Shown piece after piece: positions 1 to 64,000 of a DNA stretch of 64,000 nucleotides; the first letter of the stretch is position 1; every line of letters begins with the position of its first letter. The notes below the pieces were generated by a model. It was not told where the DNA came from. It did not search any database and saw only the letters and a program-made list of their open reading frames with translations. Origin of the DNA: Myxococcota bacterium. Its GTDB lineage: Bacteria > Myxococcota_A > UBA9042 > PHBI01 > JAWLBL01. The stretch is taken from the NCBI GenBank assembly GCA_041687695.1, contig JAWLBL010000006.1, positions 96,001 to 160,000 of the forward strand, given 5' to 3'. The translations under genes and the position numbers were made by a program.

Positions 1-182
1 CAGACGTGGTTGGCCTCCCAGATGGGGGCGATGGCTTGCTCCACGGCCTCGCGCTGCGGGCGCTTTCGGGGGCCCGAGGCCAGCAGATCCCACACGCCGC
101 CACCGAAGTCGGCGCCGCCGGTCAGCACGTAGGCGACGAAGCCGGCGCCCATGACCAGGAAGATGAGGGTCTCGCCGCTCAT
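1..182 (-). CDS. cydB: Cytochrome bd ubiquinol oxidase subunit II, N-terminal part (runs off the window start)
   Basis: Manual translation from ATG at 182: MSGETLIFLVMGAGFVAYVLTGGADFGGGVWDLL...IAPIWEANHVW, containing the CydB GxDFGxG and PxWEANHVW motifs. Start overlaps the cydA stop (ATGA). Confidence 0.93.
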   Translation of the reverse strand, partial: MSGETLIFLVMGAGFVAYVLTGGADFGGGVWDLLASGPRKRPQREAVEQAIAPIWEANHV

Positions 183-1603
183 GCGCCGGCTCCCGGGTGG
201 CCGGCCTCGTCGGGGACGTCGCCGCGCGGGGCGCTGAAGACGTGGGCGCGGAGCAGCAGCACCACGATGACGCCCAGGAACAGGTAGATGGCGGTCATGA
301 TCGTGAGCGGCACGACGAGGTGGGGCATGGGGGTGACCGCGTCGGCGACCTTCATGACGCCTTGGATGATCCAGGGTTGTCGGCCGACCTCCGTGACCAC
401 CCAGCCGGCCTCGAGGGCGAGCAGGCCCAGCGGAGAGGCCAGCAGGGCGGCGCGCAGGAAGGGGCGGCTGTCCGCGAGCCGGGTCTTGAGGACCAGGCGC
501 ACGAAGGCGCCCGCCAGCACCACCGCCAACATGGCGAACCCACAGGCGACCATGATCTGGAAGGCGATCTTGACGATGGGCACGGGCGGCCACAGGTCGC
601 GCGGGAAGTCCAGCAGGCCCTGGATCTCGGCGTCGAAGTCGCCCTTGCCGAGGAAGCTCAGGGCGCCCGGGAGCTCGATGGCGTAGCGCACCTCGAGCGC
701 CTCGGTGTCGGGCCAGCCGCCGAGGGTGAGCGGGGCGCGGGTGGTGGTCTCGAACAGGCCCTCGGCGGCGGCGAGCTTGAGCGGCTGGTGCTCGGCCAGG
801 TGCTTGGCGGACAGGTCGCCGCTGGCGATCTGCAGCGGCGTCGCGACGGCGGCCAGGGCGAAGGTCAGGCCCAGGGCGGCGCGGTGGAAGCGGCTCTTGG
901 GGTCGCGCAGGAGCGACCAGGCGTGGATGCCCATCACGGCGAAGGAGACGGCGACGTAGGCCGCGAGGACCATGTGGAGCGCCTGGGTGGGGAACGAGGT
1001 GGCCGAGAACGCGGTGTAGGGGTCGACGGCGGCGATGGCGCCCGTGGCGTCGACCTCGAGGCCGGTGACGGGCGGCGTGTTCATGAAGGCGTTGACCGCC
1101 ATCACCAGGACGCCACCGGCGATGCCGCTGAGGGCGATGACCCCGCCGCAAGCGAGGTGGACGGCCGGGCGCAGGCGGTCCCAGCCGTACAGGTACAGGC
1201 CCAGGAAGATGGCCTCGAGGAAGAAGGCGAAGCCCTCGAGGCTGAAGGGCAGGCCGATGAGCGGGCCGGCGTGCTCCATGAAGGCCGGCCAGAGCAGGCC
1301 GAGTTCGAAGCTGAGCACGGTGCCGCTGACCGCGCCGACCGCGAAGAGGATGGCGGTCCCCTTGGCCCAGCGGACGGCGAGATCGCGGTAGATGGCCTGC
1401 CCGGTGCGGATGAAGCGCCACTCGCTCATCACCATCAGCATGGGCATGGCCATGCCGGCGACGGCGAAGAGGATGTGGAAGCCGAGGGAGATCGCCATCT
1501 GGGTGCGGGCGGCGAGGAGATCGGTCACGCGCGGCTCCGTCGGGGCGGTCGAAGGGGCTGCGACCATAGCCTCGCGCCGGCCGCCGGACCACCTCGGGTT
1601 CAT
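179..1603 (-). CDS. cydA: Cytochrome bd ubiquinol oxidase subunit I
   Basis: C-terminal half of ORF 179..3079. Motifs ARTQMAISLGFHILF, FAVGAVSGTVLSFELG, EGFAFFLEAIFLG, QPLKLAAAEG, EAGWVVTEVGRQPW. Start chosen from the ATGA overlap at 1600-1603; alternative start 1567. Confidence 0.95.
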   Translation of the reverse strand: MNPRWSGGRREAMVAAPSTAPTEPRVTDLLAARTQMAISLGFHILFAVAGMAMPMLMVMSEWRFIRTGQAIYRDLAVRWAKGTAILFAVGAVSGTVLSFELGLLWPAFMEHAGPLIGLPFSLEGFAFFLEAIFLGLYLYGWDRLRPAVHLACGGVIALSGIAGGVLVMAVNAFMNTPPVTGLEVDATGAIAAVDPYTAFSATSFPTQALHMVLAAYVAVSFAVMGIHAWSLLRDPKSRFHRAALGLTFALAAVATPLQIASGDLSAKHLAEHQPLKLAAAEGLFETTTRAPLTLGGWPDTEALEVRYAIELPGALSFLGKGDFDAEIQGLLDFPRDLWPPVPIVKIAFQIMVACGFAMLAVVLAGAFVRLVLKTRLADSRPFLRAALLASPLGLLALEAGWVVTEVGRQPWIIQGVMKVADAVTPMPHLVVPLTIMTAIYLFLGVIVVLLLRAHVFSAPRGDVPDEAGHPGAGA

Positions 1604-2868
1604 GGTTCGGTGGGCACCTCGGGGCGAGGCGTGAAGGCGACGCGGGCGACGCGGCGCTCGTCCATGATGTCGACGCGGAAGGTGCCCCAGGGGGACTCGA
1701 TCTCGTCGCCGACGGTGGGGATGCGGCCGATCTCGCCGAAGACGAAGCCGCCGACGGTGTCGTACTCGTCCTCGGGGACCTGGGTGCCGTAGCGCTCGTT
1801 CAAGGCCCAGACCGGGACGGCGCCGTCGATGAGCACGCGGCCGTCGACCTCGACGAAGTCGGGCGGCTCGACCTCGTGCTCGTCCTGGATCTCGCCGACG
1901 ATCTCCTCGAGCAGGTCCTCGAGGGTGACCAGGCCCGCCGTGCCGCCGAACTCGTCGAGCACGATGGCCATCTTCACGCGCTGCTGGCGCATCTCGACGA
2001 TGAGCCGCTCGACCGGCTTGGACTCGGGCACGAACATGGGCGTGCGGACGATCTCGCGGACGCGCGACAGGCCGTGCGCCTCGGCGCGCCACAGCTCGCG
2101 GGCCAGCAGGATGCCGACCACCCGGTCGATGGACCCCTCGTAGACGGGCAGGCGCAGGTGGCCCTCGGCCAGCATCACGGCCTTGGCCTCGGCGACGGTC
2201 GCCTCGATGGGGATGGCCACGATGGCGGTGCGCGGTGTCATGACCATCTCGGCGGTGATCTGGTCGAGGTGCATGATGTTGGTCATGACCTGCCACTCGT
2301 TCTCGTCGAGCGTGCCCTCCTGCCGGCCGATGCTGGCGAGGACCTCGATCTCGGCGCGGCTGATGCGCGGGTCCTTGCGGCCGCGGGTCATCAGGCGCCC
2401 GAGCAGCTTGAGCGGGATGAGGACGGGCTTGAGGACGACGATCATCCAGCGCAGCGCGTGCGCGACCGGCGCCGCGAGCTGCTTGTAGTACACGGCGCCG
2501 AGGGTCTTGGGGATGATCTCCGACAGGATGAGGATGGCGAAGGTGAGCAGCGCCGAGAAGAGCGCCATCCACTGGTTGCCCAGCACCTGCAGGGCGATGG
2601 CGCCGGCCAGGGCCGCGCCGACCGTGTGCGAGATGGTGTTGAGCGTGAGGATGGCCGCGATGGGCTCGTCGATGTCCTCGCGCATCCGGGACAGGATCTC
2701 GCCGGCGCGCGAGCCGCGCTCGCGCATGACGCCGAGGTGGCCGTGCGAGACCGACAGGAGCACGGCCTCCATGACGGAGCAGGCGAACGAGACGGCCAGG
2801 GTGATCGCGATGACGGCGAGCAGGGTGGTCATGGTGGGTCGGTGGGTGTCCTCGGTCGTGTCCTGCAC
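1600..2868 (-). CDS. CNNM/hemolysin-family membrane protein (DUF21 + CBS pair + CorC_HlyC domain)
   Basis: SFACSVMEAVLLS, LSEIIPKTLG, VMTPR, HLRLPVY, IVLDEFGGTAGLVTLEDLLEEIVGEIQDEHE, YDTVGGFV. Start may be 2832. Confidence 0.92.
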   Translation of the reverse strand: MQDTTEDTHRPTMTTLLAVIAITLAVSFACSVMEAVLLSVSHGHLGVMRERGSRAGEILSRMREDIDEPIAAILTLNTISHTVGAALAGAIALQVLGNQWMALFSALLTFAILILSEIIPKTLGAVYYKQLAAPVAHALRWMIVVLKPVLIPLKLLGRLMTRGRKDPRISRAEIEVLASIGRQEGTLDENEWQVMTNIMHLDQITAEMVMTPRTAIVAIPIEATVAEAKAVMLAEGHLRLPVYEGSIDRVVGILLARELWRAEAHGLSRVREIVRTPMFVPESKPVERLIVEMRQQRVKMAIVLDEFGGTAGLVTLEDLLEEIVGEIQDEHEVEPPDFVEVDGRVLIDGAVPVWALNERYGTQVPEDEYDTVGGFVFGEIGRIPTVGDEIESPWGTFRVDIMDERRVARVAFTPRPEVPTEP

Positions 2869-3162
2869 AGGCTAGGCACGCCAGATGCGGCCGGCCACCG
2901 AGGCGCGGTCCCTTGGTCGGCAGGGGCGGCGCCTTGTCACGACCGGATGGCCGGGCCATGCTGAGGGCGCCTCGGCCGTCGCGCCGCGCGCCCGCACCGA
3001 TGGGCTCGCGCGCGCCGCGCCTCGGCGACGCCGGAATGGCCACCGGGCCGGGCGTCGTTGCACTCGTTGTACGACCCATGCCCGATTCACCCGGCGCGTT
3101 CGACGACGCACCGCGCTCCAGCCCGGGGGGAACCGCCCGGGGCCGACGGTCCGCCTTCGCCC

Positions 3163-4986
3163 ATGCAAGACCCGCAGCACGACGCCAAGCCGCGCATCCT
3201 CGTCGTCGAGGACGAGGCCGTGGTGCGCAAGATCCTGGTGGCCGCCCTCAAGGCGACCGGCGCCTACGAGGTGCTCGAGGCCGAGGACGGACTGGCCGCG
3301 CGCGAGCTGCTGGCGGCGCGGCCCGCGGCCGCCCCCGTCGACGTGGTCGTCACCGACGTGATGATGCCGCGCATGGACGGCCTGGCCCTGATGGAGTGGG
3401 CGCGCGAGCACGTGTCCGAGACGACGTTCATCATCCGCTCGGGCGTCGACACCTTCGACACGGCGCTCAAGGCCTTGCACCTGGGGGCCTTCGACTTCGT
3501 GTCCAAGGCCGGGCAGTCCAACCAGGAGCTGGTCGTCACGGTGCGCAACGCCGTCGCGCAGCGGCGCCTCGTGCAGGATCGCCAGCGCCTGACGACCGAG
3601 CTGGCCGCCAAGAACGAGCGCCTGCGGGAGCAGGTCGTCCAGCTCGAGCGCGTCGTCAGGCTGCTCAACGAGCAGGCCGAGATCATCCGCAACGATCTGC
3701 GGCGCGCCGAGCGCATCCAGCGCGTGCTGCTGCCGTGCGGTGCGCCCGAGGTCGAGGGGCTCTCGTTCGCGGGCGTCTACCGGCCCAGCCACAACGTCGG
3801 CGGCGACTTCTACGACATCCAGCGCCTGGACTCGCGCTACGTCGCCATCATGATGGCCGACGCGGCGGGCCACGGCGTCAGCGCCGCCATGCTGACCGTG
3901 CTGTTCAAGCACCGGCTGAACCTGCGGCTCGAGGGCAAGCGCCCGCGCCCGCCGTCGGACGTCTTGTGCCGGGTCAACCGCGCCCTGTTCCAGGAGTGCG
4001 CGGGCTCGGGGCTGTTCGTGACCGCGGTCTACGGGCTGCTCGACACCAAGACGCGCGAGCTGGTGCTGGCGTCGGCCGGACACACCCCGGTGGCCTTCCA
4101 GGCGCAGGGCAAGCTGCACTTCGTCGAGCGGACGGGGCCGGCGCTGGGCGTCGAGCGCGACGCGGTCTTCTCGGAGCGGCACCTGTGGCTGCGCGAGGGC
4201 GACCGCCTGCTGCTGTACACCGACGGGCTGGACGACCCCGACCGGACGCGCTGTCCGCTGGCGAGCGAGCTGGTGGCGCGCGAGCTGCTCGAGGGCGACC
4301 GGCAGGGGTACGACGCGCTGATGCACCTTCTGAAGACGGCGGGCGGCGAGCCGGACGGCGAGTGCGAGGCCGGGCTCGAGGACGACGTCACCATGCTGCT
4401 CATCTCGGCGACCGAGGGGCCGTCGGTCCTGGACAACGGCCAGGACCGGGCCGAGTGCGCGGTGCTGACGAGCGCCAACCACGCCGCGGTGCAGAAGGGG
4501 CGGGCGGACGGCGCGACCTACCTGACGGTCGCGGGCCGCGGCACCTGGGTGCTGGCCGACGCCTTCCGCGACGAGGCCATGGCCGCGCTCGAGGAGGGCG
4601 ACGCGCTGGTCGTGGACCTGTCCGAGTGCAACTACCTGGACAGCACCTTCCTGGGGACGCTGCAGGAGATCGTCTCGCGCGGCGACGAGCGCGGCCAGTC
4701 GGTGCGGCTCCAGGGCGTGTCGGCGCCCATCCGGCGCCTGTTCGACGAGCTGTTCATGGGCCGGGTCGTGGCGCACGTGTCGCAGTCGGTGCGGCCGCTG
4801 CCGGAGGGGCTCGAGCGCCTCGACGAGCACCGCGAGAGCAGCGAGCGGATGCAGCGGCGCATCCTGGACGCGCACCAGCGCCTGGCGTCGCTGAGCGACC
4901 GCAACCGCGAGCAGTTCGCGCAGGTCATCGACGCGCTCCGCGCCGAGCTCGACGGCGAGCCCGGCGCGAAGGGCGACCGTCAGTAG
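3163..4986 (+). CDS. Receiver + SpoIIE/PP2C phosphatase + STAS fusion protein
   Basis: REC (ILVVEDE...DVMMPRMDG...FDFVSK), coiled coil, PP2C (VGGDFYD, MADAAGHG, SAGH, LLLYTDGL, EDDVT), STAS (VDLSECNYLDSTFLGTL). ATG at 3163 is in frame with ORF 3058..4986. Confidence 0.9.
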   Translation: MQDPQHDAKPRILVVEDEAVVRKILVAALKATGAYEVLEAEDGLAARELLAARPAAAPVDVVVTDVMMPRMDGLALMEWAREHVSETTFIIRSGVDTFDTALKALHLGAFDFVSKAGQSNQELVVTVRNAVAQRRLVQDRQRLTTELAAKNERLREQVVQLERVVRLLNEQAEIIRNDLRRAERIQRVLLPCGAPEVEGLSFAGVYRPSHNVGGDFYDIQRLDSRYVAIMMADAAGHGVSAAMLTVLFKHRLNLRLEGKRPRPPSDVLCRVNRALFQECAGSGLFVTAVYGLLDTKTRELVLASAGHTPVAFQAQGKLHFVERTGPALGVERDAVFSERHLWLREGDRLLLYTDGLDDPDRTRCPLASELVARELLEGDRQGYDALMHLLKTAGGEPDGECEAGLEDDVTMLLISATEGPSVLDNGQDRAECAVLTSANHAAVQKGRADGATYLTVAGRGTWVLADAFRDEAMAALEEGDALVVDLSECNYLDSTFLGTLQEIVSRGDERGQSVRLQGVSAPIRRLFDELFMGRVVAHVSQSVRPLPEGLERLDEHRESSERMQRRILDAHQRLASLSDRNREQFAQVIDALRAELDGEPGAKGDRQ

Positions 4987-6569
4987 TCGAGGCAGTCGAC
5001 GACGTCGACCTGGTACTGGATGGTCTGGGCGAGGCCGGTGACGGTCACGTCGTAGACCATGCCCGCCTCCATCTTCCAGCCGGAGGGCTTGAAGGACAGG
5101 GCGTACTTGCTGCCGTAGTTGGCGGCGAGGACGGTCTTGGTGACGGGCAGGGCGACGCCGTCGGCGCTGACCGCGACCTGGGCCTTGGTCAGGTCGATGG
5201 AGTCGCTCTGGATGGACCAGGCGGTCTTGTCGAGGGTGCTCCAGCCGGCCGCGTTGGCCTCGATGGGGAAGGGGCCGGGCGGCGGCCAGGCGACCCAGTC
5301 GGCGCCGGCCTTGCCCGAGCCGGACAGGACCCACATGCACGAGTAGTCGTCGGTCGAGCCGAGGCCGATGGGGCCCAGGGCGTTCGACAGGATCCAGCGG
5401 CGGTGACCGAGGGTGGTCGCGTTGCCCGGGTCGACCATGTACAGGTCGACGGCGATGACGCCGGGGGTGGTGGCGATGTTGCTCTTGCCGGCGGCGGCTG
5501 CGCCCGTGCTGGAGTAGCACTTCCAGCTGCTGGGCGGCGTGTGGGTGATGGTGCCGTTGGCGTGCATCATCAGGGCGCACTGCTGGGCGGCGTCGTTGCG
5601 GGTCGGGTCGGTGGTGACCGGCGGCAGGCCGGCGAGCCAGCGGAACAGGTTGACCTGGCGCAGGGCGGTGTCGCGGGCGGAAGGGGAGATGGCGCCGGCG
5701 TTGCAGGTGGTGGCGCTGCCGGACCAGGTGCCCTCGTCGAGGTCGGCGCGGTCGGCGTTCCAGCGGGCGCACATGGCGGCGGCGGGGTCGTCGTCCGGGG
5801 CGGGGCCGGGGTCGGGCGAGGCGTCGGCGGTGGCGTCGGCGTCGGGGCCGGTGTCCACGGACATGTCCAGGGAGACGTCGGTGGTGTCGGAGGCCGTGTC
5901 GGAGGCCGTGTCGGAGGCCGTGTCGGTGGCCGTGTCGGTGGCCGTGTCCTTGGCCGTGTCCGAGGCGGTGTCGGTGGCCGTGTCGGTGGCCGTGTCTGTA
6001 GCCGTGTCCGTGGCCGTGTCGGTCGCCGTGTCCACGGCCGTGTCCGGAGCTGTGTCGGGGGCCGTGTCCGAGGCCGCCGAATCATTCGCATCTTCGTCGC
6101 GCGGGTCGAAAGCGTCGGTGGCGTGCGAATCGCTCTCGCGAGCGTCGCCATGGTCATTCGCAGATTGCGAATCGCCGTGGCGAGCGTCGCCATCATCATT
6201 CGCAATCTGCGAATCGCCGTGGCGAGCGTCGCCATGGTCATTCGCAATCTGCGAATCGCCGTGGCGAGCGTCGTCATGGTCATTCGCAATCTGCGAATCG
6301 CCGTGGCGAGCGTCGCCATCGTCATTCGCAATCTGCGAATCGCCCGCGCGAGTGTCGCCATCGTCATTCGCGTCCCGCGCGTCGCCTTCGCGGGTGTCGA
6401 CAGCGTCGTCGGAGGCGCTCGAGTCGGGCTCGGGGAGGGCGTCGGGGTCGCCGGGGGGGAGCTCGGTCGCCTTGGTGTCGGCGGTCGCGTCGGCGAGGGG
6501 GAGGGGGGGCTCGGTGTTGCAGCCGGCGAGGGCCGCGAGGAGGGTCAGCGCAAGGGCGCGCATCGGCAT
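4980..6569 (-). CDS. Lipoprotein with long Asp/Thr-rich repeat linker and C-terminal CAP (SCP-like) domain
   Basis: Lipobox LAGC. CAP-like core VNLFRWLAGL...AQQCALMM...ITH...SNIA...DPGNATTLGHRRWILS. Confidence 0.85.
   Translation of the reverse strand: MPMRALALTLLAALAGCNTEPPLPLADATADTKATELPPGDPDALPEPDSSASDDAVDTREGDARDANDDGDTRAGDSQIANDDGDARHGDSQIANDHDDARHGDSQIANDHGDARHGDSQIANDDGDARHGDSQSANDHGDARESDSHATDAFDPRDEDANDSAASDTAPDTAPDTAVDTATDTATDTATDTATDTATDTASDTAKDTATDTATDTASDTASDTASDTTDVSLDMSVDTGPDADATADASPDPGPAPDDDPAAAMCARWNADRADLDEGTWSGSATTCNAGAISPSARDTALRQVNLFRWLAGLPPVTTDPTRNDAAQQCALMMHANGTITHTPPSSWKCYSSTGAAAAGKSNIATTPGVIAVDLYMVDPGNATTLGHRRWILSNALGPIGLGSTDDYSCMWVLSGSGKAGADWVAWPPPGPFPIEANAAGWSTLDKTAWSIQSDSIDLTKAQVAVSADGVALPVTKTVLAANYGSKYALSFKPSGWKMEAGMVYDVTVTGLAQTIQYQVDVVDCLDY
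5880..6075. repeat. 12-bp tandem repeats encoding (TATD/TASD)n
   Basis: Repeated GGCCGTGTCGGT/GGA-type units inside the CAP gene. Boundaries approximate. Confidence 0.85.
6124..6371. repeat. 42-bp palindromic tandem repeat array encoding (DGDARHGDSQIAND)n
   Basis: Hairpin ATTCGCA-N3-TGCGAAT recurs at 6156, 6198, 6240, 6282 and 6324 (42-bp period). Confidence 0.9.
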
Positions 6570-6602
6570 GCTGGGGAGCGCTCCGTGGAGCGGCGCCTGG
6601 GG

Positions 6603-7595
6603 TCAGGCGCCGGCGCAGTCCACGACCTCGACCCGGTAGCTGATGGTCGCGCCCGCGCCGGTCACGACCACGTCGTAGGCCCGGCCGGCCTGCATCACCC
6701 ACCCGGAGGGCGTGAACGAGAGGGCGTGCTTGCTGCCGAAGTTGGCGGCCAGCACGGTGGTCGTGACGGGCAGCGGCTGCCCGCCCGAGGTGACGGTGAC
6801 CTGGGCCTGGGACAGGTCCAGCGAGTCGCTCTGCAGCGACCAGCCGGTCTGGTCCAGCGAGGTCCAGCCGAGGTGGGCGGCCTGGATGGGGAAGGGGCCC
6901 GGCGGGGGCCAGGCGGTCCAGTCGGCGCCGGCCTGGCCGCTGCCGCTCAGGACCCACAGGCACGAGTACGCGTCGGTCGAGCCGACGCCCACCGGGCCGA
7001 GCGAGTTGGACAGGATCCAGCGGCGGTGGCCCAGCGTCGTCGCGTTGCCGGGGTCGACCATGTACAGCGGGACCGCGGCGACGGCGGGCGTCGTCGCGAG
7101 GTTGCTCTTGCCGGCCGCCTGGGAACCCAGCGACGACCAGCAGTCCCAGGACTGCGGTGGGCCGTGGGACAGCGCGTCGTTGGCGTGCATCACCAGGGCG
7201 CAGGCCTGCGCGGCGGCGTCCCGCTCGCCCGAGCGCGTGACCGGGGGGAGGCTGGCCAGCTCGCGGTACAGGTTCACCAGCGCCAGCGCGCCTTCGCGGC
7301 CCGCCTCGCCCAACGCGCCCGCGTCGCAGGTGGCGACGTCGCCGGTCCAGGCGCCCTCGCTCACGGCGCCGGTGACCTGGCTCCAGCGCGCGCAGACCGC
7401 CTCGGCGTCGCCGCCGCCGACCGCCGAATCACCGGCCCCGCCGTCGTCTGGCGCGCCGACCTCGGGGGCGTCCTTCGCGTCGGGGCCCCAGCCGTCCGGC
7501 CACGCGCCGAGCCCGCCGCCCCCCGGGGCGTCGCAGGCTGCCAGCGCGCCCGCCACCGCCAGCACCCGGCCAAGCTCGTTCCACGTCGCGCGCAT
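6603..7595 (-). CDS. CAP (SCP-like) domain lipoprotein, paralog of the adjacent gene
   Basis: Lipobox LAAC. Shares the identical block LYMVDPGNATTLGHRRWILSN and WPPPGPFPI with 4980..6569. Alternative start 7625. Confidence 0.85.
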   Translation of the reverse strand: MRATWNELGRVLAVAGALAACDAPGGGGLGAWPDGWGPDAKDAPEVGAPDDGGAGDSAVGGGDAEAVCARWSQVTGAVSEGAWTGDVATCDAGALGEAGREGALALVNLYRELASLPPVTRSGERDAAAQACALVMHANDALSHGPPQSWDCWSSLGSQAAGKSNLATTPAVAAVPLYMVDPGNATTLGHRRWILSNSLGPVGVGSTDAYSCLWVLSGSGQAGADWTAWPPPGPFPIQAAHLGWTSLDQTGWSLQSDSLDLSQAQVTVTSGGQPLPVTTTVLAANFGSKHALSFTPSGWVMQAGRAYDVVVTGAGATISYRVEVVDCAGA

Positions 7596-7731
7596 GGGCC
7601 CTCCCGGCGCGCCGAGAGCGTCCATCGCCCCGGCGCGGTCCAGGCAACCTACCCGCGCGCGGCCCCGCGGCGGAAGCTACGGGATCGTGCAATGCAGTAA
7701 AAACGAAGACTTGGAGGGCTCGGACGGCGGG

Positions 7732-8460
7732 TCAGCGGACGTCGAAGGCCAGGGTGCGCAGGAGGACGCCGTCGGCGTCGAGGAGGTCGACCGTCCAGGC
7801 GCCCGCGTCCTTGGGGCCCATCTTCTTGCGCGACCAGGTGCGCCAGTGCGGGCTCTTCTTGACCTGCAGATCGATGCGCCACTTCTCGGCGCCGTCGCGC
7901 TTCCAGACCATGGTGACGGTGGTCGGCTCGCCGTCGTACTTGACGTTGACGTAGGCCCACACCTCTCCGACGTCGAGGCCGAACGCGCTGGAGACGCCCA
8001 CCGGGGCGCGCTGCTCGACGCCGGTGCCGGCGGACAGCTCGAGGATCTCGAAGGCGTAGGCGCTGTCGCCGCTGGGCGCCGGCTGGGCGGGCGGCGGCGT
8101 CGGCGCGGGGGCGGCGGGCGCCTCGGCGGCCGTGGGCTCGGGCGCCGGCTCGGGGGCCTGGGCGGCGGCCGGCGCGGCCGACGGGGCCGAGGGCTGGGCC
8201 GCCGGGGCCGGGGGCGGGGTCGGCGGGGCGGCGGGCGCGGGCCGGGCGGGCTGGGGCTCGGGCTCGGCGGCGACCTGGGCGGAGGGGGCGGGCGGGCGGA
8301 CCGGCTCGAGGCGGGTCGTGTCGATGGTCGGGAGCGCCGCCGGGGTCGGGCTGGGGGCGACCGGCTCGGCGGCCTCGGGGGCGGCGGCGGGCTGGGCGTC
8401 CTTGTTGTCACAGGCGGCGAGGGTGCAGGCGAGGGCGAGGGCCAGCGCGACGAGACGCAT
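7732..8460 (-). CDS. Lipoprotein with Pro/Ala linker and C-terminal DUF2914-like domain
   Basis: MRLVALALALACTLAAC lipobox with AGGAG RBS. C-terminus GVEQRAPVG...VWKRDG...WRTWSRK...GAWTVD. Confidence 0.8.
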   Translation of the reverse strand: MRLVALALALACTLAACDNKDAQPAAAPEAAEPVAPSPTPAALPTIDTTRLEPVRPPAPSAQVAAEPEPQPARPAPAAPPTPPPAPAAQPSAPSAAPAAAQAPEPAPEPTAAEAPAAPAPTPPPAQPAPSGDSAYAFEILELSAGTGVEQRAPVGVSSAFGLDVGEVWAYVNVKYDGEPTTVTMVWKRDGAEKWRIDLQVKKSPHWRTWSRKKMGPKDAGAWTVDLLDADGVLLRTLAFDVR

Positions 8461-8545
8461 GGGAGGCTCCTGAGGACGAGGTAGGTGCGTGGTGGTGGCG
8501 TGGGGGCCGCGCTCGGTCGGTCGCGGCGGGACGGAGCGGCGTGTC

Positions 8546-8561
8546 AGCAAGTCCCGTGCCA
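8546..8561 (-). promoter_or_regulatory. Sigma54 (RpoN) -24/-12 promoter
   Basis: Minus strand reads TGGCACGGGACTTGCT, matching TGGCAC-N5-TTGCW, 85 nt upstream of the 8460 start. Confidence 0.8.
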
Positions 8562-8788
8562 GCGCCCGGGAGCCCGGCGGCGGTGGAGGTGCCGATGGTG
8601 GCGGCGAGCGCCCGTGTCCCCCAGGACACGGAGCCGTGTCAACGCCGGTCGCGAGCGAGTCGGTTCGTACGCGACGACGCCCTGCGCGTCTCGCTGCAGC
8701 GCACACCCCCTGGTCGCCTGCAGGCTTGAGCCCGTCGGCCGCTTGCGCGAACATCCCGGGCCATCCAACGACTCCGCTGCGAGGTCCC

Positions 8789-9679
8789 ATGCGTCTCACC
8801 CATTGCATTGCGCGCATCGCGCGCGCGCTCCCTCCCGTCGCGCTCGCGGCCCTGCTTTCGGTCCCGGCCTGCCGCGGCGACGCCGACGGCCGCGGGCCCG
8901 GCACCAACCCGCCCACCGCCGTCGAGCCGGCCGCCCCGGGCGCTGCCGAGGGGGACGCCGCGCCCCAGCCGGCGACGCCTCCGCCGGCCGAGGGCGACGC
9001 CGCCCCGACCGCGCCCACCGGCGAGGGCGACGCCGCCCCGACCGCGCCCGCCCCGACCGGCGAGGCCGACGCCGCCGCGGCGCCCCCCGCTGGCGACGCC
9101 GGAGCCCAAGGTGCCGCCCCGTCCGCCGCCCCGACCGCCGGCCAGACGGCCGAGCTCGGCCAGCCCGCGCCGGGCTTCACCCTGAACGACCTCGAGGGCA
9201 AGCCGGTCAGCCTGGCCGACTACAAGGGCAAGACCGTCGTCCTCGAGTGGTTCAACCCGGACTGCCCCTACGTGCGCCACGCCTACACCGAGGGGCCGCT
9301 CAAGGGCATGCCCGGCCAGCACCGGGGCGTCGTCTGGCTGCGCATCAACTCGGGCGCCGAGGGCCAGCAGGGCGCCGGGCAGGCCCGCAACCAGCAGGCC
9401 GTGCAGGACTGGTCGCTGACCGAGCCGATGCTGCTCGACATGGACGGGCGGGTCGGCAAGCTCTACGAGGCCAAGACCACCCCGCACATGTACGTCATCG
9501 ATCCGCAGGGCACGCTGGTGTACCGCGGCGCCATCGACAACGCGCCCCTCGGCCGCGTGCAGGGCGACGGCGAGGCGGTCAACTACGTGGCGCAGGCGCT
9601 GGCCGATCTCAAGGCCAAGCAGCCGGTGCGCGTCAGCGACACGCGCCCCTACGGCTGCTCGGTCAAGTACGCGAAGTAG
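8789..9679 (+). CDS. Exported thioredoxin-fold redoxin (AhpC/TSA-like) with Pro/Ala linker
   Basis: APGFTLNDLEGKPVSLADYKGKTVVLEWFNPDCPYV, AKTTPHMYVID, YRGAID, PYGCSVKY. N-terminal signal with possible lipobox (VPAC). Confidence 0.88.
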   Translation: MRLTHCIARIARALPPVALAALLSVPACRGDADGRGPGTNPPTAVEPAAPGAAEGDAAPQPATPPPAEGDAAPTAPTGEGDAAPTAPAPTGEADAAAAPPAGDAGAQGAAPSAAPTAGQTAELGQPAPGFTLNDLEGKPVSLADYKGKTVVLEWFNPDCPYVRHAYTEGPLKGMPGQHRGVVWLRINSGAEGQQGAGQARNQQAVQDWSLTEPMLLDMDGRVGKLYEAKTTPHMYVIDPQGTLVYRGAIDNAPLGRVQGDGEAVNYVAQALADLKAKQPVRVSDTRPYGCSVKYAK

Positions 9680-9829
9680 CCGCCTCCCCGGCGGGGCATC
9701 GGCCTGGACCCGGGCCCCGGCGCCATTGTGCATTTGCGCAATGCGTCCGGGGCTCGCTATCTTTCGGTCCAGGGGAGCCGGACGGCGCCGCGCGTCGTGC
9801 GGGGCGGCTGCCGGCGCGGGAGAACTTCG

Positions 9830-10747
9830 ATGACCGACGATCGGCTGCTGGCTTGCGCCCGGGTGCGCCTGCCGGACGGGCTGAGCGCCGCGCTGGGGCC
9901 TGGGGCGCTCATCGGACGCGCCTTCACGGCCGACGCGCGGGTGGACGACGGGCGCGTGAGCGAGGCCCACGCGATGGTGAGCCTGCGGGGCGGCGAGCTG
10001 GTGCTGTTCGCGCTGCGCGGGCGGCTGCGGGTGGGCGAACGCAACGTGACGCGGGTGACGCTCGAGCCCGGGCAGCGGATCGAGCTGGCCGCGGGGGTGG
10101 AGCTGCTCGTCGAGGAGGTCGAGCTGCCGGAGACGCTGCTGGCGCTGGAGGGGCCGGGGGTGGCGCGGCAGGCGCTGGTCGGGGTGACGTCGGTGCTGAC
10201 GGCGCCGGCGCTGCACCTGGTCAACGGGCCGCACCCGAGCGCGGCGGCGCTGGTGTGGAGCGACGGCGTGCGCTGGCGCGTGCGGGTGGGGCAGGGCGCG
10301 CCGCGGCCGCTGCAGGCGGGCGATTGCATCGAGGTGGGCGGGCACACGCTGACGGCGACCGAGATCCCGCGGGTGGTGGTGGGGGTGGCCGAGACGACGC
10401 CGCGGACGAGCGCGCTGGGGCGGCTGCGCATCGTGAGCCTGTTCGACAGCGTGCAGGTCTGGCGCGAGGGCGCGACGAGCCCCTGTGTGCTGCGCGGGCA
10501 GCAGGCGCGCCTGTTCGCCGAGCTGCTCGCCGTGGGCGGCCCCATGCGGTGGGAGCTGGTGGCGGCCGAGCTGTGGCCGGGGGGCGAGGAGTCGAGCGCC
10601 CTGAGGCATCGGCTGGACGTGACGCTGGCGCGGCTGCGGCAGACGCTGAAGGCGGCCGGGGTGCGCCGTGACCTGGTGACGGCCCACCGCAACGGGCACC
10701 TCGAGCTGCTGCTGTACCCGGGTGATCAGGCCGAGGATCGCGGCTGA
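9830..10747 (+). CDS. FHA-domain protein with C-terminal OmpR/SARP-like winged-helix DNA-binding domain
   Basis: FHA: LIGR...DGRVSEAHAMV. wHTH-like: RLFAELL...MRWELVAAELWP...RLDVTLARLRQTL. GGGAG RBS precedes ATG 9830. Confidence 0.75.
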   Translation: MTDDRLLACARVRLPDGLSAALGPGALIGRAFTADARVDDGRVSEAHAMVSLRGGELVLFALRGRLRVGERNVTRVTLEPGQRIELAAGVELLVEEVELPETLLALEGPGVARQALVGVTSVLTAPALHLVNGPHPSAAALVWSDGVRWRVRVGQGAPRPLQAGDCIEVGGHTLTATEIPRVVVGVAETTPRTSALGRLRIVSLFDSVQVWREGATSPCVLRGQQARLFAELLAVGGPMRWELVAAELWPGGEESSALRHRLDVTLARLRQTLKAAGVRRDLVTAHRNGHLELLLYPGDQAEDRG

Positions 10748-10749
10748 GC

Positions 10750-13629
10750 ATGGGGGACGACGGTGACTTCCGCTCGACCTTCGCCGGCGACGCGAGCCTG
10801 TTGGGCGAGGTGGGCGAGCCGAGCGGCGAGGTCCCGCGCGAGGTGACGCCCAGCGGGCCCCGGTACGTCTCGGGCGGCGAGCTGGGCCGCGGCGGGATGG
10901 GGCGGGTCCACGCGGCCTTCGACCCGCTGCTCTCGCGGCAGATCGCCGTGAAGGTGGCGAGGGCCGCGGACCCGGCGGCCGAGCGGCGGCTGCTCGAGGA
11001 GGCCCGCATCACGGCCGGGCTGGACCACCCGGGCATCATCACGGTCCTCGACGCGGGGGCCGACGCCGAGGGGCGGCCGTTCTACGCCATGCGCGTCGTG
11101 GCGGGGCGCAGCTTCGTCGAGGAGGTCGCGGCCGCGCCACCCGGCCGGGCGACGCGCCGGCACGTGCGTACGCTGCTGGCCGCGGCCCAGGCCGTGGCCT
11201 ATGCGCACGAGCACGGCGTCGTGCACCGCGATCTGTCGGCCTCGAACGTGCGCGTGGGCGACCGGGGCGAGGTGGTCGTCATGGACTGGGGGCTGGCGGC
11301 GCGGGTCGAGGACTGCGCGCGCGGGGGGCTGCGCTGCGGCACGCCCGGGTTCACCGCGCCCGAGCTGGCGGCCGCCGAGCCGTCGGGCCCGGCGAGCGAC
11401 GTGTGGAGCCTGGGGGCGCTGCTGCACCTGGCGCTGGCGGGGCGCGCGCCGTCCGTGGAGGGGCTGCCGCTGGGGGCGCCGCCCCGCGGCTGCCCGCCGG
11501 CCCTGTGGTCCATCGCGCGTCGGGCGCTGGCGCACGCGCCCGAGGACCGCTACCCGAGCGCCGCCGGGTTCGCGGACGACCTGACGGCCTGGCTCGACGG
11601 GACGCGCGTGTCGGCGCACCGCGAGGGGCCGTGGGAGCGCGTGACCCGCTTCGGGCGCAGGAACCCGCTGGCGCTGTCGCTGCTGGCGGGGGGCGCGGTG
11701 CTGGTCGCGATCCTGGGCTCGGTGCTGGGCCTGGTCGCGCAGGCGGCCAAGCAGGAGACGCTCGCCGCGACGACGCAGCTGCTGCTCGACGCGGCGCGCG
11801 AGGCCCTGCTGGAGGACGACCACCGCAAGGCGCTCGAGCACGCGCGGCGCGCGCTGAATCAGGCGCCGGAGTCCCCGGACGCGCGCGGCGTTCTGGCGGC
11901 GCTGGCGGCGCTGCCCGAGGTGCCGCGGACCTCCGTGGGCGGCCGCGACGGCTGCGCGACCTTCGACGTCGACGCTGCCGGGCGGCGCGCGTGCTTCGAG
12001 GGCGACCAGCTGTGGCTCGTCGACGGTGGCCGCCGGGTCGCGCTGCCGCTGCCGGCCGAGCACAGGCCCGTCGCGGTGCGCCTGCTCGCGGGCGGACGTG
12101 TCCTGGTGGTCCACCGGGGGCCGAGGCTCGTGCACATGGTCTCGCTGCTCGCCGGCGACGGCGCCTCCCTGGCGCGGTCGCTGATGCACGGCGCCCTGCG
12201 CGCGATGGACGTCGGGGCCGACGGCCGGGACGTCGTCGTGGCCGGGTCGGACGAGATCCTGCTGGTGTGGGACTCAGAGCCCGAGATCCAGCACGCCGTC
12301 CCCTGCCGGGATGGGATGACCCGGCTCGCGGTGTGGCTGGGTCCCGAGCCGGGCCGCGTCGGGATCCTGTGCGACGACCACAGCTTCGTGCACGTCACCC
12401 GCGACGGGATGACGAGCGGCCTGGTGCCCGACCTGACCTACCTGCTGCGGGGGCCGTTCGCCGGGGCGGGCTTGCGCGACGGACGCCTGGTCGTCGGCAC
12501 CATCGAGGGCCGCGTGGGGCTCGTCGACGGGGAGCGGCGGCGCATCCTGGCGAGCGACGCCTCGCCGGTGGGGCCGGTGCGCGAGGTGCGGGTGCTGCCC
12601 GAGGCCCAGACGGCCGTCGTGGTGGGCGAGCGCGGCCACGCCCTGTGGCGCTACGAGATCGGGGCGTGGGCGGCCGTCGATCCTCGCCGGCTGGACGGCG
12701 TGGCGGTGGTCGGCGAGCTGGTCCACGCCTTCACGGGTGACGCCGTCGAGACGCTGCGCGTGCCGAGGCGCGCGAGCTGGCACCGCAGCGCCTGGGGTGA
12801 GGCGCGGACCGTGCCGGCCTTCTCGCCCGACGGCGTGACGCTGGCGCTGGGGGATGGCTCGGGGAGCGTGGATCTGTTCGGGATCGCGACGGGCGAGGCG
12901 CGGCGCCTGCCGGGCGAGCTGGGGGTGGTCAAGGCGGTCGCGTGGTCGCCGAGCGGCCGGCATCTGGCGGTCGGCGCGTCGCGCGATTTCGGCATCGGGG
13001 TGTACGAGGTGGCGACGCTCGCGCCGTTGCGCGGGTCGTGGCAGGTGGCGACGGCGCGGGGCCGCCATGTGGGCTTTCTGAGCGACGCGCTGCTCGTCAC
13101 CATCGCCTGGGGCGAGGGGAGGTACGGCTTCGACGTGGGGACCGGGCGGCCCGTCGGGCTGCCGCCGATGCCGGGTGAGGACGTGACGGACGTAGTGTTC
13201 GAGCCCAAGGGTGGGCGCTTGTGGGCCCTGTTCGACGGGCACGGGGTGTTCTGGGCCACGGCCGAGGAGGTCGCCGAGGTGCGTCCCGCGCCCTACGCGC
13301 GGGCGCTCGCCGTGTCGCACGACGGGCGGCTGCTGGCCCTGGCCGAGGCCGGCGCGGTCGAGGTGCGGGACACGGCGAGCGACGCGGTCCGGGTCCGCTA
13401 CGAGGCGCCCGGGGCCACCATCGACGCGGTGCACGTCGCGGACGACGGGCGGGTCGCGCTGGGGCGGCGGGATGGGACGGTCGAGGTGCGGGCGTCCGAC
13501 GGCGCGCTGGCGCTGCGGCTGACCGCGCACGGGGTGCGGACGGGCGGCGTCGCCTTCTCGCCCGACGGGACCCGGCTCGCCACCACCGGCTGGGATGGCG
13601 TCGCGCGGGTCCTGGTCGTCGGCGAGTAG
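10750..13629 (+). CDS. Membrane Ser/Thr protein kinase with C-terminal WD40/beta-propeller repeats
   Basis: LGRGGMGRV, AVKV, HPGII, HRDLSASN, DWGLA, GTPGFTAPE, SDVWSLG. Hydrophobic TM segment, then WD-type repeats (AFSPDG, AWSPSG, AFSPDGTRLATTGWDG). Confidence 0.9.
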   Translation: MGDDGDFRSTFAGDASLLGEVGEPSGEVPREVTPSGPRYVSGGELGRGGMGRVHAAFDPLLSRQIAVKVARAADPAAERRLLEEARITAGLDHPGIITVLDAGADAEGRPFYAMRVVAGRSFVEEVAAAPPGRATRRHVRTLLAAAQAVAYAHEHGVVHRDLSASNVRVGDRGEVVVMDWGLAARVEDCARGGLRCGTPGFTAPELAAAEPSGPASDVWSLGALLHLALAGRAPSVEGLPLGAPPRGCPPALWSIARRALAHAPEDRYPSAAGFADDLTAWLDGTRVSAHREGPWERVTRFGRRNPLALSLLAGGAVLVAILGSVLGLVAQAAKQETLAATTQLLLDAAREALLEDDHRKALEHARRALNQAPESPDARGVLAALAALPEVPRTSVGGRDGCATFDVDAAGRRACFEGDQLWLVDGGRRVALPLPAEHRPVAVRLLAGGRVLVVHRGPRLVHMVSLLAGDGASLARSLMHGALRAMDVGADGRDVVVAGSDEILLVWDSEPEIQHAVPCRDGMTRLAVWLGPEPGRVGILCDDHSFVHVTRDGMTSGLVPDLTYLLRGPFAGAGLRDGRLVVGTIEGRVGLVDGERRRILASDASPVGPVREVRVLPEAQTAVVVGERGHALWRYEIGAWAAVDPRRLDGVAVVGELVHAFTGDAVETLRVPRRASWHRSAWGEARTVPAFSPDGVTLALGDGSGSVDLFGIATGEARRLPGELGVVKAVAWSPSGRHLAVGASRDFGIGVYEVATLAPLRGSWQVATARGRHVGFLSDALLVTIAWGEGRYGFDVGTGRPVGLPPMPGEDVTDVVFEPKGGRLWALFDGHGVFWATAEEVAEVRPAPYARALAVSHDGRLLALAEAGAVEVRDTASDAVRVRYEAPGATIDAVHVADDGRVALGRRDGTVEVRASDGALALRLTAHGVRTGGVAFSPDGTRLATTGWDGVARVLVVGE

Positions 13630-13641
13630 GGGCGGCGCAGG

Positions 13642-16600
13642 TCAGAGCGAGAAGATCATCGAGTTGCCGGTCGAGACCTCGAGCACGACCAGCCCCATCC
13701 CGTCGTGGGAGAAGTAGACGCGGTCGGCGTCGTCGGGGGCGAACCAGAAGCCGCCGTAGTTCTGCGACAGGCCCGAGTCGAGCGAGCCCGAGATGCAGGC
13801 GAGGCCGGGGTCGGCGGGGGCGTCGTTGCACGACAGGGCCACGCGCGCCGCGGTCGCCGGGTCGACCAGGACGACCTGGGTGCCGCCCTGGCGGCCGACG
13901 GTCCAGTAGCGGGCGCGGGCGGCGTCCCACTTCACCCAGCGGTGGCCGACGCCGGACGAGCCGGTGGGGCCGGACCCGAGCGGGTTGGCGGTCGAGGCGC
14001 CCGTGAGGCGGGCGCGGTCGCCGGTGGCCAGATCGATGGCGTACAGGGTCAGGTCGAAGGCGTTGAGGGCGAGCAGCTTGCCGTCGTGCAGCCCGAAGCC
14101 GGTGAGGACGCCCGAGGTGAAGGCCCAGCCGGCGCCGACCGAGGTGCCGGCCATGGCGTTGCCGGCCATGGTGCCCGCGCGGGTGACGTACTGGCAGGTC
14201 TGCTGGGCGCCCGTGCCGCTGATGCGGATGACGCCCAGGCCTTCGCCGACGGGCGAGGTGTTGGAGAAGCCCAGGTAGAAGGCCCCGGCCGCGTCGATCG
14301 CGAAGCCGTCGGCGCGGGTCTGGACCGACTTGCCGTCGCGGCCGTTGTCGCAGACCGCGAAGCCGGCGCCGTCGCGCTGCCACACCAGGGTGCGGTCGCC
14401 GGTGGCCGGGTCGACGGCGACGATCTCGCCCATCACGTTGGTCCCGGACCAGACGTACAGCGTGCCGTCGGGGCCCCGCTGCACGTCGATGACGTTGGTC
14501 AGGCGGTGGCCGGCGCCGACCTCGGCCGGGGCGCCGCCCGCGGAGAGGTGCTCGCCCGACAGGACGGTGCGGTCGCCGGTGGCGAGGTCGAAGGCCATGA
14601 CGAAGCCGGCGTCGGGGTTGGCGGCGCTGGACCAGGCCACGGCCGCGACGATCTTGCCCTGCGCGGCGTCGAGGAAGCCGCCGAGGAGGGTCGCCTGCGG
14701 GTGGGCGCCGACCCGGACGCCCGCGCCGACGGTCACGCCGGACTCCGAGATGTAGGCCTCGTAGGGGCGCCAGCACACGGGCAGGCCGCCGGTCAGGGCG
14801 CGGTTGGTGAGGCAGCGGCAGTCGGCGTCGAGGGCCGTCGGCTCGGAGACGAACTGCTCGAAGACGCACGAGTCCGCGTAGTAGGGGCTGTCCGGGTCGC
14901 CGACCGAGCTGGTGCAGGTCGCGCCGTCGCCGTAGTCGTAGCAGACCAGGCCTTCGGCGCAGGCCTCGGCCACGCCGTCGACTACGCCGCAGCTGTTGAC
15001 GGTCACGACGGCCGCGCCGCCCTCGGCCGTGGTGCCGCACTTGGTCGAGGTGGCCGGGGTGCAGGCGCCGCAGACCGGGGTGGCGCCGCTGTCGTCACAG
15101 GGCGCGCCCGGGTTGCAGGCGACGTCCAGCGTCGTCGCGCCGCAGCTGTCGACCCACACCACGTCGCCGTCCTCGCAGGCCTTGCCGACCTTGGGCGTGC
15201 AGGCGCACCAGAAGTCGACGTTGTTGGTCGTGCACTGGGCGCCGCCCGTGCAGGCCTCGGCCACGGTCCAGCTCTTGCCGTCGGCGGCGCACACGCGGAC
15301 CTCGCCGAGATCGGGGGCGCAGTAGGTCTTGCCCGCGTTGCACACGATGCCGACGTCGTCGACGCAGCTGGCGGTGCCGTCGGCCTCCTGGCAGATCTTG
15401 CCGCTGGCGCAGGTGGCGTAGACGAAGGTGCCGATGCCGGTGGTCTTGCACTGCAGCACCTGCTTCAGGTCCGCAGAGCACGTCCGCTCGTTCTTGGTGC
15501 ACAGGAGCGCCGGGTCGTCGACGCAGCTCGCGGTCGTGCCATCGGCCATGCAGATCTTGTTCGTGGCGCACAGCTGGAAGTTCTGGGTCGCCGTGCCCGT
15601 GGCGTTGCACTGCAGAACGTACTTCGCGTCCTCCGAGCACAGCTTGCTGTTCGGGACGCAGACCAGGCTCGGGTCGGGGACGCAGGCGGCGGTGCCGTCG
15701 CTCGCCTGGCAGATCTGGCCGACCGGGCAGGTCGCGGAGGGGGCGCTGCCCGAGCCGTCCTCCACGCACACGAGCACGCCCTTCGCGTCGTCCGAGCAGC
15801 TCAGCGCGCCCGGGTCGCAGACGCTGACGTCGACGCAGGTCGGCGTGCCGGCGACGGTCTGGCAGGCGTGCGTCAGGGGACAGGCCTCGACCGGGTCGGC
15901 CCCGGAGCCGTCGGCCCTGCACTGCTCGATCCCCTCGCCATCGGCCGCGCAGCTCAGCGCGCCCGGCGAGCACACGCTGACGTCCACGCAGACGGCCGCC
16001 TCGGCGACCAGCTGGCAGGCGTGGGTGATGGGGCAGGTCTCGGCCGGCTCGAAGCCGCTGCCGTCGCCCGCGCACACCCACACCGAGGCCCCGTCCTCGC
16101 CGCAGTCGGTCTCGCCCGGCGAGCACACCGGCGGCGTCACGTCGGCGTCGGCCGCGTCCTCGGCGACGTCGGGCTCGACCGCGTCGGGCCCGGAGACGTC
16201 CTCGACGGCGTCGGGCATCGAGACGTCCTCGACGGCGTCGGGCACCGAGACGTCCTCGACGGCGTCGGGCCCGGAGACGTCCTCGACGGCGTCGGGCTCG
16301 GAGGCGTCCTCGACGGCGTCAGGCTCGGAGGCGTCCTCGACGGCGTCGGGCACCGAGACGTCCTCGACGGCGTCGGGCACCGAGGCGTCCTCGACGGCGT
16401 CGGGCCCGGAGACGTCCTCGACGGCGTCGGACTCGACGACGTCCTCGACGGCGTCGGGGCCCGAGCCGTCCTGCTCGGCGTCGGGCCCGGCGGCATCCGC
16501 GGAGGCGTCCTGGCCGGCGTCGTCATCGGCGTCGTGGCCCACGTCCGGATCGCCGGTCACGTCGCCGCCGCCGCCGTCCTGGTGCGCGTCCTTGTCGCCG

Positions 16601-16725
16601 TGGATCGTGTCGCCGGCCGCGTCGATGTCGGCCGTCGCCCCTTCATCCCCGCACCCGGCCGCGCCGAGCGCCAGCAGCACCGCCGCCACCATGTGGGTGC
16701 ACGGCCTCCGCATGCCCATCTTCAT
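13642..16725 (-). CDS. Large lipoprotein: acidic repeats, Cys-rich repeats, C-terminal beta-propeller-like region
   Basis: Lipobox AAGC, (PDAVEDVSx)n, several CxPG..C..C..DG..C..C modules, and repeated DLATGDR/DPATGDR blades. GAGGTG RBS. Confidence 0.82.
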   Translation of the reverse strand: MKMGMRRPCTHMVAAVLLALGAAGCGDEGATADIDAAGDTIHGDKDAHQDGGGGDVTGDPDVGHDADDDAGQDASADAAGPDAEQDGSGPDAVEDVVESDAVEDVSGPDAVEDASVPDAVEDVSVPDAVEDASEPDAVEDASEPDAVEDVSGPDAVEDVSVPDAVEDVSMPDAVEDVSGPDAVEPDVAEDAADADVTPPVCSPGETDCGEDGASVWVCAGDGSGFEPAETCPITHACQLVAEAAVCVDVSVCSPGALSCAADGEGIEQCRADGSGADPVEACPLTHACQTVAGTPTCVDVSVCDPGALSCSDDAKGVLVCVEDGSGSAPSATCPVGQICQASDGTAACVPDPSLVCVPNSKLCSEDAKYVLQCNATGTATQNFQLCATNKICMADGTTASCVDDPALLCTKNERTCSADLKQVLQCKTTGIGTFVYATCASGKICQEADGTASCVDDVGIVCNAGKTYCAPDLGEVRVCAADGKSWTVAEACTGGAQCTTNNVDFWCACTPKVGKACEDGDVVWVDSCGATTLDVACNPGAPCDDSGATPVCGACTPATSTKCGTTAEGGAAVVTVNSCGVVDGVAEACAEGLVCYDYGDGATCTSSVGDPDSPYYADSCVFEQFVSEPTALDADCRCLTNRALTGGLPVCWRPYEAYISESGVTVGAGVRVGAHPQATLLGGFLDAAQGKIVAAVAWSSAANPDAGFVMAFDLATGDRTVLSGEHLSAGGAPAEVGAGHRLTNVIDVQRGPDGTLYVWSGTNVMGEIVAVDPATGDRTLVWQRDGAGFAVCDNGRDGKSVQTRADGFAIDAAGAFYLGFSNTSPVGEGLGVIRISGTGAQQTCQYVTRAGTMAGNAMAGTSVGAGWAFTSGVLTGFGLHDGKLLALNAFDLTLYAIDLATGDRARLTGASTANPLGSGPTGSSGVGHRWVKWDAARARYWTVGRQGGTQVVLVDPATAARVALSCNDAPADPGLACISGSLDSGLSQNYGGFWFAPDDADRVYFSHDGMGLVVLEVSTGNSMIFSL
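16180..16460. repeat. 27-bp tandem repeats encoding PDAVEDxSx
   Basis: About 10 copies of units containing CGTCCTCGACGGCGTC inside the lipoprotein gene. Boundaries approximate. Confidence 0.85.
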
Positions 16726-16757
16726 CCATCACCTCGAGATCCCTGGATCGGGAGGCC

Positions 16758-16802
16758 ACGCTACGGGCACCGCGCCGCGCTGGGATCTCACGTTGATCTC
16801 AC
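16758..16802 (-). promoter_or_regulatory. Putative activator-dependent promoter, copy 1: GTGAGAT-N4-GTGAGAT plus TAGCGT box
   Basis: ATCTCAC at 16785-16791 and 16796-16802 (+ strand), ACGCTA at 16758-16763, 21-nt gap. Same architecture recurs at 25733-25777. Confidence 0.7.
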
Positions 16803-16809
16803 GCCCGCC

Positions 16810-18807
16810 TCACGGCCACCCGTCCCCGCGCCGGACCCGCACCGCCCGCCCCGTGGCCGCCGCCTCGCGCTGCGCCGCCCCCAGGACGTGCGCCGTCGTC
16901 AGCCGCGCCCCCTCGCGCGCCGCCGCGTAGGCCCCGATGAGGATGGCGTTCTTGATCTCGCCGCCGCTCAGCTCGACGTCCGCCAGCGCCTCGAAGTCGA
17001 TGGGCTCGGCCGTCTCGACGTCCTCGGGCAGCAGGTACCGCCACAGCCGCACCCGCTCGTCGAACCCGGGCAGCCCGAAGGTCACCCGGAAGGTGAAGCG
17101 CCGCTCGAAGGCCTTGTCGATGGCCTGCTTCAGGTTGGTCGTCAGCACCGCGATGCCCGGGAAGCGCTCGACCAGCTGCAGCAGGACGTTGACGTCCATG
17201 TTCGAGTACCGGTCGGCGGACCGCTCCACCGACGTGCGCTTGGAGAACAGCGAGTCGGCCTCGTCGAACAGCAGCAGGCTCCCCTCGGGCCGCGCCCGCT
17301 CGAAGATGCGCGTCAGGTTCTTCTCCGTCTCGCCGATGTACTTGTCGACCACGCTCGCGGTGTTGATGCGGACCAGCGACAGGCCCAGCTCGGCGGCGAC
17401 GACCTCGGCCGCGTGGGTCTTGCCGGTGCCCGGCTCGCCGTCGAACAGCGCGATGATGCCCGTCCCGCGGCAGATGCGCCGCCCCAGCCCCCAGCCGCTC
17501 AGCACCAGGCTCCGCGCCCGCCCCGCGGCGATGACCTCCTCGACCCGCTCGCGCGTCTCGTCGTCCAGCACGAGATCGGCCAGGCGCGCCCGCGGCTCGC
17601 TGACCACCGCCAGGTCCCCCACGTTGCGCGTCAGCTGCGCCCGCGCGGCCCGCTCGAGCCCGGCCGGTTCCAGCCCCTCGGGCGCGCTCACCAGCGCCGC
17701 CAGCCGCACCGCCTGCCCGACCTGCCGCGGGCTCAGGTGCACCCGCGCCGCCAGCTCTCGCAGCGTCTCGGGCGCCAGCTCGGCCTCCGTCGGCAGGTTC
17801 AGGCGCCACACCCGCGCCTCGTCCGGCCCCCCGGCCAGCGCCAGGCGCCGCCGCAGCAGCGTCACCCGCTCGAGCGCCGGCTCCAGCCCCGCGTCCGACG
17901 GCGTCACCAGCACCACCGCCGCGTCGCGCCGCCGCACGAACCGGGCCAGCGCGTGGGCGGCCGCCCCGGTCAGCCGATGCCCGTCGCGCACCAGCACCAC
18001 GTCGCCGTACAGCTCGCTCATCCGCGTCAGCGCCGACAGGACCTCGCGCTGCTGGCCCTCCGACGCGACCGACAGCGCCCCGCCATCGACCTCGAGCGTT
18101 CGCCGATCGATGCCCCGCGCCGCCGCCCGCGCCGCCGTCGCCCGGCCCGACCCCTCGGCGCCCTCGAGCACCAGCAGCACGCCCTCGGCCGCCGGCCCCG
18201 CAAGCGCCCCCAGCCACCCCGGCGTCGGCGCGGGACGCGCCGCCCACGCCGCCAACACGGCGCATAGCCACCCGATGGCCTCGCCCTCGCTCGACGGCGC
18301 CTCGCCGCCGCCCGCCGGCTCCGTCACCTCCAGGTAGGGCGCCGTCGTCAGGGGCGCCGCCTCGACCCCCGCCAGCAGCCCGGCCACCACCGGGTCGGCC
18401 GCCAAGGGCGCGAACAGCGGCGCCTGGCCCGCGGCCGCGTAGGCCACCAGCAGCTCGCGGCGGGCCAGCGTGCCCTGCGGGGCCAGCGCCGCGCGCAGCA
18501 GCCGCTCGTCGTCCGGCCCGTCCGACAGCAGGCGCAGCAGCAGCGCCAGGTCCAGCCGGTCGCGGCGCAGGTCGTCGTTGGCGCGCGCGACGCGCTCGCG
18601 GTGGCCGGGGTCCAGCTGGTCCATCGCGACCAGCCACAGCACCAGCAGCTCGAGCTGCGTCAGCCCGTAGCGCGCGGCGACGGGCGCCCCGGGCGCGTCC
18701 GGCCCGGTCAGCTGGGCGGCCACCTCGCGGCGCGCCACGGTCAGGCCGGCCTCGTCGCCCAGGCTGGCCAGCAGGACCTCGACGCCGTGCAGGAAGGCGG
18801 GGCTCAC
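16810..18807 (-). CDS. AAA+ ATPase, Afp15/Pvc15-like family (N-terminal helical domain, degenerate AAA, intact AAA)
   Basis: GTG start overlaps the upstream stop (GTGA). N-terminal YGLTQLELLVL...LDP...LDLALLLRLL. Degenerate GAEGSGRAT. Intact FDGEPGTGKT, VVDKYIGETEKNL, LLLFDEADSLFSKRT, DRYSNMDVNVLLQ, LTTNL, IDKAFERRF, LSGGEIKN. Confidence 0.85.
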   Translation of the reverse strand: MSPAFLHGVEVLLASLGDEAGLTVARREVAAQLTGPDAPGAPVAARYGLTQLELLVLWLVAMDQLDPGHRERVARANDDLRRDRLDLALLLRLLSDGPDDERLLRAALAPQGTLARRELLVAYAAAGQAPLFAPLAADPVVAGLLAGVEAAPLTTAPYLEVTEPAGGGEAPSSEGEAIGWLCAVLAAWAARPAPTPGWLGALAGPAAEGVLLVLEGAEGSGRATAARAAARGIDRRTLEVDGGALSVASEGQQREVLSALTRMSELYGDVVLVRDGHRLTGAAAHALARFVRRRDAAVVLVTPSDAGLEPALERVTLLRRRLALAGGPDEARVWRLNLPTEAELAPETLRELAARVHLSPRQVGQAVRLAALVSAPEGLEPAGLERAARAQLTRNVGDLAVVSEPRARLADLVLDDETRERVEEVIAAGRARSLVLSGWGLGRRICRGTGIIALFDGEPGTGKTHAAEVVAAELGLSLVRINTASVVDKYIGETEKNLTRIFERARPEGSLLLFDEADSLFSKRTSVERSADRYSNMDVNVLLQLVERFPGIAVLTTNLKQAIDKAFERRFTFRVTFGLPGFDERVRLWRYLLPEDVETAEPIDFEALADVELSGGEIKNAILIGAYAAAREGARLTTAHVLGAAQREAAATGRAVRVRRGDGWP

Positions 18808-21800
18808 AGCTTGCCCTGGAAGGAGGTGAAGGGCATCAGGACCTTCAGCGTGGCCTCGGTCGGGTAGCGGCGCTCGAAGCGGGCGCGGCTCAGCTGGCGC
18901 AGCGTGGTCACGTCCGTGGCGTCTTCCATCCAGCACTCGCGCGAGAAGAAGGTGTCGAGGGACTGGCGCATGGCGGCCAGGTTGGCGGCGTTGGCCGGCC
19001 GCCCGTACCGGGTCAGCGTCGCCTTGGCGTAGGCGTCGTCGAACACCGGGGCCGAGCCCTCGCGGGCGCGCCAGTCGTTGGCGCCGGTGGTCGACGCCGT
19101 GGAGAAGAAGCGGGTCTTGGGGTTGGCGACCGCGGGGCCGTAGGTGGTGTGGCCGATGACGGCGCCCTCGCGCTTGCCCTCGGCGTGCAGGGCGTCGCGC
19201 CAGGCGTCGGCCATGCCGCCCTCTTGCTTGGCGGCGGTGCTGCAGGCGAACAGGCGGACGCGCACGTCGCTCGACAGGTGCCGGGCCATGCGCGAGACCA
19301 GCGACGGCACGTCGGCCTGGCCGATGTGGGCGCCGGCCGCCGCCCCGCGGCCGTGCATCGAGCCCGAGGAGCCGTGGGTCGCCAGGGCCAGGAAGCGGAC
19401 GCGCGCGACCTGCGCGTCGGCGGCGGCGCGCGCGGGTGTGGCCGGGTTGGCGGCCAGCAGGGCGGCCACGGCGGCGGACGTCGAGGCGACCAGCTTCGGG
19501 ATGTCGTCCTTGGTGCGGTAGGTCAGGTGACGGCCCAGCTCGACCTTGCCGCGGTCGGCGGCCACCGCGCCCTCGGCGCTGGCGAACTGCTTGGCCTCCC
19601 ACTGGAAGACCAGGTTGTTCTTGCAGGCGACGGTGCCGACCCGCTGGCGGAGGTTGGTGTCCGCGAACATGGCCGCGTTGACGGCTGCGACGTCGTGCAT
19701 GGCCGCGGCGATCTGGTTGCGTTGCGCCTTCGTGGCCTGGGTGACGTCGGCGGGCAGGGGCGAGGTCGGCTTGCGCGCCGCGGACCACAGCCGCTGCAGG
19801 CGCGGGTGGTCGGCCGGGGTCGCGGCCATCTGCGACAGCACGTAGCGGAAGGCGTAGGGGTCCAGGTCACCGGGCCCCTTGGCCTGCTTGGCCGCGTCGG
19901 CGCCGCTCTGGAACGCGTCCGGGATGCTCAAGGCGACCACCACGCCGCCAGGGAAGCGTTGCCGCAGCGCGTCGGCCGCCCCGGGATCCTTCAGCGCCTT
20001 GGCGTCCAGCGGCGTCGTCGGCTCTCCGCCGCCCTTGCCCTTCGGCTCGGGCAGCAGCCGGACGTGGCGCGGCTCGCTCGGCTCCTTGACGGTCGAGCCG
20101 CCCAGCGAGGGCTTCTTCATCGGGCCGGTGTAGCGGTACGCCTTGGCGTTGCCGCTCTTGACCCGCGCGGCGATGTCGTCCGCGGTCCAGGCGCCGGTCA
20201 GCCCGATGTAGCCCATGTTGTAGCCGGCCTGGATGACGTTGCCGAAGGTCAAGGTCTCGTCGCCCACCTTGCGGCTGCCCACGCCCTTGGTCGGCACCGC
20301 CAGCGCGATGTGGCCGGTCGTGTAGGCGTCCTGCTCGCCGGCCTTCCGGCCCGCCTTCAGGTCGCCCCGCGACAGGATGAAGACCAGCTCGCCCCGGTTG
20401 ACGTGCTCGTCCCAGATGGCCCGATGCAGGTCCAGGTCGGGCAGGGCCAGCACCTGGAAGTCCTTGGGCGGCGCCTTCTCGTAGACCGTGAACATGTCGC
20501 TGGTCCGATGCGCGCGCGAGACGTTGGCGTGGGCCAGGTTGTCCAGCGCGTCGATGACCAGGTGGTTGCAGTAGGTGGCGCTCGGCCGCTCGACGTAACC
20601 CCGCTGCTTGCCCCAGTTCGGGTCGTCATCGTCGTTGCCCTGCCGCAGCCGCGTCCACAGCTCCGAGGCGACCGCGCCGCCGCCCACCGCCTCCATGAAG
20701 GCCACCTCGTCGTCGAAGGACCCGACGATGAGCGCCTTGGCCTGCGCGCCGGTCCGCCACGCCGCCGCCTGGCCGGCTTTGACGTACACGCGGCTGCCCG
20801 CCGGCAGGTTGTCCCCCATGTTGCCGATCTGGAACAGCACCTCGAGCGCCTGGTGGTCGCCGTCGACCTCGAGCAGCCGGTAGGGGACGTTGCGCCCCGC
20901 CAGATAGTTGGTCTTGTCGAACCGCCCGTCCCGCTTCACGTACAGCCACGGGCTCGAGGTCGAAAAGCGCACCTTCGGGTCGTCGTGCACCCGCCGGAGA
21001 TCCGACAGGTCCCCAGGCGGCGCCGGCTCGCCGCCGCCCCGCAGCGCCTTGCCGCCCTTGGGGTCGACCGGGCCGACGTCCTTGCCCGTCCCCAGCGCCG
21101 GGTAGCGCGCCGCAACGTCCAGCGCCACGTCCGCCGCCCGCACCAGCCGGTCGAAGGCCTCGGCGTCCCCGTCCTTCATCGCCCAGCGCGCCAGCACCCC
21201 CAGCTCCAACGCCCAGCTCCCGTGCGCCGCCAGCAACTCGAACGGCCGCATCACGTCCCACGTCGGCCGCGCCTCCATCAGCCGCGCCCGCGCCGGCCCC
21301 ACGAACGCGTCCAGCTGCCGGGCCCCCGCCTCGCTCGCGTGCACCGCGTCGACCCGCCGCCGCAGCGCCACGTCCGCCTCCAGCGCGAACAGCCGCGCCG
21401 CCCGCGCCCCGTCGATCACCCGCGGCCGGTCCGGCGCCGCCGGCTCCTCCCGCGCCTCCTGCGGCCCCTTCCCCCGCGCCTGCTCCATCCGCCGCTCGAT
21501 GAGCGCCAGCGCCCCGTCCAGATCCAGCGCCGCCCCCGCGTCGGCCGGCCGCGTCTTCGGCCGCGCCGCCGACAGCTTGCCGACGTCCCCCGTCCCCTCG
21601 CGGATGACGTCCGCCAGCGTCTTGCCGCCCGCCTTCCTGGCCCTGGGCGCGTACGCCCCGCGGAAGAAGTCCTCGATCTCCTGCGTCCACGCCGCCGGGT
21701 CGTCCACCGCCACGCCCGCGAAGCGCGCCTTCGTCTCGGCGAAGGCCGCCGCGAACAGGTCCTCTCGCTTGCCCAGGTGGTCGCTCGTGTAGGCGTAGCA

Positions 21801-24800
21801 GTACCGGGTCAGCGGCGCCCAGATGTAGTCGTAGGCGCTGTGCCCCCCCTGCACCTTCTTGTTCACCGCCATGTGGCGCTCCTCGGCGATGGCCCGCCCC
21901 GTGATCGCCGCCTGCACCCGCGGGTCGGCCATCAGCGCGTTCATCACCGCCAGCTTCGCCACGTCGTAGCGCATGACCAGCTGCGGCAGGTTGCTGGCCC
22001 CGGACCCCGCCTTCCCCTTCGCCGACAGCGTCCGGTCCGCATGGAAGGACGTCTTCACGTTCGCCTCGAGCAGCGCCCTCGCCTCGGCGTCCCCCGCCTT
22101 GCCCGCCGCCGCCAGCGTCGCCAGCCCGTCCTTCAGCGGGTCGCGCCCGTACGCGGCCAGGATCGCCCGCACCTGCGCCTCCGAGCCCTCGCTCCGCTCC
22201 GAGTACGTCTTGCCGTCGGCCGCGTCGACCTCGAAGAAGAACCACTGCGCCGTCTTCGCGTCCCCGCCGACCGGCCGCACACGCACCCCGACCGACGCCA
22301 GCAGCGCCCCGATCTCGCCCCGCGCGTCGTGCCGCATGGCCTGCCCGAACGCGTTCGCCAGCAGGCTGCACCCGTGGCCGTAGTCGGTGCCGGCCAGCCC
22401 GTCGAGCCCCATCGTCACGTGCATCCGGTCGTACGTGTTCGACGCGAAGTGCCCCAGCTCGCCGCCCTCGGTCGCCCCCTTCGCCCGATAGATGGCCAGC
22501 TCGTCGTCGCTCGCCCCCAGCGCCTCCTGCACCAGCGCCCAGTGGTGGCCCTTGCCCGCCGCCGTCGCCCGCTCGCCGTCCACCGTCACGCCGTGGATCA
22601 TCCAGCCCGACAGCCACCGGTTCGACGCGTCGTGCCGGGTCATCGCGGTCCACCGGTACACCAGCGTGACGTTGCCCACCTTCACCGTGCAGGTCGTCTC
22701 GAACGGCACCAGCTCCCGCGTCGAGTAGACCGGCTTCACCTCGCCCACCGCGCCCAGCGCCAGCGCGCCCTCCACGGCCGCCCCACCCGCCTTCCGCGCG
22801 TCCTTCACCCACAGCGCCGCGAAGTCGTCGTCCTCCGGCGTCGTCCGCGCCGGCCGCAGCCCCTCCGCCCGCTCATGCCACCGCGCCGCCTCCGCCTCGC
22901 TCAGCAGCCCCAGCCCCTTGGCCTCGCCGACCCGCCCCAGCGCCCGCTGATACGCCGCCTCGCTCGGCGCCCCCCGCAGCGCCGCGCCCAGCAGCGCCTC
23001 CACCTCGCGCCCGATCTCGGCCCGCATCGCCGCCGCGTCCCCCCCGAGCGCCCCCAGCGGCTCCACGAACCCCCGCCGCACCTCCGCCAGCCCGGCCAGC
23101 CCCGCCGCCCGCGCCTGCATCCACCGCCGAAACGCCTTGCCCTGCGCCCCCGGCGGCATCCCCGCGACCTCCGCCGCCTCCGGTCGCCACCCCTTCAGCC
23201 CCGCGGTCGCCGCCTCGCCGTGGACCTTCGCCCCCTTCCCCAGGTACCAGGCCTCCTCGGCCGCCGGCGTCGCCCCGAACACCTTCCCGGTGAACGCCTC
23301 CCGCACCGCCTCCGCCCCCGCCAGCCGCGGCACCTGCCGCGCCACCTCGCCCCGGTCCACCTCGACCGCCACCGCCAGCGCCACCAGCGCCGCCCCCTCC
23401 AGCGTCCCCACCGTCACCCGCCGCCCCGCCACCGGGTCGTCCACCTCCCACCCGTCGTCCACCCGCCCCACGACCCGCCGCACCTCGGCGCCCGGCCCGA
23501 CCGCCAGCACGGCCTGCCCGCTGCCCAGCGCGCCCGAGACCCCGTCCGGCGCCACCACCTCGGCCCCGACCCCGAACGCCCGCGCCAACGCCGCCACGCC
23601 GCCCGCGTCCAGCGCCTCCGGCAGCCCGCGCTCGAGCCGCACCATCTCCAGCGCGTCCGCGAAGCACCCCGCCTCGGGGTAGGGCGAGGCCACCCCCAGC
23701 GTCTCCAGCGCCAGCCCCAGCGCGGCCAGCGGCCCCCGCCGCGCCTCCGTCACCACCGTCGCGGCCGCCGCCGGGACCAGCTTCGCCTTGCGCTGAAGCC
23801 GCTCGAACCACGCCTGCCGCGTCGGCCCGTGCGCCACCCCCACCACGAACGCCCGGCAGCGCGCGATCTCCAGGGCGCTCAGCGTCTCGCGGTGCAGCAG
23901 CCGCTCCTCGTCGGTCGCCACCCGCAGCGCCGCCCGCGGCGCATGGACCGGCCGCCCCCGATGCAGCACCTCCACGAAGTCCGGGTCGTTGTCGGCGGTC
24001 TTCCCCACCAGCGCCGCCGGGTCCTCGCCCAGCTCGCCCACCGGCCGGGCCGTGTCCTCGGCATACACCCCGGCGTAGACCGGCACCTTCGCCCCGGCCA
24101 CCGCCGGCCGCAGGTAGTCCACGACCGTCAGCCCGCTCGGGGTCACTCCCAGCAGCGTCCGCTGCGGCGCCTCGGCCTCCACCCGCGCCTCGTTCGTGAA
24201 CGCCGTGTCCAGCCACCCGAGCCGCGCCGGCCCGCCCTCGGGCGCGTCCACCAGCGCCCGCGCCCAGGTCCGCCCGCCCGCCTCGCGCCGCTCGCGCGTG
24301 ACCGGCACCCGGTCGCCCACCCGCAGGTCCCGCAGCCGCGGCGCGTGGTGGTCCGGCTGCGCATGGACCCCCAGCACCAGCTCGACCAGCTCCTGATAGA
24401 CCGCCGTCAGGAACGCGTCCGGCCGGGTCCCCGCCTCGGCCGGCTCGGCCGCCTCCAGCGCGCCAGCGTCCACTCGGCTGCCGGCCGCCGGCTCCGTCGC
24501 CAGCTCGGGCGCCCGCGTCCCCGCCCCCGGCAACCCGGCCAGCCCCAGCGGCGCCAGCGCCTCGGCCAGCGTCGCCTCCAGATCCGCCAGCGACTTCACC
24601 GTGTCGACCCGCGCCTCGATGGCCCCGTCGAACCCCGTCGCCGCCCGCGCCTCGGCCGGCCCCCGCGGCGTCTGCGCGAGGATCCATGGCTCCAGCAGCG
24701 CCGGCGCCGCCTCGCCGGTCCCCACCAGCGCCGCGACCGTCCCCGGAGGCGGCGAGTCGCCCGGCCCGATCCGGCCCCCGGTCAGCCGCCCCGCCAGCTC

Positions 24801-25676
24801 GCCCGCGTCGCGGTGCCCCAGCCGGTGCGCCACGGTGCGCAGCCGGTCCTTGCGGTGGGCCCGCAGCGCCTCGGGGTCCGTCGCTCGCAGCGCGCGCCGC
24901 TCGTCCCGGCTCAGCCGCTCGACCTGGAAGTGCCGCCAATACGTCGCGACGTCGCCCAGGTACTGCTGCGCCACCCGCCCGGCCAGCACGCGCCGCGTCA
25001 GCTCGGCCGTCATCGCGTCGACGTCCTCGCGGGTCAGCGCCAGGCCCTTGACGAAGACCAGCTGGTTGACCAGCTCCGACACGCGCTGCAGGACCAGCGC
25101 CCGGTCCCCCGGCACCTCGCGCCCGTGCGCGTCGACCGCCGCCTCGGCCAGCCGCGCCGGCTCGGCCGCGTCACCCATCAGGCCCAGGTGGGTCAGCCGC
25201 GCGCGCCGCCGCGCCCGCGCCCGCTCGGGGAACAGCAACGGATCGACCCCGGCGATCTCGGCCTCGGCGTTCGCCTCGTGCGCTTCGTTGCTCGCCACCT
25301 GCGCGGCGCTCACCTCGGCCTCGGCGGCGTCGACGGGCCGCTCGCGCTCGGCGTCCAGGGCCTGTGGCTGCTGCTTGAGCCGAGCCCGGAAGGCGCCGAC
25401 CCGCAGGTCCTGCGCCTCCTTGTCGGCCAGCGCGTCGGCCGAGAGCGTGGCCTTCGGGTCCAGAGGCGCCGGCTCGGCCTCGGGCGCGGGCGTCGGCGTG
25501 GGCTCCTGCGGTCGCGGCCGGACGGCCTCGCGCGCCTCCTCGTACCCCTGCGGCGTCCGCTCGTCGGTGGCCAGCGGCGACCGCTCGGCGCGGGCCAGCT
25601 CGCTCGCCTGGTCGTCGTGGCGCGGCGCGTGCGGCGTCAGGGTCGGGACCGGTTCCTGGTGGCGCGGGACGACCAT
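18804..25676 (-). CDS. Giant (2290 aa) multidomain protein, putative polymorphic effector or cell-wall-lytic enzyme
   Basis: Open frame with GAGGAG RBS before ATG 25676. Motif-level resemblance to SH3b, degenerate C39-like, lysozyme-like (EG..SNTYD), CHAP/NlpC-like (TYCN...GHIA...IQAG) and His-Cys peptidase-like (THG...LFACS) segments. The CDS itself is solid; the function is inferred. Confidence 0.75.
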   Translation of the reverse strand: MVVPRHQEPVPTLTPHAPRHDDQASELARAERSPLATDERTPQGYEEAREAVRPRPQEPTPTPAPEAEPAPLDPKATLSADALADKEAQDLRVGAFRARLKQQPQALDAERERPVDAAEAEVSAAQVASNEAHEANAEAEIAGVDPLLFPERARARRRARLTHLGLMGDAAEPARLAEAAVDAHGREVPGDRALVLQRVSELVNQLVFVKGLALTREDVDAMTAELTRRVLAGRVAQQYLGDVATYWRHFQVERLSRDERRALRATDPEALRAHRKDRLRTVAHRLGHRDAGELAGRLTGGRIGPGDSPPPGTVAALVGTGEAAPALLEPWILAQTPRGPAEARAATGFDGAIEARVDTVKSLADLEATLAEALAPLGLAGLPGAGTRAPELATEPAAGSRVDAGALEAAEPAEAGTRPDAFLTAVYQELVELVLGVHAQPDHHAPRLRDLRVGDRVPVTRERREAGGRTWARALVDAPEGGPARLGWLDTAFTNEARVEAEAPQRTLLGVTPSGLTVVDYLRPAVAGAKVPVYAGVYAEDTARPVGELGEDPAALVGKTADNDPDFVEVLHRGRPVHAPRAALRVATDEERLLHRETLSALEIARCRAFVVGVAHGPTRQAWFERLQRKAKLVPAAAATVVTEARRGPLAALGLALETLGVASPYPEAGCFADALEMVRLERGLPEALDAGGVAALARAFGVGAEVVAPDGVSGALGSGQAVLAVGPGAEVRRVVGRVDDGWEVDDPVAGRRVTVGTLEGAALVALAVAVEVDRGEVARQVPRLAGAEAVREAFTGKVFGATPAAEEAWYLGKGAKVHGEAATAGLKGWRPEAAEVAGMPPGAQGKAFRRWMQARAAGLAGLAEVRRGFVEPLGALGGDAAAMRAEIGREVEALLGAALRGAPSEAAYQRALGRVGEAKGLGLLSEAEAARWHERAEGLRPARTTPEDDDFAALWVKDARKAGGAAVEGALALGAVGEVKPVYSTRELVPFETTCTVKVGNVTLVYRWTAMTRHDASNRWLSGWMIHGVTVDGERATAAGKGHHWALVQEALGASDDELAIYRAKGATEGGELGHFASNTYDRMHVTMGLDGLAGTDYGHGCSLLANAFGQAMRHDARGEIGALLASVGVRVRPVGGDAKTAQWFFFEVDAADGKTYSERSEGSEAQVRAILAAYGRDPLKDGLATLAAAGKAGDAEARALLEANVKTSFHADRTLSAKGKAGSGASNLPQLVMRYDVAKLAVMNALMADPRVQAAITGRAIAEERHMAVNKKVQGGHSAYDYIWAPLTRYCYAYTSDHLGKREDLFAAAFAETKARFAGVAVDDPAAWTQEIEDFFRGAYAPRARKAGGKTLADVIREGTGDVGKLSAARPKTRPADAGAALDLDGALALIERRMEQARGKGPQEAREEPAAPDRPRVIDGARAARLFALEADVALRRRVDAVHASEAGARQLDAFVGPARARLMEARPTWDVMRPFELLAAHGSWALELGVLARWAMKDGDAEAFDRLVRAADVALDVAARYPALGTGKDVGPVDPKGGKALRGGGEPAPPGDLSDLRRVHDDPKVRFSTSSPWLYVKRDGRFDKTNYLAGRNVPYRLLEVDGDHQALEVLFQIGNMGDNLPAGSRVYVKAGQAAAWRTGAQAKALIVGSFDDEVAFMEAVGGGAVASELWTRLRQGNDDDDPNWGKQRGYVERPSATYCNHLVIDALDNLAHANVSRAHRTSDMFTVYEKAPPKDFQVLALPDLDLHRAIWDEHVNRGELVFILSRGDLKAGRKAGEQDAYTTGHIALAVPTKGVGSRKVGDETLTFGNVIQAGYNMGYIGLTGAWTADDIAARVKSGNAKAYRYTGPMKKPSLGGSTVKEPSEPRHVRLLPEPKGKGGGEPTTPLDAKALKDPGAADALRQRFPGGVVVALSIPDAFQSGADAAKQAKGPGDLDPYAFRYVLSQMAATPADHPRLQRLWSAARKPTSPLPADVTQATKAQRNQIAAAMHDVAAVNAAMFADTNLRQRVGTVACKNNLVFQWEAKQFASAEGAVAADRGKVELGRHLTYRTKDDIPKLVASTSAAVAALLAANPATPARAAADAQVARVRFLALATHGSSGSMHGRGAAAGAHIGQADVPSLVSRMARHLSSDVRVRLFACSTAAKQEGGMADAWRDALHAEGKREGAVIGHTTYGPAVANPKTRFFSTASTTGANDWRAREGSAPVFDDAYAKATLTRYGRPANAANLAAMRQSLDTFFSRECWMEDATDVTTLRQLSRARFERRYPTEATLKVLMPFTSFQGKL

Positions 25677-25732
25677 GCGGGGCTGCTCCTCGCGCCGCCC
25701 TGCGACGCCTGGACTCGGGGTGGAACCCGGCC

Positions 25733-25777
25733 AGCCTACGGACCGCGCGCCGCCTCGGGATCTCACCGGAATCTCAC
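25733..25777 (-). promoter_or_regulatory. Putative activator-dependent promoter, copy 2: GTGAGAT-N4-GTGAGAT plus TAGGCT box
   Basis: ATCTCAC at 25760-25766 and 25771-25777, AGCCTA at 25733-25738, 21-nt gap as in copy 1. Confidence 0.7.
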
Positions 25778-25881
25778 CCGTCGCGGCAGACGCTCGCGCC
25801 GACCCCACACCTGCCGGCAGGTGGCGGCGCAGCTGCAGCTGAAGTAGCTCCGCGGGGCCGGGGTCGGGTAGGGTCGGCCCC

Positions 25882-26820
25882 ATGGAGGACCCGACCCTGG
25901 TCTCGTTCGTGGTCGAGCCGTCGTGCGACGGCTGGCGGCTCGATCGCTACCTGTGCCACAAGCTGCCGCGCCTGAGCCGCAATCGGGCCCAGTGGCTCAT
26001 CCGGCAGCGGCTGGTCGCCGACCGGGTCCTCAAGCCCGGCACGCTGGTCCGCGCGGGGTTGGCCTTCAGCCTGCGCCACGAGGGGCAGGCCGTCGCGCCG
26101 CCGCCGCCGCTGGTGGTCCTGCACGCCGACGAGGCGGTGGTGGTGGTCGACAAGCCCGCCGGCGTGCCGATGCACCCGACGGCGCGCTATCGCCGGGGCA
26201 CCCTGGCGTGTCTGCTGCGCGAGCGCTTCGGCCCCGAGTGCGAGGCCGCCCACCGGCTGGATCTAGAGACCTCGGGCGTGCTGGTCTGCGCCCTGGGGTC
26301 GGCCCACCGCCGCCGCGTGGGCGAGGCCTTCGCCGCCGGCCAGGTCGACAAGACCTACCTGGCCCTGGTCGAGGGCCACCCGCCGCAGGACGCCTTCGTC
26401 GTCGACGCCCCCATCGCCGAGGGCACCGCCCTGGTCCGTGTCGCCGTGCGCATCGACCCCGCCGGCAAGCCTGCGCGCACGGCCTTCGAGGTCGTCCGCC
26501 GCTTCGGGCCGCCCGACACGCCGCTGGCGCTGGTCCGCGCCCACCCGGAGACCGGCCGCCAGCACCAGCTCCGCGTGCACCTGGCCCACGCCGGCCACCC
26601 GATCGTCGGCGACAAGATCTACGGCCCCGACCCGCTGTACTTCGACCGCCACAGCCGCGGCGCGCTCGAGGCCGAGGCCATGGAGCGCCTGCGCCTGCCG
26701 CGGCAGGCCCTGCACGCCTGGCGCACCCGCTTTCCGCACCCGCTCACCGGCGCCGCCGTGAGCTGCGAGGCCCCGCTGCCCGAGGACCTCGCCGCCTTCG
26801 TCGCGCGCCACGACCGCTGA
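25882..26820 (+). CDS. RluA-family pseudouridine synthase
   Basis: S4-like RLDRYL, VVDKPAG..HP, catalytic HRLDLETSG, KTYLALV, TGRQHQLRVH, HPIVGDKIY, QALHA. Confidence 0.93.
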   Translation: MEDPTLVSFVVEPSCDGWRLDRYLCHKLPRLSRNRAQWLIRQRLVADRVLKPGTLVRAGLAFSLRHEGQAVAPPPPLVVLHADEAVVVVDKPAGVPMHPTARYRRGTLACLLRERFGPECEAAHRLDLETSGVLVCALGSAHRRRVGEAFAAGQVDKTYLALVEGHPPQDAFVVDAPIAEGTALVRVAVRIDPAGKPARTAFEVVRRFGPPDTPLALVRAHPETGRQHQLRVHLAHAGHPIVGDKIYGPDPLYFDRHSRGALEAEAMERLRLPRQALHAWRTRFPHPLTGAAVSCEAPLPEDLAAFVARHDR

Positions 26821-26833
26821 GCCGCGCCCGCCC

Positions 26834-28954
26834 TCAGTCGGGCGTGCAGCCGTCGCCGCCGCAGACGTCGATGATCTCGCCGGTCCGGAAGAAGTGGACC
26901 ATCTGCTGCTGGTGGTGGTCGGCCCGCCGGGGCTTCTCGTGCGGGTCGCCCAGGTCGTCTTCCGGCGGGATGTTGCCCGGCGGCGGCCACGGGTTGCCGA
27001 AATCGTACAGGACGACGCCCGACCCCTGGTGCGGGTAGGGCTGCTCGGTGAGGCCCCAGACGTCGGCGCCGTAGTGGGCCATCAGCGGGATGCCGACGTC
27101 GGTCCGCGCCAGGATCTCGTTGGTCATCACCGACACCTGGTAGTCGCCCTTGGCCGGCGCGACGATGACGTCGTGGCTGGGCGTGCCGGGCAGCGGGTCG
27201 GCCTTGAGGCGCCGGTAGTAGCTGACCGGGTCGGTCGCGTCCCACAGCAGCTGCGCCAGCGCGATGAGGATCGTCTGGTCGGCCCGGTCGGGGTAGCGCA
27301 GGTTCATCAGCGTCAGCGACGCCTCGAAGTCGTGCGAGCGGTGCAGCAGGGTCGCGTAGTTGTTGCCCGGGACGCCCAGATGGCCGCGCGTCAGATCGGT
27401 GCTGAGCGCGACGACCGTCCCTCCGAAGATGCCGCCCTGCGAGATGCCCGAGTAGAACAGCTCGTCCTGGTCGACGACGACGCCGCGATCGGTCAGCTCG
27501 GGCAGCTGGGGCAGGCGCTGGCGCATCGCCCGCTGCAGCAGCAGGAACTCGAGCACGCCCTGATGCAGCCGGTCGCCGACCCACCGGAAGTGGCTCATCT
27601 CGACCAGCGCCGACGCGACCAGCGGCACGTCCGCGCCCGACATCCCCGTCCAATCGCAGGCGAAGAAGATGAGGTCGTGGGCGTTGGCGATCTTGCCGTT
27701 GTAGCCGGCCTCGACCTCGCCCTGGCCGCCCAGCAGGCCGTGGCCGTACTGCACGAGGCCGTGCGGCGTGCCGTCCAGCGCGCTGTGCGGGATGCGCACG
27801 GTGAACGTCGGCTCGCGCCACCCCGCCGGCTCGGGCAGGCCGTCCTCGCCGCGGCTGGTGCGCCAGCCGCTCGCGTACTGGCCCTCGTCGGGCACCATGT
27901 ACTCGGGCACCCGGAAGGTGCCGCGGATCATCAGCGCGACGTCGGGGTTCACCGGCGCGCCGCTGCCGTCGTCCTCGGCGAGGTAGCTCACGACCTCGGT
28001 GACGGTCAGCTCGGGGCCGTCCTCGCCCACCAGGGCCTGCGCCTCGTCGCGCATGTGCAGGATGTCGCCGTGCAGGGCGTCGCTGCTGGCCGTGACGAAG
28101 TCCCAGGTCAGCTGCAGCGCGTCGGTCTCGACGCCCGCCGCCTCGAGCAGCCCGAACACCTCGTCGAAGCGCGCCTGCCGCTCGGCCAGCAGCGGCTCAC
28201 CCTCGGTGTCGCCGCCCCGCAGCCTCACGAACGCCTCGCTGGGCGCGAAGGCCTGCCCGTCCGCGTCGCGTAGCTCGCGGAAGGCGACCACGTACCGCGT
28301 GGCCTCCTTCAGGATGATCGCCGGCCGCACGAAAAGGACGCGCCGCGCCGGGTCGGCCTCGCGCTGGTCCAGCTCGGCGAAGTAGGGCACCCGCGTCAGG
28401 CCGTCCTCGCCCACCTCGAACAGCAAGATGGCCGCGTCGGCGTCCAGCGAGGCCCCGATGGCCAGCTCGTCGGGCAGCCCCGTCGCGTCCAGGTTCGGGA
28501 AGTGCGCCATGATGGGCGTCCCCAGGCCGTACCCGTCCATGCGGCGCCAGGGCGCGGGGTCGACCCGGTCGCCGTCCAGGTTCACCGGCAGGCTGTCGGC
28601 GAAGCTGAGCGTGTAGCCGGTCGCGCGCGCCGGATCGGGCTCGAGGTACAGGTTCGACGGCCAGGGCAGGGCGCAGACCGTCGGCACCAGCGGGTCGCAG
28701 CGCTCCGCGCTGGGCGTCGGCCCACCGTCGCTCCCGTCGCCCGCGTCGCCCGCGTCGCCCTCGGCGTCTGCGTCGGACGCCAGCGTGTCCTCGTCGACGT
28801 CCGGCGTCTTGGCGTCGTCCTCGCCGTCCTCGGCGGCGTCGGCGGCGTCGACCGACCCGCTGGCCGGCTCGGTCCCGCAGCCGGCTGCGGCGGCCAGCGC
28901 CGGCCCGAAGCCGAGACACACCCCGAACGCCCACGCCCTCGTCCACCGCCGCAT
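26834..28954 (-). CDS. Exported lipoprotein with alpha/beta-hydrolase-like C-terminal domain
   Basis: GGGAGG RBS, AAGC lipobox, acidic linker, YGHGLLG, nucleophile-elbow-like GISQGG, C-terminal DPHE. Confidence 0.75.
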   Translation of the reverse strand: MRRWTRAWAFGVCLGFGPALAAAAGCGTEPASGSVDAADAAEDGEDDAKTPDVDEDTLASDADAEGDAGDAGDGSDGGPTPSAERCDPLVPTVCALPWPSNLYLEPDPARATGYTLSFADSLPVNLDGDRVDPAPWRRMDGYGLGTPIMAHFPNLDATGLPDELAIGASLDADAAILLFEVGEDGLTRVPYFAELDQREADPARRVLFVRPAIILKEATRYVVAFRELRDADGQAFAPSEAFVRLRGGDTEGEPLLAERQARFDEVFGLLEAAGVETDALQLTWDFVTASSDALHGDILHMRDEAQALVGEDGPELTVTEVVSYLAEDDGSGAPVNPDVALMIRGTFRVPEYMVPDEGQYASGWRTSRGEDGLPEPAGWREPTFTVRIPHSALDGTPHGLVQYGHGLLGGQGEVEAGYNGKIANAHDLIFFACDWTGMSGADVPLVASALVEMSHFRWVGDRLHQGVLEFLLLQRAMRQRLPQLPELTDRGVVVDQDELFYSGISQGGIFGGTVVALSTDLTRGHLGVPGNNYATLLHRSHDFEASLTLMNLRYPDRADQTILIALAQLLWDATDPVSYYRRLKADPLPGTPSHDVIVAPAKGDYQVSVMTNEILARTDVGIPLMAHYGADVWGLTEQPYPHQGSGVVLYDFGNPWPPPGNIPPEDDLGDPHEKPRRADHHQQQMVHFFRTGEIIDVCGGDGCTPD

Positions 28955-29208
28955 CGTCGCCTCCCGATCGAGATCGGGCGCCATGATGCCAAGGCCGCGC
29001 GGACATTGCGAAACGAATCGAGCCCTGCGCGCTCGTCACCCGAGGGGACGGTCGCGCAGGGCTCGGGGGTCGCCGCGTCCCGGTTCGCAGCGGACGACCG
29101 GCGCGCCGGGACGCGGCGGCCGTCGTGGAGACACGCCACGAGGGAGGCGGAGCGTCGACCTCCCCCGCGGCGTGAGGCACCCGGGAACAGAAGCCGTCGG
29201 GAACCCGA

Positions 29209-30006
29209 TCAGAAGACCTCGGCCGAGGTCGTGAACAGGTTCGTGCAGCGATCCTGGTTGAGCAGCTGCGCGTTCTGGCGCAGGTGCTGGCGCAGCTGGG
29301 CGATGTGCGCCGCGTCGCGCGCCGTGAAGGTCAGCTGGGCGCCGTTGTCGATGTCCATGACCTGCAGATCGGCCGCGGGCGGGATGTCGAGGTTCGCCGG
29401 CATGATCACCTGGCAGCCCTCGTCGGCCGCCGCCAGGGTCGCGGTGCCCAGGTTGACGCCGCGGCGCCAGGAGACCATGCAGCCGTTGTCGAGGGTCGTG
29501 GTCTGCCCGACCTGCTCACCCGGCAGCGTGGCCCCGACGGGGTAGTACACGGGCTGGTTCGACCAGCTCGGCGCCATCGCCTGGTACTTGAGAAAGATCT
29601 GGCCCTCGTTGCGCAGCCAGTTGCGGATGTGGTCCTGGTAGCGCTCGGGGCCGGTCATCGTCAGGGTGATGCCGTTCGGGGTGTCCATCGTGGTGACGTA
29701 CACGCCCTCGATCTGGGACGGACACGACACGCCCGCGGGCAGGCCGCGCGCAGCCGCCCGCTCGTAGCGCGTGAGCATGTCCGCTTGGACCCGCGTCATC
29801 TCGACGTCGGCCCAGCGGTTGGTCTGCATGGTGCCGGAGGTCTGGGACCAGGTCTGGCCCTGGACCGGCTGCACCTGCTGCTGCTGGTAGGGCTGCTGGT
29901 GCTGCTGGTGCTGGGGCATGGCGGGGTCGACCTGCGCGAACGCGGGGAGCGCCAGCAGGCTCGACATGAGGCCGGCCATGAACAGAGTGGGGAGAGTCAG
30001 TCTCAT
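29209..30006 (-). CDS. Secreted hypothetical protein with an internally duplicated domain
   Basis: GGAGG RBS, signal peptide ending PAFA, Gln-rich tract, two similar segments (MDTPNGITLTMT...IRNWLR and MDIDNGAQLTFT...LRQHLR). Confidence 0.75.
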   Translation of the reverse strand: MRLTLPTLFMAGLMSSLLALPAFAQVDPAMPQHQQHQQPYQQQQVQPVQGQTWSQTSGTMQTNRWADVEMTRVQADMLTRYERAAARGLPAGVSCPSQIEGVYVTTMDTPNGITLTMTGPERYQDHIRNWLRNEGQIFLKYQAMAPSWSNQPVYYPVGATLPGEQVGQTTTLDNGCMVSWRRGVNLGTATLAAADEGCQVIMPANLDIPPAADLQVMDIDNGAQLTFTARDAAHIAQLRQHLRQNAQLLNQDRCTNLFTTSAEVF

Positions 30007-30354
30007 TCGTCATCCTCCATCGCATCGGACCCCCCGGGAGCGTGGCGCCTACCGTCGGGGCCAGCGGGGCCGGTCGGTCGGCGGAGCCGTCGCGCGGGGG
30101 TGCGGAGCCTGAGGCTCGGGGATTCGGGTGGCGTGGTGGCCGACAAGCGCTCACCGCCTGCCCACGAGGCCGGGCCAGACGCGCGAGGCGCGCGCCGTGG
30201 CGGATGGCCGAGCAGGGCTGTGAGCCGTTCGAGATGGGAAACGGGGGCGAGGCGAGGCCCGGGTGGCCGGGGCAATCCGGAGATCCAGGGGCGGGCTCTC
30301 GTAAGGCTAAACATCGGGAATGGCAGACATCTTCCTGCCGAAGTGCGCGGACCC

Positions 30355-30585
30355 AGGAGGCTGTAGTGAATAAGCTGATTCGCCGGCTCCGGCCGATCTC
30401 GGGCAGCTCCGGCCCCGAGAGACGCTGCGGCCGTGCGAAGCGCGGCCGCGCTGGCCCACAGGGCCAGAGGAGCCGGCGACCGGAGGGAGCCGGTGAACCG
30501 CCCGGTTCACCTCGGTCTCTCGGAACCGGATCTGCTCCGACCTCGGCTCGGATCCGACAAATCCCATTACTCACTACAGCCTCCT
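30355..30585. mobile_element. MITE-like non-autonomous element, 231 bp, with 19-bp terminal inverted repeats
   Basis: AGGAGGCTGTAGTGAATAA (30355-30373) and TTACTCACTACAGCCTCCT (30567-30585) are 18/19 complementary. No transposase inside; internal hairpins; no clear target-site duplication. Confidence 0.65.
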
Positions 30586-32614
30586 ATCCGGGCAGCGTGT
30601 GGAGCGTCAGCATCAGCTGGCGGATGGCGTCGCCGTGCGGCCCGCCGGCGCGCATGCGCTCGCCCAGGGCGTCGACGAGGTCCGGCACGAGCTGGATCTC
30701 GCTCGCCTCCTCGGGGGCGCGCTCGAGGCCGATGGCCGCCAGCGCGGCCAGGGTGGGGGCGCCGAAGGCGGCGTCGAGGCCCAGCACCTCGAGCGTCTCC
30801 GCGCGCGCGCTGCCGCAGGCGCCCAGGGCCAGGTCGAGCAGGCCGCGCATCTCGTCCGAGGTCACGCGGGCGCGCGCCTCGAACAGATCCTCCTCGATGC
30901 CGGGCCGCCGGCGCCCCAGCCACCCGACCACGTTGGCGGCGCGGCCGCAGCGCAGCTCGCGCGAGACGTCGGTGGCCAGCGGCATCAGCATGCGCACGAG
31001 GCCGTCGCGGATCTCCTCGGCCAGCGGGCCGTCCGCGTGGAACGGCCCCTCCTCGCGCTCGGCGCGGGTGGCCTCTGCGATGGGCTGCAGGATGGCCAGG
31101 GTCGCGTCCGCCAGGCCGTCGTCCGACAGCTCCTCGCCCAGGGCCAGCAGGCTCTCGGCGATGCCGGGGCTGCGGCGTAGCGCCGCCCCGAGCGGGCGGC
31201 CCAGCACGTCCGGCGAGACCCCTTGCGCCACGAGCCCGACCGCCAGGATCGGCAGGACCGGGTTGAACGAGCCGAGCTGGAGCGCGGCGCCCACCGCGCC
31301 GGCGCGGCGGCCGGTGTCGCTGGCCGAGAGCTCGGCCTCCAGGGACGGCAGCAGGGCGTCACGGGACCAGGCGAGCAGCTCCGGGTGGGCCGACAGGGCG
31401 CGGGCGGCCGCGACGCGCAGCTCGGGCGGGCCCGGGTCGCGCACGAGGCCCGTCAGCACCGGGTCGAGCAGCTCCGCCCACTCGGGCTCGGCCGAGGCGC
31501 GCTGGGCGACCGCCTCGCATGCGGCGACGGCCGCGGAGACCGCCGCCGGGTCGGCCTCGCCCGCCGTGCGGGCCCGGTCGAGGACCCGGTACACGAGGTC
31601 GCGCGCCTCGGGCGTCAGCTCGGTGAGCGCGGTCAGGGCCCGCATCCCCGTGGGGTCGCCCTGCTTGGTGGCCGTCCTCGCCGCCAGCACCAGATCGCGG
31701 TCGGTCGCCTCGCCCGGCGCGAAGACGCGGCTCACGGCCGAGGCGATGCGCCCGGCGTGCCCGGGAGCGCGCTCGAGCAGGTCCTGCACGCCGCCCTCGC
31801 GCTGCTCGCAGGCGGCGACCAGCGGGACCAGCGTCCCGTCGAGGCAGGCCCACAGCTCGGGCTTGGTCGCCACGTCGACGCCGCGCAGGCCCTCGACCAG
31901 CGCGTCCAGCCGGTGCGACAGCCCCTCCTGCAGCTCGTCGCGGTAGGGGCCCTTGCGCAGCTCGGTCGCCAGCGCGGCCGCGCCGACCCAGGCGTGCATG
32001 GGCGCGGCGCCCGGCGCGGTCCAGGTGTAGGCCCGCTTGACGACGTGGCCGTGCAGCTCGGGCGACAGGTGGGCGCCGTAGGCCAGGGCCAGCGCGGCCT
32101 GCAGGCTGGCCAGCTCCAGCGCGTCCTCGAAGGGCCCCTCCAGCTCGACGAGCCAGCGGCCGAGGGCCTGCGACTCGAGCGGGTCGGCGATGAGGCTCAC
32201 CGACATGGGCACCACGTCGAGCAGGCCGCCGCGGAAGCGCCGGGGGGCCTGCGCGAAGGGGCCGGCCAGGGCGACGCGGCGCGCGGCGCACCAGTGGACG
32301 ACGCCCGCGTCGAGCGGGCGGAGGCGGTCGCCGTCGCAGGGGACGAGCAGGCCGTGCGCGACCCCGTCGGTCAGCAGGTCCGAGGCGGCGTCCCCCCAGC
32401 CGGCGGCGGTGAGGGCGGCGGTGAAGGCGGCGCGGGTGTCGGTCCAGGCGCCGCGGCTGTGGCGCGTCAGGTGCAGGGCCAGGTCGCCGACGGCGTCGAG
32501 CAGGCGGTGGCGCGCGTCGAGCCCGAGGTCGGCGAGCCGGTCGTCGACGCGCGCCTCGATGAGCGCCAGGCGCGCGTCCGAGGGCAGCAGGGCGAAGTCG
32601 GAGGTCGAGAGCAT
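30584..32614 (-). CDS. Hypothetical alpha-helical (HEAT-like) protein
   Basis: Protein-like part of ORF 30584..33265 starting at MLSTSDFALLP with GGGAG RBS. Amphipathic helical repeats such as ELRVAAARAL. Confidence 0.7.
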   Translation of the reverse strand: MLSTSDFALLPSDARLALIEARVDDRLADLGLDARHRLLDAVGDLALHLTRHSRGAWTDTRAAFTAALTAAGWGDAASDLLTDGVAHGLLVPCDGDRLRPLDAGVVHWCAARRVALAGPFAQAPRRFRGGLLDVVPMSVSLIADPLESQALGRWLVELEGPFEDALELASLQAALALAYGAHLSPELHGHVVKRAYTWTAPGAAPMHAWVGAAALATELRKGPYRDELQEGLSHRLDALVEGLRGVDVATKPELWACLDGTLVPLVAACEQREGGVQDLLERAPGHAGRIASAVSRVFAPGEATDRDLVLAARTATKQGDPTGMRALTALTELTPEARDLVYRVLDRARTAGEADPAAVSAAVAACEAVAQRASAEPEWAELLDPVLTGLVRDPGPPELRVAAARALSAHPELLAWSRDALLPSLEAELSASDTGRRAGAVGAALQLGSFNPVLPILAVGLVAQGVSPDVLGRPLGAALRRSPGIAESLLALGEELSDDGLADATLAILQPIAEATRAEREEGPFHADGPLAEEIRDGLVRMLMPLATDVSRELRCGRAANVVGWLGRRRPGIEEDLFEARARVTSDEMRGLLDLALGACGSARAETLEVLGLDAAFGAPTLAALAAIGLERAPEEASEIQLVPDLVDALGERMRAGGPHGDAIRQLMLTLHTLPG

Positions 32615-33041
32615 GGGGCGGGCTCCCAGCCGAGCGAGCGGGTGGGGCGCGGCGGGCGCTCGGGGTGCGGCGGCCGGGCGTCGGGGGCGCCGGATCGGCC
32701 GGTCCGTGGGCGCGTGCCGGCGCTGGGGCGCTCGGTCGGCCTGGTCGTCGAGGGGAGGGGGGGCCGGGTCCGCGCCACCGGGGAGGGGCGCGGTGGGGCG
32801 CTCGCGGCTCGTTCGAGCGGAGGGCGCCATGGCACGTGCTCCAAGCCGACCACGCCGCGGGCCATGCGTCCATGTTCCGCCCCTTTGGGGTGGTCCTCGG
32901 GTTGCAAACCGGCGAGACGAGGGGCGCATCGGCGGGCGTCCCACGTTGTCGCGACGGTGACGACGGTGGTATGAAGGTCGGGCGTCGCCGCGCCGGGCTC
33001 GCCACGTCTGGAGCAACGCAGGACGCGCCCAGGGAGGAGCC

Positions 33042-33965
33042 GTGGCCAAGAAACAACCGACGCCCGGCGGCGCGGCCGCCGACACGCCGGACCCGGCCAG
33101 CCAGACCTCGCGCCTGTCCTTCGACGACCTGTTGCGCGCGGTCTCCAAGGGCCGCCCGCGCCTGGTCGTGGTCGAGGGCGGCAGCCTCGGCGCCATGGTC
33201 GAGATCGGCGAGGCGCCGCTGACCATCGGGCGCGACCCGGCCAACGCCCTGATGCTCGAGTCCAACGGCGTCAGCCGTCACCACGCGGTCGTCGAGTACG
33301 CGGGCGACGCGGTGGTCGTGCGGGACCTCGGCTCGAAGAACGGCACCTACGTCAACAAGGTGCCGACCAAGGAGCAGACGCTGAGCGACGGCGACCTCAT
33401 CCACGTCGGCGCGACGATTCTCAAGTACCTGGCCGACGACAACGTCGAGCACTCCTACTACCAGTACCTGCACCAGGTGACGGTGCAGGACCCGCTGACG
33501 CAGATCCCGAACCGGCGCTACTTCGACGACTTCCTCCGGCGCGAGATCGCCCGCAGCACGCGCTACGGCCGCCCGCTCACGCTGCTCATGATCGACGTCG
33601 ACCACTTCAAGCAGATCAACGACACCTACGGCCACGTCTGCGGCGACGCCATCCTGCGCGAGCTGGCCCAGGTGGTCAGCGCGCGCCTGCGCCAGAGCGA
33701 GTTCCTGGCCCGCTACGGCGGCGAGGAGTTCGCCCTGGTCCTGCCCGAGACCGACGCCGCCGGCGCGCGCACGGTCGGCGACAAGCTGCGCGGCCTCGTC
33801 GAGCAGCACCCCTTCGTCTTCGGCGCCGAGCGCCTGAACGTCACCATCAGCCTGGGCGGCGCCACCTGGACGCGCGACATGGCCGACGCAAGGGACCTGG
33901 TCGCCGCCGCCGACGAGCGCCTGTACCAGGCCAAGCGCGAGGGCCGTAACCGCGTCGTCGTCTGA
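33042..33965 (+). CDS. FHA-GGDEF diguanylate cyclase
   Basis: FHA: TIGRDP...VSRHHA...DLGSKNGTYVN. GGDEF domain: DPLTQIPNRR, IDVDHFKQINDTYGH..GD, RYGGEEF, LYQAKREGRN. GGAGG RBS. Confidence 0.93.
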   Translation: MAKKQPTPGGAAADTPDPASQTSRLSFDDLLRAVSKGRPRLVVVEGGSLGAMVEIGEAPLTIGRDPANALMLESNGVSRHHAVVEYAGDAVVVRDLGSKNGTYVNKVPTKEQTLSDGDLIHVGATILKYLADDNVEHSYYQYLHQVTVQDPLTQIPNRRYFDDFLRREIARSTRYGRPLTLLMIDVDHFKQINDTYGHVCGDAILRELAQVVSARLRQSEFLARYGGEEFALVLPETDAAGARTVGDKLRGLVEQHPFVFGAERLNVTISLGGATWTRDMADARDLVAAADERLYQAKREGRNRVVV

Positions 33966-33969
33966 GCCC

Positions 33970-34015
33970 CCGAACGCGAACGCCCCGAGCGGCCAGGGCC
34001 GTCGAGGCGTTCGGG
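33970..34015. terminator. Hairpin between convergent genes (possible terminator)
   Basis: GAACGCCCCGA pairs with TCGAGGCGTTC with one mismatch. No clear U-tract. Confidence 0.35.
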
Positions 34016-34031
34016 TGAGCCGGGTGCGCGC

Positions 34032-35276
34032 TCAGAAGTCGAACGAAGCGTCCAGGTAGATGGCCTGCATGGTCAGCTGGTAGTCGCCGGCCTTCGAGCA
34101 GGACAGACACACCTGCGCGCCCTGCAGGTCGTCGGTCGTGACGGTCGCCTCACCGGTCCGATAGGCGTAGGCGGCGTTCAGCTGCCAAGAGTCGAACTCG
34201 TATCCGGCGCCCAGCGTCACGGTGTGCGACTCGTTCGGCGGGGTCCCGAAGGCGGTCGGATACTGCTTGTTGCCGACCTTGCCGTCCCAGACGTAGCCGA
34301 CCCGCAGCGGCAGCTGCGGCTTGGGGCGGAACTCGACCCCGGGCCGAAGGGTCCAGGCGTCCTCCCACTCGAAGAAGTTGTTGATCTCGAGGGGAGTGCC
34401 GTCCGTCTCGGCGCGGATGACGGCGCGGTCGTTCTGGCTCTGGAACCCGTACTCGGCGTCGAAGACGACTGAGACCGGGGCCGGAACGCCCAGCGCGTCC
34501 AAATCGGCGCGCACGCCGAACCCGAGCTTCGAGGGCAAGGTGAAGGTGGTCGTCGTCTTGCCGCGCTCCGCGTTGAGGATGAACGACGAGTCCGCCTCGA
34601 TCTCCGTGTCGGTCTTGTGACGGTAGGTCGCGCCAAACTCGAGGCCGTCCATCGGGCTCCACTGCAGGCCCGCACGCACGCCCCCGAAGCTCCAGCCGAC
34701 CAGATCCAGGTTGAAGAGCTTGGGATCCTCGACCCGCCCCTTCTCGCGCAGCAGGGACACGCGCGTCATCCGATATCCCACGCCGAGCTTCACGTCTCCG
34801 GGGAGGTCGAAGCTGAGTCCGGGCGAGATCTCGACGAAGATGAGCGTGGTCGCGTCGTAGGTGGCGACGCCGGCGGCGTTGTCGTAGGTGTACTCGGCGC
34901 CAGCGGAGGCGACCGGATAGGCGGCCAGCCCCGCGGTCAGCCAGTCGTTGATGCGATACGAGGCACCCAACAAGGGGAAGGGGGCGACGGTCGTATCCGA
35001 ACCGACCTCGACGTCGTTGCGGTCGGGCGCGGAGGTGATCTCGCCGACGAGCAACGTGCCGTGAACGATGAAGGAGAGGTTCTCGGTGTGGCTCAGGCCC
35101 GCGGGGTTGTGAAAGAGCGCCGAAGGATCGTTCACGTAGCCGATCGCGGCACCACCGAGGCCCATGTGACGGGCCGTATAGAGGATGGGCGTGTCGTAGC
35201 CTGCCGCCAGGGCGGAACCAGAGGTTCCGGCCCCGGCGGCCAGGGCCGCGAACGCCGTGACGAGCGTTCGGCGCAT
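34032..35276 (-). CDS. OmpP1/FadL-family outer-membrane transporter
   Basis: Signal peptide, ARHMGLGGA...DPSALFHNPAGL, WEDAWTLRPGVEF, LRVGY, C-terminal Phe. Confidence 0.88.
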   Translation of the reverse strand: MRRTLVTAFAALAAGAGTSGSALAAGYDTPILYTARHMGLGGAAIGYVNDPSALFHNPAGLSHTENLSFIVHGTLLVGEITSAPDRNDVEVGSDTTVAPFPLLGASYRINDWLTAGLAAYPVASAGAEYTYDNAAGVATYDATTLIFVEISPGLSFDLPGDVKLGVGYRMTRVSLLREKGRVEDPKLFNLDLVGWSFGGVRAGLQWSPMDGLEFGATYRHKTDTEIEADSSFILNAERGKTTTTFTLPSKLGFGVRADLDALGVPAPVSVVFDAEYGFQSQNDRAVIRAETDGTPLEINNFFEWEDAWTLRPGVEFRPKPQLPLRVGYVWDGKVGNKQYPTAFGTPPNESHTVTLGAGYEFDSWQLNAAYAYRTGEATVTTDDLQGAQVCLSCSKAGDYQLTMQAIYLDASFDF

Positions 35277-35280
35277 CAGC

Positions 35281-35814
35281 TCACTCGCTCGGCGGGGTCA
35301 GGCCGGTGCACTCGTAGAACGCGGCCGTGCAGCCGGCGTCCTGCTGGCACTGCGTGCACACCGCGGCGCTCGGGTCCGCGGCGCACTCGCCGACGCAGTT
35401 CGTGATGGTGCAGGCGACGATGTCGCCGTAGCACCCGGCGCACTCGTCCGTGATGGTGTGGGTCTGCTGGATGCAGGTGATCGAGCACTGACGCTCGTCG
35501 GCCTCGCCCAGGCAGCCGAGGCCGCAGCTGGAGGCGGTGCCGTTGACGTTCTCGGTGCTGACGATGGCCAGGTCCGCCGCGTTGGTGCAGGCGCCCGCCG
35601 GCTGGACGGTGTCGTCGGTCACGTCGCCGGTCGTGTCGTCCTCGACCGTGTCGTCCTCGACCGTGTCGTCCTCGACCGTGTCGTCCTCGACCTCGGCCTG
35701 AGCGTCGCTCGTGTCGGTGATGGGGGTCGTGTCGCCGTCGTTGCTGTCGCAGCCGGTCGCCAGCAGCGCCAGCGCGCCGATGGCCGCCACGAGGCCCATG
35801 TTGAACATCTTCAT
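35281..35814 (-). CDS. Small Cys-rich lipoprotein with EDDTV repeats
   Basis: GAGGAG RBS, ATGC lipobox, 15-bp repeats around 35634-35690, Cys-rich C-terminal domain. Confidence 0.8.
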   Translation of the reverse strand: MKMFNMGLVAAIGALALLATGCDSNDGDTTPITDTSDAQAEVEDDTVEDDTVEDDTVEDDTTGDVTDDTVQPAGACTNAADLAIVSTENVNGTASSCGLGCLGEADERQCSITCIQQTHTITDECAGCYGDIVACTITNCVGECAADPSAAVCTQCQQDAGCTAAFYECTGLTPPSE

Positions 35815-36046
35815 CGTCGAGCTCCTCAACGTACGCACGCGCGGGCGCCCACTCGGGCACCACGGGTCAGGTTCACGTGACGTTATTGCGTCGCGTCAGT
35901 AACCCAATCACCGAAGGCCGTCCAGATCAAGGGTGTCCGTCCCTGTAGCCGCCGTGGGGAAACGGCGCGCGCTTCGCGCTTGCTGTTCTCGGCCCCGTCT
36001 CTAATGTTGGGCCCGTTCCTCGGGACCCCCGCGGTCAAGGAGACGC

Positions 36047-37414
36047 GTGATGCACAGCCCCAGAGCCCCGCGAGAGGTCGAGCTCGACCGGTCGATGACC
36101 TCCAGCGGCATCGAGCTGACGCCGGGCATGCCCATCTGCCAGACGGACCTCCCGCTCGACTGGTACCAGGCCGAGTTCAAGCCGTACGCCGAGGAGTACC
36201 TCGCGCTGCCGGACCGCACGCCCGAGACCGTCCTGCCCTGGATGGACCGCTACATCGTCCCCGCCCTCGAGCACTTCGGCGATCGCCTCATGCTGCTCGC
36301 TCACTATTACATGGGCGGCGAGATCGTGAAGCTGGTCGAGCGCTACGGCGGCCGCATCGCCGACAGCTACGAGCTGGCGCGGCAGGCCTTCCTGCACCCC
36401 GAGGTGACGACCTTCGTCGAGTCGGCCGTGCACTTCATGGCCGAGACCATCGCGCTGCTCAAGCACGACCACCAGGACGTGTGGATCACCAACCCCAAGT
36501 CCGGCTGCACGATGGAGGCCCTGGCCAAGGAGGCCATGATCGAGCCGGTCTTCGACGAGCTGCACGACCACTTCGGCGACGATCTGCTGGTGGTCGCCTA
36601 CATGAACACCAGCGGGCGCGTCAAAGCGATGGCGGGCCGCACCGGCGGCTCGGTCTGCACCAGCGCCAACGCCGGCCTCATCATGCAGTGGGCGCGGTCC
36701 AAGGGTAAGCGCATCTTCTTCGTGCCCGACCGCCACCTGGGCGAGAACTCGGGCCGCCAGGTCGGCATCTCGCCCGACCGGATGTACCTGTGGCCGGGCG
36801 GCTGGGCGGGCCGGCAGGTCCGCATCGACGCCATGACCCCGGCCGAGCGCCGCCGCCTCGAGGACAGCGAGCTCATCCTGTGGGACTCGTACTGCGGGGT
36901 CCACATGGTCTTCAAGCCGGCCCACGTCGACTACTGGCGCGAGCGCGACTACCGCGTGCTGGTCCACCCCGAGTGCACCCACGAGGTGGTCAGCGTCGCC
37001 GACGGCGCCGGCTCGACCAACTTCCTGTGGAAGGAGGTCATGACCGCGCCCGCGGGCAGCAAGTTCGCCATCGGAACCGAGGGCCACTTCGTCCGCAACG
37101 CCATCGACCAGGCCCGCCGCCGCGGCGTCGACATCGTCAACCTCGCCGACATCCCCGACCCGGCCTTCGGCGCCCTGGGCTGCGGCTGCGCGACCATGAG
37201 CCGCAACGACCCGCCGCACCTCGTCGCCATGCTCGATCTCTTGCGCAAGGGCACGCCCCCGGACCTCAACCGCGTCCTCGCCGGCGACGCCGTCGACGAG
37301 CGCTCCGGCTGGCGCGAGCGCCTCGACCCGACCAGCCGCGCCGAGCTGGCCGCCGACGCCCGCCGCGCCCTCGAGAAGATGATCGAGCTGACCGAGGCCG
37401 CCAAGAAGGCCTGA
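36047..37414 (+). CDS. nadA: Quinolinate synthase
   Basis: LAHYYM, ADSYELAR, VHFMAE, GCTME, YMNTS..VKA, VCTSANA, PDRHLGEN, YCGVH, VHPEC, IGTE, CATM. Confidence 0.93.
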   Translation: MMHSPRAPREVELDRSMTSSGIELTPGMPICQTDLPLDWYQAEFKPYAEEYLALPDRTPETVLPWMDRYIVPALEHFGDRLMLLAHYYMGGEIVKLVERYGGRIADSYELARQAFLHPEVTTFVESAVHFMAETIALLKHDHQDVWITNPKSGCTMEALAKEAMIEPVFDELHDHFGDDLLVVAYMNTSGRVKAMAGRTGGSVCTSANAGLIMQWARSKGKRIFFVPDRHLGENSGRQVGISPDRMYLWPGGWAGRQVRIDAMTPAERRRLEDSELILWDSYCGVHMVFKPAHVDYWRERDYRVLVHPECTHEVVSVADGAGSTNFLWKEVMTAPAGSKFAIGTEGHFVRNAIDQARRRGVDIVNLADIPDPAFGALGCGCATMSRNDPPHLVAMLDLLRKGTPPDLNRVLAGDAVDERSGWRERLDPTSRAELAADARRALEKMIELTEAAKKA

Positions 37415-37439
37415 GCCCTTTGGTCTTCATCTGAAAGTG

Positions 37440-37473
37440 CGAAGCCCCGGAGAGTGACCTCTCCGGGGCTTCG
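37440..37473. terminator. Intrinsic terminator, probably bidirectional
   Basis: Perfect 15-bp stem CGAAGCCCCGGAGAG-TGAC-CTCTCCGGGGCTTCG between convergent nadA and the Cys-rich gene. Confidence 0.85.
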
Positions 37474-37497
37474 TCGTTTCGTCTCAGCGAGTCGGGA

Positions 37498-38820
37498 TCA
37501 CGGGCACTGGCGCGGATTCAGGCCGGACGGGTCCGAATTGGCCAGGCCGGTGCCGCAGTTGTAATAGCCGCCGTTGGTGTCCCAACCGCAGGTCTGGCCG
37601 GCGGGGCAGGTGCCCTCGACCAGCGGCGGCGACTGGGTGTCGTCGCAGTACTTCAGGTAGTCGGTGGCGGCGCAGCAGCCCTCGTAGGTGACGCCGCCGC
37701 AGGGGTCGGTGCTGGTGACGCACTGGCCGGAGGCGTTGCAGGTCGCGCCGCCCGAGCAGGTGCCGCAGGTGCCGCCGCAGCCGTCGGAGCCGCACTGCTT
37801 GCCGCTGCAGCTGGGCGTGCAGGTCGAGACACACTGGCCCGTGGCGTTGCAGGTCGCGCCGCCCGAGCAGGTGCCGCAGGTGCCGCCGCAGCCGTTGGAG
37901 CCGCACTGCTTGCCGTTGCAGTTGGGCGTGCAGGTCGAGACACACTGGCCGATCTCGACGTCGCAGACGGTGCCGCCCGAACAGGTGCCGCAGGAGCCGC
38001 CGCAGCCGTTGTCACCACACTGCTTGAAGGTGCAGTCCGGCGTGCAGGTCGAGACACACTGGCCGGTGCCGGAGTTGCAGGAGGCGCCGCCCGAGCAGGT
38101 GCCGCAGGAGCCGCCGCAGCCGTCGTCGCCGCACTGCTTGCCGTTGCAGTCGGGCGTGCACGTGTCGTCGCAGAAGAACTCGAACGGGTCGCAGGTCGTG
38201 CCGCCGGGGCAGGTGCCGCAGGAGCCGCCGCAGCCGTCGGAGCCGCACTCCTTGAACTCGCAGTCCGGCTCGCAGCCGCCCACGCACTGGCCGGTGGCCG
38301 CGTTGCACGTGCCCTCGGCGCAGGTGCCGCAGGAGCCGCCGCAGCCGTTGTCTCCGCACTGCTTGCCGGCGCAGTCCGGCGTGCACGAGCCCGGGATGCA
38401 CAGGCCCAGCTGGCACGACTCGCCCGCGCCGCAGGTGCCGCAGGAGCCGCCGCAGCCGTCGTCGCCGCACTGCTTGGTCAGGCAGTCGGGCGTGCACGAG
38501 CCCGGCACGCACGCGCCGGCGCTGCAGAAGGTGCCCTCGCCGCAGGCGCCGCACGAGCCGCCGCAGCCGTCGTCGCCGCACGCCTTGCCGGCGCATTGCG
38601 CCGTGCAGGTCGTCGAGTCCGGCCCCGGCTCGGTCGTGTCCTGGTCCGTCGTGGTGTCGGTCTTGGTGTCCGCTTGCGGCGGCTGGCACACCGGATGGGT
38701 CGGGCTGGCCTGGCAGTCGACGAACCCGCCGCCGCCGCCGCCGCCAGGTGAGTCGCACGCGACGAGCATGAGGGCGGGCAGGGCGAGCGCCCCGAGGGCG
38801 ACGGTGAGCAGGCGTGACAT
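37498..38820 (-). CDS. Cys-rich tandem-repeat lipoprotein (CTPDCxGKQCGDDGCGGSCGTC repeats)
   Basis: LVAC lipobox, eight copies of the repeat, C-terminal CGGVTYEGCC...CGW...YYNCG...DPSG module. Confidence 0.85.
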   Translation of the reverse strand: MSRLLTVALGALALPALMLVACDSPGGGGGGGFVDCQASPTHPVCQPPQADTKTDTTTDQDTTEPGPDSTTCTAQCAGKACGDDGCGGSCGACGEGTFCSAGACVPGSCTPDCLTKQCGDDGCGGSCGTCGAGESCQLGLCIPGSCTPDCAGKQCGDNGCGGSCGTCAEGTCNAATGQCVGGCEPDCEFKECGSDGCGGSCGTCPGGTTCDPFEFFCDDTCTPDCNGKQCGDDGCGGSCGTCSGGASCNSGTGQCVSTCTPDCTFKQCGDNGCGGSCGTCSGGTVCDVEIGQCVSTCTPNCNGKQCGSNGCGGTCGTCSGGATCNATGQCVSTCTPSCSGKQCGSDGCGGTCGTCSGGATCNASGQCVTSTDPCGGVTYEGCCAATDYLKYCDDTQSPPLVEGTCPAGQTCGWDTNGGYYNCGTGLANSDPSGLNPRQCP

Positions 38821-38852
38821 GGGTAGAACCTCGACGGGTAAAGGTTGGTGGA

Positions 38853-40160
38853 TCAGTCGGTCGCGTCGTCCGCGGCAGCGTCGGGGGCCGCCGAATCGGC
38901 TTGGGTGACGTCCGCGGCGTCGGGTCCGAGGTCGTCGTCGGCGTCCGGCGTCGTGTCGACCGAGGCGTCGTCGGCGATCTCCTCGATGACCTCGGTCGCG
39001 CCGGCGTCGGGCCCAGGCTCGACGGCCTCGACAGCCTCGACGGCCTCGACCGGCTCGGGCCCGGGCTCGACCGCCTCGGGCCCGGGATCGGGCTGCACCA
39101 CGGGGTCACAGCCGATCGGGAACTGGCCGCTGGGGTCGGCCCCCTGGTGGCCGCAGTCGTAGTAGCCGGGGATCTCGGGGTTCCACCCGCAGCCGGCGGC
39201 GCCGCAGTCGAAGGTCTGGAGCTGCCCGTCGCCGTCGCACCAGGTCAGCACGGTCAGGTCGCAGCAGCCCTCGTAGGGCACCCCGCCGCACGCCTGGTCG
39301 ACGCACAGCCCGTCGGCCCCGCACGCCTGGCCCGCGGCGCAGCTGCCGCAAGACTGCCCGCAGCCGTCGTCGCCACACTGCCGCCCGACGCAGCTGCACG
39401 CCTGGCACTGCCCGGCCGCGGTGCAGAACTCGCCCTCGCTGCAGTCACCGCACGCGACGCCGCACCGGAAGCCGCACTCGCGCCCCGCGCACGGGGCCTC
39501 GCAGCTCTCGCCCGGGCACAGCCACGGCAGCGCGCCGCTGGGCTCCGGCCGCGCCTCGGCCATGCAGTCGTAGTAGCCCTCGGCGGGGTTCCAGCCGCAC
39601 GCCGGGAACTCGGTCCCGGCCGCGCAGGCCAGCTCCGCCAGCTGCCCGTCTTCGGCGCAGAACAGGACCGATCCCGCCGCCGTGCAGCATCCGTCGTAGC
39701 CGACCGCTCCGCATTGCGGCTTGGGCTTGCAGGTGGCGTCGCTGGCGCAGATCTGGTCCGCAGGACAGGTGCCGCACACGTTGCCGCACGCGTCCTGTCC
39801 GCAGTCCTTGCCCGCGCACTTGGGCGGCGCGGCGCGGCCGCCCTGGCAGACGCCGGCCTGGCAGGTCTCCTGGATGCGGCACAGCCCGCCCGTCGCGCAG
39901 GGCGTCCCGTCGGGTCGCGGCGACAAGGCGCAGAACCCCGCCGCGGTGTCGCAGACCGGCGTGGTGCACGGGTCGCCCGCCAGCGCGGCGCAGTCCCCGT
40001 CGGCGCTGCACGCCACCGGGCCCGAGGCGTCCACGTCGCCGTGGCCGTCGGGGCGGTCGCGGCCGTCGTCCTCGTCGGGTGGATCGGGGCACGCGGCCAG
40101 GGCGGCGGCGGCCAGGGCGCAGGCGACGAGGCGGGCCAGGGTTGCGGGCGAGAGTGACAT
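38853..40160 (-). CDS. Cys-rich lipoprotein with C-terminal acidic tail
   Basis: LAAC lipobox. Two Y(D/E)GCC...CGWNP...YYDC modules of the same type as in the neighbouring gene. Confidence 0.8.
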   Translation of the reverse strand: MSLSPATLARLVACALAAAALAACPDPPDEDDGRDRPDGHGDVDASGPVACSADGDCAALAGDPCTTPVCDTAAGFCALSPRPDGTPCATGGLCRIQETCQAGVCQGGRAAPPKCAGKDCGQDACGNVCGTCPADQICASDATCKPKPQCGAVGYDGCCTAAGSVLFCAEDGQLAELACAAGTEFPACGWNPAEGYYDCMAEARPEPSGALPWLCPGESCEAPCAGRECGFRCGVACGDCSEGEFCTAAGQCQACSCVGRQCGDDGCGQSCGSCAAGQACGADGLCVDQACGGVPYEGCCDLTVLTWCDGDGQLQTFDCGAAGCGWNPEIPGYYDCGHQGADPSGQFPIGCDPVVQPDPGPEAVEPGPEPVEAVEAVEAVEPGPDAGATEVIEEIADDASVDTTPDADDDLGPDAADVTQADSAAPDAAADDATD

Positions 40161-40274
40161 CGGGTCTCGACAGGGGGCGCGTGTGCCGCCCCCGGAAGCA
40201 AGGGCGCGCAATCTAGCGAAGCGGACCGGGCGGGCGCAAGGCCGGCGGCGGCATCCGGCGCGGGCCGCCCGCGC

Positions 40275-41087
40275 TCAGGGCACGATCACGGTGCCGACCG
40301 AGCCGGGATCGGCGACCTCGGCCGGCCACGCGCCCGGCTCGAGCCCGCTGGCGATCTGCACGGAGGCGACGCCCGCGGCCAGGGCGGCGGCGGCCTCCTC
40401 GACCTTGGGGATCATCCCCTCGCGGATGGCGCCCTCGGCGATGAGGGCGCGCGCCTCGGCGACCGTCATGCGGCCGATGCGCGACGCGGGGTCGGCGGCG
40501 TCGCGACGGACCCCGTTGGCGCCCGTGAGCAGCAGCAGGCTACGCGCGCCCAGGGCAGCGGCGATGGCCGCGGCGGCCGCGTCGGCGTTCACGTTGTAGA
40601 TCTGCCCGTCGCGCCCCACCGCCAGCGAGCTGACGCAAGGTGTCCAGCCGCCCTCGAGGACGTGCGCCACCAGCCGCGTGTCGACCGAGACGATCTCGCC
40701 CACCAGGCCCAGGTCGGCGTCGGGCGCGCCCGCCAGGCGAGACTCGGGTCCGCCGCGGCGCACGGCCGTCAGCAGCCCGCCGCCCACGCCCGAAAGCGCG
40801 ACCGCCGGCACGCCCGCCCGCACAAGCGCCGCCTGCAGATCCAGCGCCGCCTGCCCGGCCAGCGCCATCTTCACGACCTCCAGCGTCTCGGGGTCGGTCA
40901 CCCGCTGCCCGCGCACCCGCGTCGCCACCAGCCCCAGCCGCTCCTGCAGCCGGCTCGCCTGCGGCCCGCCCCCGTGCACCACCACCAGCGCCTGCCCGGC
41001 CGCCCGCGCCGCCCGCACGTCCTCGGCGAACCGGTCGCACGCCGCCCGGCTGTCCACCACCTCGCCGCCCACCTTCACCACGATCAT
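40275..41087 (-). CDS. argB: Acetylglutamate kinase
   Basis: MIVVKVGG, VVHGGGPQ, GQRVTD, DLGLVG, YNVNAD, GMIPKV. Confidence 0.9.
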   Translation of the reverse strand: MIVVKVGGEVVDSRAACDRFAEDVRAARAAGQALVVVHGGGPQASRLQERLGLVATRVRGQRVTDPETLEVVKMALAGQAALDLQAALVRAGVPAVALSGVGGGLLTAVRRGGPESRLAGAPDADLGLVGEIVSVDTRLVAHVLEGGWTPCVSSLAVGRDGQIYNVNADAAAAAIAAALGARSLLLLTGANGVRRDAADPASRIGRMTVAEARALIAEGAIREGMIPKVEEAAAALAAGVASVQIASGLEPGAWPAEVADPGSVGTVIVP

Positions 41088-41152
41088 CCGCGCGCCTCCC
41101 GCAGGGCCGTTCACGTGGACCCCCGCCGCGCGGTGGTGTACCACGGGGCTCC

Positions 41153-42955
41153 GTGCGAATCACCGACGCCCTGCGCTACCGCCCCATCGTGGGCTGCGAC
41201 CTCGCCGACGACGGCCGCCGCGTCGCCATCGCCTACCCCCGCTACGTCCCCGGCCAGCCCGAGCGCCCGGTCACCCTCGAGGTCGCCGACCTCGACGCGC
41301 CGTCCCTGCGCTGGACCCGCCCCGCCCCGGACCCCGCCGTCCGCAGCCGCTACCAGCCGGTCTTCGCGCCCGACGGCCGGCGCCTGGCCTGCTTCCAGGT
41401 CACCGGCACCGCTCTGGGCGCCGCCCTCCTCGACGCCGCCCAGCCCGACCGCCCGGCCACCGTCCTCGCCTCGCTCCCGCCAGCCGCCGCGGCCCTGAAG
41501 TGGCGCGGCCCCGACCCGACCTGCCTCGGCGAGGACCCCGCCGGCTACCGCCGCGTCTTCGCCTGGGCCGACCCCGGCCGCCCCCCGGTCCCGCTGACCG
41601 CCGAGGGCGTCCACGCCGGCGACTTCGCCTTCAGCCCCGGCGGCGCCCGCCTCGCCTGGCTGCCCCTGCCGCCCCTGGGCCTGCCCGGCCAGCCCGAGCC
41701 CCCGACGCCGCTGCACGTCACCGACGCCGACGGCCGCCACGGCCGCACCGTCCGCCTGCCCAACCAGCCCCTCGGCTGGCTCGCCTGGTCCCCCGACGGG
41801 CGCCTGCTCGCCTGGCTCGGCCGCTCGCGCGCCCAGCGCCTGTCCACGCGCCAGCTCTGGGTGGCCTCGCCCGACGACCCGTCCACCGCCCGGTGCCCCA
41901 CCCGCGCCCTGCCGGGCTGGATCACCGGCTTCGACTGGCTGCCCGACGCCTCGGGCCTGGTCGTCGCCGTCGTCCAGGGCACCTACGGCCGCCTGTACCG
42001 CTGCCCCCTGGACGGGCCGCCGACCCCGCTCGGCCCGCGCGAGCGCTACCTGTCCGCGCCCCACGGCGACCGGTCCCGCGGCCGCCTGGCCTTCCTCGAC
42101 CAGGACGGCGGTACGCCCCAGCGCCTGTGCCTGCTCGAGCCCGGCGCCGCCCGCGCGCGCCCGCTCACCCGCCTGCACCGCAGCCTGCCCGCCGGCCTGC
42201 GCCCCGCCGAGACCGTCACCTGGACCGCCGTCGACGGCACCCGCCTCGACGGCGTCCTCGTCCGCCCCGCCGCGCCCGGCCCGGCGCCCCTCGTCGTCTG
42301 GCTCCACGGCGGTCCGGCCGAGCACGTCGCCCGCACGTTCTCACCGTACTTCCAGACCTTCGCTGCCGCCGGCTACGCGGTCTTCGCGCCCAACTACCGC
42401 GGCTCGACCGGCCGCGACGACGCCTTCTTGCGGGCCAGCGTCGGGGATCTGGGCGGCGCCGACGGCGACGACGTCCTGTCGGGCATCGACCGCCTGGTCC
42501 AGATGGACGTCGCCGACCCCGGCCGCGCCGCGCTGGTCGGCTGGTCCTACGGCGCCACCCTGGCGCTGCTGCTGGCGACGCGCTCGTCCCTGTTCCGCGC
42601 GGTCGTCGCCGGCGCCCCGGTCGCCGACTGGGTGTCCTTCTTCGGCTCGCCCCAGGTCTCGGGCGTCTACGGCGAGTACTTCGGCGCGCCCCTGTGGGAG
42701 GACCGCGCCCCCTACGACCGCGCCTCGCCCATCAGCCACGCCCGCCGCCTGGACGTGCCGACGCTGCTGCTGCACGGCGGCGCCGACCCCATCGTGCCGC
42801 CGGCGCACGCGCGGCTGCTCTACCGCGCGTTGGCCGCCCGAGAGGTCCCCACCGACCTCATGGTCTACCCGGCCGAGGGGCACGTCCTGTCGGGGAGCGC
42901 GGCGGTCGCGGACATGCTCGGGCGCGTGCTGGAGTGGCTGGGACGGTACGTCTGA
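41153..42955 (+). CDS. S9-family serine peptidase (beta-propeller + alpha/beta hydrolase)
   Basis: WSPDG-type repeats, HGGP, PNYRGSTG, GWSYG, HGGADPIVP, YPAEGH. GTG start at 41153 is inferred. Confidence 0.9.
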   Translation: MRITDALRYRPIVGCDLADDGRRVAIAYPRYVPGQPERPVTLEVADLDAPSLRWTRPAPDPAVRSRYQPVFAPDGRRLACFQVTGTALGAALLDAAQPDRPATVLASLPPAAAALKWRGPDPTCLGEDPAGYRRVFAWADPGRPPVPLTAEGVHAGDFAFSPGGARLAWLPLPPLGLPGQPEPPTPLHVTDADGRHGRTVRLPNQPLGWLAWSPDGRLLAWLGRSRAQRLSTRQLWVASPDDPSTARCPTRALPGWITGFDWLPDASGLVVAVVQGTYGRLYRCPLDGPPTPLGPRERYLSAPHGDRSRGRLAFLDQDGGTPQRLCLLEPGAARARPLTRLHRSLPAGLRPAETVTWTAVDGTRLDGVLVRPAAPGPAPLVVWLHGGPAEHVARTFSPYFQTFAAAGYAVFAPNYRGSTGRDDAFLRASVGDLGGADGDDVLSGIDRLVQMDVADPGRAALVGWSYGATLALLLATRSSLFRAVVAGAPVADWVSFFGSPQVSGVYGEYFGAPLWEDRAPYDRASPISHARRLDVPTLLLHGGADPIVPPAHARLLYRALAAREVPTDLMVYPAEGHVLSGSAAVADMLGRVLEWLGRYV

Positions 42956-43062
42956 GGCCGTGGCCGTGGCCGTGGGGCCGTGGCCGTGGCGGAGGCCGCA
43001 GCCGTGAGCGTGGCCGTGGCCGTGGCGGAGGCCGTGGCCGTGAGCGTGGCCGTGAGCGTGGC
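42956..43062. repeat. Intergenic hexamer tandem repeat (GGCCGT)n with variants
   Basis: About 17 imperfect GGCCGT/GAGCGT/GGCGGA units between convergent genes. Confidence 0.85.
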
Positions 43063-43073
43063 TCGGACCGACG

Positions 43074-44279
43074 CTAGCTGCAGCGCTCCTGGCCGCGCGG
43101 GCACTTGAAGCGGACGTGCATGTGGGCGTCGTGGCCGGGCTCGTGGCGGATCATGCCGTGCATGGCGCGCTTGCCGTGGGGGTACTGGAACATGCGCGAC
43201 AGGGTGCGCTCGGGGACGCCCTTCTTCTTGGCCCACTCGTAGAGGATCTTCTGAACCCGGTAGTTCATGAAGATGTACTCGACGCGCGAGGCGCGGGGGT
43301 TGTCGCCGATGAGCGCGGTCAGCAGGGTCCAGGTGGCCTCGAAGTCCAGCGGGTTGCGGTCGGCGCGGATGAAGGCCTTGGGGCCCTGGCGGGGCTGGTT
43401 TTGGAAGTAGTAGCCGATGTCGGCGTCGCGGCCCGACTGGTGCGACTTGTGCGGCGGGATGCGGCCGCCGTCCTTGGCCGACAGGTCCCCGATGGCCAGA
43501 TCGTGCACCTTCGGGTGCTTCTGCTTGACCTCGGCGATGGTGTTGAGCAGGTGCGTGACCGTCTCGTTGGTCGCCCAGGCGCGGTGCGGGCGGCGCCGGT
43601 AGTAGCCCGGGCCCGCGGGCAGCTGCTCGGCGTTGACCAGCTTGCCGTCCTGCGGGCGGCCCACGGTCTTGCTGCGCTCGGCCGGCCCCTCCATGTATAG
43701 GCTGATGCGGTCGCCGATGCGCAGGCGCTTGGGGTCTTTCTTGGGGTTGAGGCCCTGGATCTCGGTGACGCTCATCCCGAAGCGATGGGCGATGCCGCTC
43801 AGCGTGTCGCCGGACTCGATGGTGTAGACGAACTTGCGGCGCTCGCGCAGGGGCAGCGCGGTCTTGATCTTGAGGTCCTGCCCGACCCGGATGACGTCGC
43901 CCTTGAGGCGGTTGCGGGCCCGGATGTCGGCCACCGAGTCGCCGTAGCGGGCGGCGATGGCCCCCAGGGTCTCGCCCGGCAGCACCGTGTGGGTCACCGT
44001 GCGGGCGCCGCCTTCCTTGGCGGGCCCCTTGCACGTCGGGATGTCCAGCTTCTGGCCGATGGTGATGAGGTCGCCGGAGAGCTCGTTGGCGGTCTTCAGC
44101 TCGTCGACCGTGCAGCCGTGCTTGTGGGCGATGCCACCCAGGGTGTCGCCGCTGGCGACCTCGTAGACGGCCACGGGACGGGGCGTGCGCTTTTTCGGGC
44201 GGCTCGCCGCGGGGGGCGCGGGCAGGGCGACCAGCAGGGTCACCAGCGCGGCCGCGAGGCGCCGGGGCGTCGCGTTCAC
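43074..44279 (-). CDS. Three LysM domains + penicillin-insensitive murein endopeptidase (MepA-like)
   Basis: YEVASGDTLGGIA, HTVLPGETLGAIA, YTIESGDTLSGIA; IGDLS..GG...HKSHQSGRDAD, HDAHMHVR. N-terminal signal-like segment. Confidence 0.88.
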   Translation of the reverse strand: MNATPRRLAAALVTLLVALPAPPAASRPKKRTPRPVAVYEVASGDTLGGIAHKHGCTVDELKTANELSGDLITIGQKLDIPTCKGPAKEGGARTVTHTVLPGETLGAIAARYGDSVADIRARNRLKGDVIRVGQDLKIKTALPLRERRKFVYTIESGDTLSGIAHRFGMSVTEIQGLNPKKDPKRLRIGDRISLYMEGPAERSKTVGRPQDGKLVNAEQLPAGPGYYRRRPHRAWATNETVTHLLNTIAEVKQKHPKVHDLAIGDLSAKDGGRIPPHKSHQSGRDADIGYYFQNQPRQGPKAFIRADRNPLDFEATWTLLTALIGDNPRASRVEYIFMNYRVQKILYEWAKKKGVPERTLSRMFQYPHGKRAMHGMIRHEPGHDAHMHVRFKCPRGQERCS

Positions 44280-44418
44280 TGGCCTCTCCGTCTCTAAAAG
44301 GGCTGATGATCCAAGGGCATCGGCGCGAGCATGGCGGCGCCGATCCGAGGTGTCCAATCTTTTCGACGGCCTCGGATCCCGCTCGGATACGGGTCCGCCG
44401 CGATGGGCGATCGGTGGG

Positions 44419-44441
44419 CGCTGTATAGCCGCTTTACAGCG
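44419..44441. promoter_or_regulatory. Palindromic site CGCTGTA-N9-TACAGCG in a divergent promoter region
   Basis: 7-bp perfect inverted repeat in a relatively AT-rich gap between divergent genes. Confidence 0.35.
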
Positions 44442-44468
44442 AGGTGACAACCCAATAGGCTGCCGCGG

Positions 44469-49469
<5,001 letters not shown>

Positions 49470-49558
49470 CCGCGAGGCTCGCGCCCCCCCCCGTTTGCAC
49501 CTCCGTCCCCGCGGCGGCTACCCTGTCGGCCTCGCCGCCCGCCCTGGGAGAGACCACC

Positions 49559-51106
49559 GTGGACCGCCGCCGCTTTCTGGAAGTCATGGGCACGACCGGC
49601 CTCGCCGCCGGGGTCGGGCTCGCGGGCGGCCTGTTGACGGGCGGCCGCGCCCGCGCCGCCCCGTGGGGCGAGTATCCGGGCGGCGAGGCGCAAGCCGGGC
49701 TGCTGCCCGAGGGCGTCCGCGCACAGCGCGTGCTGGAGGTCTTCCTGTACGGGGGGCTGAGCCCCTGGGAGACCTTCTACTGCGTGCCGGGGTATGGGAC
49801 GCCCGAGGACCCGCAGTACCCGAACGAGCAGTTCTGGACCTTCCAGTCGGGCGCCAACGGCGTCGAGCCGGTGGTCGCCGACTGCGGCTACGACACGACC
49901 CAGCTGCTGACCGAGCCCTTCGCCACCGACGCGCAGGGCGTCGAGGTCCACTTCGGCCCCTTCGTCCAGCCGCTGCGGGCACGGCCCGACATCACGGACC
50001 GCCTGCGCGTCCTCGTGCAGCGCCACGATCTGGAGCCCCACGAGGCCGCCATCCCGCTGGCCCTGTCCGGCCGCTTCCTCGGCAACCCCAAGCTCGCCGG
50101 CCTCGGCGCCGCCATCGCGCAGTACTGGAACCAGCGCGCCGCCGTCGCCGTCCCGCCGCCGTTCTCCTACGTCCTGTACCCGACCGGCGTCTTCCCCACC
50201 GACAACCTGCGCGCCGCCTCGGCCGTCGGCATGATGCCCGCCAGCGCCCGCCCGCTCGCCATCAAGCTCGAGGCCAGCTCCTCCCTCGGCCAGACCCTGG
50301 CCCGCCAGACCGTCGGCGACCTCCGCGCCGACTACGACGCCCTGGTCGGCCACTACCGCGGCCGCATGGTCGCCCGCTACACCCGCCCCGGCCACGACGT
50401 CCCGGTCCGCAGCCCGGCCCTGACCGACTTCCTCTTCTCGTCGGGCACCCTGCAGAGCACCGACCAGCTCGGCGCCATCCTGCCGCCCGAGCTGCTCGCC
50501 AAGGTCGGCGGCTCGGCCTGCGGCAAGGACAGCGGCCTCGACACGCCCGGCATGGGCATGAAGCTCGCCGCCCACCTCCTGACCCACCCCACCGCCCCGG
50601 CGCGCTACGTCTGCCTGGTCGACGGCGGCCTCATCCCGGCGACCGGCGGCGGCGGCTACGACACCCACACCGATCACACGCGCGACCAGGCCCGCAACCT
50701 CTGGCACACGCTGACCCACCTCACCAGCGTCATCAACGCCCCCGGCGAGGACGACCCCGCGAAGATCTCGCTCGACGACACGCTGGTCATCCTCAACACC
50801 GAGTTCGGCCGCACGCCCTACCCGCAAAACGGCAACGGCCGCAACCACCACCCCTACGGCTACGTGACCGTGATGTTCGGCGGCCCCATCGGCCCCGCGC
50901 AGCGCGGCATCGTCGGCAGCATCGGCCCCGACAGCCTGGCCCAGAGCTGGGTGACCCCGTCCGAGGCGCGCGCCGCCGCCCTGGTCGCCATGGGCATCTG
51001 GCCCTTCGAGCCCGAGGCCTTCGCCGTCGGCGACGTGCGCGACGTCGCCAGCGAGGCCGAGGCCGCCGCCTGGCTCAAGGCCGTCGTCCTGGGTCACCCA
51101 ACATGA
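49559..51106 (+). CDS. Tat-exported DUF1501-family protein
   Basis: DRRRFL twin-arginine signal, LEVFLYGG.S, GYDTH, DDTLVILNTEFGRTP, GRNHHP. Confidence 0.85.
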   Translation: MDRRRFLEVMGTTGLAAGVGLAGGLLTGGRARAAPWGEYPGGEAQAGLLPEGVRAQRVLEVFLYGGLSPWETFYCVPGYGTPEDPQYPNEQFWTFQSGANGVEPVVADCGYDTTQLLTEPFATDAQGVEVHFGPFVQPLRARPDITDRLRVLVQRHDLEPHEAAIPLALSGRFLGNPKLAGLGAAIAQYWNQRAAVAVPPPFSYVLYPTGVFPTDNLRAASAVGMMPASARPLAIKLEASSSLGQTLARQTVGDLRADYDALVGHYRGRMVARYTRPGHDVPVRSPALTDFLFSSGTLQSTDQLGAILPPELLAKVGGSACGKDSGLDTPGMGMKLAAHLLTHPTAPARYVCLVDGGLIPATGGGGYDTHTDHTRDQARNLWHTLTHLTSVINAPGEDDPAKISLDDTLVILNTEFGRTPYPQNGNGRNHHPYGYVTVMFGGPIGPAQRGIVGSIGPDSLAQSWVTPSEARAAALVAMGIWPFEPEAFAVGDVRDVASEAEAAAWLKAVVLGHPT

Positions 51107-53526
51107 GCCGCCCAAACGACCGTCCGCTCGCACGCCTGCTGGCGGCCCTCATCGCCATGGCCACGCTCTCGGCCTGCTCCGACGGACCCGGGCCCGCGGC
51201 GCCCTTCGAGGAGACCAAGCAGGCCGACGCCACCCCCGACGAGGACGCCGCGACCCCGGACGGGGCCGACGCCGAGCCCGACGCCGCCGACGCGCCGGCC
51301 GTCCCCGACGTGCCGCCCACCCCCGACGCGGTCCGCGACACCGTCTTCCCCGAGCCCGACGCCGAAGCCGACCCGGGCCCCGAGCCGCCGGGCCCCTTCG
51401 ACCCCGACCCCGAGCCGGTCGAGCCCGACGTCCTGGCCTGCGACGCCGGCCACGCCGCCTGGGCCGCCCGCGCCCTGGTCGCCGTCTACGGCCGCCGCCC
51501 TCTCGGCTCGGCCGAGGTCCGCGTCTGGGCCCGCCTCGCCGAGCAGGCCGGCCGCGCCGTCGCCCTCGACGCCATGATGCGGTCGCCCGAGTACGTCGAC
51601 CGCTGGTTCGACTTCCTGCTCGACGCCCTGCGCGTCAACCGCGTGGGCGACAAGAAGCAGGACACCTGCTACGGCGGCCCGGTCAAGGGCGACGACCCTC
51701 CAGACGAGCCCGGCCAGCTCGCCGCCTTCGTCCGCGACGCGCCGCCCATCGGCGGCGGCTCGGCGGGCGCGTTCAACATGACGGATCTGGTCCGCTCGGC
51801 GCTGCGGCTCGACGACCTCAGCCCGGTCTACCGCGGGCACCTCTTCGCGATGCTCTCCAAGCCCCTCACCGGCGCCAACGTCGACGACCTCGAGATGGAG
51901 ATCACGCGCCGCCGCGACTTCGGAGAGGTCTTCGAGGCCGCCTACCTGCACCGCAACGCCACCTGCACGGTGTGCCACAACAGCACCTTCAGCGTCACCG
52001 GGCACGCGGACCCCGAGCTGGACCGCACCTGGGAGATCCCGGGGCACTTCGAGACCGCCCTGTTCGAGACGCCGGCGGGGCGCCCGGCCGAAGAGGTCCA
52101 CGCCATGCTGCGCCGGATGGGCGTGGGCACCGACAGCATCGCCGCCGCGCGGCCGTGGGGCTGGGCGCCGGTGTGCGGCCGCATCGTCAAACCCGAGAAC
52201 ATCAAGCCCGACCCGGTGGGGACCGACGCCTTCTTCATCGAGGCCCACGGCGCCTACGGCAGCGTCTGGCAGCTCGAGGGCGCACTGGCGGCGGGCTTCG
52301 AAGGGCTGCGCCAGGACGGCCTGGACCGCGACCCGGTCACGCTCGCGGTCCCGGGTCCCGAGGCCTTCGCCTATCTGGTGTCGGTGAACCTCGCCAACCA
52401 GGTCTGGACCGAGATCATGGGCCACCCGCTGACCATCGCGAACTACTTCCCACGCAACCGCGGCCAGCGCGACGCCCTGTGGCTGGCGACCGAGCGCTTC
52501 GTCGAGCAGGGCTTTTCGCTCAGGGCCCTGATCCGCCACGCCGTGCTGGACCCGCGCTTCAACCAGCTGGACCCCGAAGCCGGCTGCGGCGCCGACGACG
52601 GCTACTACATGCGCCCGACCTTCGACCCGTGGACGGTCCACGAGGACGACCCGGCGCGCCAGGGCAACGGCGCGGGCGATCTGCTGGTGCGGCTGCCGGC
52701 GCGGACGCTGCTGCGGACGATGGTGGCGGCGCTGGGCTGGCCGGCCCCGTCGCGGTGGCCGAGCGGCGCCGAGGAGACCCTGCACGTCGCCATCGGGGCC
52801 TTCACCAAGGACGCCGAGCCGGGCTTCCGCGGGGTCGACTTCCAGGGGCTGCTGGCCTGGGAGGACGCCCACGGGGTGTGCAGCCAGCCGATGCTGGGCG
52901 AGCTGACGGGCCCGGGCTGCACGCCGACCGACAAGAAGGGCTGCGGCGGCTGCTCGTGCCAGGCCTGCGTGTGCGATCTCGACCCCTACTGCTGCGACAC
53001 CGCGTGGGACGGGCAGTGCGTGACCGAGTGCGAGGAGGACTGCGGCGGCTGCGACGTCGAGACCGTCCCCGAGCCGGTCGAGGACTTCGTCGCGCGGCTG
53101 TTGGCGGCCGCCGACGGCGACGCCGGGCTGCGCCTCGAGGAGGTGGTCGTCGCGCTCAAGGACCGGCTGCTGCAGGCGCCGGACATCGCGCCGGACGAGG
53201 CGCCGCTGCTCGAGGCGCTGCTGGGCGCGCCGCTGGCCACGCCGGTGGGCGAGGTGCCCGAGCTGGACGCCCGGCTGCGCGTGCTGTGCGGCCTGCTGGC
53301 CCAGACGCCGCAGTTCCTGCTGTCGGCCGCGCCCGAGGCGACCGACGCGGCCGGCCCCGAGCTGGTCCTGCCCGGCGAGTCTCTGGCGGACCATTGCGAG
53401 CGCGTGCGCCCGCTGTGGGACGCCGACACCTGGTACCTGTCGTGCGGCGACGCCGACGTCCTGCTGCTGCCGCCCCTGCCTGCGAAGCCCAACCCGACGC
53501 CCCCCGACGAGCAGGCGCTCCCGTGA
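51103..53526 (+). CDS. Lipoprotein partner of DUF1501 with a CxxCH heme-c motif and Cys-rich insert
   Basis: ATGA overlap with the upstream gene, LSAC lipobox, CTVCH, ANQVW..IMG.PL and FSLRALIR (DUF1553/DUF1585-like), CVCDLDPYCCDTAWDGQC. Confidence 0.75.
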   Translation: MSRPNDRPLARLLAALIAMATLSACSDGPGPAAPFEETKQADATPDEDAATPDGADAEPDAADAPAVPDVPPTPDAVRDTVFPEPDAEADPGPEPPGPFDPDPEPVEPDVLACDAGHAAWAARALVAVYGRRPLGSAEVRVWARLAEQAGRAVALDAMMRSPEYVDRWFDFLLDALRVNRVGDKKQDTCYGGPVKGDDPPDEPGQLAAFVRDAPPIGGGSAGAFNMTDLVRSALRLDDLSPVYRGHLFAMLSKPLTGANVDDLEMEITRRRDFGEVFEAAYLHRNATCTVCHNSTFSVTGHADPELDRTWEIPGHFETALFETPAGRPAEEVHAMLRRMGVGTDSIAAARPWGWAPVCGRIVKPENIKPDPVGTDAFFIEAHGAYGSVWQLEGALAAGFEGLRQDGLDRDPVTLAVPGPEAFAYLVSVNLANQVWTEIMGHPLTIANYFPRNRGQRDALWLATERFVEQGFSLRALIRHAVLDPRFNQLDPEAGCGADDGYYMRPTFDPWTVHEDDPARQGNGAGDLLVRLPARTLLRTMVAALGWPAPSRWPSGAEETLHVAIGAFTKDAEPGFRGVDFQGLLAWEDAHGVCSQPMLGELTGPGCTPTDKKGCGGCSCQACVCDLDPYCCDTAWDGQCVTECEEDCGGCDVETVPEPVEDFVARLLAAADGDAGLRLEEVVVALKDRLLQAPDIAPDEAPLLEALLGAPLATPVGEVPELDARLRVLCGLLAQTPQFLLSAAPEATDAAGPELVLPGESLADHCERVRPLWDADTWYLSCGDADVLLLPPLPAKPNPTPPDEQALP

Positions 53527-54392
53527 GGCGTCTGTCCCGCCGGCTCGCGGCCCTCGCGGTCGCGCTCCTGGTCCTGGCCTTCGCGGTCACCGCCCTCGCG
53601 GCGGGAGGCCAGGTCCAGCGCCACGCCTTCCGCACCCAGGCCCTGGACGAGGTCCGCCACTACACGGTCTACCTGCCGCCCGGCTACGACGCCGACCCCG
53701 AGCGGCGCTACCCGGTCGTCTACGTCCTGCACGGCATGGGCGGCTCGGACCGCGACTTCTTCGAGCGCGGCGGCCTCGCCCGGCAGCTCGACACCCTCAT
53801 CGCGGCGGGCGAGGTGCCGGCCCTCATCGCCGTGGGCCCGGACGGCGACAGCGGCTATTGGGTGAACCACCTGGACCGGCCCACTCGCAAGGGCCGCCGC
53901 TTCGGCGACTATGTCGCCCTGGATCTGGTCGCCGAGGTCGACGCCCGCTTCCGCACCCGCCCCGACCGCGCCCACCGCGCCCTGGCCGGCGTCTCGATGG
54001 GCGGCTTCGGCGCCGTCTCGCTGGCCCTGACCCACCCCGACCGCTTCGGCGCCGCGGCCAGCCTCTCGGGCGCCCTGTTCGCCGAGGCGCCGACCCACCG
54101 CAAGATCTACCGGCCGGTCTGGGGCCACCCGCCGGACGCCGCCCACTGGCGCCGCACCAGCGCCGTGGCCCTGATGAGCCGCCTCGAGCCCGGGCCCGCC
54201 GCGCCCCGCCTGTACCTCAGCTGCGGCCGTCAGGACCGCCTGGAGTTCGCGCCGCTGGCCCAGGCCGCCTCGGATCTGTTGAACGCCCGCGGCGTCGACC
54301 ACGCCTTGCGCCTGACGCCCGGCGGCCACACCTGGGATCTGTGGGCCGCCGAGGGGCCGCACTGGCTGCGCTGGGTGGCCCGCCCCTGGTGA
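53523..54392 (+). CDS. Exported putative esterase (alpha/beta hydrolase)
   Basis: GTGA overlap, VYLPPGY, YPVVYVLHG, GVSMGG, CGRQD, GGHTW. Confidence 0.88.
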   Translation: MRRLSRRLAALAVALLVLAFAVTALAAGGQVQRHAFRTQALDEVRHYTVYLPPGYDADPERRYPVVYVLHGMGGSDRDFFERGGLARQLDTLIAAGEVPALIAVGPDGDSGYWVNHLDRPTRKGRRFGDYVALDLVAEVDARFRTRPDRAHRALAGVSMGGFGAVSLALTHPDRFGAAASLSGALFAEAPTHRKIYRPVWGHPPDAAHWRRTSAVALMSRLEPGPAAPRLYLSCGRQDRLEFAPLAQAASDLLNARGVDHALRLTPGGHTWDLWAAEGPHWLRWVARPW

Positions 54393-54656
54393 CCGGGCAC
54401 TATCGCCCTCGATTCAGGAATGGCCAATGAAACCCGCCGGTTTCATCGGGCATCAGCTCGTCCTGAGTCCATCGTGCAGGCGACGGCGACGTTTCTTGAC
54501 GTCGTCGGTTTCCAAGGTCAAACGGGGGCCGCCCAACGTCTGGCTTGTCCGACGCGGGCGCATGCGCTTACCTTACGCGTATCCCTCCCCGCAGCCCTGC
54601 GGACACTCCCCGCTTGCCTCCTCCCCTCCCGCGTTGCCCACGAGAAACGGCTCGTC

Positions 54657-55277
54657 ATGCCCATCCCCAAGCTTGGTGACATCATCGAGGCCTACTGTGG
54701 CCGCTGTAAGCTGAACCTGGACACCTCGGTGGCGGCGGTCGTCGGCGAGGAGATCGTGTCGGTCGTCTGTCGCACCTGCGACGAGAAGCAGAAGTTCCGC
54801 CCGCCCAGGCCCGAGAAGACCGTGGCGCCGCTGGCGTCGCGCACCGCCGCCGGCGGCGGGCGCCGCGTCGTCGACGTGTCGGCGATGAGCAAGTCCAACC
54901 GGTCGAGCGCGGGCAAGTCGCGCACGGCCACGCGCCGCCCGGTCCGCACCGACGAGCACCCGCGCCCGGCGGCCACCCGGCGCCAGCGCAGCGACTCACC
55001 CGAGATCATCGCGCTGCGGGCGATGTTTCAGCGGTGGGACCAGGCCACCGCGGGGGTCGACAGCCGCTTCGCACGGCCGCACCGCGAGGAGGAGGCCTAC
55101 GACCCGGGCGAGGCGATCCTGCACAAGATGTTCGGCATGGGCATCGTCGAGGACCGGACCGAGGACGGGACCCTGACCGTGCTCTTCCGCAACGGCGTCC
55201 ACAGCCTGCCCTCGACGCCGCCCGAGCGCCTGCCGCCGCCGGTGCTCGACCTCGACCAGGAAGACCCCGAGGTCTGA
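54657..55277 (+). CDS. Hypothetical protein with CxxC...CxxC Zn-ribbon and C-terminal Tudor-like domain
   Basis: YCGRCK...VCRTC at the N-terminus; YDPGEAILHKMFGMGIV...LTVLFRNG at the C-terminus. Confidence 0.75.
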   Translation: MPIPKLGDIIEAYCGRCKLNLDTSVAAVVGEEIVSVVCRTCDEKQKFRPPRPEKTVAPLASRTAAGGGRRVVDVSAMSKSNRSSAGKSRTATRRPVRTDEHPRPAATRRQRSDSPEIIALRAMFQRWDQATAGVDSRFARPHREEEAYDPGEAILHKMFGMGIVEDRTEDGTLTVLFRNGVHSLPSTPPERLPPPVLDLDQEDPEV

Positions 55278-55455
55278 CCGCCCGAGCGCCGCGCCAAATG
55301 CCGCGCGCGGCCGGCCCCGCACCGCGGGCGACCTTCGCGTTCGCATCCTTGTCGGCCCCACGGCCCTCGTTTAGGCTCCGCTCCCGTCCGCCCACCCGTG
55401 ACAGGTGGCGCCGACCCCCAAGCCTACCGCGACGACGAACAAGGGAGCACGAGCC

Positions 55456-56391
55456 ATGGCGAAGCAGGCGCAAGGCAGCGAGCGTGTCCGCGAGATCCTG
55501 AGCTGGTACCGGTCCGACAACCCCGGGGTGTTGACCAACCTGTACCGGCTCTTGATGACGGGCCGCCTCGCCGGCACCGGCAAGCTGGTCATCCTGCCGG
55601 TCGACCAGGGCTTCGAGCACGGCCCGGCGCGCAGCTTCGCCAAGAACCCGCCCGCCTACGACCCGCGCTACCACTTCGAGCTGGCCATCGAGTCGGGCTG
55701 CAACGCCTACGCGGCGCCGCTCGGCGCCATCGAGGCCGGCGCCGCGGACTACGCTGGGCAGATCCCGCTCATCCTCAAGGTCAACAGCAACAACTCGCTG
55801 TTCTCGGACGCCAACCCGGTCTCGGCCGTGACCGCGTCGGTCGACGACGCGATTCGCCTCGGCTGCGTCGGCATCGGCTTCACCATCTACCCGGGCACGA
55901 CGCACTCCAAGCAGATGTTCGAGGAGCTGCGCGAGCTGACCATCGAGGCCAAGCGCAAGGGCCTGGTGGTCGTCACCTGGTCGTACCCGCGCGGCGAGCA
56001 GGTCTCGAAGAACGGCGAGACGGCCATCGACGTCGTCTCGTACGCCGCGCACCTGGCCGCCCAGCTCGGCGCGCACCTCATCAAGGTCAAGCCGCCGACC
56101 GCGCACCTCGAGCAGGACGAAGCGCGCAAGGCCTACCAGGGCCACAACCGGCCCATCGAGACGCTGGCCGACCGCGTGCGCGACGTCGTCCAGTCCTGCT
56201 TCGCCGGCCGGCGCATCGTCATCTTCTCGGGGGGCGCCGCCAAGGGCACCGACGACGTGCTCGAGGAGGTGCGCCAGATCGCCAAGGGCGGCGGCTTCGG
56301 CTCCATCATGGGCCGCAACGCGTTCCAGCGGCCCAAGGACGAGTCCATCAAGCTCCTCCACGACGTCATGGACATCTTCGCGAAGGCGTGA
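55456..56391 (+). CDS. fbaB: Class I fructose-bisphosphate aldolase (DhnA type)
   Basis: GTGKLVILPVDQGFEHGP, AYAAPLG, WSYPRG, GAHLIKVK, IFSGG, IMGRNAFQRP. Confidence 0.93.
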   Translation: MAKQAQGSERVREILSWYRSDNPGVLTNLYRLLMTGRLAGTGKLVILPVDQGFEHGPARSFAKNPPAYDPRYHFELAIESGCNAYAAPLGAIEAGAADYAGQIPLILKVNSNNSLFSDANPVSAVTASVDDAIRLGCVGIGFTIYPGTTHSKQMFEELRELTIEAKRKGLVVVTWSYPRGEQVSKNGETAIDVVSYAAHLAAQLGAHLIKVKPPTAHLEQDEARKAYQGHNRPIETLADRVRDVVQSCFAGRRIVIFSGGAAKGTDDVLEEVRQIAKGGGFGSIMGRNAFQRPKDESIKLLHDVMDIFAKA

Positions 56392-57410
56392 TGCGGCAAC
56401 TCGGGTTTCGTACGTTCATCCTGGGGGCGGTCGCGTTCGGCGCGGCCGCCCTGGTCCTGTCCCCCGCGCCCTCGGCCCGCGCCGACGGCGGCGACACCGG
56501 CGACGAGCCCGCCGGCATCCCGCCCGAGACCGTCGGCACCTGGTCGTTCAAGGCCTCGGACCGGCCGGTCAAGGCCATCGTGCTGGGCGGATCGGTCACC
56601 GCGTGGCCCAAGGGCAACTTCGGCCAGTTCCTCGAGGGCGCCTGCAAGCGCGTCGAGGTGGTCAACCGCGGCAAGGCGCGCATCGGCGCCGTGCAGCTCA
56701 AGGAGCGCTTCGTCAAGCAGGTGCTCAGGAACCGCCGCGTCGACCCCAAGGCCCACGAAGAGACGTGGCTGCTGTTCCAGGGCGGCCTGAACTCCATCGG
56801 GACGCCCGAGAAGACCAACAAGTACGTCGCCGACATCTTCAGGCTGGCCTACGAGCACGGCATCAAGACGGTCGGCATCACGCTGGGTCCCTGGGGCGCC
56901 GAGAAGGACAAGAAGCGCTGGGCCGGCGCGCGCGGCCTGCAGTACCTGTCGTACATGCGGCTCGCCGTCGACTTCGTCATGGGCCGCCTGACGCCGGCCG
57001 AGGCCCTGGGGGACCTGGCCAAGGGCCGCGACAGCGCCGAGTGGCTCCCCGGCGAGCTGCCCACCATCGGCGTCGATCTGTACGCCTCCGAGCTGCGCGA
57101 CAAGGACGCGCCGCTACGCGACGGCGAGCGGCTGATGCGGCAGGTGCAGCTCGACGCCTTCGCCAAGCGCAAGCTGGCCGAGGTGGCCGAGGGCGAGCGC
57201 GAGTCCCTGTTGGCCCAGCTGGTCGAGCAGGCCCGCGAGATCCCGCGCTACTTCATGAGGAAAGAGCTGCACGCCTTCGACCACATCCACCCCAACATGG
57301 AGGGGCACCGGGTGATGGCCAAGGCCATCTGCCCCAAGCTGCCGGCCTCCTGGGGCTGCGAGTGCGCGGCCATCGACCGCCTGCAGTGGGGCAAGGGCGG
57401 CCTGCAGTAG
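56391..57410 (+). CDS. Exported SGNH/GDSL-like hydrolase
   Basis: TGATG coupling to fbaB, signal peptide, VLGGSVT, GGLNS, DHIHPN. Confidence 0.78.
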   Translation: MRQLGFRTFILGAVAFGAAALVLSPAPSARADGGDTGDEPAGIPPETVGTWSFKASDRPVKAIVLGGSVTAWPKGNFGQFLEGACKRVEVVNRGKARIGAVQLKERFVKQVLRNRRVDPKAHEETWLLFQGGLNSIGTPEKTNKYVADIFRLAYEHGIKTVGITLGPWGAEKDKKRWAGARGLQYLSYMRLAVDFVMGRLTPAEALGDLAKGRDSAEWLPGELPTIGVDLYASELRDKDAPLRDGERLMRQVQLDAFAKRKLAEVAEGERESLLAQLVEQAREIPRYFMRKELHAFDHIHPNMEGHRVMAKAICPKLPASWGCECAAIDRLQWGKGGLQ

Positions 57411-57455
57411 CCCGCCCCCGGGCGACGCGGCTCGCTAGACTCTCCGGCTCGCCGC

Positions 57456-57576
57456 CGCTCCGGACTGCACGAGCTCGCCCGTGCTGCGGAGTCGACGGTT
57501 CGCTCCGCTCCGGAGTCGACCCTTCGCTCCGCTCCGGAGTCGACGCTTCGCTCCGCTCCGGACTGCACGAGCTCGC
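57456..57576. repeat. Intergenic REP-like composite repeat
   Basis: Three tandem 24-bp units CGGAGTCGACnnTTCGCTCCGCTC (57487-57558), flanked by two copies of CGCTCCGGACTGCACGAGCTCGC. Confidence 0.85.
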
Positions 57577-57633
57577 TGGTGCTCCGGCCTGGCGCAGCTC
57601 GCTGCGCCGAATGGCACGGCGCGTGGCCTCGGG

Positions 57634-58697
57634 CTACTGGCGCTGCTCGAGCCGCCCCAGGACCTCGCGGGCCACGAACGGGTCCGCGATGGCCTCGGCC
57701 CATCTGGCCGCCCGCGCCTCGTCGCCGCGTCGCAGGCTGACCTCGACCAGCGCCGCCCGCGCCTCGTCGGCCTCCGCGCCCGCGCCCTCGGCCAGCCCCT
57801 CCAGCAGCCGCTCGGCCTCGGCCGCTCGCCGGGTCGCCGTCAGCAGCCCCGCCAGGTGCAGCGCCGCCGGCGCCGCGACCGCCGGGCTGCGCTGCAGATC
57901 CCGAAGCGCCCGCTCGGCGTCTCGCGGGCGCCCCAGCGACAGGTCCGCCCGCGCCCGTAGCAGCAGGGCCAGCGGGTCGACCCGCCCCTGCAGCGTCGCC
58001 CGGGCCGCCTCGGGCTCGCCGGCCGACAGGTGCAGCTCGGCGCGGGCGTGGACGTCGTCGCCCAGGGCCCGCTCGAGGCTCGGCCGGCGGTCGCGGCGCA
58101 GGACCAGCAGCGCCTCGCCGGGCACCACGTCCTCGCGGACGGTCACCACGGCGGCGAGCTCGCGCGCGACCGTCCACAGCGCGGGCAGATCGGCGGCCGC
58201 CAGCAGGGCGCCGGGGGCGTGGCGGTCGCGGACGGCGACGTCCAGGACCAGCACCTCGGTCGTGCGGGCCCACAGGGCGCGCAGCGCGTCGTGCACCTCG
58301 GCGTCGTGGTCGTCGGCGTCGGCGCGCGTGTTGAGGGCGCCCGAGCAGACGACGGCCTGGGCGGCCGGGCCGGGGGCGAACGCGTCGGCCAGCGCCAGGT
58401 CCCGGTCCGGCCAGCGCGCGCGCGCGCGGTCGAGGGCCGCGGGGAAGAGGTCCTCGCCGCGGTAGTGGCCCCGGAAGCCGGCCGCGAGCAGCGGGGTCAG
58501 CAGGGCGGCCTCGCCGCAGCCGGCGTCCAGCAGGCGCTCGAGGCGGTCGATCGGCTGCAGCGCCTCGAGGATGGCCGCCTGGCGCACGCGATGGGCGGCG
58601 TCGGACTCCCAGCCGACGCGGCGGGCGGGGGAGGGCGCGTCGGCCAGCGGCGCGTAGAAGCGGTGGGCGGCCCGGCGGCGGCGGTCGGCGTCCGGGG

Positions 58698-58701
<4 letters not shown>
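57634..58701 (-). CDS. Class I SAM-dependent methyltransferase-like domain + TPR-like C-terminus
   Basis: GTG start overlapping the kinase stop; VGWES, LLDAGCG, YRGED, VVCSGALN; helical TPR-like tail. Confidence 0.75.
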
Positions 58702-60647
<1,946 letters not shown>

Positions 60648-60732
60648 CGGCGTGAAGCTAGCCCGACCCGGGGCCGCGCGTCCACCGGTCCACAAGCGCC
60701 CAAGGCGTAGCGTCCACCCGCGGCCAAACCGG

Positions 60733-62193
60733 CTAGAGCAGCGGCGACCAGAGCTGGGCGACCGCCTGCGCGATGCGGCGGAAGTAGCCGAGGCGGCGCT
60801 GGGATTCGAGGTCGATCTCCCTCGCGTCGCGGAGGTCGTCGAGGAAGACGCGCGACAGCTCGCGGGTGAAGGCGCTGTCGAAGACCATCACGTTCAGCTC
60901 GTAGCTGAGGTGGAACGAGCGGGTGTCCATGTTGGCCGAGCCGACGGTGGCGACCCAGTCGTCGACCAGCAGGCTCTTGGCGTGCACGAAGCCGCGGGCG
61001 TACTCGAAGATGCGGACGCCGGCCTGCAGCAGATTGGGGTAGTAGGCGCGCGAGGCGAAGTCGACCAGGCGGCTGTCCGAGCGCGAGGGGACGAGCAGGC
61101 GCACGTCGACGCCGCGCAGGGCGGCGGTGACGAGGGCCTGCTCGATGACGGCGTCGGGGATGAAGTAGGGGCTGGTCACCCAGATGCGCTTGCGGGCGAG
61201 GGTGAAGGCCTGAAAAAAGAGCTGGTGCAGCGGCGACCAGGTGCGGTCCGGGCCGGAGTCGACGACCTGCACGACGCTGCCCTCTTCGGCGTCGAGCGGC
61301 GGCTCGGGGTAGTAGCGCGGCTCGTCGAGCAGCTCGCCCGTGGTGGCCAGCCAGTCCTCGGCGAAGGTGCCCTGCAGGGCCAGCGCGGCGGGGCCCTCGA
61401 TGCGGACGTGGGTGTCGCGCCAGTGGCCGACCTCGGGGTTGAGGCCCAGGTACTCGCGGCCCACGTTGATGCCGCCGGTGTAGCCGACCCGGCCGTCGGC
61501 GATGACGATCTTGCGGTGGTTGCGGTAGTCGATGCGGTCGCGGCGGCGCAGGCGGTAGAGCAGGTTGACCGGCGCGTAGTAGGCGGCCTGACCGCCGGCC
61601 TCGACGAGCGGGTCCCAGAAGTCCCCCGGCAGCGCGATGCTGCCCACGGCGTCGCACAGGACCCGGACCTGCACGCCGCGGCGGGCGGTCGCGGCCAGGC
61701 GGTCGCGCAGGGCGCGGCCCGTCTCGTCGGGCTGGATGATGTAGAACAGGACGTGGACGTGGTCGCGGGCGCCCTCGATGGCGTGGATCATCGAGCGGTA
61801 GGTCGCGGCCGCGTTGATGAGGAGGTCGCAGCGGTTGCCGGCGCTGGGCGGGGGGCCTTCGAGGTTGCGGGCGAGCTGCGTGAGGATCTGGGTGCGCGCG
61901 TCGCCGAGGGCGGGGTCCTCGACGCCGCGCGCCTTGCGGACGTACTCGTGCTTCATGAGCACGGCGTCGATGCGGGCCTTGAGGTGGCGGCCCTCGCGGC
62001 GGCGGCGGGCGAGGCGCTTGACGCCGAAGGTCAGGTACAGCAGCACGCCCAGCAGCGGCAGGAGGAACAGGGCCAGCACCCAGGCCATGGTGGCCGCCGG
62101 TTGGCGGCGCTCGAGCAGGACGAAGCCGAAGATGGTGACGAGCTGCAGGAGCAGCACCGCGAGGCCGATGAGCAGGCTGACGTCGACGTTCAT
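60733..62193 (-). CDS. cls: Cardiolipin synthase
   Basis: Two N-terminal TM helices and two HKD motifs (RNHRKIVIADG, HAKSLLVDD), SPYFIPD, GSANMD.RS. Confidence 0.93.
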   Translation of the reverse strand: MNVDVSLLIGLAVLLLQLVTIFGFVLLERRQPAATMAWVLALFLLPLLGVLLYLTFGVKRLARRRREGRHLKARIDAVLMKHEYVRKARGVEDPALGDARTQILTQLARNLEGPPPSAGNRCDLLINAAATYRSMIHAIEGARDHVHVLFYIIQPDETGRALRDRLAATARRGVQVRVLCDAVGSIALPGDFWDPLVEAGGQAAYYAPVNLLYRLRRRDRIDYRNHRKIVIADGRVGYTGGINVGREYLGLNPEVGHWRDTHVRIEGPAALALQGTFAEDWLATTGELLDEPRYYPEPPLDAEEGSVVQVVDSGPDRTWSPLHQLFFQAFTLARKRIWVTSPYFIPDAVIEQALVTAALRGVDVRLLVPSRSDSRLVDFASRAYYPNLLQAGVRIFEYARGFVHAKSLLVDDWVATVGSANMDTRSFHLSYELNVMVFDSAFTRELSRVFLDDLRDAREIDLESQRRLGYFRRIAQAVAQLWSPLL

Positions 62194-62861
62194 CGACGCG
62201 CCTCCGGGGCGGGGACGGCGACGGCGGCCGCGGCGAGGCCGCCGTCGTGGGTCAGGCTGACGAGGATCGGGGGGCCGCCCGGCAGCGCGAGGGCCGGGGC
62301 GCGGTCGGCGCCGCCGGTCCAGGTGGCGGCGGCCGGGTCGGCGGCGGGCAGGAGGGGGCGCAGGGCTAGCAGGGCCGCGGCGCGGGCGGTGGCGGAGGGG
62401 GCGCCGCGGGCGGGGAGGGCGCCCCAGGCGATGGCGTGGGGGGCGGCGCCGGGGGCGTGGGCGGTGGCGAGGGCGAGGACGACGCCGGCGACGCGGGTGA
62501 CGGCCAGGGCGAGGGTGGCGAGGCCGCGGGCCTCGAGGGCGGCGCGGGCGGCCGGGCCCAGATCGAAGGCGAGGCGGCCGTCGGCGGCGGGGACCACGCG
62601 GAAGTCGCCCAGGGGCGCGCCGAGGACGCTGGGGAGGCCGACGGCCTTGAGGGCGGCCTCGCGGGCGGCCCAGGGGACGGCCAGCTCGCCTCCGGGGAAG
62701 GCGTCCAGCTCGGCGGGCGAGAAGATGGCGCGGGCGCGCGTGCCCCAGCGCTCGCGGGCCTGGGCCATGCGCGCAGGCGGGCACAGGTCGATGCCGATCC
62801 CGGCGATCGCCGCGAGGGCGCTGGGTCCGCTGGGGGCGAGCGCGTCCATGGCGGACGTCAT
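62190..62861 (-). CDS. AcpS-like 4'-phosphopantetheinyl transferase with partial second AcpS-like domain
   Basis: IAGIGIDL, IFSPAE, WAAREAALKA; the C-terminus ends in VSLTHDGGLAAA. ATGA overlap with cls. Confidence 0.65.
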   Translation of the reverse strand: MTSAMDALAPSGPSALAAIAGIGIDLCPPARMAQARERWGTRARAIFSPAELDAFPGGELAVPWAAREAALKAVGLPSVLGAPLGDFRVVPAADGRLAFDLGPAARAALEARGLATLALAVTRVAGVVLALATAHAPGAAPHAIAWGALPARGAPSATARAAALLALRPLLPAADPAAATWTGGADRAPALALPGGPPILVSLTHDGGLAAAAVAVPAPEARR

Positions 62862-62905
62862 AGCCCGCGGCGAGGGAGCGCGCCAGGATCCTGGGTCCGG
62901 TGGGC

Positions 62906-64000
62906 TCAGGAGGCCAGCTCGGGCATCTCCCTCAGCGCGGCGCGGACCCGGTCCAGGGCGGCCTCGAGCTCGCCGGCCAGCTCGGCGGCGCCGTCGAGAT
63001 CGCCAGCGCGGCCTTGGCGCTCGAGCTGGTAGGCGAGGACGGCCATCTCGAGCGCGCCGACCTCGAGGCAGCTGCCCTTGAGGCTGTGCGCGGCCGCGGC
63101 GACCTCGTCGGCCACCCGCGCCTTGACGCCGTTGTGGATGACCTCGACGCGCTCGGGGGCGTCCTGCAGGAAGGCCTCGAAGATCTCGGCCAGGAAGCTG
63201 TCCGCGCCGGTGGCCTCGAACTCGCGGAACTCGGCCAGCTTGCTGGCGTCGAGCACCGGCTCGACCGGCGCGCGCTCGCCGCGGCGGCCGGCTCGCACGG
63301 CCTCTTGCATCCACTCGCGCGCCACGGTCTGCAGCTTCTTGGGGTCGAGCGCCCCGCTGAGCGTGTCGACGGCGCCGGCCTGCAGCAAGGCCTGCTGCTC
63401 GGCCGCGGCCCGCTCGGAGGTGATCGCGATGACCGGCACCTGGGCGGCCTCCGGGGCGGCGTGCAGCTCGGAGACGACCCGCGCGGCGTCCGAGGTGGGC
63501 TCGGTCGCGTCGACGATGGCCACGCCGTGTCGGCCCTCGGCGATGGCGCGCGCGGCCTCGCGGGGATCGTCGACGACGTCGGGCCAGCAGCCGAGCGCGT
63601 GCAGCGATCGCGCGGCGGTCAGCCGTGACGGGACCGTGCGCATGACCAGCAGGCCCCGCGGGCGGGCGCCGGCGCGCAGATCGGCCAGGCTCTGCGCCGT
63701 GACCAGCGCGTCGCCGGGGTGGCCGGCGCGGGTCTGCGCGGTCTCGACCGGCAGGCCCGTCACGACCGCCAGCATGTCCTGGAGATCGGCGGCCTGCACC
63801 GGCTTGGGCAGCAGCCCCGCCAGCCCGGCCTCGCGCGCCTCGGCGGTCAGATCCCGGTGGCGCTCGGGCGTCAGGCACACGAGGCGCGTGCGATCGTTGG
63901 CGACCAGCTCGCGCAACTCGGCGGCCAGGGCGAAGCCGTCCGCGTCGGGCAGCGGCAGGTCGATGACGATCAGATCGTAGGGGCGCCCGTGGTCGATGGC
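62906..64000 (-). CDS. C-terminal part of a signalling protein: receiver-like domains + Hpt (runs off the window end)
   Basis: Frame is open to 64000 (YDLIVIDLPLPDADGF...KP). Second REC-like segment PVIAIT. Hpt motif AAHSLKGS. Confidence 0.85.
   Translation of the reverse strand, partial: AIDHGRPYDLIVIDLPLPDADGFALAAELRELVANDRTRLVCLTPERHRDLTAEAREAGLAGLLPKPVQAADLQDMLAVVTGLPVETAQTRAGHPGDALVTAQSLADLRAGARPRGLLVMRTVPSRLTAARSLHALGCWPDVVDDPREAARAIAEGRHGVAIVDATEPTSDAARVVSELHAAPEAAQVPVIAITSERAAAEQQALLQAGAVDTLSGALDPKKLQTVAREWMQEAVRAGRRGERAPVEPVLDASKLAEFREFEATGADSFLAEIFEAFLQDAPERVEVIHNGVKARVADEVAAAAHSLKGSCLEVGALEMAVLAYQLERQGRAGDLDGAAELAGELEAALDRVRAALREMPELAS

Follow-up and report, generated by a model that had tools for sequence, protein, structure and literature searches.

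Gene organization of the locus

The window (the whole stretch of DNA that was analysed, 64,000 nucleotides from one contig of a Myxococcota bacterium) contains five adjoining genes. An FHA-winged-helix (wHTH) regulator (positions 9830-10747, 305 aa) and a kinase-WD40 protein (10750-13629, 959 aa) are encoded on the + strand, and a lipoprotein (13642-16725, 1027 aa), a Pvc15/Afp15-like ATPase (16810-18807, 665 aa, GTG start), and a giant modular protein (18804-25676, 2290 aa, ATG start with GAGGAG 5' of the ATG) on the - strand. The GTG start of the ATPase gene overlaps the stop of the giant gene by 4 nt. A previous sequence-only reading of this DNA had described these five ORFs and a shared repeat, all of which proved to be real by ORF calling, Pfam, and motif search.

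That reading had also regarded the five genes as a self-contained system. Judged by sequence comparison, they are two separately conserved modules that are joined in this genome, not one conserved system. Module A, widespread in Myxococcota, is the FHA/OmpR-type winged-helix regulator with the transmembrane Ser/Thr kinase-WD40, and module B is the 2290-aa giant protein with the Pvc15-like ATPase. The module B pair is present in three other genomes, where the regulator is not beside it. At 157 other regulator loci, no giant homologue was found by tblastn, an AAA match was found at just one (short, 33%), and the five-gene order was found at none. In every other genome examined, the two modules lie apart.

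Regulator and kinase

The regulator has an FHA domain at about residues 27-86 (Pfam, E 3e-4), in which G29, R30, and H47 are invariant, S44 is nearly so, and the NGT motif lacks its Asn. Its winged helix lies near the C-terminus, followed by about 15 residues. Pfam Trans_reg_C matched 13 of 77 family members, and the family profile matched the DNA-binding domain of AdeR (E 0.005); these wHTH matches are weak but consistent, and we describe the regulator as a putative FHA protein with an OmpR/PhoB-type winged helix. The recognition helix (about residues 256-276) carries Arg-His at 259-260. The family was found in 30 of 107 genomes of the class, with up to 18 matches in one genome, and the two closest orthologues are 67% identical. 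A paralogue at C30 has a different recognition helix and is without the repeat site described below.

The sequence-only reading had drawn a comparison with kinase/SARP pairs. We rejected a SARP identity of the regulator: the winged helix is C-terminal, which reverses the SARP domain order, no BTAD match was obtained in the 77 family members, and the 3' repeat lies 21 nt from the -10.

The kinase matched Pkinase (2e-28) and WD40 in Pfam, and at 39 of 40 loci it lies next to the regulator, which bears out the pairing of the two. One hydrophobic helix at residues 311-329 (KD 2.48) is a predicted membrane helix. The Gly loop, the VAVK Lys, and APE are also present, and DWG stands in place of DFG. 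In the catalytic loop, HRDLSASN, Ser replaces the usual Lys. The two closest orthologues share this feature; the Lys is kept in most of the kinase family and is missing from this subclade, a point against the mechanism proposed below. The protein is a putative Hanks-type Ser/Thr kinase with a WD40 propeller region.

Repeat and promoter elements

The sequence-only reading had noticed the same repeat, identically spaced, upstream of both - strand units, and GTGAGAT-N4-GTGAGAT indeed occurs twice. Promoter element 1 (25733..25777, - strand) consists of the repeat (25777-25760), 21 nt, and the predicted -10 TAGGCT, 56 nt before the giant start; promoter element 2 (16758..16802, - strand) consists of the repeat (16802-16785), 21 nt, and the predicted -10 TAGCGT, 32 nt before the lipoprotein start. 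The two elements are identical at 14 of 14 repeat bases, have the same 21-nt spacing, and both carry a TANNNT; their 4-nt spacers and -10 middles differ. These are the only two exact matches in the 8-Mb genome, against 0.004 expected from the heptamer frequency. When up to 3 mismatches plus TANNNT were allowed in the genome scan, three sites were found at a 21-nt spacer and none at spacers of 18-20 and 22-24. A period of 11 alone is not specific (17 matches, compared with 15 and 12 at periods 9 and 15, respectively).

The repeat recurs beside the closest regulator orthologues: both 67%-identical loci have two copies each, before neighbouring exported-protein genes, one of which is a homologue of this lipoprotein. 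The repeat with TA at 21 nt was found at 8 of 16 loci with the Arg-His helix and at 1 of 87 other loci, a comparison of related loci in which the Arg-His feature was picked after the matches were seen. Of 68 repeat matches, 10 have TA at exactly 21 nt, and no other distance accounts for more than 2. A further 50 metagenome loci speak against the association: the site was found at 1 of 5 Arg-His loci, this one being a repeat of a site already counted, and at 2 of 35 others. The phylogenetic footprint at the orthologous loci supports the earlier proposal that the repeat is the likely binding site of the regulator, and the site preference appears to track the Arg-His pair, a candidate specificity residue of the recognition helix. 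Neither repeat-bearing promoter has a -35 match, and a repeat upstream of such a promoter fits an activator.

Lipoprotein

The lipoprotein has a lipobox Cys25, acidic PDAVED repeats at residues 90-176, a Cys-rich middle, and, at the C-terminus, a conserved domain of some 430 aa; no Pfam match was found. Members of its family are 6 of 78 genes flanking regulator loci and 0 of 329 more distant genes. The family is missing next to the orthologous giants and occurs with regulator pairs that have no giant. By this distribution, the lipoprotein goes with the regulator and kinase and not with the effector.

Giant protein

In the giant protein, the initial domain search gave no Pfam match, DUF4157 was not found by Pfam, and neither a Sec signal nor an N-terminal hydrophobic stretch was seen. 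Its first 50 residues are more hydrophilic than those of all but 0.6% of the proteome (0.6th percentile, 5510 proteins). A hydrophilic N-terminal leader is described as a feature of eCIS cargo, and DUF4157 as optional for loading (PMC11495950; bioRxiv 10.64898/2026.05.27.728243). The giant carries the leader motif GYEEAREAVRP (25515..25547, - strand; residues 44-54), a variant of Y-x-E-x4-L-x-P, which is found in the N-termini of DUF4157 and hydrolase proteins of this genome. With an 11-column core profile the leader ranked 8 of 5807, a rank obtained after narrowing both profile and window; with a 16-column profile it ranked only 313 of 5818, a weak match. We regard the motif as a candidate loading signal.

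Five regions were delimited, all on the - strand. An SH3b-like domain (24189..24374, about residues 435-496; Pfam SH3_3, E 0.02) is also present in a DUF4157 protein that this genome encodes (paralogue E 0.009). In a conserved segment (22182..22559, about residues 1040-1165), Glu1070 and Asp1083 are invariant in 4 of 4 sequences; the model has pLDDT of about 30 and fold searches were uninformative; by its motif, the segment may be lysozyme-like. A predicted SH3b domain (20727..20978, about residues 1567-1650) was matched to 2evr (VIA-align; Z 7.6, rmsd 2.9, 68 aligned).

The next region (20112..20687, about residues 1664-1855) gave no Pfam match and has a predicted NlpC/P60 (CHAP-like) amidase fold, resembling Tse1 (3vpi; Z 8.7, rmsd 3.5, 130 aligned) and endolysin CHAP domains (Z 6.9-7.7). 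Cys1703, where the model is of low confidence, and His1789 are invariant in 3 of 3 homologues. We predict a peptidoglycan amidase fold with a Cys-His dyad. The last region (18927..19958, about residues 1907-2250) has a predicted caspase-like/CPD-type cysteine protease fold, with His2101, Gly2102, and Cys2145 invariant in 8 of 8 rows. It was matched to the T6SS tube cargo Tce1 (9qpe; Z 11.3, rmsd 3.2, 164 aligned), to a CPD (Z 9.3), and to DUF4347 (Pfam, E 0.012), and the giant is thus predicted to carry a Tce1/CPD-like cysteine protease fold. Foldseek gave no match at E <=0.001 (best 0.011).

The giant shares domains with DUF4157 proteins (C21, L089). Together with the leader and the predicted folds, this supports the earlier view of the giant as a likely effector, and we predict that it is an eCIS cargo. 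At 2290 aa it exceeds the loaded cargo sizes of 1100-1230 aa given in the eCIS literature cited here, which counts against the cargo reading. A T6SS effector reading was rejected: the T6SS apparatus markers Hcp and VipB had no match in the 99%-complete assembly.

ATPase and eCIS genes of the genome

The ATPase matched AAA (8e-30) and WHD PF22977 (1e-8, N-domain) in Pfam, and two AAA modules were seen in the alignment. D1 is degenerate, with GAEGSGRA (Walker A Lys to Arg) and without the Walker B DE, and D2 is intact, with GEPGTGKT and LLFDEAD. This pattern is that of Pvc15, with a degenerate D1 and an active D2, as judged by its description in PMC11495950. Of three plasmid matches inspected, two lie among baseplate, sheath, or DUF4255 genes (eCIS loci); the record of the third has no annotation.

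All three long giant homologues adjoin an ATPase. These ATPases are the three best matches in 106 other genomes (49-53%), and together with the present one they form one clade (SH-aLRT 99). The earlier assignment of a Pvc15/Afp15-like ATPase as the likely loader of the giant is supported by this same-clade pairing. The genome has nine matches to the ATPase family, several of them coupled to one giant gene each, and three further ATPases adjoin DUF4157 giants; across the class, many members of the family stand without a neighbouring cargo gene.

Contig C17 has Pvc16, two sheaths, two tubes, CIS_tube-LysM, gp25, baseplate J, and Tail_P2_I, and no Pfam match there to spike, tape measure, or fibre genes. 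No ATPase match was found at this structural locus, and the genome has 18 DUF4157 matches; several ATPase-cargo pairs lie dispersed in the genome, separate from the eCIS structural locus. The five-gene cassette itself contains no tube, sheath, or export gene, so that the particle for delivery would come from eCIS genes on another contig, contrary to the idea of a self-contained cassette.

Proposed mechanism and alternatives

We propose that the kinase and the FHA/winged-helix regulator activate the repeat promoters and that the giant cargo is loaded by its own ATPase into an eCIS particle encoded elsewhere, an explanation that we consider reasonably probable. A signal at the WD40 region would lead to autophosphorylation of the kinase, and the FHA domain would dock on phosphothreonine and thereby activate the regulator, as the FHA family and PknH-EmbR suggest. 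Two protomers would occupy the heptamers, which stand head to tail between about -51 and -34, a site with strong comparative support, and may recruit sigma70 RNA polymerase to promoters that have a -10 and no -35 match. The regulon would comprise the lipoprotein, the giant-ATPase operon, and two distant exported-protein genes, which have the site and would be expressed from it. By analogy with Pvc15 and Alg15, the ATPase would recognise the hydrophilic leader and thread the giant into the tube lumen. Once inside a bacterial cell, SH3b and NlpC/P60, as predicted folds, would attack peptidoglycan, and the CPD-like domain might process the polyprotein or serve as a second toxin.

It is rather unlikely that regulation is as proposed but the giant is not an eCIS cargo. 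The ATPase would then act as a dedicated chaperone or unfoldase, with the giant released by lysis or vesicles, or acting in wall remodelling or programmed lysis of the producer. The giant without DUF4157, conserved solo ATPase clades far from any cargo, an ATPase match in 8 of 18 genomes without a tube match, and the lack of an evident immunity gene all agree with such a role. However, tube genes were found in 3 of 3 genomes with the giant-ATPase pair, and 10 of 12 ATPase-negative genomes were also tube-negative; the leader and the domains common to DUF4157 proteins, as well as the closest fold match, a tube-lumen cargo, also argue for the cargo reading.

An insertion of the giant and ATPase genes into a regulator-lipoprotein locus with a copied promoter fragment, making the co-regulation incidental or non-functional, is distinctly improbable. 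It would agree with the five-gene order being found at none of the 157 other loci and with the three orthologous giants, upstream of which a repeat with a -10 was not found. Both sites, however, keep the repeat, spacing, and TANNNT and diverge in the 4-nt spacers and the middles of the -10; leader-motif genes also occur next to other regulator loci (3/78 against 2/329, p 0.05), and at one regulator locus a gene with the giant's protease domain lies three genes away.

OmpR-family proteins in general bind repeats of 11-bp period, and the link between protein and site rests on comparative evidence; even so, it is very improbable that another factor (e.g., a response regulator) reads the repeat, which co-varies with the recognition helix, adjoins the closest orthologues, and is missing with the C30 paralogue, or that the adjacent regulator represses, given the activator-like site position. 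A strict version, in which the five genes are a conserved self-contained weapon with the lipoprotein presenting, or protecting against, the effector at the surface, has the adjoining genes and identical promoter elements in its favour and is hardly credible in view of the separate modules, the lipoprotein's association with giant-free regulator pairs, and the lack of tube, sheath, or export genes.

Significance and comparison with known systems

Our favoured explanation, regulated loading into an eCIS particle, leads to a broader suggestion, which is tentative. Uncultured myxobacteria may have a distributed eCIS arsenal, with a loader-less structural locus, scattered leader-marked cargo, cargo-specific loaders, and an expanded kinase-FHA/winged-helix family able to put one particular cargo under the control of a dedicated surface signal, which would then select the payload. 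If this is true, Pvc15-like loaders are coupled to the largest cargos, the leader motif is sequence-defined, and the kinase-regulator pairs are 'eukaryote-type two-component systems' whose helix-to-repeat code can be read. Cargo choice and loading are an open question in eCIS, and the cited eCIS literature treats the ATPase as one gene per system; the separate ATPase clade and the leader motif make loader specificity testable. The regulator family would represent an uncharacterised route from kinase to promoter, for which the binding site is predicted and the promoter geometry and a candidate specificity residue are given. According to PMC11937823, an eCIS is highly expressed in uncultured predatory Myxococcota, and the giant is a concrete candidate antibacterial payload for it.

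The two giant domains resemble T6SS Tse1 (NlpC/P60 amidase) and Tce1 in their predicted folds and Cys-His dyads; Tce1 and Tce2 are described as putative cysteine proteases loaded in Hcp3 (PMC13323088). Unlike Tse1 and Tce1, the folds here are fused in one 2290-aa shuffled polyprotein, in a genome without a match to Hcp or VipB. Dispersed DUF4157 cargo, encoded at a distance from the structural genes, is also described for the Halogeometricum borinquense CIS (PMC11566945), and peptidoglycan-hydrolase cargo (EAT10) for eCIS-associated toxins (PMC8213781, PMC11297309). Regulators, sometimes with histidine kinases, adjoin eCIS loci in these accounts; neither a cargo-specific ATPase nor a Ser/Thr kinase-FHA regulator is described in the available text of these three sources.

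The ATPase resembles Pvc15, Afp15, and AlgoCIS Alg15, as described, in its N-domain, degenerate D1, active D2 with GTGKT and DEAD, and cargo that bears a hydrophilic N-terminal leader. It differs in lying outside the structural locus, which has none, and in being one of nine family matches in the genome. The leader here has a recognisable sequence motif, whereas the cited PVC/Alg literature describes no conserved leader sequence across systems.

As described in PMC10936776, PknH-EmbR (Mycobacterium tuberculosis) and AfsK-AfsR likewise combine a Hanks kinase with an OmpR-type winged-helix regulator and 11-bp direct repeats, and EmbR also has an FHA domain. Unlike the EmbR/AfsR SARPs, in which an N-terminal winged helix is followed by BTAD, the present regulator has the FHA first and the winged helix last, with no BTAD found, and the distance from the 3' repeat to the -10 is 21 nt here and 8 in SARP promoters. 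Moreover, in contrast to PknH-EmbR and AfsK-AfsR, the kinase here has a WD40 region, and the pair has expanded to as many as 18 matches per genome.

Organization of the locus

We found that the locus is real and that it is a mosaic of two modules lying apart in other genomes, not the conserved five-gene system proposed in the sequence-only reading. The five open reading frames stand as first described: an FHA-wHTH regulator (9830-10747, + strand), a kinase-WD40 protein (10750-13629, +), a lipoprotein (13642-16725, -), a Pvc15/Afp15-like ATPase of 665 aa (16810-18807, -), and a giant protein of 2290 aa (18804-25676, -). The genes were called with our own codon model, in which starts can be misplaced. 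The ATPase gene begins with GTG and overlaps the stop codon of the giant by 4 nt. A longer giant (start at 25883, 2359 aa) was rejected, as it would run into the promoter element as well as the divergent gene, and the leaders (N-terminal segments) of the orthologues align with the start at 25676.

An inverted repeat, CATTG-N10-CAATG, lies upstream of the regulator gene at 9724-9743 and is a possible site for another factor. An FHA-GGDEF fusion near the kinase (33042-33965, +) is a second possible phosphothreonine reader. A long ORF at 43074-49055 (-), whose true start may be later, ends in three LysM domains and a Peptidase_M74 murein endopeptidase domain.

The giant and its ATPase

Homologues of the giant came solely from genome searches, which gave matches in six other genomes of the class. 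All three long homologues (2395-2966 aa) have an adjacent ATPase gene, two of them with the same 4-nt overlap. The three paired ATPases are the best ATPase matches among 106 genomes and group with that of the window in one clade (SH-aLRT 99); the tree is a quick one, in which the two named eCIS sequences sit on long branches. The regulator was not within the stretches fetched around these three pairs; one of the genomes has its nearest regulator copy about 65 kb away, and another has no family match. By tblastn, no giant homologue was detected in 157 regulator loci (some duplicates), one of which contains a short, unrelated AAA match. In the other genomes searched, the giant-ATPase and regulator pairs lay apart. 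Protein searches with the full-length giant and its middle domain found no relative, scanning metagenomes with its alignment yielded no confirmed locus, and the ESM Atlas gave no usable match.

The ATPase was correctly recognized as Afp15/Pvc15-like: it has a WHD domain, a degenerate D1 and an intact D2, and its named homologues sit in Deinococcus and Streptomyces eCIS loci. The same degenerate-D1/intact-D2 pattern is described for Pvc15 (PMC11495950).

Regulator, kinase, and lipoprotein

The regulator family numbers 573 representatives (E 1e-10 or better); its named records include Myxococcota, which points to an uncultured myxobacterium as the host. In the class, 30 of 107 genomes have the family, one of them with as many as 18 matches. 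Among the aligned members, 72/77 match FHA and 13/77 match Trans_reg_C; the family profile matches FhaA, AdeR, and EmbR in the PDB. Membership in the SARP family was rejected on SARP tests, and no BTAD was found among the regulators.

The proposed pairing with a kinase was confirmed, since a kinase adjoins the regulator in 39 of 40 fetched loci (36 tandem, 3 divergent); kinase matches were also found in 54/67 and 32/50 further loci, many of them truncated. One strong hydrophobic helix is predicted to cross the membrane between the catalytic and WD40 regions. The catalytic loop of this kinase, like that of the two closest orthologues, has lost the Lys that most family members carry.

The lipoprotein travels with this pair. 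Of 78 genes next to the regulator/kinase pair, 6 encode its C-terminal domain, versus 0 of 329 more distant genes, and the domain was also found in 2/67 and 2/50 further regulator loci; a PDB sequence search with its alignment gave nothing significant. The domain also adjoins the second FHA-wHTH/kinase pair of this genome (contig C30:32540-48156, L134), which has reversed order, a different recognition helix, and a divergent lipoprotein paralogue, with imperfect 11-bp-period repeats in the gap.

The repeat element

The shared, identically spaced direct repeat reported before both minus-strand units is present, and each copy ends 21 nt upstream of a TANNNT hexamer (25777-25733 for the giant, 16802-16758 for the lipoprotein). 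The hexamers are 56 nt (giant) and 32 nt (lipoprotein) before the start codons; a search of the region for sigma70 -35/-10 pairs gave none. The assembly (7.97 Mb, 73% GC) contains exactly two copies of GTGAGAT-N4-GTGAGAT, where 0.004 exact copies are expected. In the genome scan for further targets, both exact copies are at this locus, and an imperfect third site on C35 and a fourth on C22 (imperfect -10) each precede an exported-protein gene, the C35 site lying between its target and a lipoprotein paralogue. When up to 3 mismatches were allowed, a 21-nt distance gave three repeat-plus-TANNNT sites, and distances of 18-20 and 22-24 nt gave none. A scan for any period-11 repeat followed by a -10, irrespective of sequence, showed no genome-wide enrichment and was weak at regulator loci (4/78 flanking genes versus 2/329).

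At the level of sequence, the repeat follows the regulator subtype across loci. Two regulator orthologues with 67% identity (L137 and L138) each have two repeat copies in their loci, preceding neighbouring lipoprotein or secreted-protein genes; one L137 target is a homologue of the window's lipoprotein. The repeat with TA at 21 nt was found in 8 of 16 loci with Arg-His (residues 259-260 of the window's regulator) in the recognition helix versus 1 of 87 others, a comparison of 103 related loci in which Arg-His was chosen after the matches were seen, two duplicates were dropped, and loci with an unreadable helix were left out. TA stood exactly 21 nt away in 10 of 68 matches, and at any other distance in at most 2. 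At the genome level, the pattern occurs in 6/29 regulator-bearing genomes versus 2/77 others. Period 11 alone is unspecific (17 matches versus 15 at period 9 and 12 at period 15); with permuted heptamers the mean was 3.1 and the maximum 8, versus 17 for the real one, and the reversed-heptamer control itself contains TA and is biased low. Fifty more loci, mostly short and from metagenomes, had the site in 1/5 Arg-His versus 2/35 other loci, the single Arg-His site repeating one already counted, so that no new one was added.

Eight of 10 sites listed in other genomes lie upstream of genes for proteins that begin with a hydrophobic or lipobox leader; of the other two, one is in front of the regulator's own gene, and one has an unclear target. 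Alone among the targets, the giant has no such leader.

Variant perfect repeats, namely GTCAGAT pairs (L147:9133 and L158:9132, -) and a TCTGATC pair whose -10 lies 20-21 nt away (L050, about 13150, -), stand beside regulators with other recognition helices, which suggests a helix-to-repeat code across the family.

Domains and leader of the giant

Three folds are predicted for the giant. A model of residues 1561-2290 (pLDDT 74.7) aligned to an SH3b domain (Z 7.6), to Tse1 (Z 8.7, rmsd 3.5, 130 aligned) along with endolysin CHAP domains, and to Tce1 (Z 11.3, rmsd 3.2, 164 aligned) along with CPD proteases. Foldseek ranked the same folds on top, none reaching E 0.001, and four alignments of the giant, searched against PDB sequences, had no significant match. 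Both Cys-His dyads are invariant among homologues. For residues 1001-1560, the candidate muramidase region, fold searches returned generic helical matches only. The homologues shuffle domains, several having PG_binding or DUF4157. The end segment of the giant of G049, another genome of the class, stands in place of the cysteine-protease domain (L085:185-900, -) and has no Pfam match; we take its motifs to be those of an M15-type D-Ala-D-Ala peptidase. Tce1 is described as a putative protease carried within Hcp3 rings (PMC13323088).

By hydrophilicity, the first 50 residues of the giant fall in the top 0.6% of the proteome; a hydrophilic N-terminus is reported for eCIS cargo (PMC11297309). Residues 44-54 are similar to Y-x-E-x4-L-x-P, a motif that this genome's DUF4157, muramidase, calpain, and C39 proteins carry close to the N-terminus; in the three orthologues, whose leaders otherwise diverge, the motif is kept at positions 41-45. 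The giant ranked 313/5818 with a 16-column profile and 8/5807 with an 11-column core in the first 70 residues, a narrowing made post hoc. The longer form, L-[RA]-G-x-x-Y-x-E-x4-L-x-P, is a candidate lineage-specific eCIS loading signal. About 16 signal-less proteins of this genome, with or without DUF4157, have this N-terminal form followed by muramidase, calpain, C39, UCH, or PG-binding domains (C1, C7, C10, C12, C16, C21, C22, C23, C31, C38, C43, and C48).

The eCIS structural locus and other candidate loaders

The structural genes are at a separate locus on C17: Pvc16, two sheaths, two tubes, CIS_tube-LysM, gp25, baseplate J, and Tail_P2_I, with no ATPase match. One ORF of this eCIS locus (C17:91341-111187, L117), 1657 aa long, is of unknown family, and kinase and phosphatase genes lie near the locus; two stand-alone tube genes lie elsewhere (C27:93708-94142 and C8:58052-58753). 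Delivery by a T6SS was rejected, as neither Hcp nor VipB had a match in the genome.

The genome has 18 DUF4157 matches and 9 ATPase matches at E 1e-40; three ATPases adjoin DUF4157 giants of 1604-3217 aa, and another is two genes away from a 1549-aa protein. These four further ATPase and large-cargo pairs are at C11:53650-65992, C18:101152-111308 (giant with a Tse3_N match), C5:190663-197621, and C23:76394-85504 (a 676-aa gene without Walker motifs between ATPase and cargo). Among 107 genomes of the class, 89 have tube genes and 95 the ATPase; 10 of the 12 ATPase-less genomes also have no tube. Most of 20 further ATPase loci have no adjacent cargo, and their ATPases, of slower-evolving clades, may be general loaders.

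Proposed mechanism

We propose that the kinase would signal to the FHA domain, that the regulator would activate the repeat-bearing promoters, and that the giant would be loaded via its leader and act against bacteria. Afp18 exceeds 2000 aa. Published loading, in the available accounts, covers cargo up to 1100-1230 aa. No immunity gene is evident, possibly because a cytoplasmic, signal-less wall hydrolase never reaches the producer's own wall; the lipoprotein was rejected for this role, since it is missing beside orthologous giants. Leader-motif genes flank other regulator loci (3/78 versus 2/329, p 0.05, one truncated-kinase false match dropped), and therefore the capture of cargo genes by the regulator family may recur.

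Comparison with known systems

Dispersed DUF4157 cargo is already known in Halogeometricum (PMC11566945), and regulators adjacent to eCIS loci are also known. In the open-access literature searched, we found no account of the regulator family and no description of cargo-paired satellite ATPases. The kinase and regulator resemble the PknH-EmbR and AfsK-AfsR pairs, but the regulator is not of the SARP type. The ATPase and giant resemble Pvc15/Alg15 with leader-bearing cargo; the ATPase differs from Pvc15/Alg15 in being encoded outside the structural operon.
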